Below, piece by piece: positions 1 through 30,278 of a stretch of 30,278 bases of DNA (the stretch's first letter is position 1; the number at the start of each line of letters is the position of its first letter). The translations under genes and the position numbers were made by a program. This DNA comes from a virus. Below the pieces are notes generated by a model. That model ran no database searches, was not told where the DNA came from, and saw nothing but the letters and a program-made list of their open reading frames with translations. The stretch lies in IMG/VR virus record IMGVR_UViG_2799112924_000001; one strand, given 5' to 3'.

Positions 1-20
1 ATACAGTATCGTTAATGTTA
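1..20. repeat. Right end of a structured repeat site (copy R0), truncated by the window edge
   Basis: ATACAgtatcGTTAATGTTA (1-20) matches the R1 right end ATACAtggatGTTAATGTTA (1543-1562) with identical spacing. Confidence 0.6.
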
Positions 21-144
21 GATACCAATTCAAACAAGTCCTGATGGCTATCTTTTAACTCCCTTATACCTTTACCGTAATATACATCTCCTTTCATATA
101 GATAGTATGAAAGTTGTCATACTTATATATTTTGTCGGAAAAAT

Positions 145-164
145 ATTACTTTTCAAATGCTCTC
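145..164. repeat. 20-bp inverted repeat, left copy (partner 3258-3277)
   Basis: ATTACTTTTCAAATGCTCTC is the exact reverse complement of 3258-3277. Confidence 0.9.
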
Positions 165-203
165 TCTAACAATATTTAAAAAATAAAATACATAGGTGAT
201 AGC

Positions 204-1337
204 ATGAATAACGAGCTCATTAAGAATATGTGTTTAAGTTGCAATCATTCAAAACAGACACAGAACAACTATAACCTTTCACTTCGGAAGTACTGTGAAT
301 ATTTCGACATGTCACTTGAGGAACTTCTGATGGAAGCTGAAGAAGATGAAAAGAACAATGTAAGATGGAAAAATTGCCGTTTAAGAGCTAAACTGATTGA
401 ATTCAGACACCACCTGTTACAGAATTATGCTGCAAGCACTGTGAAAAAAGACATCTGGAGCATCAAATTCTTTTACAAATTCTATGACATTGAAATACAA
501 TCATTGCCTAGAGTTACCCAACAGTCTTTGAGAAAACCCCAGCCAATCTACTATAAGGATTTACCTGACAAAGAAGTGATAAGGGAAGCATTTAAAATAT
601 CTTCACCATTGATGAAAGCCATAATACTGTTTTCATGTTCAAGCGGTTGTGCCAGAGCAGAAGCATTGAGTTTAACCATACAGGATTACATAGATGCAGT
701 ATCAGAATATATACCTAGGCGCAGAATGGACATTTTTGAGGTAATTGATTTCTTGAACGAAAAGGATGATGTCGTGCCTACCTTCAATCTCCGAAGGAAA
801 AAAACAAACAAATATTATATCACATATTGCAGTCCAGAAGCAGTAAATGCAATCAATGCATATATTTTAACACGCACAGATTCAGTTAAAAATGACAGCC
901 CCCTATTCGATGTAAGCCCAACACATCTTGGAAGATCATTTCAAAAAATAAACGATACATTGAATCTTGGAAATGTTGGAAAATATGCTAGATTCAGAAG
1001 CCACATGCTGAGGAAATTCCATGCAAGCGCATTATACAACGACGGCATGAGCATAGACAAGGTCAACGATTTGCAGGGAAAGGCTAAAAACGTAACTGAT
1101 TCCGTTTATTTCATGACCAATCCTGAAGAGTTGAAATATGAATACATCAGGCATTTGCCTGCCGTAACAATCAATATGGATGTTGAAAAGCTATCAATCA
1201 AGTCTCCTGAGTTCATGCAACTGGAAAATGATAAAAAGAAATTGGAAACTGAACTTGAGGTCCTTAAGCGAGAAGTGGCAGATATCCGATCGATGAAAAA
1301 GGATTTTGAACTCCTTAAAGCACAGATAGGAAAATAA
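204..1337 (+). CDS. Tyrosine recombinase/integrase (XerC/D superfamily)
   Basis: SSGCARAEAL box I, RSHMLRKFHA (HxxR), LQGK box II and VYF catalytic Tyr region; N-terminal SAM-like core-binding region; GGTGAT RBS. Confidence 0.9.
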   Translation: MNNELIKNMCLSCNHSKQTQNNYNLSLRKYCEYFDMSLEELLMEAEEDEKNNVRWKNCRLRAKLIEFRHHLLQNYAASTVKKDIWSIKFFYKFYDIEIQSLPRVTQQSLRKPQPIYYKDLPDKEVIREAFKISSPLMKAIILFSCSSGCARAEALSLTIQDYIDAVSEYIPRRRMDIFEVIDFLNEKDDVVPTFNLRRKKTNKYYITYCSPEAVNAINAYILTRTDSVKNDSPLFDVSPTHLGRSFQKINDTLNLGNVGKYARFRSHMLRKFHASALYNDGMSIDKVNDLQGKAKNVTDSVYFMTNPEELKYEYIRHLPAVTINMDVEKLSIKSPEFMQLENDKKKLETELEVLKREVADIRSMKKDFELLKAQIGK

Positions 1338-1341
1338 TCTT

Positions 1342-1374
1342 GTGATGGCATTTGACCCTGTTGGATGCCATTAC
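1342..1374 (+). terminator. Hairpin immediately downstream of the integrase
   Basis: ATGGCAT (1345-1351) / ATGCCAT (1365-1371) stem, extendable by three pairs. Confidence 0.45.
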
Positions 1375-1409
1375 CAAACATTCATAATACTTGATGTCGA
1401 CCCCAATAT

Positions 1410-1438
1410 AATTAATGGCCGGCATTCCCCCATTAATT
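1410..1438. terminator. Second hairpin between convergent genes
   Basis: AATTAATGG (1410-1418) / CCATTAATT (1430-1438), perfect 9-bp stem. Confidence 0.4.
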
Positions 1439-1450
1439 TAACTAACTGGA

Positions 1451-1575
1451 ATTGACATTAACGGCAACGTTTTTGGATTTGGATTTGATTTTCGAACTGC
1501 GATATATATGCACGAGTTTCAAAATACCGGTTTTGAATAACTATACATGGATGTTAATGTTAATTGATTCAGAAC
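1451..1575. repeat. Structured repeat site R1 (full copy)
   Basis: Aligns over its full length with 2528-2652; outer IR AATTGACATTAAC / GTTAATGTTAATT; inner IR ATTTTCGAACT / AGTTTCAAAAT around GATATATATGCACG. Confidence 0.9.
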
Positions 1576-1586
1576 ACTCTATTGAA

Positions 1587-2444
1587 TTAATTAGCGTTCA
1601 ATCCAAATTTTTTAGTTAAAAGTTTTTTCTTGTATTTGGTTTCAATCTTTATAACTTCCTTTTTTTCCATATCTTCGGGCAATACTTTTAATATTGAAAA
1701 CTGAAATTCATTATATCTTTCAGGATGTTGATCAAGGAGTTCTATTAGCTTCTTATCATCACCGTCCTTTGTATTTGCATATGATGTCCAACGTTGTAAT
1801 ATTCCTTTTTCCCCATATGCTGATCCAACATATTTCTTTCCATCTGTAGTATCTACAATAAGATATATTCCATTAACGTTTGAAAGTGCGGTATGCCAAT
1901 CAGAGTATAAGTTAGGATTGTCCATTATTTCTTTTAATTTTGGATAGGATAATATGACATCTTCATAACTTGTAAATGGGATTTTTTTCTCTTTTTGGAT
2001 AGCTATTATTTCTTTTTCTGTAGTGCCTTTGTGATGCCACATACGATATCCATCGCCCCATTCAATCATTAAACGTTGTTCAAAATCTTTAAAAGTATCT
2101 AATCTTTCTAATTCAAAATATTTTCCATCACCATTAAAGTCTTCAGGTGCAGCAAATCCTTCTGGCATATTTTCTGGAGCATTTGTATATTCGCCATTAA
2201 CTTTGTAAAAACTATCTAAAATTGCAGTAGTTCCTTCACGGCTAATGAAAACTAGCCAATAATCATATTTGTTTGTAAAATTCTTCTTTTGGATGCAAGT
2301 ATATTCTTCTACCATATTATTATCGACATATTCTCTGCATTTATCATTTGAAAGCACATGCCTTATTAACATTATATTTTTTGGGTCAATATCTGTTTTT
2401 TTTAGAATGTCTGAAAGGAATAGTTTCACTTCCATAAATACCAC
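1587..2444 (-). CDS. GIY-YIG nuclease family protein with an N-terminal accessory domain
   Basis: GIYLIVDTTDGKKYVGSAYGEKGILQRW..Y motif and C-terminal IETKYKKKL. Confidence 0.85.
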   Translation of the reverse strand: MVFMEVKLFLSDILKKTDIDPKNIMLIRHVLSNDKCREYVDNNMVEEYTCIQKKNFTNKYDYWLVFISREGTTAILDSFYKVNGEYTNAPENMPEGFAAPEDFNGDGKYFELERLDTFKDFEQRLMIEWGDGYRMWHHKGTTEKEIIAIQKEKKIPFTSYEDVILSYPKLKEIMDNPNLYSDWHTALSNVNGIYLIVDTTDGKKYVGSAYGEKGILQRWTSYANTKDGDDKKLIELLDQHPERYNEFQFSILKVLPEDMEKKEVIKIETKYKKKLLTKKFGLNAN

Positions 2445-2527
2445 CTATTTTAATTGTATTAAATTATTGACTATAAGTTCGATATTTATTAGTTTATTAT
2501 GTATTGCTTATATAATTAAGAGTCGAC

Positions 2528-2652
2528 ATTAACATTAACGACCACGATATTGGAAATCAAATCTGATTTTAAACCCCAATATATATGCACGAGTTTCAGA
2601 ATACCAGTTTCGAATAGCTAGCCCCGGCCGTTAATGTTATTTGATCCAGAAC
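2528..2652. repeat. Structured repeat site R2 (full copy, same orientation as R1)
   Basis: Perfect 11-bp outer IR TAACATTAACG (2530-2540) / CGTTAATGTTA (2629-2639); shares ATATATATGCACGAGTTTCA and TTGATYCAGAAC with R1; CATTAAC-to-GTTAATG span is 104 bp in both. Confidence 0.9.
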
Positions 2653-2691
2653 AATTAAATTCTGAATCAATCATTTCGTATAAAAACAAGA

Positions 2692-3186
2692 TTATATGTC
2701 TCCGAATATTTCCTCACCCTTTTCGGTTAATCTGTACAGTTTTCCTCGTTTTACTTCAGGATTGACACATTCGACGAGGCCCAGCTCTTCCAACCGATTC
2801 AAGGGATTGGAAACATACGTCTGTTTGGTACTATTCCATTCCATGCCTTCCTGAAGAGACATTGCCTTAATATCTATCATATCCCAGTTTTCACGTCCGA
2901 CTTCCAGATTCCAGTTATAGATTATGTTGCAGGTTCGCTGTGAAATAAATCCGTTTTTTAAAACCTCCGTTATTTCATCTAGCGAATCCACCAGGAAGAA
3001 AATTGAATGGCTTGAATAAAATCCGTATCTTTGAACCCTTTCTTTTTGAGGGATGGAATGGAGGAATTTCAAAGCCTCATCATGTGTGCTTGTCCAAGTC
3101 AATCCGGAAACGTCTTTTTCATCTGTAAAATCAATTATATATTCGTAAATCCAATTCAGCAGGTTTTTATTGCTTTTGCGGATCAT
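2692..3186 (-). CDS. Protein with C-terminal winged-HTH (MarR-like) domain, putative regulator
   Basis: C-terminal LEELGLVECVNPEVKRGKLYRLTEKG is clearly homologous to 28126-28392 (LKAHELVECINPEVRKGRLYRLTDKG). Confidence 0.7.
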   Translation of the reverse strand: MIRKSNKNLLNWIYEYIIDFTDEKDVSGLTWTSTHDEALKFLHSIPQKERVQRYGFYSSHSIFFLVDSLDEITEVLKNGFISQRTCNIIYNWNLEVGRENWDMIDIKAMSLQEGMEWNSTKQTYVSNPLNRLEELGLVECVNPEVKRGKLYRLTEKGEEIFGDI

Positions 3187-3257
3187 CTTTTTTATACCTC
3201 ACTTTTTCATTAATAGTGATTAATTGTTTTATGTGACTGATTATTTAAGCTGAAAGC

Positions 3258-3277
3258 GAGAGCATTTGAAAAGTAAT
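3258..3277. repeat. 20-bp inverted repeat, right copy (partner 145-164)
   Basis: GAGAGCATTTGAAAAGTAAT. Confidence 0.9.
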
Positions 3278-4120
3278 CGCTTCAACAAAATGGCCGTATT
3301 GGCATTTAAATTAATTGATATCATTGAACTGCCAGCAGTTTACACCGTACTTAAATGATAATCTGATTATATTTGAATAAATACTTTTGACAATTGTTAT
3401 GCTCTGAAAACAGTGCCCTGATATGTATTTTGATTATGACTTCGTTTCACTGGCAAGTGTTAGGCTTCATTCCAATTTGAATTTTATACAATCTGATTTT
3501 TTTGTCGAAATAGTCTGTTGAAATGTTTAGCAAAATTTGTGAAAACACAAGGCTTAAGGACACAATAAATTTCAAAAAAACTGAACAGATTAATATCGAA
3601 TCGCAAAAAATAGAATGCAAATGTTTAAATAGAGATAATTACAAACAAAGTAATTGGCCCACACCATTATTACGAAGTCAGAGCAATTTTACATGCTCGT
3701 ACAACTTTTTCTTGGTGAGGCCTAAACAGTAATCTATGGAGGTAAAATATCAAAAAAAGTAATGAGAAAAAACAGATTATAAAAAAAGGATTATATTATG
3801 AATAACGAGCTAAATATTATTTTTTAATATAATCCTATGGGGTCAGTAAGAGAAAAATAAGAATAGTTAAACAGAGCCGCGAAACTTTGTTAAAAATTAA
3901 TACTTTTCAAAACTTAACCCAATATCTAGTATATTTTAAGGAATATATAAATATTGCCACATTAACAATGGCAAACTTATTTTATTCTAAATATTCGTTA
4001 AGAGATGGAAAATTAATTTTACTCGAATGCTATTTTTATTTTTCAAAGACTTCTGGCCTCAATGTGTTTTAGACTGTTGATCATGCACTCCCATAATGGG
4101 AAAACAGGAGGCACCAAATA

Positions 4121-4279
4121 ATGTGTGAAGTAATCAAACCCCGGCCCAATGAAGTAATAATTTTCAATAACTTCATGGCACTTGAAGAAGCAATTGCTGA
4201 AATTCAGGAAACTGAAAACATCCGCAATGAAAAGGAATTCTTCGATTCATACAGAATCAAGATAATGAAACTGGACTAA
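4121..4279 (+). CDS. Small hypothetical protein (52 aa), not in the ORF track
   Basis: GGAGG RBS at 4107-4111; MCEVIKPRPNEVIIFNN...KIMKLD; first of a tightly packed + strand run. Confidence 0.65.
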   Translation: MCEVIKPRPNEVIIFNNFMALEEAIAEIQETENIRNEKEFFDSYRIKIMKLD

Positions 4280-4322
4280 ACACGAATAAAAAATATTTAA
4301 AACACAAGAGAGGTCAAAAAAT

Positions 4323-4427
4323 ATGTTTGAACAAGAAATTGATGGCGTACAATACGTTACAGTCCCCAAAGAGCTATGGGACAAAATGTGGGAAATGTTT
4401 GATAAAATTGATCAAATAGGTGAATAG
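4323..4427 (+). CDS. Small hypothetical protein (34 aa), not in the ORF track
   Basis: GAGAGGT RBS; MFEQEIDGVQYVTVPKELWDKMWEMFDKIDQIGE; its 3' end carries the GGTGA RBS of the next gene. Confidence 0.6.
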   Translation: MFEQEIDGVQYVTVPKELWDKMWEMFDKIDQIGE

Positions 4428-4429
4428 AC

Positions 4430-4771
4430 ATGAGCAGCTATTCACCGTTTGAAAAACATGATGCAGACCAATACGCATTACCTAACCAGTTCGAAGACAA
4501 CTACCATGGCATCCTCACCCACAATGGCGAGATCAAAGTTGCCAAAGGTGATATGGAACAGGAAATCCTCTACATTGACGATGACGGTATCGTATTGGTG
4601 GATGGTGGCGAAAAAGCATACCAAACACTAATACACTCCAAGCTGTTAGGACTGATTCACTATGCAACTGAAGGTGATATTGGCTTAATCAAATTCATAA
4701 GAGGAGAAGCATTCATTGTCGGATTCAGGAAAAACAAACCGGAGGGCAAATATGGAACAAACACTTCTTGA
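4430..4771 (+). CDS. Hypothetical viral early protein
   Basis: 113-aa ORF with GGTGA RBS, operon packing. Confidence 0.7.
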   Translation: MSSYSPFEKHDADQYALPNQFEDNYHGILTHNGEIKVAKGDMEQEILYIDDDGIVLVDGGEKAYQTLIHSKLLGLIHYATEGDIGLIKFIRGEAFIVGFRKNKPEGKYGTNTS

Positions 4772-4973
4772 GATGCAGGAAAATCTTACTGACGGATTAT
4801 TCATTGAATTTGCATCCATTGATGAAGACTGTTATTATTCACTGACCAAATCCGATGAACTCAAATTCCTCGACGATAAAACAGTGCTCATACGCAGAAA
4901 AAGCGGAAGGCATACAATAATCAACCTGAATTGGATTATTGATATCCGCATCAAAAGGGGGTTATTTCAATGA
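4752..4973 (+). CDS. Hypothetical protein (73 aa; start moved from 4716)
   Basis: GGAGGG RBS at 4741-4746 before ATG 4752. Confidence 0.65.
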   Translation: MEQTLLEMQENLTDGLFIEFASIDEDCYYSLTKSDELKFLDDKTVLIRRKSGRHTIINLNWIIDIRIKRGLFQ

Positions 4974-5104
4974 CCAAACCGGCAAGATTATATCCTAAAG
5001 AGGAACCGATGAACTTGAATCCCAAAGTAATCTTTATTGGGAGCATAATATTTGCTGTAATAATTGGCTGGATTGGTATAGCAACCAGCACCGGAGGAAT
5101 CTAA
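4970..5104 (+). CDS. Small single-pass membrane protein (44 aa), not in the ORF track
   Basis: ATGA overlap with previous stop; hydrophobic VIFIGSIIFAVIIGWIGIA. Confidence 0.6.
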   Translation: MTKPARLYPKEEPMNLNPKVIFIGSIIFAVIIGWIGIATSTGGI

Positions 5105-5138
5105 AATGAATTCCTCCAATCAACATGAAGGTGATAAA

Positions 5139-5702
5139 ATGGTAAAGGCAGAACTTATAGAAAACCCACAAGTTCCTGAAGAAACAGGATTAATAGCTGC
5201 AGACAACGTTCCGGATGTCGATGTAGCTATTGAACAGTGGGACGCTTATCAAAAACTATGTAAAGGATTATTAAACGAAACAGACTATCAAGAAATAATT
5301 GTTAAGGAAAAAGATGAAGACGGAAACTATGTTAAAGTGAAAAGACACTTCAAAAAGAAATCAGCATGGCAAAAGCTCTCAAGAGCATTCAACGTTGACA
5401 CTACCATAGTTGACCGATCATTGGAAAGAACCAAAATGGGAAGAGTGCGTGAAGCCTACTACTGCGTAAGGGCAACACTGCCTAATGGCCGTAGCGTTGA
5501 ATCAGACGCATTATGCTCCCGTTCTGAAAAAGGAAAAGACAAAGTCTCAGACCACACTATCATGTCCACTGCAAAAACACGTGCAACCAACAGAGCTATT
5601 GCAGAACTGATAGGAGCCGGAGAAGTCAGCGCTGAGGAAATGACAGCTGAAAAAGTGATAGCGCCAAACCAGTCAAAATTTCTAAAAGAGGACAATAGCT
5701 AA
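5139..5702 (+). CDS. Putative single-strand annealing/recombination-type protein (function tentative; start moved from 5106)
   Basis: GAAGGTGAT RBS before ATG 5139; KKSAWQKL and STAKTRATNRAIAELIG motifs recall phage Rad52-like annealing proteins; early-module position. Confidence 0.4.
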   Translation: MVKAELIENPQVPEETGLIAADNVPDVDVAIEQWDAYQKLCKGLLNETDYQEIIVKEKDEDGNYVKVKRHFKKKSAWQKLSRAFNVDTTIVDRSLERTKMGRVREAYYCVRATLPNGRSVESDALCSRSEKGKDKVSDHTIMSTAKTRATNRAIAELIGAGEVSAEEMTAEKVIAPNQSKFLKEDNS

Positions 5703-5734
5703 TCCTCTTTAATATTTTTTAGGAGACAAATAAA

Positions 5735-6136
5735 ATGAGTTTTGAAAATACTAAACAAACAATATTTACAGGTACAGAACTAGATTACGAAGAAATTGTA
5801 GAAATTCCAGAAGGATATGAAAAAGCAGAATTGAAAGATTTTGAAGATGGAACATTAATCACCGGCAGGCCTGAAATGGCTTCAGTAACATCATTCACTT
5901 TCGATGATGACGGTGAGGAAAAAACCGTTAACAGATTCAAATTATACATCTTCCAGGATGCTGACCAGTTATATGTTGAAATCAATGTCAATCTTAAAAA
6001 TGATGGAGACATTCACAAAAACGTCAGAAAAGGAAGCGTGTTATTTGATTTCTTAACCAGCATTCTTGTCCAAGTAAAGGAAAGATCCGGAACCTACACA
6101 TTCTACAGTTTCATTGTGAGGGACGTTCAGGTATAA
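5735..6136 (+). CDS. Hypothetical acidic beta-rich protein (possible ssDNA-binding protein)
   Basis: GGAGA RBS; lies between annealing-like and helicase genes; function inferred from position only. Confidence 0.5.
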   Translation: MSFENTKQTIFTGTELDYEEIVEIPEGYEKAELKDFEDGTLITGRPEMASVTSFTFDDDGEEKTVNRFKLYIFQDADQLYVEINVNLKNDGDIHKNVRKGSVLFDFLTSILVQVKERSGTYTFYSFIVRDVQV

Positions 6137-6146
6137 GGTAATTGAA

Positions 6147-6503
6147 ATGAGTGAAGGAAGTTCAGCTATACAAATCAAAAAAGCTATTGGTAATGTTTAT
6201 AAACCGGATTATGAGTTTACATACTTTAAAAACATTATCAGTGCTTTCTATTTGCAGGGTACAGACCCCGAAGTGGTTGAAAAGATTCTTAGAGAATTAT
6301 ACAACCGCCTTCCTTCTCATGAGAAAACATTGGATGAAATCATCAAACTCTTCGAGGACATTTATTTGGGTGAGGAAAATCCAAATAGTGGGATAAAAGG
6401 CATTGAGAGATTCATATCAGATAACTATGACAAAAAGACCAGTATATTGGTAGGGCGTGAATTGAATAGGGCAATCATACCATATGATACCAATAAGATT
6501 TAG
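6147..6503 (+). CDS. Helical protein, probable N-terminal (primase C-terminal-like) part of the split replication gene
   Basis: Overlaps the next ORF by 20 bp in a different frame; removing 10 bp fuses them. Confidence 0.5.
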   Translation: MSEGSSAIQIKKAIGNVYKPDYEFTYFKNIISAFYLQGTDPEVVEKILRELYNRLPSHEKTLDEIIKLFEDIYLGEENPNSGIKGIERFISDNYDKKTSILVGRELNRAIIPYDTNKI

Positions 6504-8148
6504 CTCAAACAAATATATCGTTATGGACTACAGAAAAAATGAAGTCACTACACAGACTATAGAATGGAAAAAAGGAAATGAAGTGGCCGATTATACAAGA
6601 GTATTGCTTTGCTATCCGCTAAAGATTACAATACATGACAATCCGATAAGTGAAGCCGGAAGAACATTCAGCATTGAATGGAAGACAATAGAAGGAGGGC
6701 ATTTCCACACTAAAGACATGAACATTGTTGAAATGGAACAATACTTAGTGGAACATGGTTATGTTCTCTCACGTTACCAATTAAAGGAAGTGCTTCCAGG
6801 CATAATTCAAATAGCTATTGAAAACGATTTGGCAATCATGAAAACAGATATAGAAACACCGGGTTTCTACTATAACAACGAAACCAAAAGCCTGACAATA
6901 GTTGAATTTGAATTGAATGCCACTGACATTAACAAAATGAATATGGCATTGGATTTGATTGAAGATTTAAGAAATTACTTCATAGGTCAGGAAGGAAAAC
7001 TGGCAACAACGCTAAAGCATGCAATGATAGTTCCTTTCGGATTTGCCAAAAAACAGATGGGATTACCATTAGAGAACCTAATTCCTTATATGTTCCATTT
7101 CGGAAAGGGTGGAAGTGGTAAGACAACACTTGCCCGTATTGGAACATATTTTTACGGTGAACCGGACAGCGAAACCGATATTGGAGGATCTGAATTTGAT
7201 ACCGTTCCAAGAATTGGTGCTCAAATATCCAAATCCACTTTTGGAAAGATCATCAATGAACCTGTAGGCGTGTTCAACTGTAAAAGCTGCACAGAAACAT
7301 TGAAAACCTGTGTGGAAAGGACAAATGCAAGACGCAGATACGAAGGAAGGAATTTAGCTATTATTCTTGCATTATCTACTTTGTCTTTCACATCCAACAG
7401 TCCGTTGCCTAATGTCGAAGGGTTGACAAGAAGATTTGTTCAGCTAATGTATACTCACAGTGAGAAAAAAACAGATGATGAAAAAAAGGAATTCATGGCA
7501 CATTTCCAAATGGACTCTCCTAACGATTGCCTGTTTCATCATTTGAAGTATCTTGCGGACTTTGTAGTAAACGAGATAAATGAGGATATAGAGCTGTTAA
7601 GATTACCTTGGCAGGAACTAAGCAATGAATTAATATTAAGAGCATACACTACCTGTGGCCGTGAATGTCCAGAATGGCTATTGACATTTACTGAATCAGT
7701 AACACCTGAAGGCTTGGATGAAGAAGAAATAGAATATTTAAGAATGTTTTTCATTGAAGAGATTAACAAACACAACAAAAGCATTAAAGTCTATTCAGCT
7801 GAAGATGGATATCCAATTAAATATCATGATTATTTCACAGATTCAGTTAAAGACTCAAACGACTTTTACGAACGTGTCTTTAACATTATCAATGAACGTC
7901 TGATACCTTATATGGTGCTGCATCATGGAAGGGATGGTCTTGACTATGTCTGCTTTACAAGCGGCCTTAGGAAAGCATTGGAAAATGCCAATGAAGTATG
8001 CTATAACATAAAGAGCATTGCTGAATTGCTGGGTTGGGAATATAAAACTGTCAGAATACCAGAATCCACAAAGGTTATGGTTGTTAGGTTTGATAAGTTT
8101 TTAAATTTCCTATATCCTAATTTAAGTGAAAAGGAGGCCAATCAATAA
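6484..8148 (+). CDS. P-loop NTPase, putative replicative helicase
   Basis: Walker A FGKGGSGKTT, Walker B-like GKIINEP, RRF arginine-finger-like motif; directly followed by an iteron array. Confidence 0.7.
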   Translation: MIPIRFSSNKYIVMDYRKNEVTTQTIEWKKGNEVADYTRVLLCYPLKITIHDNPISEAGRTFSIEWKTIEGGHFHTKDMNIVEMEQYLVEHGYVLSRYQLKEVLPGIIQIAIENDLAIMKTDIETPGFYYNNETKSLTIVEFELNATDINKMNMALDLIEDLRNYFIGQEGKLATTLKHAMIVPFGFAKKQMGLPLENLIPYMFHFGKGGSGKTTLARIGTYFYGEPDSETDIGGSEFDTVPRIGAQISKSTFGKIINEPVGVFNCKSCTETLKTCVERTNARRRYEGRNLAIILALSTLSFTSNSPLPNVEGLTRRFVQLMYTHSEKKTDDEKKEFMAHFQMDSPNDCLFHHLKYLADFVVNEINEDIELLRLPWQELSNELILRAYTTCGRECPEWLLTFTESVTPEGLDEEEIEYLRMFFIEEINKHNKSIKVYSAEDGYPIKYHDYFTDSVKDSNDFYERVFNIINERLIPYMVLHHGRDGLDYVCFTSGLRKALENANEVCYNIKSIAELLGWEYKTVRIPESTKVMVVRFDKFLNFLYPNLSEKEANQ

Positions 8149-8402
8149 TGTAACTTGTGATGTAACTTTTGCAAAAAAATGTAACCTGAGACCCCAAGTT
8201 ACTTCAGTGAAAAAATTCCAAGGATTATCAGCTCTTTATTTTTAGATTAAAGCTATTTGAATTCATTTTATTTTTTCACATTTTGAAGTAACTTGACCCT
8301 CCAGGTGAGGGGGCCTATGGTAGTGAAAAGTAGTTGGGATTGTTAGGTTACAAAGTTACAAAGTTACTATATTTTGATAAGTTACTAAGTTACTAAGTTA
8401 CT
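8148..8402. other. Putative replication origin: inverted iteron arrays around a long palindrome
   Basis: ATGTAAC(T/C)T x3 (8148, 8160, 8179); A(A/G)GTTAC(A/T) x6 in two 8-bp-period triplets (8345-8368, 8379-8402); arms CAAGTTACTTCA (8195-8206) / TGAAGTAACTTG (8284-8295). Confidence 0.75.
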
Positions 8403-8424
8403 TTAGAATAACGAGCTGATAAAA

Positions 8425-8816
8425 ATGTTTAGATGTGATTGTTATCCGAATCATGAAATATGTAAAAACAAAAACACCTGTGAATTCTGGATACCATTAA
8501 ATCAAAAACTCAAACAATTAAATCAACAAATATCGAAAGCCTAAATCAAAGAAAAAGAGACTACTTCAAAATACTATCTGAAATTCAACATGGAAGATAT
8601 ACTGAAATAGTAGCTATTGACGGAAGATTAAAAAGAGTACCAAAAAAGAATGCAAGAGATGAACCTATATTAAATCCTGAAGATGTGCAAGTCGGATTGA
8701 ATTTTAATGTCATATCTAAAGAGATAACTGACACAGAAACAATAATTCATGAATTAAGAATTAGAGAAAACAATATATTAAAAATATTAAAGAAACGAGC
8801 TAATCAATACGAATAG
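8425..8816 (+). pseudogene. Frameshifted gene with Cys-rich N-terminus and coiled-coil-like remainder
   Basis: MFRCDCYPNHEICKNKNTCEFW...QQI stops at 8544; deleting 2 nt of the ATAT near 8528 continues IESLNQRKRDYF...KRANQYE to TAG 8816. Confidence 0.55.
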
Positions 8817-8818
8817 TT

Positions 8819-8842
8819 ATGTGGAATACCACTTATCCACAT
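8819..8842. terminator. Hairpin at the convergence of early (+) and late (-) modules
   Basis: ATGTGGA / TCCACAT stem. Confidence 0.5.
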
Positions 8843-8874
8843 TAACTCTTTGTTGCTACGTTTCTATATTAAAG

Positions 8875-9138
8875 TTAATTTGACCATTTACGGCTTAAGT
8901 CACTGTCATTGAATACAGTTTTTTCTTGACATTCTTTTAACTCGCTTATGTTATCTCTAAAGAATTTTAAGCAGAAATCTTTTTTTGCATTGAAATTATC
9001 GCAGTTTAAATGAATGTTTTCCTGACAGTTATCGCAACCAATTTCAGTTCCTTGTTTGTTTTTGCAGGATAATTCATCGTTATCATCCAGATAACGGAAG
9101 TCACAGTCTTTAAATATTATATCAGTCATAAAATCCAA
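8875..9138 (-). CDS. Cys-rich putative zinc-binding protein
   Basis: Seven Cys including CDNC in 87 aa; GGAGG RBS. Confidence 0.65.
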   Translation of the reverse strand: MDFMTDIIFKDCDFRYLDDNDELSCKNKQGTEIGCDNCQENIHLNCDNFNAKKDFCLKFFRDNISELKECQEKTVFNDSDLSRKWSN

Positions 9139-9222
9139 ATCCTCCGTTTTTTTATTTTATCATATTACACTCTGTTAATAGGAGAATAAATAAATTATTA
9201 TCGAAATTAATAATTTAGTTTT

Positions 9223-10632
9223 TCATGTCGAATACCATTTATCAACATCAACTCTTCGAGGTTGCTTTTCATTAGCTAGTTTTTCATAACCTCCAGTGAA
9301 CGCCACAACACAGTCATCATGGATGGCTTCATTCGGATAAGCTGTTATTTTTTCCAGAAATTCCATGGCCCATTTTTTCGTAAACCCTGTTCTATCCTTC
9401 CCAACCAGGTATATTCCATTGAGTTGAATATCTGCTGAAACTCTTCTTGCACGATCAACTTTGTTCTCTCTTGAGTTGCCCGTACCTGTAGTGAATCCTC
9501 TTCTTGTTAACTCATCAATTATAAGCAATCCAAAGTTTTTACCAGTGCTCCCATCGAGTTCAATATACTGCACATCTGACTTGTCACGTGCTGCAGTATT
9601 GACAATTTCATTGATTAAGTTTCTTGACTCAAGCTGAAATTCATATGAATCCACAATGTAGATATTGCCGTTTATATCTTTAGCCAGCAATACTCCAGCA
9701 GTGTAATCGGGATCGCTACCTTTCAACTTATCATCATTCAACACTTCAGTTGCAGCTAGATCCCAATACCTGATAATTCTGACAATTGGAATTTTTAAGT
9801 ATTCATCATGTGAAATCAAGTGGAAGTCCGCTTCATCAAATAGCTGACCTTTAACGCTTGCATACCAGTTACCGTTCATTAACTGCTCTCTTGTTACCCT
9901 ATCCAATCCCATAAGGTATTCTTCATAGTCTTTTCTGTCCAGATAGATGTTATCCAAATAGCTGGAGCTGATGAACCTTATTTGTGATTTGTCCTGAATG
10001 TCTTCATCTATTTTTTCTATGAATCTTTCACGAACCCATTTGTTTCCACGTTTACCCGGATTGCTGGAGCACATTAACTGTGTCGGAAGCTTGTTGTCTT
10101 TTGTTTTCCTTACTCTAGAGCGCATATAGATATATTTGAATCTCTCCAGTTGTGTCAGCTCATCAATGCCGATGAATTGATATTCAGAACCTTGATAAGT
10201 ATCCAAATCGTTAATGTTACGCAAATATCCAAATGTTAATGAATTGCCGTTTGGAAATGTCCATGAATGTTCAGTACCATCCCACTTTGGCCTAATGGCT
10301 GAATTATTTTGAATTTCCTTTCTGTTTAACCACTGGCTGGCCTTATGGATTAAAGCTCCTTTACGCTTCAGGTCAGATAAGGTACGTCTCAGAATTAATG
10401 CATGATATTCGTTGGTATCATCCTCAACATAAAACAATGCCCTCATCAATAGACTTGTTGATTTGCTTCCTCCAGCTGCGCCTCCAATCAAAACTTCCTT
10501 TTCTGTAGCCAATATCATTTCAGCTTGTTTTGGAAAAGGATTGAATGGAATATATGGATTCTCATATACACATTTCTGAAGAATAGCTTTGTCTTTAGCA
10601 TCTAAATGGAATTTACCGTTTTCATCATACAT
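9223..10632 (-). CDS. terL: Terminase large subunit (start likely 10632, ATGTATGA overlap with upstream stop; ORF track start 10656)
   Basis: GGAAGGSKS Walker A, FIGIDELTQ Walker B, SSNPG motif, nuclease motifs YWDLAAT, DPDYTAG, HDD. Confidence 0.92.
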   Translation of the reverse strand: MYDENGKFHLDAKDKAILQKCVYENPYIPFNPFPKQAEMILATEKEVLIGGAAGGSKSTSLLMRALFYVEDDTNEYHALILRRTLSDLKRKGALIHKASQWLNRKEIQNNSAIRPKWDGTEHSWTFPNGNSLTFGYLRNINDLDTYQGSEYQFIGIDELTQLERFKYIYMRSRVRKTKDNKLPTQLMCSSNPGKRGNKWVRERFIEKIDEDIQDKSQIRFISSSYLDNIYLDRKDYEEYLMGLDRVTREQLMNGNWYASVKGQLFDEADFHLISHDEYLKIPIVRIIRYWDLAATEVLNDDKLKGSDPDYTAGVLLAKDINGNIYIVDSYEFQLESRNLINEIVNTAARDKSDVQYIELDGSTGKNFGLLIIDELTRRGFTTGTGNSRENKVDRARRVSADIQLNGIYLVGKDRTGFTKKWAMEFLEKITAYPNEAIHDDCVVAFTGGYEKLANEKQPRRVDVDKWYST

Positions 10633-11434
10633 TATTATCATCAATCTGCTTTGCAAGGATTTCTATTTCATTCATGATGTCCTTTTGAGACATTTCAATT
10701 TTCTTATCTTCAAGTTCTAAAACTCTGTTTTGGAATAGTCTGTCCATTTCATCTTTGAATAATTTGTTTTTAGCGTCAAATGCTTTAACAGACAGTTCAA
10801 GGTATCTGATTTTTAATTCCGCCAGATCAAGCAAGTATCTTGCCAAGCTTTTTTCCCCTGCATGATATCTTACTTCCTGATCCAGTTTTGCAAAATCAAT
10901 TTCAATACCAACAGCGTTTTTGGTAATCTTGTCAAGATTGTCGAGTCCCGTTTTGATGTCTGTGACCTGCTGCTGAAGTATGGTATCAATAGCCATGTCA
11001 ATGTTGTCCTGATGAGCATTAGTGTTTGTTATTTGTCTTTGACTGATGGCCCTATCTGTTAATGCCCCCTTATCTCTTGCTCTTGGGTCTTTTTCTTCAT
11101 CATTAAGATGATATTTCTTTTTGAATCTGGAGAATGTTGACCTGCTTACTTCGAATTCATGCTCTTCTGCAAGCCATCTTCTCACGCTTTGGTCTGTTGC
11201 TCCGGATGTTTTCATGGCTATTATTTCATCCAGCAATGTTTCCATGAAATCAGTTTTATTCAGGTTCAATGTTGCTTTGAACTTCCTGTAGGTAATGTCT
11301 GCAACATCCCGGTTGTATTTTGTTTTTAGCATTTCCCTGACTTCGTTGTTGCTCATTCCTTTTTTGCAGCAGTTCATTATTTCCTGTTCGTGCTGTTCCA
11401 AAAAGTAAATTACATCTGAGTTTCCCCTGCCCAT
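10625..11434 (-). CDS. Putative terminase small subunit
   Basis: Directly upstream of and overlapping terL; two HTH-like N-terminal repeats and a coiled-coil C-terminus. Confidence 0.55.
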   Translation of the reverse strand: MGRGNSDVIYFLEQHEQEIMNCCKKGMSNNEVREMLKTKYNRDVADITYRKFKATLNLNKTDFMETLLDEIIAMKTSGATDQSVRRWLAEEHEFEVSRSTFSRFKKKYHLNDEEKDPRARDKGALTDRAISQRQITNTNAHQDNIDMAIDTILQQQVTDIKTGLDNLDKITKNAVGIEIDFAKLDQEVRYHAGEKSLARYLLDLAELKIRYLELSVKAFDAKNKLFKDEMDRLFQNRVLELEDKKIEMSQKDIMNEIEILAKQIDDNNV

Positions 11435-11448
11435 GGTGATGGTGCCTC

Positions 11449-11697
11449 CTATAAGTCTCTTAATTCCCTTTCAAGCTCCAGCTTTCTTGCTTCAATCAAG
11501 CGGTGTTCAGTTTGTTTTATGATTCTTTCATAAGCAGAGTTATTGTTTATTTCCATTATTGTGTTTTCTGCTTCGCCCATAGCTATTAGTTTTGCTCCAA
11601 GCTCATAGGCATCTTTATGGGTAAAAGAAGAATCTTCAACTATTTTTTTGAGTGTTATTTCCACTCTTGCGCTGATGTTGGTTTTTTCGGTTAACAT
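11449..11697 (-). CDS. Small ribbon-helix-helix-like DNA-binding protein
   Basis: N-terminal TNISARV strand followed by helices; resembles 11845-12042. Confidence 0.5.
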   Translation of the reverse strand: MLTEKTNISARVEITLKKIVEDSSFTHKDAYELGAKLIAMGEAENTIMEINNNSAYERIIKQTEHRLIEARKLELERELRDL

Positions 11698-11844
11698 AAT
11701 ACATATATTTATTATGTATTATATATAAAAGTTTATTAGAAAAAATATATAAAAGTAATAATAAATTTTATTATTACCTTTGACAATCAAAAATAGTTTC
11801 TGTTAAGAGCAATATCCTGGAGATATATTTTTTGAAGTCAATAG

Positions 11845-12042
11845 CTATTCTTCTTTATCCATTTGGTCGAGTTCTTTTTGAAGATCTGCAATCTGCATTT
11901 CTTTGTAGAATCTTTCGAACCTTCCGGTTTCAATGAGAAAAGCTGAAACTTCAAGAGCATCTCTATAGGTATAATTGGACTCTTTGATAATTTGCTTTTT
12001 ATCTTCATCCATGTAGGATGATGTATTATTTATATTGGCCAT
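11845..12042 (-). CDS. Small protein paralogous to 11449-11697
   Basis: KKQIIKESNYTYRDALEVSAFLI versus LKKIVEDSSFTHKDAYELGAKLI. Confidence 0.5.
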   Translation of the reverse strand: MANINNTSSYMDEDKKQIIKESNYTYRDALEVSAFLIETGRFERFYKEMQIADLQKELDQMDKEE

Positions 12043-12114
12043 AGCTATTACAACCTGTATATAATAATTAATATAATATTTTATTATTCTTTTTATATAA
12101 AATTATCATTATTT

Positions 12115-12186
12115 GAATTTCAGAATTTCAAATCCAAAATTACAGTTTTCAATAGTTAGTGTTGCCTGCACAATAATAAATGTTAA
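12115..12186. repeat. Degenerate right half of the R1/R2 site
   Basis: GAATTTCAGAAT matches R2 GAGTTTCAGAAT at 11/12; TACAGTTTTCAATAGTTAG matches R2 ACCAGTTTCGAATAGCTAG at 14/19; ends AAATGTTAA. Confidence 0.5.
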
Positions 12187-12238
12187 GACCAATATAATCA
12201 ATAGAGAATTTTTTTCTTTTAATTTAATTTATCAACAC

Positions 12239-12310
12239 TGACATTAACGGAAGCCTTTTAGATAATACCCTCTGATTTTAAACTGTGATATATATGCAAA
12301 AGTTTTTAAA
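12239..12310. repeat. Left half of the R1/R2 site (R3)
   Basis: TGACATTAACGG...CTGATTTTAAACTGTGATATATATGCAAAAGTTT; CATTAAC to central GATATATATGCA offset is 45 nt, as in R1 and R2. Confidence 0.8.
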
Positions 12311-12338
12311 GGTTGTTTATTTTTCTTTTAAATAAATA

Positions 12339-12731
12339 TTAAATTAACAGCAACTTCATTAAATAATCGCTATTTTCTATATAGCAAAATGACTGTGGAC
12401 CTGTGTAATCTTTCATTTCAATAAATTCATCAAAAACCTTTAGATTATTTATTTTGATTGCATAACCCTTTTCACGGTCTTTGAAGTATTCGAAAAAATC
12501 CTTTTTAGATATTCCTGAAACTTCAGAATATGAATTCCATAACTCCTCTGGAGATTTGTGTATGATTTCATCAACCTCAAAATATCCTACAATCTTTTTA
12601 ACAGGATAAGATGAATATATATAAATTCTCTCAACATTTTCTTTGAAAATTGACTTTCTGAATTCATATTGCTTTTCACCAGTTAGAATCCGATTTACAA
12701 ATTCTGGCTTGATTGACATTAGTACATTCAT
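12339..12731 (-). CDS. ASCH (PUA-like) domain protein (start moved from 12770)
   Basis: LMSIKPEFVNRILTGEKQYEFRK...IYSSYPVKKIVGYF signature; GTGAT RBS before ATG 12731. Confidence 0.85.
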   Translation of the reverse strand: MNVLMSIKPEFVNRILTGEKQYEFRKSIFKENVERIYIYSSYPVKKIVGYFEVDEIIHKSPEELWNSYSEVSGISKKDFFEYFKDREKGYAIKINNLKVFDEFIEMKDYTGPQSFCYIENSDYLMKLLLI

Positions 12732-12844
12732 AAAATCACTTAAAAAATTTCTATTAATTAATATATGCATATCTTAATAATTAAATTAATCATTAGAAGT
12801 TCCTTTAAATTAAAATAAAAAAAATAGATGTTAACAATATCTTG

Positions 12845-13660
12845 TTAACTGCTATACAAATCTGTAAATATCCAACTTGGATCATAAGCTAGGATGTATC
12901 CATCATCACACCAGATTGATTTAACATTACCTGAAGTTGTATCTGCTACTGCAGCCGGGTCTCTATTAATCCAGTTCCCACCAGTATGTTTTTTATGCTT
13001 GAGTCTTAATCTTATGTGTCCTGTTCCAGATACTCTGCATTTGACGTGGACAAACTGCACATCATAGCCTAATGATTTAGCTATTCTGTAATAAACCTGC
13101 CCCCAGTCCACACAATTGGAACCTTTACCTGATTTAGCATCGTTAATTGTTTTCTTGTCTGTTTTTTGTGAATCAAAGTATTTACTGTATAATTTCTTCT
13201 TTGCTATAACAGCTAATGCCTCATCAATGGTATTTCCTTTGAAGTTGAATGTATTGATAAATAGCTTCATTGTGGAATCCTTGTAGTCAGGAAGGGTAGA
13301 CATTCTGTATACAATAGCTGGAAGTCTTTTATTTGCTCTGATATATGCTTCTGTCCTTATGGCCATGTCCACATATTCGGCTTTATCAATCTGAAGACCA
13401 TTCTTTAATGTCACATAGTTTGGAAGGAAGTCTAAAGACTTGTTGTCTTTGATTAATGCCATTGTGTACATAGCTACTAGCTTGTCTGTACCTAACTTCT
13501 TTGCTTTCTTTTCAACATCCTTACAGTTACCTTTTAAGGTTAATATTTGGTAATAGTCACGTTTTTGGTATTTCTTTTTGTTCTGGAGTAGCCAATAAGC
13601 AATTGAATTCATTGCTTGTGAGAACTGTGTCCAGCTTATACTATCTTTATTATCTGACAT
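12845..13660 (-). CDS. Pseudomurein endoisopeptidase (PeiW/PeiP-like endolysin) with pseudomurein-binding repeat
   Basis: NCVDWGQ...LGYDVQFVHVKC..GTGHIRLRL...RDPAA matches the Cys/His/Asp layout of PeiW; YVDMAIRTEAYIRANKRLPAIV resembles a pseudomurein-binding repeat. Confidence 0.85.
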   Translation of the reverse strand: MSDNKDSISWTQFSQAMNSIAYWLLQNKKKYQKRDYYQILTLKGNCKDVEKKAKKLGTDKLVAMYTMALIKDNKSLDFLPNYVTLKNGLQIDKAEYVDMAIRTEAYIRANKRLPAIVYRMSTLPDYKDSTMKLFINTFNFKGNTIDEALAVIAKKKLYSKYFDSQKTDKKTINDAKSGKGSNCVDWGQVYYRIAKSLGYDVQFVHVKCRVSGTGHIRLRLKHKKHTGGNWINRDPAAVADTTSGNVKSIWCDDGYILAYDPSWIFTDLYSS

Positions 13661-13795
13661 ATTATATTATTTATATAAACAAGATAATAAATTTATGTAT
13701 GGTAAAGATAAAGAATATGTTGAACCTGAAGTAAAAGGGGTGGAAAAATAATACAATTATGCAGAGTAAGTCTTCAAGTCCAACTATAACTCTTT

Positions 13796-14338
13796 TTATT
13801 CTTTATCTATTGATTCTAGTATTTCATTCATCAATTTAACAGTGTCAATATCATTTTCGGCACCAACTTCGTATTCAATAATGGAACCAACTATTTTATC
13901 TAGAGATCTGTCCTGAATAGCTGAGACTACTCTTAATTTTTTGTGAGTTTCATAATCTACTTTAACATTTATTCTTTTTCTTGGGTTTCCTTTATCTAAT
14001 AGCTTATCGTTGAGGTCATAAGCTGTATTGTCAATGTCAACTCGTTTTAACCATCCATATATCTTTTCAGAATTATCAAATGACATTTTAACATACTTAA
14101 CAATATCCAAATCAGATATTTTATCTTCAATAATTGCTGTAGCTATTTTTTCTATAGTGGTATCCTTTGATGCAACTATTACTTTTAATGTTTTATGAGT
14201 ATTCGGGAATAGCTTGACAGTTATTTGTTTTTTAGGAAGTTCGCCCATTTCGTTAATGTAATCTTCACGCACTTCTTTCATTTTGTTTTCACGTTCTATT
14301 TGCTTTTGAATTAACTCATCAAATTTATCGTCTGCCAT
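13796..14338 (-). CDS. Tandem ribbon-helix-helix (ParG/CopG-like) protein
   Basis: Internal repeat KKQITVKLFPNTHKTLKVIVASKDTTIEKI / RKRINVKVDYETHKKLRVVSAIQDRSLDKI. Confidence 0.7.
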   Translation of the reverse strand: MADDKFDELIQKQIERENKMKEVREDYINEMGELPKKQITVKLFPNTHKTLKVIVASKDTTIEKIATAIIEDKISDLDIVKYVKMSFDNSEKIYGWLKRVDIDNTAYDLNDKLLDKGNPRKRINVKVDYETHKKLRVVSAIQDRSLDKIVGSIIEYEVGAENDIDTVKLMNEILESIDKE

Positions 14339-14363
14339 TTTTATACCTCCTGCAAATTTAATA

Positions 14364-14392
14364 ATGTATTTACATTTAAGATGTACTTACAT
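14364..14392. promoter_or_regulatory. Two palindromic operator-like sites upstream of the tandem RHH gene
   Basis: ATGTAttTACAT (14364-14375) and ATGTActTACAT (14381-14392), next to a - strand TTTATATA TATA box near 14411-14418. Confidence 0.55.
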
Positions 14393-14442
14393 ATAATATG
14401 TTTTTATAAGTATATAAACATTATCATCAAATTATAAATAAG

Positions 14443-14489
14443 CTGTCCAACTCTGTTGGACAGGTTGCGACGAACGAAGTGAGTCGCAA
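14443..14489. other. Twin GC-rich hairpins
   Basis: CTGTCCAAC-tct-GTTGGACAG (14443-14463) and TTGCGAC-gaacgaagtga-GTCGCAA (14465-14489). Confidence 0.8.
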
Positions 14490-14534
14490 TAGGTATATAT
14501 AGAAAAAATAAGTATTATATGGTTGATTAACAAG

Positions 14535-14547
14535 TTAACATTAACGA
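14535..14547. repeat. Left-end motif of the R1/R2 site
   Basis: TTAACATTAACGA identical to 2529-2541. Confidence 0.5.
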
Positions 14548-14561
14548 TTGGATTTTCATTA

Positions 14562-14960
14562 CTAGAACTTATCAATGTCTCTGTTATGGATCCACTCACG
14601 ATGCTTTCCAATAGCTACTCTAACAATAACATCAATAAGATCTGTTTCATCTTCTTTTTTGAAGTAATAATAAGCAGGTCCTTCCAGCATCTGCCTTAAA
14701 TCATAGAAAGGTCTCGGTTTGACTGCATCAGGATTCATCAATCCATAATTCTTCAATATCTTTACATTATCTGTTTCGTATTTCTCTAATTTGGATTTTT
14801 GAACTTTAGTAGCCACTGTTTTTTCTTTCTTATCAAATATCTTAGCTATTTGGGTGCTGTCAATTAATATACTGGATTCAATTAATAGTAATGTTATTTC
14901 TTTTCCTTTAACAGTTAACATGGTGGGTTGTGAATTTTCATTATCTAAAATTAATTTCAT
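14562..14960 (-). CDS. Hypothetical protein, possible HTH DNA-binding
   Basis: IDSTQIAKIFDKKEKTV resembles an HTH; GAGG RBS. Confidence 0.5.
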   Translation of the reverse strand: MKLILDNENSQPTMLTVKGKEITLLLIESSILIDSTQIAKIFDKKEKTVATKVQKSKLEKYETDNVKILKNYGLMNPDAVKPRPFYDLRQMLEGPAYYYFKKEDETDLIDVIVRVAIGKHREWIHNRDIDKF

Positions 14961-15021
14961 TTTATAGCCTCTATTATATAATATGGCTACTTAATTAAAT
15001 ATATGTTTTTAAAAAAGTGGA

Positions 15022-16659
15022 TTAGTTGTTAATGTCCGATATTAAATTTTTAATGAATTCTGATATCTTCTTTGTTTTTTCTTCCCCAGGAATTAAACCA
15101 AATGCCCCAACTGACCTAATACATTTCTCGTTCTCATAATATAATTCATTATTAATCCCCGGATATATGACATAAGCTCCAATTGTATTTGGAATTGCGT
15201 CTTTATATGCATGCATCTTAACAATATCCTCATTTTTAAACTTATCTGAATCAACATACATCTTGTATTTGGCATCGAAATGAATGAAGTACTTTTTATC
15301 AGATGCATTTACTCTTAAAGTATAATCCGGTCTTAACTTAACTGAATATGATTTATACTCATTATCAGTTTTCTTAAATGTTTTATTATAAAATAAATCA
15401 ATTTCAACTCCATTGTAATTAAAACTTTTAATAATTCCCTCTCGAAGCTCAATTGACATACCATCCTCACTGATTGTGAATATATCCTCAAAATTAACTT
15501 TGCAATCACATAACTCTTGCATAATTTCTATTAATTTAAAATAACACCAATATTCATATAATTCATAGACCTTTTTCTCATGACCTTTGAATTTATCTGT
15601 TAATTCTTTCCAATTAATTTTAAAACCAAATTCAAACATTAAATAATACGATAAAATATCCCTGTAGCCTTCTTTTTTCTGCAGAACCTGTGAATTTAAA
15701 GGAATATGATCTAATCTTGAAATCTCTTTAAAATATCTTTGGCTTAAATAATAATTCAGTTCTTGTTTGTATACTTCTAATTTATCATATGCATAACCTT
15801 CATTGATTTTAGTAAGTAGGTCATCGATTAAATCACTTATTAATTCTAAAAAATATTTATAGAACCTATTTTCTGATACATCAATTGTATCCTCGTATTT
15901 TGTTTCATTAACAGATAGTGGAATGTTATTGCATAATTCTTCTGAGTCAAGTATAGCATCAATTAAATCATCAGGACTAATATTTGATGCGAAAGATGTC
16001 GGTACTTCTTCTTTAACATTTTCTAAAGTCGAATATAAATTTCTAGACAAATATTCAATGACTGAAGGCAAATGTTCTTCTCTTAAAATATATTCTAAAA
16101 GCATGAATTTCTCATAAGGACTTTGATTTTCATTTTCAAGTAAAAATTCTTGATAAATTGGAGAGTTTAATTCAAAAAGAATTCCTGAAGCGTATTTTGA
16201 TAAATCTCCTATCATTTGAGGATAGTGTTTATTGTAATTGAGCTTTCTAGATTGAATTTCAATCGGCATGGAAAAAATACATTCACCTTCTTTGTAAATG
16301 TCAATGAAAGTTTTTCCGACATAGCTAGAAAACTGCAAATAACCTTTGTAGTTGTTTTCAAATTCAAATAATGTTAGTTGAGAGTTATCTCGGTACTCTT
16401 TAAGGGTTTTGAATACCTCTAATCCTTTTTCATTACTTTCAAATGAGATATCATATTTAAACTCTTCCAAAAGACAAATGTTAGCAAATTCATTATTCTT
16501 ATTGTATATAATGGGAATTGTTTGGGTGGGATTATATGCAATAGGAACATTAGTTAGACAAATGTTATCTATTTGAACTATATTATTGGATGAGTATTTG
16601 CTTTCAGTAGATAAAATAATTATACCAATACCTGCATCAATTTTAACAATCTGTTTCAT
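15022..16659 (-). CDS. DUF2357/PD-(D/E)XK nuclease, McrC-like partner of McrB
   Basis: KVYELYEYWCYFKLI, RPDYTL, FDAKYK, KMHAYKDAI motifs; directly downstream of McrB. Confidence 0.88.
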   Translation of the reverse strand: MKQIVKIDAGIGIIILSTESKYSSNNIVQIDNICLTNVPIAYNPTQTIPIIYNKNNEFANICLLEEFKYDISFESNEKGLEVFKTLKEYRDNSQLTLFEFENNYKGYLQFSSYVGKTFIDIYKEGECIFSMPIEIQSRKLNYNKHYPQMIGDLSKYASGILFELNSPIYQEFLLENENQSPYEKFMLLEYILREEHLPSVIEYLSRNLYSTLENVKEEVPTSFASNISPDDLIDAILDSEELCNNIPLSVNETKYEDTIDVSENRFYKYFLELISDLIDDLLTKINEGYAYDKLEVYKQELNYYLSQRYFKEISRLDHIPLNSQVLQKKEGYRDILSYYLMFEFGFKINWKELTDKFKGHEKKVYELYEYWCYFKLIEIMQELCDCKVNFEDIFTISEDGMSIELREGIIKSFNYNGVEIDLFYNKTFKKTDNEYKSYSVKLRPDYTLRVNASDKKYFIHFDAKYKMYVDSDKFKNEDIVKMHAYKDAIPNTIGAYVIYPGINNELYYENEKCIRSVGAFGLIPGEEKTKKISEFIKNLISDINN

Positions 16660-16668
16660 TTTAAAAAC

Positions 16669-18450
16669 CTAATTAATAAAAGAAACGTATCTCTGTTTAT
16701 CTAAAACATTTTGCATTTCTTTAATTTTTGCTTTTGAAGTTGGATAATCCTCACAAGCTTCAAGAAGTCTATCTAATGTTTCACCAAGAACCTTTTGAGA
16801 TCCATGTAATTTTGGAAGCATTTTTTGTTTTACTTGGGCATCAAAATACCTTTTCCAATCCCAATTGCTTTGTTTATCTTCATAAACATATGCAACTGCC
16901 ATAAAACGAGTAATTTCATTAATTACTCTAAAACCAAAGTCAAAACCTGCATCCTTAAGAATATCCTGGAAGTTAAAAAGTTCAGTGGACAATTCGTCCC
17001 AAAATTCTTCATTGTCAAATAATTTTTCTAATTCTTGAATAGACATTTCTTGAACTTCATTGCCTTTTAAAATATCTTCCAAGTATTTGATATTTCCAGT
17101 TGGAGCATTTTTATTTAAATTATTGGTCATATAATCTTTAGCAGAGTAAGTTTTAAATTCAATAGTATTAGCCCTATCTAAAACTTTAGGAGAGAACATG
17201 TAAGTAGTTTCATCAACATTAACAGTACCAATTATGAATAGGTTATTCGGCAATTCCAGTCCTTCTTTTTTATGTGCAAGGGGAATAGTCTCTTTACTTT
17301 CAATCGCCGATAAAAAGTCTGCAAAATACCTTTCAACATGAGAAAGATTCATTTCATCTAAAATTAGAAAATGAGGGTATGATTTCTCTTGGGATTGTTT
17401 AATTAAGTAATATGCAGGAGTGTATTGAGGTTTATTATTAAGAATATTACAATAACCAAGGATATGCCTATTTTCAGTCCAATTGGCCCCAACAGGAATG
17501 ATTCTATAGTTGTTTTTATCATTTAAGTATTGAGCAAACAATTGAGATAATTTAGTTTTACCAGTCCCAGAATTCCCTGTGAGAATTACAAAAGGTTTAA
17601 CTTTAAGAGACAATAAATAATTTTCTATAGTTTCTCCATCGAAGTAGTACCCGTTTCCAATCAGATAATCATAAAATGTATCATAAACTTTATTAGTTGT
17701 TTCTTTTTCTTCTTCTTCAATTGGTTCTTCAATTGGTAAATCATTTCTTTTTATTTCATTAAAATAATCATTATAATTACTGAAATATTGATACAAATCA
17801 ATGAATTCGTTTAAATCATCTTCAAGTTCACTTTCAGGCGGTAAAAATATATTTTTATCTTCATCAAATTCATAATATTTGCAATAAATGTTCCCAGCAC
17901 CATAAGCTTTTGCAAGATTCTTATTTGCTTCTAAATCACAAGTTTCACTGTATTTGCTGAAATCCAAATTACTTTCACGGTCATTGTCATTAATAGTTTT
18001 CACATGATTTCTGAATTTGCTCGCAATATTTTTAATCTTATCTAAGTCATTTTGATTGAAAGAAGCTTTTTTATACTCTTTAAACTGATTAACTCCTAAA
18101 CCTAGACATAAATAGACTCCTTTCCCATTAGGTTTGAATAGGTATACAATATAATAATTTTCATTGATTGAAGGGGTTTCTGGGTTAGTAATAGTAATAT
18201 AAGCAACAACATCTGCTCCTTGGGATAAACTACTATACTTAACATTATAAGAATTATTTGTATTCTTTAAAACAAGTTCTTGAATTGATTCTCTAAATTC
18301 ACCCAAAAAATTTGAATATTCCTTTTTTTTATTTTCCATTTCTTGATCAATAAGGCCCTTTTTTTTCTTCTCTTTTATATTTGCATACTCCCTAATACTT
18401 GGGTATTCTTTAATAATTTTTGTTAAACCTTCATTTAAATTCATTTTCAA
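16669..18450 (-). CDS. mcrB: McrB-family AAA+ GTPase with DUF3578-like N-terminal domain
   Basis: KPFVILTGNSGTGKTK, LILDEMNLSHVERYFADFLS, GTVNVDETT...DRAN; N-terminal YIVYLF...VYLCL. Confidence 0.9.
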   Translation of the reverse strand: MKMNLNEGLTKIIKEYPSIREYANIKEKKKKGLIDQEMENKKKEYSNFLGEFRESIQELVLKNTNNSYNVKYSSLSQGADVVAYITITNPETPSINENYYIVYLFKPNGKGVYLCLGLGVNQFKEYKKASFNQNDLDKIKNIASKFRNHVKTINDNDRESNLDFSKYSETCDLEANKNLAKAYGAGNIYCKYYEFDEDKNIFLPPESELEDDLNEFIDLYQYFSNYNDYFNEIKRNDLPIEEPIEEEEKETTNKVYDTFYDYLIGNGYYFDGETIENYLLSLKVKPFVILTGNSGTGKTKLSQLFAQYLNDKNNYRIIPVGANWTENRHILGYCNILNNKPQYTPAYYLIKQSQEKSYPHFLILDEMNLSHVERYFADFLSAIESKETIPLAHKKEGLELPNNLFIIGTVNVDETTYMFSPKVLDRANTIEFKTYSAKDYMTNNLNKNAPTGNIKYLEDILKGNEVQEMSIQELEKLFDNEEFWDELSTELFNFQDILKDAGFDFGFRVINEITRFMAVAYVYEDKQSNWDWKRYFDAQVKQKMLPKLHGSQKVLGETLDRLLEACEDYPTSKAKIKEMQNVLDKQRYVSFIN

Positions 18451-18532
18451 TACTCCAAAATATCCTTGATATCATATTTCATATTTAAATATTATTCTAT
18501 TTATTTTTTTATCAAAAAAAGTTAGATTTTAA

Positions 18533-18564
18533 AAAAGCTGAGATAGAGCCTTATCCCAGCTTTT
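18533..18564 (-). terminator. Hairpin downstream of the capsid genes
   Basis: AAAAGCTGAGATA / TATCCCAGCTTTT, 12 of 13 paired, 6-nt loop, A/T tracts on both sides. Confidence 0.6.
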
Positions 18565-18722
18565 AAAGGATTTGGAGTTAAATAAAAACTCTTAGCAGAA
18601 GATGTTAGTGAAGAAAAAGCAATTAAAACTTCACCAAATCAACCATTGAGATTTTTATATTCTTTTATCCCTACACGCATCCCTAACGAAAGGGCCAATA
18701 TATTTAGGAGTTAAATTATGGC

Positions 18723-19655
18723 TCATGCTCTGAAATTACCTTTGATGATTCTGTTAGGTGCATTCATTAACACTCCAACAGAGGAAAGTATGAATAGCTT
18801 TGTATACATCGGCAATTCATCACGGATGTCCTTACGCATGAATTCAATCAACGGATAGAAGTCATACATCTCGCCGTCAGGACCTAAAGGTGCAACGGTT
18901 GTACCTGTGGTTCTAGAGTATAGCAATTTCATTCCAGGATTAATGTAGTCCATACCGATGTAGGTTTTATCTCCCATCTCGGAACCGCCATCGCAGACAG
19001 CAGTTCCAAGAATGTCTATGTTATCGACACCATAATAGCTTTTGATCAGTTCAACTGGTTCGACTTGCCTATTACTTTCGAATATGTCTGATTTTAAGGT
19101 TGTCAATGATTTGTAGCTTACGGCCATACTGTTTAAGTTAGCATAGCTTCCAGCTGATTCTTTGAACTTCTCTTGAGCTTTAAGGATGGTCATTCCAGTA
19201 TCGTCACCGCTTTGGAAGTTGTAGGTTGCAACTTTGGATGAGTTCATTATCATGTCAATAGCTGCCTTTTCAATACTACGGCCGATAAGAATACCAACGT
19301 CTTGAAGCATGTCATTAACGGAGATTAAATTGGAATCAAGCATTTGAGCGGAAACGTTTAATACTCCACCGATAGTGTCAATGGAGACTGTTTCACTGAT
19401 TGGTTTTCTAACGTTTAATTCCTGAAGGGTAGCACCAGGAGCAATATCTTTAGCCTCACCCAATACACCAGATTGAATAGCTTCTTCTATATTGACTCTT
19501 TGTGACATGTAAGTGTAGTACTGGCTGTTTTCCTGTATCTCTTGTTTTGGAAGTAATCTGGTGAATTTCATCCATTTCGCTGAAGTGTCAGCGACAATCT
19601 GTGCCATCACTTCATTTTGTACTTTAGCATCATTTCCTTTAGTTAACATTAACAT
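18723..19655 (-). CDS. HK97-like major capsid protein, paralog 2 (start may be 19649)
   Basis: GEAKDIAPGATLQEL...IGGVLNVSAQMLDSN...IGRSIE pattern typical of HK97-fold P-domain; about 310 aa. Confidence 0.7.
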   Translation of the reverse strand: MLMLTKGNDAKVQNEVMAQIVADTSAKWMKFTRLLPKQEIQENSQYYTYMSQRVNIEEAIQSGVLGEAKDIAPGATLQELNVRKPISETVSIDTIGGVLNVSAQMLDSNLISVNDMLQDVGILIGRSIEKAAIDMIMNSSKVATYNFQSGDDTGMTILKAQEKFKESAGSYANLNSMAVSYKSLTTLKSDIFESNRQVEPVELIKSYYGVDNIDILGTAVCDGGSEMGDKTYIGMDYINPGMKLLYSRTTGTTVAPLGPDGEMYDFYPLIEFMRKDIRDELPMYTKLFILSSVGVLMNAPNRIIKGNFRA

Positions 19656-19662
19656 TCACCTC

Positions 19663-20601
19663 TTATGGCCTGCAAGTACCTTTTAAAGCAAGACCTGGCT
19701 TATTTAATAATATACCTACTTTACTTTGTATAAACAACTTTGTATATTGAGGTAACTCATCATAGATGTCTTTACGCATGATTTCAATGATAGGATAGAA
19801 GTCTGCTATGTTTTCATCGCTTGTAATAGGTGCAACAGTAGTTCCACTTGATTTAGAGTATAATACTGTTAATGGTGCATTCCTAAGGTCAAAACCTATG
19901 TATTGTTTGTCACCTATTAATGATCCACCGTCAGCTTGAGTAGTTCCTAAAAGATCGATATTGTCAATACCGTAGTATTCTTTAATGTCCTCTACAGGCT
20001 GAACTAACTTGTTGGATGAGTAAGCTAATTGTTTGACATAGCTTAAGGTTTTATAAGACTCTGCCATTATTGTTAAATCAGCACCCGCTCCTGCATTACC
20101 TTTGAAAGCTTCCTGTGCTTTGATGACAAATTTTCCGTAAGCATCCATGGTATCTTGAGTTTCACTGGTATTGTAAACAGGAACATTTGGAGAGCTTATT
20201 AAAGTATCGTAAATGTTATATTCAATACGATTAGCAATAACGGTAGCTACATCACCTAATAAATCTTCAAATGAAACAATATCTGAATCAAACACATCCT
20301 TATTAACATTAAGGACACCACCAACAGTATCTATAGAAATAGTGTCTGTAACTGGTTTTCTAATGTTTAATTCTTGAAGTGATGCGCCTGGAGCAATGTC
20401 TTTAGCTTCCCCAAGTAAACCTTTTTTAATAGCTTCATCAAGATTAATGTTTTGTCTGAAATATGTGTAATAGTCAGAGTTCTCTTTGATTTCTTGTTTA
20501 GGAAACAATCTAGCTAATTTTAATCTTTTTGCGGTTTCATCAGTGATAGTTTGAGCTATTACCTCATTTTGTACTTTAGTATCATTTCCTTTTGTAATCA
20601 T
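19663..20601 (-). CDS. HK97-like major capsid protein, paralog 1
   Basis: Same pattern; about two-thirds identical to paralog 2 over the first ~100 aa by manual alignment. Confidence 0.7.
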   Translation of the reverse strand: MITKGNDTKVQNEVIAQTITDETAKRLKLARLFPKQEIKENSDYYTYFRQNINLDEAIKKGLLGEAKDIAPGASLQELNIRKPVTDTISIDTVGGVLNVNKDVFDSDIVSFEDLLGDVATVIANRIEYNIYDTLISSPNVPVYNTSETQDTMDAYGKFVIKAQEAFKGNAGAGADLTIMAESYKTLSYVKQLAYSSNKLVQPVEDIKEYYGIDNIDLLGTTQADGGSLIGDKQYIGFDLRNAPLTVLYSKSSGTTVAPITSDENIADFYPIIEIMRKDIYDELPQYTKLFIQSKVGILLNKPGLALKGTCRP

Positions 20602-20612
20602 TCATTATCACC

Positions 20613-21107
20613 TTAAGTTTGGCCTGTGGTTCCGATATCGTATGGTCTGAATACTTCAATGTATTTGTAATCATCTGAGCTTGCAACAGGGTGCATTGCT
20701 ATATATTCGCCGTCATTGGATTTGATAGCTCCAGTACTAGTTAAAGCTATTTTATCATTAACAGCAATGTTTGATAATCCACTAGCTAATTTTAATCTGA
20801 ATAAATGCCCTAATACAAGGATGGCTGTCTTTCTTTTACCACCAGTCATGGTAACCGGATCGTTGACTGCAATTCCTAAAATGATTTCTCCTTCAGCTGC
20901 AGTATATTTTTTAACTGTAGGTTTTCCAATATCTGAGTTTGCAGATAATGTTACAGCGTCATCGACTTTAACCTTGTTTCCTGCATACTCGTATCCGGGA
21001 GTTTCTCCAGTAGGAGTTGTTACGGTGGTTGCAGTAATTGTACCTTCATCTAATAAGAAAGTTGTGACTTCTTTTCTTTCTTCAAGTAAAATAATAGAAT
21101 CTGCCAT
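20613..21107 (-). CDS. Putative capsid decoration/cement protein
   Basis: 164 aa, beta-rich, ILGIAVND motif, directly upstream of capsid genes. Confidence 0.5.
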   Translation of the reverse strand: MADSIILLEERKEVTTFLLDEGTITATTVTTPTGETPGYEYAGNKVKVDDAVTLSANSDIGKPTVKKYTAAEGEIILGIAVNDPVTMTGGKRKTAILVLGHLFRLKLASGLSNIAVNDKIALTSTGAIKSNDGEYIAMHPVASSDDYKYIEVFRPYDIGTTGQT

Positions 21108-21180
21108 TATATATGTCCTCCACTTAATATAAAGATTTATATATAATGGCTACTTTTTTAAGAGTTTAGTAAAGATTGAT

Positions 21181-21207
21181 ATTAACATTAACAGTTGACA
21201 TTAACGG
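21181..21207. repeat. Doubled left-end motif of the R1/R2 site
   Basis: ATTAACATTAAC (21181-21192) identical to 2528-2539; TTGACATTAACGG (21195-21207) identical to 1452-1464. Confidence 0.55.
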
Positions 21208-21283
21208 TTTAATATCAGGATTACTGTTTAATATTGATTCTCTAATATAAAATAATGATAAAATATAAATAAAGTTTAAAGGA

Positions 21284-21706
21284 TCAGTGTTTAGATGTTA
21301 TTTTAACATATAACTCTTCAAGTGTGTGCTCACGTTTGTCTTTTTTTAGTTCACACTCCCACACAGTGATGACCCTCCACCCCATTTTTTCTAGTTCTTT
21401 TTGGTTGTGTTCATCACGTTCCCTGTTTCTATAGAGTTTCTTCTCCCAGTATTCAACATTCGATTTTGGTATTCGCGCATATTTACATCCATCATGAAGA
21501 TGCCAGAAGCAACCATGAACAAACACCATGGTCTTGTATTTTGGCAGTACAATATCTGGACTTCCAGGATATCGTTTATCATTTTTTCTGAATCGAAGCC
21601 CTTTTGAGAACAGATAGCTGCGAACAAGAATTTCCGGTTTTGTGTCTTTGCTCCGAATCCGTGACATGTTATAACTTCGGACTTCCTTGCTAACTTTGTC
21701 AACCAT
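21284..21706 (-). CDS. vsr: Very short patch repair endonuclease
   Basis: RSYNMSRIRSKDTKPE, GSPDIV, FVHGCFWH, GWRVITVWEC. Confidence 0.95.
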   Translation of the reverse strand: MVDKVSKEVRSYNMSRIRSKDTKPEILVRSYLFSKGLRFRKNDKRYPGSPDIVLPKYKTMVFVHGCFWHLHDGCKYARIPKSNVEYWEKKLYRNRERDEHNQKELEKMGWRVITVWECELKKDKREHTLEELYVKITSKH

Positions 21707-21859
21707 AAAATTTCACCAGATAACAATTCTTTAGAAAAAATATTAATGATAATTATAATTTTTAATTCGAAATAATCTCTGTCTAATTCTTTAATTTCAC
21801 AAGTATCTTTAAATTAACTATCTGACTTTAAACAAAATAAATACTTATCTTCCATATGA

Positions 21860-22039
21860 TTATTGTTTATTTTTGTATATCAATTGATATTTAATAGTTA
21901 TAGAATCCTCATTGGTAATTTCAACTTTAAATAAATCTCCTGGTTTGATGTCATGTTCAGCACTTAGTTCAGCAGGAATGGTTAAATCTAATGATTTAGT
22001 GCCATGTCTTCCTCTAACTTTGACAAACTTTTCACTCAT
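21860..22039 (-). CDS. AbrB/MazE/SpoVT-family small DNA-binding protein (start moved from 22093)
   Basis: SLDLTIPAEL...IKPGDLFKVE. Confidence 0.75.
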   Translation of the reverse strand: MSEKFVKVRGRHGTKSLDLTIPAELSAEHDIKPGDLFKVEITNEDSITIKYQLIYKNKQ

Positions 22040-22148
22040 GAAATAATATTTAAATTTCATGTACATATAATATTTAATGTATCTAATGTACATTAATTCT
22101 TATTTTAAATGTGTGTCAAACTTAGTAATATAGTTGGAGTGATGCACA

Positions 22149-22901
22149 ATGGGAAAAGATGGATTTGATAATGAAACATTATTGATGAATGCATTAGCTA
22201 ATAAAAAGTATTGTGATCTTAATGAAAATTTGAAAAACACGATAACTTTCATTTCTGAAAAGCCTATTGATGATAATGAAATCATAAAGGCATATAAACT
22301 TGGTGGAGTTAATAAAACAGATTTAATTATTGAATTTAATAGCACTCCTTACAATTTAAGTATTAAAAAAGGTTCAGGCAATAGTGTTCATCAAGAAAAG
22401 GTTGATGAATTTATTTCATTTTTAAAAAAAGAATATGATATTTCTGATGACTTGAAAAATGATATTCTTTGTTTTATTTGGGGTGATGGAACATTAGATG
22501 GAACTGGCAATGTCTCTGATCGTTTATCCACAACTAAATTTAAAAATTTATATCCTGGTAAAGTAAATAATATTAAAAATTTTTTTCATATGCATAAACG
22601 GGAATTAATTGAAAGATTCTTAATTAAAGGTGTTAAAAGTGAATCTTCACCAGATTATCTATATTATGGTACTCCAGATGAAGGCACAATTATTAATGCT
22701 AATGATGCTTTAAATTGGTTAAGTGATGATAAAAATGAAAAGAAAAGAGCAGCTATTCCTGTTGGTGGATTAACCTTCCAAGCATGGAATAGGAATATTA
22801 ATGGTGGAACTAAATCTGAAAATAAACGTGGAGTTATTCAGTTAAAATGGGGCTCTTTTGATGAGGATTCAAAAATAATTGCAGAGAGTAGGAAAAAATG
22901 A
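22149..22901 (+). CDS. PD-(D/E)XK restriction endonuclease (subunit 1)
   Basis: KTDLII...SIKKGSGNSVHQE; context with m5C MTases and Vsr. Confidence 0.7.
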   Translation: MGKDGFDNETLLMNALANKKYCDLNENLKNTITFISEKPIDDNEIIKAYKLGGVNKTDLIIEFNSTPYNLSIKKGSGNSVHQEKVDEFISFLKKEYDISDDLKNDILCFIWGDGTLDGTGNVSDRLSTTKFKNLYPGKVNNIKNFFHMHKRELIERFLIKGVKSESSPDYLYYGTPDEGTIINANDALNWLSDDKNEKKRAAIPVGGLTFQAWNRNINGGTKSENKRGVIQLKWGSFDEDSKIIAESRKK

Positions 22902-23668
22902 GAAATAGAGGAACTCCTGAAGGAACTGAAGAAGAAATTAATTTTGTAAAGCTGTTGAATAGAAAAGAAGATGGTGCATTATGGGAAACACTTAATTTAG
23001 ATTCAAAAACTCATTATGCTATACATGTTTTGTATCATAAATTTGGTAAGATTAATCAAAAGAAAGTAAAACCTAAAGCTGATGTGTATATTGCTAAAGG
23101 AATTGTTCCACAGGATATTTTAGAAGAAAGAGATTTTTATCTTAATGAAGATGATGTTGAAACTTTTAATTTAGTTCCAATAGCTGGAACAGGCATATCT
23201 GTAAAGTTAATTACTTCTAAAAGATACCAAATTACTAAATTACATCCCAATACTTTTAATAAAATTTTTGGATCATATGAATTAGGAGCAGGTGCATCAA
23301 TATATTGTAGAAAAGAAAAAGATTTAGAAAAAAATGATGCAGTAATTAATGGATGGTATTCTAACACTAAAGATTTCATTGACTTTTTCAAAAAAGCTGG
23401 AATTGACATTAACGATGAAAGTATTGATTTAGAAACAGCTAATGAGATAAAAAAATATTCAAATTTAAAAATTGAAGAAATAATAAACAACAATAAAGAA
23501 ATTTCTGATTTTATATTTAATGGAATAGGAAATTTTGAGGAACCTTTCACTGTTCATTATCTGTATGAAAACGGAGAATTAAAAGACGATTGCTTTATAC
23601 CGTTTAAACCTACAACAGGTTCTGGGAGGAGTAAAGGACAATTTACTATAGTGATAAAACCAAAATAA
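22898..23668 (+). CDS. PD-(D/E)XK restriction endonuclease (subunit 2)
   Basis: KPKADVYI...GISVK; ATGA overlap with the first endonuclease. Confidence 0.6.
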   Translation: MRNRGTPEGTEEEINFVKLLNRKEDGALWETLNLDSKTHYAIHVLYHKFGKINQKKVKPKADVYIAKGIVPQDILEERDFYLNEDDVETFNLVPIAGTGISVKLITSKRYQITKLHPNTFNKIFGSYELGAGASIYCRKEKDLEKNDAVINGWYSNTKDFIDFFKKAGIDINDESIDLETANEIKKYSNLKIEEIINNNKEISDFIFNGIGNFEEPFTVHYLYENGELKDDCFIPFKPTTGSGRSKGQFTIVIKPK

Positions 23669-23669
23669 A

Positions 23670-24683
23670 TTATTCTAAATATTTTACCATTTCTTTAGCT
23701 ATTAATTTAACTACTGGAACTGTAACACTATTTCCAATTTGTTTATAGCTTTGAGAATAATTATCTTTCATCTTATAAGATTCTGGGAATCCTTGTAATC
23801 TTAAACACTCACGAACAGTTAATTTTCTATTCTCTGTAGCTAGAACTGGGACATTATTTCCTCCAGTTCCCATTTTGGCTGTTAAACATGGGGAACAACC
23901 ATCATTTCTCAAAGAACATCGTGAAGGTCTTATTTCAGTTGCAAAAATAGGGTATTCTTCATTAATATCTTTTTTCTCCAAGTAATCTTGCAAATGTTTT
24001 TCCAGATGTTTTGATGCTGTTTCAGATAAATCATGCCCCTCAACATCATGTTCTAATAACTCATTAATATTGCTTTTTGAATAAATCGGGCTTGGAAATA
24101 CGAATGAAGATACCTTTTTTTTAAAACCAACTATATATATTCTTTCTCTATTCTGTGGAATACCATAATCTTTTGAGTTTAATACTTGGTAAAATATTGA
24201 ATATCCCATATTTGTTAATGACTGTTTAATAACTTTGAATGTATTGCCTTTGTCATGATTTGTTAAACCTTTAACATTTTCTAAAAGAAATGCTTGAGGT
24301 TTTTTTGCTTTAAGAATTCTTTCCACTTCAAAGAATAATGTTCCTCTAGTATCACAGAATCCTTTTCTATATCCACCAATACTGAATGGTTGGCATGGAA
24401 AACCTCCACACAACACATCATGATCAGGAATTTCATCAACACTAATCTTACTTATATCTCCTTTAGGATAATCACCAAAATTATCATAATATGTCTCATT
24501 GGCCCATTTATCAATGTCTGAACTAAAAATACATTTACCTCCTACTGATTCAAATGCTAATCTAAATCCACCAATTCCTGAAAATAAATCAATGAATGTG
24601 AATTCTTTATTTTCATTATCTTTAGTAGTCGGCGTTGAAAAATCACTTAAGTTTGATTGTATCTCTGATTTGTTTGTAGACAT
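23670..24683 (-). CDS. DNA (cytosine-5)-methyltransferase
   Basis: DLFSGIGG, GGFPCQPFS, LENV, RER, GNSV. Confidence 0.95.
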   Translation of the reverse strand: MSTNKSEIQSNLSDFSTPTTKDNENKEFTFIDLFSGIGGFRLAFESVGGKCIFSSDIDKWANETYYDNFGDYPKGDISKISVDEIPDHDVLCGGFPCQPFSIGGYRKGFCDTRGTLFFEVERILKAKKPQAFLLENVKGLTNHDKGNTFKVIKQSLTNMGYSIFYQVLNSKDYGIPQNRERIYIVGFKKKVSSFVFPSPIYSKSNINELLEHDVEGHDLSETASKHLEKHLQDYLEKKDINEEYPIFATEIRPSRCSLRNDGCSPCLTAKMGTGGNNVPVLATENRKLTVRECLRLQGFPESYKMKDNYSQSYKQIGNSVTVPVVKLIAKEMVKYLE

Positions 24684-24695
24684 ATTATCACTTTA

Positions 24696-25775
24696 TTAAA
24701 AATCTCCTAAACTGGATTGAACTTCAATTTCTGGCTTGGTAGGATTGTTTAATTTTTTTATAACTTGTTTTCCTATTTCATATCCTAACAATGGTGGAAC
24801 CGCATTTGCTAATTGTTGATGTTGATCTGTTTTATTTCCTTCAATTATAAAACTGTCTGGAATGGATTGTAATCTTGCAACTTCTCTTGCAGTAACGACC
24901 CTATCAAATTCCGGATGAATAATCATTGATTTAACAGCATGTTTGATTGTAATGGAAGGTTTGTCAGGATGTAATCTTCTATAATTATTACTGTGAGTTC
25001 CACCCACATCATACAATTCTGGTGGAAGGTCCTGCCAATTGCCCCCTTGTGGGACATTAACTATTCTTTGCATTACCTTTTCATTATGTCTCATTGGTTC
25101 ATGATTATAAATTTTAGTTTCACCATCTGCCATTAATTTTTGGAAATCATTTACAGGTTCTGTGTAATTTTCAAATGTTGTATCTGGAATATTGCTCAAT
25201 GCTTCTTTAACAGTGACCACATATTTTTTAGGTTTAGGAAACTTAACTTCTCCTATTTTTGATGCAATAAATATTACTCTTTTTCTTTTTTGAGGAACAC
25301 CATGCTGAGATGCATCTAATATCTTATGTTCAACTTGATACCCTATCTCATTAAATTCTTTTTTAATTACATCTTTTACATTATCCCCGTCAACATTTTT
25401 CATTGACAGAAGACCAACAACATTCTCAATTATTACAACTTTAGGTTTAATTATCTTAACAGCCCTTACCACTTCATTAAACAATTCATTACGTTTGTCA
25501 CCAACTTCCCTTTTACCACACATTGAAAATCCTTGACAAGGTGGACCTGCAATAATAACATCGACTTTATCTTCATATTGAAAAAAGAAATCATCCTCTA
25601 ATTCTGTTAAATCTGCCAGTATACCCTCAGTATTATTATGATTATTTTTAAATGTGTCTATTGCAACTTCCCAGTTGTCAATTCCAAATAATACATCGAA
25701 TCCAGCCATTTCAAATCCTTTACTGAATCCTCCAATGCCACAAAATAAATCAATAACAGTTGGTTTATCACTCAT
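24696..25775 (-). CDS. DNA (cytosine-5)-methyltransferase
   Basis: DLFCGIGG, GPPCQGFS, IENV, QKRKR, AREVARLQS, ANAVPP. Confidence 0.95.
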   Translation of the reverse strand: MSDKPTVIDLFCGIGGFSKGFEMAGFDVLFGIDNWEVAIDTFKNNHNNTEGILADLTELEDDFFFQYEDKVDVIIAGPPCQGFSMCGKREVGDKRNELFNEVVRAVKIIKPKVVIIENVVGLLSMKNVDGDNVKDVIKKEFNEIGYQVEHKILDASQHGVPQKRKRVIFIASKIGEVKFPKPKKYVVTVKEALSNIPDTTFENYTEPVNDFQKLMADGETKIYNHEPMRHNEKVMQRIVNVPQGGNWQDLPPELYDVGGTHSNNYRRLHPDKPSITIKHAVKSMIIHPEFDRVVTAREVARLQSIPDSFIIEGNKTDQHQQLANAVPPLLGYEIGKQVIKKLNNPTKPEIEVQSSLGDF

Positions 25776-25901
25776 TGTTTATTCTCCTGAATTGTATATG
25801 TTAACCTTACTTAATATTATATTTTACTAAATATATTAAAATTTGCAAAAAATTAAAAAGTAGATAATAATTGGATAAAGAGGATTTTTTAATTGTATTA
25901 T

Positions 25902-26312
25902 TCACAATTGATTTTCATCATCAATAATAGCTTGCTCTGCTTCTCCACTTTCAATCATTTCAATAGCTATTTCAAAATTAGTTTTAATATCATCCATCAA
26001 TCTTAACTCCGAATTCCAAACTTCATTTTCATGTTCTCGAGTAATCCCCCATACGCTTGCTTCTAGTTCTCCCTCAATTAAATCTTCAACCAATAATTCT
26101 TCATATATAGAGAAATATTTGGCTTGAATCTCTTCACGCAATTTTTTTAGTTGTTCATAATCATTAATTAAATCTTCAACTTGAAGTTTATGTAATCTGA
26201 ATCTAGCATGGTCATACATTAGCTTCATTTTCCTGAAACTATCAAGTACTTCTTTTTCATCATCTTTAAGTTCATCATATGTTCTTATTTTTTCTTTATT
26301 CATATTAATCAC
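25902..26312 (-). CDS. Hypothetical acidic helical protein
   Basis: 136-aa ORF between MTase genes with own upstream AT-rich region. Confidence 0.6.
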   Translation of the reverse strand: MINMNKEKIRTYDELKDDEKEVLDSFRKMKLMYDHARFRLHKLQVEDLINDYEQLKKLREEIQAKYFSIYEELLVEDLIEGELEASVWGITREHENEVWNSELRLMDDIKTNFEIAIEMIESGEAEQAIIDDENQL

Positions 26313-26483
26313 TAATTATTAATTGAATAAAGACCTATAAAAGCTTTTTGATATAAGTATGGAGCATTATTGCTTTCAACTTGTAATTTTACTAGCTTAA
26401 ATCAATATTGATTTTGTCATATAATCATTGAATAAATATTCCCATTGTTGCAGCAGTAAAGTTTTTGTTTTATTTATTTTTAT

Positions 26484-27791
26484 CTACTCAATAACTTTTA
26501 AAATTTCTTTAGCTATGGCTTTAGCCAATAATGGTGGAACTGCATCACCTACTTGGAAGTATTGAGTAACATTACGTCTTCTACTTCCGTTAGTAGTTCT
26601 TCTGCCTAAGAATTCAAAGCTATCATCAAAAGATTGCAATCTGGCAGATTCCCTAACCGTTAATGTTCTATTTTCAAAAGGAGAAATATTATCCTCAGGA
26701 ATTGATACAATAGTGACTGAAGGTTCATTTCTATTTAATCTATTTTTCATGATCTTCCTTGTTAACAGCACATCCAATAATTCATCATTAACATCGGCAT
26801 TTTTAAATTTTGATATGATTTCGTTTTTAGTCAGTTCAGAATTGTTTTGAACATGTTCCAATAGTTTAGGCTTATCTGATAAATCAATGCCCTCTGCCTT
26901 AATCCTATTTCGTAGATTAGTGCCGTTTTCACCCTCTTCAAATAAGGAAAAACGTTCTTTTACTAAGTCAAAATGCCTGGGGAAATCATTATTGGTTATT
27001 TCATTTGATGCTATTGGATTGCCATCAACGTCAGGTGTTCTGCCCATAATCGAATCTAATTGATATTGGGATGGCACCGGATTAACTTTATCTTTAATGT
27101 TTGCATCCTGTATTAAATCACCAATTGCGTCTTGAACAGAAACAAAGTTGTTTTCATCATGTGTTGGTCTTGGATACCTTGGAGCCATCATGCCCTTTTT
27201 GTATGCCATTACTATAATCCTATTCCTTCTTTGTGGAACACCGTAATTAGCGGCATTGAGACATCTTGGATTTAACATGTCATATCCAATTAAATCCAAT
27301 TCTTCTTCCAGAATATCTGGAACAACATTGCTGTCATAAATATCTCCTTTAAGACCTTCAAAATCATTAAGTTTCAAATCACAGAACCCCTCTACACTCT
27401 TTAAAACAACATAATCCGGTTTAACTTCATCAATTACTCGGACATATTCTTTAAATAATTTGTTCCTCGGATCATTAGCATTTCCAGCCCTACTGAAACC
27501 TTGACAAGGAGGACCTCCAAAAATCGCATCAATATGGGGAATTTCCTTACCTTTAAAAATTTCAAGATTGGCAATTGATTCCTTTATTAAATCCCCAGTC
27601 AAGTCTTTTATATCGGCCAATTCAAAATGAGTATTATAGCCTTGTATCAAACCTAACTGCTCATGCCTGTTTATGTAAGTTTTCATCACATCCTCATTGA
27701 TATCGCTTGAAAACAAAATATCGAATCCTGCTTGGATGATGCCTTCACTCATCCCGCCTGCACCGGAAAACAAATCAATTGCATATGCCAT
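26484..27791 (-). CDS. DNA (cytosine-5)-methyltransferase homolog with altered motif VI (possibly inactive)
   Basis: DLFSGAGG, GGPPCQGFS, QRRNR present; ENV replaced by KSV; GNAV replaced by GDAV. Confidence 0.85.
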   Translation of the reverse strand: MAYAIDLFSGAGGMSEGIIQAGFDILFSSDINEDVMKTYINRHEQLGLIQGYNTHFELADIKDLTGDLIKESIANLEIFKGKEIPHIDAIFGGPPCQGFSRAGNANDPRNKLFKEYVRVIDEVKPDYVVLKSVEGFCDLKLNDFEGLKGDIYDSNVVPDILEEELDLIGYDMLNPRCLNAANYGVPQRRNRIIVMAYKKGMMAPRYPRPTHDENNFVSVQDAIGDLIQDANIKDKVNPVPSQYQLDSIMGRTPDVDGNPIASNEITNNDFPRHFDLVKERFSLFEEGENGTNLRNRIKAEGIDLSDKPKLLEHVQNNSELTKNEIISKFKNADVNDELLDVLLTRKIMKNRLNRNEPSVTIVSIPEDNISPFENRTLTVRESARLQSFDDSFEFLGRRTTNGSRRRNVTQYFQVGDAVPPLLAKAIAKEILKVIE

Positions 27792-27949
27792 ATTTCTAAC
27801 TCCTTTAATATCCTGTTTACTTTTCTACAACAATAATATAACATTATGTTTAATCATTAATATGATTTTAATGTTATTTAAATGTTACTTTTTAAACTAC
27901 TATGACAAGACCATAAATGTTATTTACATTAAAATGAATAATACAAATT

Positions 27950-28114
27950 ATGAAAATAAAAGAAGAAACAAAAGTTAGAAATCAAGGCGAAATTTCACTC
28001 ATTACCACAATACCAAAAACCTATGTAAAAGCATTGGATATTGAATCCGGCGATACGATAGAATGGACACTCAATACAGAAACAGAAACATTAGAATTAA
28101 AAATAGTTAAATAA
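27950..28114 (+). CDS. AbrB/MazE/SpoVT-family protein (54 aa), not in the ORF track
   Basis: MKIKEETKVRNQGEISLITTIPKTYVKALDIESGDTIEW...KIVK. Confidence 0.75.
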   Translation: MKIKEETKVRNQGEISLITTIPKTYVKALDIESGDTIEWTLNTETETLELKIVK

Positions 28115-28125
28115 CTATTAATCAC

Positions 28126-28392
28126 TTATTTTAAATTTTTAACTATCTCATCCCCTTTATCAGTTAATCTATATAATCTACCTTTTCTAACTTCTGGATT
28201 AATGCATTCAACAAGTTCATGAGCTTTTAATTCTGCTAGAACTTTTGAAATATGGTTTGGTCTAATCTCTGAATCTTTAGCAATGACTGTTGGTATTTTA
28301 ACCTCTCCATCTAAAGATTTCATTACTTTAGTTCTGTATTGTGAGATTTTTACATAACTCATTTCTTTTAACATTTCATCTGACAATCCCAT
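28126..28392 (-). CDS. Winged-HTH (MarR-like) transcriptional regulator
   Basis: KIPTVIAKDS...HISKVLAELKAHELVEC...GRLYRLTDKG. Confidence 0.8.
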   Translation of the reverse strand: MGLSDEMLKEMSYVKISQYRTKVMKSLDGEVKIPTVIAKDSEIRPNHISKVLAELKAHELVECINPEVRKGRLYRLTDKGDEIVKNLK

Positions 28393-28400
28393 ACTATCAC

Positions 28401-29564
<1,164 letters not shown>

Positions 29565-29578
29565 AAATTATCACCTTA

Positions 29579-30277
29579 TTAATTTCTTATCGGAGTTTTT
29601 ACTTCAACATCTTTAACGATAAATTTACTTAATTCAGCACCCCATGAATGGGACAGGATTCCGAAATGTAATGGTTTGGTTTTATCTATCTCAGAGTATG
29701 GATTATCGAATATGTATGATTTTAAGAAATTGACAGTTGATATTAATTCATTATTTTCATCATACACTTCCATCACATAATTTTCATCTTTAGGATCATT
29801 TGTGAATATTACGCCATACTCTGTATTCTTCTGAAGGGTTACAGATTTATCTGATATTGTATACATGTCTTCTTCATAATCGCCAATGCCTAATATTCCT
29901 GGGTTTTCTCTGATTGCTCCAATGAACACTCCCCCATATCCACTTGATTCAATACAGAAACCAAATCCACCAGAATCATTATATCCATCCATTTTGAATT
30001 TGAATTTTATTTGCATAGGATCATTGTAATAGACATCACTTCCTTTTTTAACTAGTGCACCTACAAAAACTGGATCTTCAAAGAATTTTGCCTCACCCGT
30101 TAAATAAAACTCTCCGGTATTGTCACTAGCTAATCCTACGTTTATTGCACCATGTGCATTAATGAAATTGCTTTCAAAATCGGAAGATATGTCTGCTATT
30201 GATTCATTTTCTGTAGTTTCCCAATAAGTTCCACATGAAGGTATTGGTTCTGACTTACAAGCTGAAGAATTGTAAGG
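29579..30277 (-). CDS. Hypothetical (probably virion) protein, 5'-truncated by the window edge
   Basis: Frame of the 29579-30016 ORF stays open upstream to the window end (..PYNSSACKSEPIP...DVYYNDPMQIKF..), so ATG 30016 is probably internal. Confidence 0.6.
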   Translation of the reverse strand, partial: PYNSSACKSEPIPSCGTYWETTENESIADISSDFESNFINAHGAINVGLASDNTGEFYLTGEAKFFEDPVFVGALVKKGSDVYYNDPMQIKFKFKMDGYNDSGGFGFCIESSGYGGVFIGAIRENPGILGIGDYEEDMYTISDKSVTLQKNTEYGVIFTNDPKDENYVMEVYDENNELISTVNFLKSYIFDNPYSEIDKTKPLHFGILSHSWGAELSKFIVKDVEVKTPIRN

Positions 30278-30278
30278 G

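Follow-up and report, generated by a model that had tools for sequence, protein, structure and literature searches.

A dispersed intergenic repeat at the borders of exchangeable gene modules in proviruses and chromosomes of a gut methanogen genus

Repeat copies and cargo genes in a methanogen provirus

The window analyzed here, a 30,278-nucleotide stretch of viral DNA (IMG/VR record IMGVR_UViG_2799112924_000001), contains full copies and fragments of a repeat, hereinafter R, interspersed with an integrase gene and several blocks of cargo genes:

1..97 (approximate), minus strand: host gene of the CMD (carboxymuconolactone decarboxylase) family, 5' part only, where provirus and host DNA meet; includes a 9-mer at 10-18
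204..1337, plus strand: provirus tyrosine integrase, 377 aa (generic Phage_integrase match, PF00589, 31 bits)
1451-1564, plus strand: R1, full copy of R placed by profile (78 bits), 118 bp past the integrase stop codon
1587..2444, minus strand: R1-R2 cargo gene for a protein of 285 aa whose C-terminal domain is a GIY-YIG nuclease
2528-2641, plus strand: R2, full copy of R placed by profile (81 bits), with the wHTH stop codon 51 bp away
2692..3186, minus strand: wHTH gene closing the variable slot, with weak winged-helix matches, conserved in all related proviruses
12236-12311, plus strand: R3, left half and centre of R only, placed by profile
12339..12770, minus strand: ASCH-domain gene, cargo adjoining R3
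13697..18585, minus strand: cargo block of an RHH gene, a 132-aa gene and McrC/McrB, absent from genome G083 and enclosing the fragment at 14535-14547
14535-14547: end-motif fragment just past the stop of the 132-aa gene that adjoins McrC
21178-21206, plus strand: cluster of end-motif hexamers of the left-end type, just past the Vsr stop, bordering the Vsr/restriction-modification block on its left
21217..26153, no single strand: cargo block of Vsr, two unassigned genes and two m5C methyltransferases, absent from G083

R1 and R2 are direct repeats with 75% identity over 126 nt, in agreement with a preliminary description of this DNA that had recognized both as full copies in the same orientation. 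The 45 nt that it gave between left end motif and centre are found in all of R1, R2 and R3; the outer motifs indeed span equal lengths in R1 and R2, at 106 bp rather than the 104 bp reported there. Its three partial copies fare differently: the one at 12239 is R3, a genuine left half that breaks off about 11 nt beyond the centre, where likeness to related proviruses stops (position 12310), and G083 has a full R copy at the equivalent place (L098 7159-7271); those at 14535 and 21181-21207 are end-motif fragments only. The supposed third right end at 1-20, which would have placed the integrase between R copies, is merely the 9-mer within the coding part of the CMD-family gene, the whole 116-aa ORF of which matches PF02627 in G083. 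In G028 and G041, lysogens of the same provirus, similarity to the window starts only at position 60 and the 9-mer is absent; hence it is host gene sequence and the integrase is not bracketed by R copies.

Architecture of the R family

Copies of R share three near-invariant blocks, ACATTAACG, the central GATATATAT and CGTTAATGT, which are kept at fixed spacing in more than 70 copies that have otherwise diverged (50-85% alike). The element measures about 112 bp, extending to about 135 bp when a left-flank motif is counted, and its ends form invariant terminal inverted repeats of 9-11 bp with a span of 100-107 bp; ends and centre are unchanged even in old, diverged, orthologous copies. Subfamilies exist, and any one array is made of one subtype. 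Shuffled sequence gives an expectation of 0.12 for the 9-mer ACATTAACG in the window, where 11 are present; this approximately 90-fold enrichment in the provirus includes solitary copies.

The inner inverted repeat proposed earlier is not recovered as a conserved pairing: RNAalifold on 36 copies returned only an invariant 8-bp terminal pairing with no covariation, and a mirror-column test on 75 copies found no within-copy complementarity beyond the ends and no arm-to-arm pairing. Single-strand folds vary between copies, with z from -1 to -5. Of 75 copies, 58 have a run of at least four T in the left half and 51 a run of at least four A in the right half, and the centre resembles a TATA box. 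The ends, CATTAAC and GTTAATG, match 5 of 7 positions of the attC core consensus RYYYAAC/GTTRRRY. Among 74 copies, no target-site duplication of 2-9 bp was found above shuffled controls at offsets to 25 bp.

Distribution and genomic position of R

A profile scan, as the preliminary description had suggested, found R in 91 of 103 species genomes of one gut methanogen genus, to which it is nearly confined, being almost missing from the remainder of the order. Two stricter searches gave the same picture: an end-to-end pattern matched in 25/103 genus genomes (reversed control, 0), and a three-block pattern in 35/102 genus genomes, 1/26 in one other genus and none in 27 further genera, its reversed control likewise giving no matches. 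Arrays are frequent, and a single genome has at most about 40 R loci; for instance, the 92 profile matches of G010 over both strands represent about 40 distinct loci among the matches listed. By hand count from the listed matches in this genome, approximately 11 of about 24 neighbouring R pairs on one contig are less than 5 kb apart, against about 8% for random placement. R is also scattered in chromosomes beside ordinary or housekeeping genes, including as single copies.

On its left, R adjoins the end of a gene in 44 of 54 cases; on its right, it adjoins the end of a minus-strand gene in 40 of 53. The element mostly lies between converging gene ends, often touching a stop codon. At several loci, a same-strand gene begins 50-80 bp past the right end of R, with a TATA-like box directly after that end. 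The ThiC gene has its own hairpin and T-run terminator ahead of an R copy, and assembled RNA contigs of public runs end before R1, never reaching it.

Modules bounded by R in proviruses and chromosomes

Six proviruses share a backbone 96-99% identical to that of the window and differ in the R-bounded modules between the integrase and wHTH genes. The GIY-YIG cargo is replaced or missing in four of them, the slot of G083, like that of G041, holding two small ORFs, that of G068 about 250 bp of geneless DNA, and that of G056 a 235-aa gene of no known kind with GmrSD and three R copies; G035 has a copy of the GIY-YIG gene (86% identical) with no R on its 3' side. The empty-site allele foreseen in the preliminary description exists: a cattle metagenome contig (DNA run X14) carries a single hybrid R and no module, position 1512 being joined to 2606 via 16 other letters. 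Elsewhere in the window, the ASCH gene is replaced in G083 by MarR, flavodoxin and alpha/beta-hydrolase genes, and the 4.9 kb Vsr block corresponds to about 250 bp there, similarity ending at 21216. For some cargo blocks of the window, just one of the two sides carries an R fragment. Homologues of the 132-aa gene next to McrC, 131-133 aa long, have a complete R abutting or overlapping their 3' end in other proviruses.

In a second provirus lineage (G018, G047 and G038), two R copies bound three different cargos, namely a restriction-modification pair, an Exo_endo_phos gene or four small ORFs, and similarity breaks at the left R end and about 15 bp ahead of the right R. A comparable series is found at the chromosomal ThiC-PAN locus, with no R in G035, G039 and G037, one in G056 and G084, and three with two modules in G010. 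Arrays consist of N modules with N+1 sites in one orientation, and in two provirus types they lie directly past the integrase gene; modules bounded by R comprise 1-4 genes in either orientation. Hand counts from the genome comparisons show that the border of variable DNA ends at R in about 4 of 10 cases in the window's lineage, where R makes up about 1% of the DNA, and in 6 of 6 in the second lineage, with some module borders falling 15-76 bp outside R. Mosaic R copies place exchange points at the left end, at the centre and near the right end, and linkage along R is evenly weak (0.35 to 0.38 between adjacent 20-nt segments).

The sites thus sit at cargo junctions with varying content, as first proposed, both among the near-identical proviruses and in the second lineage with its three cargos. 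Taken together, the variable R-bounded modules, the empty allele, the second lineage and the ThiC-PAN locus support a cassette-like layout. The original picture of a system devoted to bringing defence genes into a provirus is too narrow; R also lies beside ordinary chromosomal genes.

The integrase and its relation to R

In NCBIfam, the integrase scores best with archaeal XerA, reaching 56 bits where the cut-off is 220 and matching over the C-terminal catalytic part only; its XerA, XerC and XerD matches are all far below threshold. A search with NCBIfam/Pfam-type models did not find the integron-integrase signature (the IntI-specific extra domain) in it. Its attachment site lies in the CMD gene, where the R motif is not needed. 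The protein is 99-100% identical in five other genomes; R lies 118 bp past the integrase stop in all six close relatives, the R1 position being occupied in all five related proviruses, and an integrase class of 56% identity has R 110-123 bp past the stop. Nonetheless, the expected co-occurrence of R with this integrase clade is inconsistent: none of 24 close paralogues (59-71% identity) has R within 1.5 kb, the complete or near-complete genomes G001 and G007 have the integrase family and no R, and G003 has 19 R matches with no integrase match at E below 1e-10. Most R arrays have no integrase nearby.

R as a candidate recombination junction

We favor, at about even odds (a probability of roughly 0.5), the reading that R is a dispersed intergenic repeat, nearly confined to its genus, that serves as a recombination junction in the manner of the promoter-early stem-loop (PeSL) cassettes of T4-type phages. 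The element itself, its distribution, the variable content between copies, the empty allele and the mosaic copies were observed directly; R marks the borders at which viruses and chromosomes gain, lose and swap accessory genes, those for defence among them. Recombination between R copies bordering modules in proviruses and chromosomal accessory regions would gain, lose or swap them, so that R copies outnumber modules by one. Such exchange would be guided by repeat homology, as in PeSL cassettes, rather than by an integron-like fixed-point reaction of the neighbouring integrase. PeSL are short repeated intergenic motifs that are concentrated in hyperplastic regions, bound indels and replacements between near-identical genomes, need no dedicated recombinase, and are predicted to yield circles of one repeat plus a gene by recombination of neighbouring copies (Arbiol et al., 2010, PMC2839356; PMC4122927). 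R likewise bounds the insertions, deletions and replacements that separate near-identical genomes. It differs in occurring in an archaeal host genus and its proviruses, rather than in viruses only, and in being longer, with three invariant blocks, terminal inverted repeats and no stem-loop; promoter/terminator activity and mini-circles are features of PeSL.

A point against exchange by homology alone is that near-invariant 9-bp blocks at fixed spacing are neither needed for nor explained by it; they indicate a sequence-specific protein, possibly a recombinase. Further, copies only 50-85% alike are poor substrates for ordinary homologous recombination. As exchange points can be mapped only in stretches common to two copies, their apparent spread over several positions weighs little against a fixed site with gene conversion coming later. 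We accordingly regard the invariant blocks as candidate protein-binding sites; a bound protein would give each copy a local role, our best guess being a two-way terminator/insulator or a recombination factor.

These points bear on the rather unlikely alternative of a site-specific cassette system, in which a recombinase binds the double-stranded blocks of R to excise and insert circular one-R modules. Candidates for the enzyme would be the tyrosine integrase of the provirus, working in trans, and some other enzyme that binds R; the system would be a functional analogue, in archaea, of integrons or pdif modules. The fixed-spacing blocks, the N+1 arrays in one orientation directly past the integrase in two provirus types and the single-site empty allele all suit such a system; arrays of one subtype recall chromosomal integrons, and those without an integrase could resemble CALINs. 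As in integrons, including archaeal ones (Ghaly et al., 2022, PMC9668308), accessory genes, in many cases defence genes, form arrays with sites of about 60-140 bp and inverted ends, which are alike within an array, and the array of the window starts directly past a tyrosine recombinase gene. However, R lacks the conserved single-strand fold, the extrahelical-base layout and the R''/L'' and L'/R' box pairing of attC, and its centre is invariant where that of attC varies; its modules have genes in mixed orientation, and single copies are scattered in the chromosome. Exchange at several points instead of the single fixed crossover that integrons have in the right-hand core, module borders outside R, an integrase without the IntI signature that attaches in the CMD gene, and the discordant paralogues and genomes described above further weaken the case. 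In terms of fold, exchange points, paralogues and chromosomal spread, the tyrosine-recombinase, integron-like mechanism put forward initially is therefore not supported: R resembles neither an integron site nor one on which the neighbouring integrase acts. The pdif/Xer modules differ too, having 28-bp XerC/XerD sites in alternating orientation, as opposed to the direct, approximately 112-bp R. Unlikely, in our estimate, is also the fuller version of this alternative, whereby R is the double-stranded site of a dedicated archaeal system whose provirus or host recombinase binds the end and central blocks, moving one-R circles between proviruses and chromosomal arrays genus-wide.

Each accessory gene might alternatively bring R along mainly as a regulatory unit, recombination being incidental, which we consider improbable; R could be a two-way transcription terminator/insulator or an operator bound by a DNA-binding protein of virus or host. 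Its position between converging gene ends and at stop codons, T-tracts facing incoming transcription from both sides, the TATA-like centre, the same-strand genes starting 50-80 bp past the right end behind a TATA-like box, and the enrichment of the 9-mer, solitary copies included, are in keeping with this. Yet archaeal promoters have an A-rich BRE directly upstream, and none precedes the centre of R; the RNA contigs, of which only assembled ones were available, stop ahead of R1; the hairpin and T-run of ThiC already precede R; and T4 runs are common at 33% G+C.

More improbable still is a selfish, MITE-like element inserting in intergenic DNA, with its presence at cargo borders a by-product of the tolerance of variable regions. 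The terminal inverted repeats, perfect over 9-11 bp, the size of about 110 bp, the large number of copies, the intergenic position, the subfamilies, the limitation to one genus, presence or absence at the ThiC-PAN locus and placement beside housekeeping genes would fit such an element. Indeed, R resembles MITE-like repeats such as Correia/NEMIS, ERIC/IRU and RUP (PMC10969869, PMC3184786), which are 100-150 bp long, have terminal inverted repeats and tens of copies, lie at the ends of genes, where they may act as terminators or promoters, and are limited to a genus or family. Unlike these, it lacks a target-site duplication and forms arrays bounding variable genes, its blocks stay invariant in old, orthologous copies, and no partner transposase was found among Y1_Tnp and DDE_Tnp_1: the Y1 transposase is absent from the R-rich genomes G000 and G088, and four DDE_Tnp_1 loci examined are not flanked by R ends. 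The same absence of Y1_Tnp, with the lack of hairpin-type complementarity, separates R from REP/REPIN elements and their RAYTs. Moreover, the empty allele retains one R rather than zero, and variable-DNA borders coincide with R far beyond its share of the sequence.

Relation to hypervariable regions of methanogen viruses

We found no published description of the R element in the literature searched. If a dedicated enzyme is involved, cassette systems would have been invented a second time independently, the version found across this rumen methanogen genus being functionally equivalent to integrons but with another kind of site; if not, it would extend the PeSL principle from T4-type phages to archaea. 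Use of the same repeat ties the cargo slots of the viruses to the accessory arrays of their hosts, and R offers a searchable marker for the entry and exit of accessory genes in proviruses and chromosomes of about 90 species, in a genus that dominates ruminant methane production. Hypervariable defence/counter-defence regions are known in gut-methanogen viruses, with no mechanism given (PMC11375127); in particular, one was reported in the MSTV1-like 'usuviruses' of Methanobrevibacter, with neither a repeat element nor a mechanism (Baquero et al., 2024, PMC11375127). R is entirely missing from some genomes of the genus that do have the integrase family. MSTV1 is of the same virus type as the window, tailed and with a pseudomurein endoisopeptidase, and shares its order of an integrase, variable small defence/counter-defence genes and then a wHTH gene (PMC11375127).

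The R element and its distribution

The window comprises the whole of contig C79, one of 230 contigs in a 2.29-Mb metagenome-assembled genome (33% G+C, 84% complete), and contains the tailed provirus of a methanogen with a pseudomurein wall.

Features of the provirus, including copies of R, a repeated element of about 112 bp
204-1337: tyrosine integrase
1451-1564: R1, full copy of R
2528-2641: R2, full copy of R
2692-3186: wHTH gene
9223-10656: terminase large subunit
12236-12311: R3, left half and centre of R
12845-13660: pseudomurein endoisopeptidase with PMBR repeat
18723-20601: two capsid paralogues
28750-29530: 9-bp-period repeats of the collagen-like tail protein gene
Cargo: GIY-YIG protein, ASCH protein, McrB/McrC, Vsr and three m5C methyltransferases

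R1 and R2 are indeed direct repeats, as the preliminary description held, with 75% identity over 126 nt. Scanning the genome to which the window belongs with a profile recovered more full copies on contigs C209 (two), C82, C228, C69 and C125, and partial copies on C37, C181 and C209. Aligned copies span 100-107 bp and begin with (T)GACATTAACG, whose hexamer is often doubled and which is preceded at 11-20 nt by an additional motif, ATTTAATGA; a T-tract lies about 15 nt before the centre, GATATATAT, and an A-tract about 17 nt after it, and the right end reads CGTTAATGT(TAAT). Three short blocks are near-invariant at fixed spacing, even in old, diverged and orthologous copies.

Searching with a sequence-only model detected R in 91 of the 103 species genomes compared here, all from one methanogen genus (each designated G plus a number); G010 has 92 matches counting both strands (about 40 distinct loci among the matches listed). 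The strict three-block pattern occurs in 35/102 genomes of this genus, in 1/26 of one other genus and in none of 27 further genera of the order; its reversed control gave no matches. The copies are clustered: by a hand count of the matches listed, about 11 of about 24 neighboring pairs on one G010 contig lie less than 5 kb apart. Tandem copies are separated by constant gaps of 89-92 bp holding runs of the end hexamer, also in vir323, the nearest deposited virus. Matches to looser patterns on viral contigs were rejected: four of five (L105-L108) resemble those in shuffled sequence, lie in DNA of 36-40% G+C and lack a profile match, and the fifth (L104) was likewise treated as chance.

Tandem R arrays (two or three copies, with three or four end hexamers per gap)
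L112: 9676-10195
L113: 1323-1851
L109 (vir323): 4099-4420

Within the window, a 9-mer, ACATTAACG, occurs 11 times against 0.12 expected. The partial copies earlier proposed at the edges of the McrB/C and Vsr blocks are present as end-motif fragments (14535-14547 and 21178-21206), and a degenerate right half suggested at 12115-12186 went undetected by the profile at E-values up to 1 and lies in backbone conserved with G083. The supposed third right end at 1-20 is not a copy: the provirus is integrated into a host CMD-family gene, whose 5′ coding part forms window positions 1-97 on the minus strand, and the 9-mer sits within it. In two other lysogens of this provirus, G028 and G041, the 9-mer is absent from the host gene and the sequence resembles the window only from position 60 onward, which places the integration crossover near that position. 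The integrase is thus not bracketed by R copies, and its attachment site does not need the motif. For the G008 provirus, no clear attachment-site repeats emerged from a search.

Lone 9-mers were also observed inside coding sequences, namely those of the terminase (10209-10217), an RHH gene (14251-14259), an unassigned gene (23406-23414) and a methyltransferase (26658-26666). The terminase-gene instance is kept in three relatives (G083, G056 and vir323) while the adjoining bases vary; the one at 14251 is not.

Variable modules at R borders

Five further species-representative genomes (G068, G083, G041, G056 and G028) encode an integrase 99-100% identical to that of the window, in proviruses that match it at 96-99% over the shared 5′ backbone (to about 12.3 kb) and are more divergent thereafter. 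Their similarity to the window breaks inside R1 and R2, and the slot between the integrase and the wHTH gene differs in content.

Content of the slot between the integrase and the wHTH gene
Window: R, GIY-YIG gene, R
G083 and G041: R, two small ORFs, R
G068: right-truncated R, about 250 bp, R
G056: R, 235-aa gene, R, GmrSD, R

In one contig from a cattle DNA run, position 1512 is connected to 2606 via 16 other letters, leaving one hybrid R and no module. The cassette-like layout proposed for the cargo junctions is thus supported, with variable content between R copies and an empty allele with a single R. Where the window has R3 and ASCH, G083 carries a complete R copy and then MarR, flavodoxin and hydrolase genes. 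Two blocks of the window are likewise missing from G083: McrBC (13697-18585) and Vsr/restriction-modification (21217-26153), the second of which starts at the cluster of end hexamers at 21178-21206.

The same arrangement extends beyond this provirus type. A second provirus lineage (G018, G047 and G038) carries two R copies beside the endoisopeptidase gene, and the cargo between them takes three forms: a nuclease resembling MutH together with a Dcm methylase, an Exo_endo_phos gene, or four small ORFs. Similarity breaks where the left R ends and about 15 bp short of the right R. G053 has the same MutH-like/Dcm restriction-modification module, with its left R, at a different backbone position. 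The chromosomal stretch between ThiC and PAN is free of R in G035, G039 and G037, holds a single copy in G056 and G084, and carries three copies and two modules in G010. The G010 modules (L118, G010:C9:93000-99000, 1442-4356) are paralogues whose ends are 95-97% identical and whose middles are about 70% identical, and resemble alternative alleles of a variable gene pair. Other R copies adjoin restriction-modification, zeta-toxin, Fic, adhesin-like and MFS transporter genes. We also observed that m5C methyltransferases (window 26484-27791) and the MutH-like nuclease-Dcm pair (C209 4059-6748) recur beside R in several genomes, namely on C209 of the window's own genome and in G018 and G053.

Proposed recombination between R copies, and alternative explanations

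The simplest account of these patterns is module exchange by recombination between R copies, whereby modules would be gained, lost or swapped as in the PeSL cassettes of T4-type phages, for which exchanges between repeat copies have been shown and circles are also produced (PMC2839356). PeSL is the closest working analogue of R. Exchange points fall at several places in the element: at its left end (the first slot copy of G056 versus both copies of G083), at its centre (where the right halves of the first slot copies differ with the cargo) and just before its right end (G068 and G028); module borders may even lie 15-76 bp outside R. Linkage of adjacent 20-nt segments is evenly weak across 75 copies (0.35, 0.38 and 0.35), with no hotspot at the centre.

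The preliminary description had favored a tyrosine-recombinase, integron-like reaction at structured sites, and the tests for such a reaction fail, those on exchange points, linkage and module borders above included. The integrase lacks the integron-integrase signature; no R lies within 1.5 kb of any of its 24 next-closest paralogues (59-71% identity), and R follows the integrase only in the window's provirus type and one class of integrases of 56% identity. The two are also found apart: G001 and G007 carry the integrase family without R, and G003 carries R without an integrase match. Single-strand folds vary between copies, RNAalifold recovered only the invariant terminal pairing with no covariation, and a mirror-column test on 75 unique copies detected no within-copy complementarity past the ends; the two-fold appearance of R stems from its consensus and not from pairing. 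Hence a tyrosine-recombinase or integron-like mechanism is not supported, and we regard it as unlikely. Published archaeal integrons, unlike R, have true attC folds and IntI (PMC9668308). A classical MITE is likewise unlikely: R shows no target-site duplication, the R-rich genomes G000 and G088 lack a Y1 transposase, R ends do not border the DDE transposase genes examined, and the empty allele retains one R rather than none.

Recombination between repeats, however, leaves the invariance of the three blocks unexplained, and this near-invariance at fixed spacing points to a putative sequence-specific protein acting on them. Position and composition hint that R may be a two-way terminator or insulator. 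Gene ends make up 44 of 54 left neighbors, and minus-strand gene ends 40 of 53 right neighbors; R often touches the neighbors' stop codons, and its T-tracts face incoming transcription from both sides. Against a terminator role, ThiC already has its own apparent terminator, a hairpin and T-run, ahead of R.

We accordingly place R among cases of repeat-bounded module exchange, here in one archaeal genus and the proviruses it carries. In form it is similar to Correia- and ERIC-type repeats. A hypervariable region between the integrase and wHTH gene has been published for Methanobrevibacter viruses, without a repeat or mechanism (PMC11375127), and the literature searched yielded no description of the R element.

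Two further candidates were discarded: a known RNA family or tRNA-derived attachment site, as scanning the window for tRNAs and against Rfam (gathering thresholds) gave no matches; and a 10-codon micro-ORF from the central ATG common to R1 and R2, which in the aligned copies has early stops in some and lacks its start codon in whole subfamilies.

Additional observations on the provirus and its host

Vir323, from goat faeces with its host recorded as Methanobacteriales, is the sole related virus in the phage collection searched; it is about 80% identical across the terminase region and carries four R copies. Public runs containing window DNA are cattle and sheep gut metagenomes. Assembled contigs from RNA runs cover the integrase and wHTH genes and end before R1, with the GIY-YIG part almost uncovered; we do not take this as evidence on expression, termination or absence. 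The same provirus occurs in six genomes, each representing another species (G068:C45, G083:C19, G041:C63, G056:C43, G028:C28 and the window), which points either to a broad host range or to transfer, or else to metagenome contigs placed in the wrong bins.

All three related proviruses and one metagenome contig have 99 additional bases at window 6068/6069, which are not an R copy. The adjacent capsid paralogues have a 300-nt stretch in common at 70% identity, and vir323 has an equivalent pair annotated as two HK97-like major head proteins. On the chromosome, a hairpin and then a T-run directly follow the ThiC stop codon in all genomes read (L124-L153), with compensating changes between species; this looks like an intrinsic-type terminator in this genus. 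Finally, the two arms of a 23-nt inverted repeat (145-167 and 3255-3277, 96% complementary) are located upstream of the inward-pointing integrase and wHTH genes. Rather than belonging to the R family, this repeat probably serves as a common operator for the lysogeny switch, comparable to the proposal for MSTV1 ORF6.
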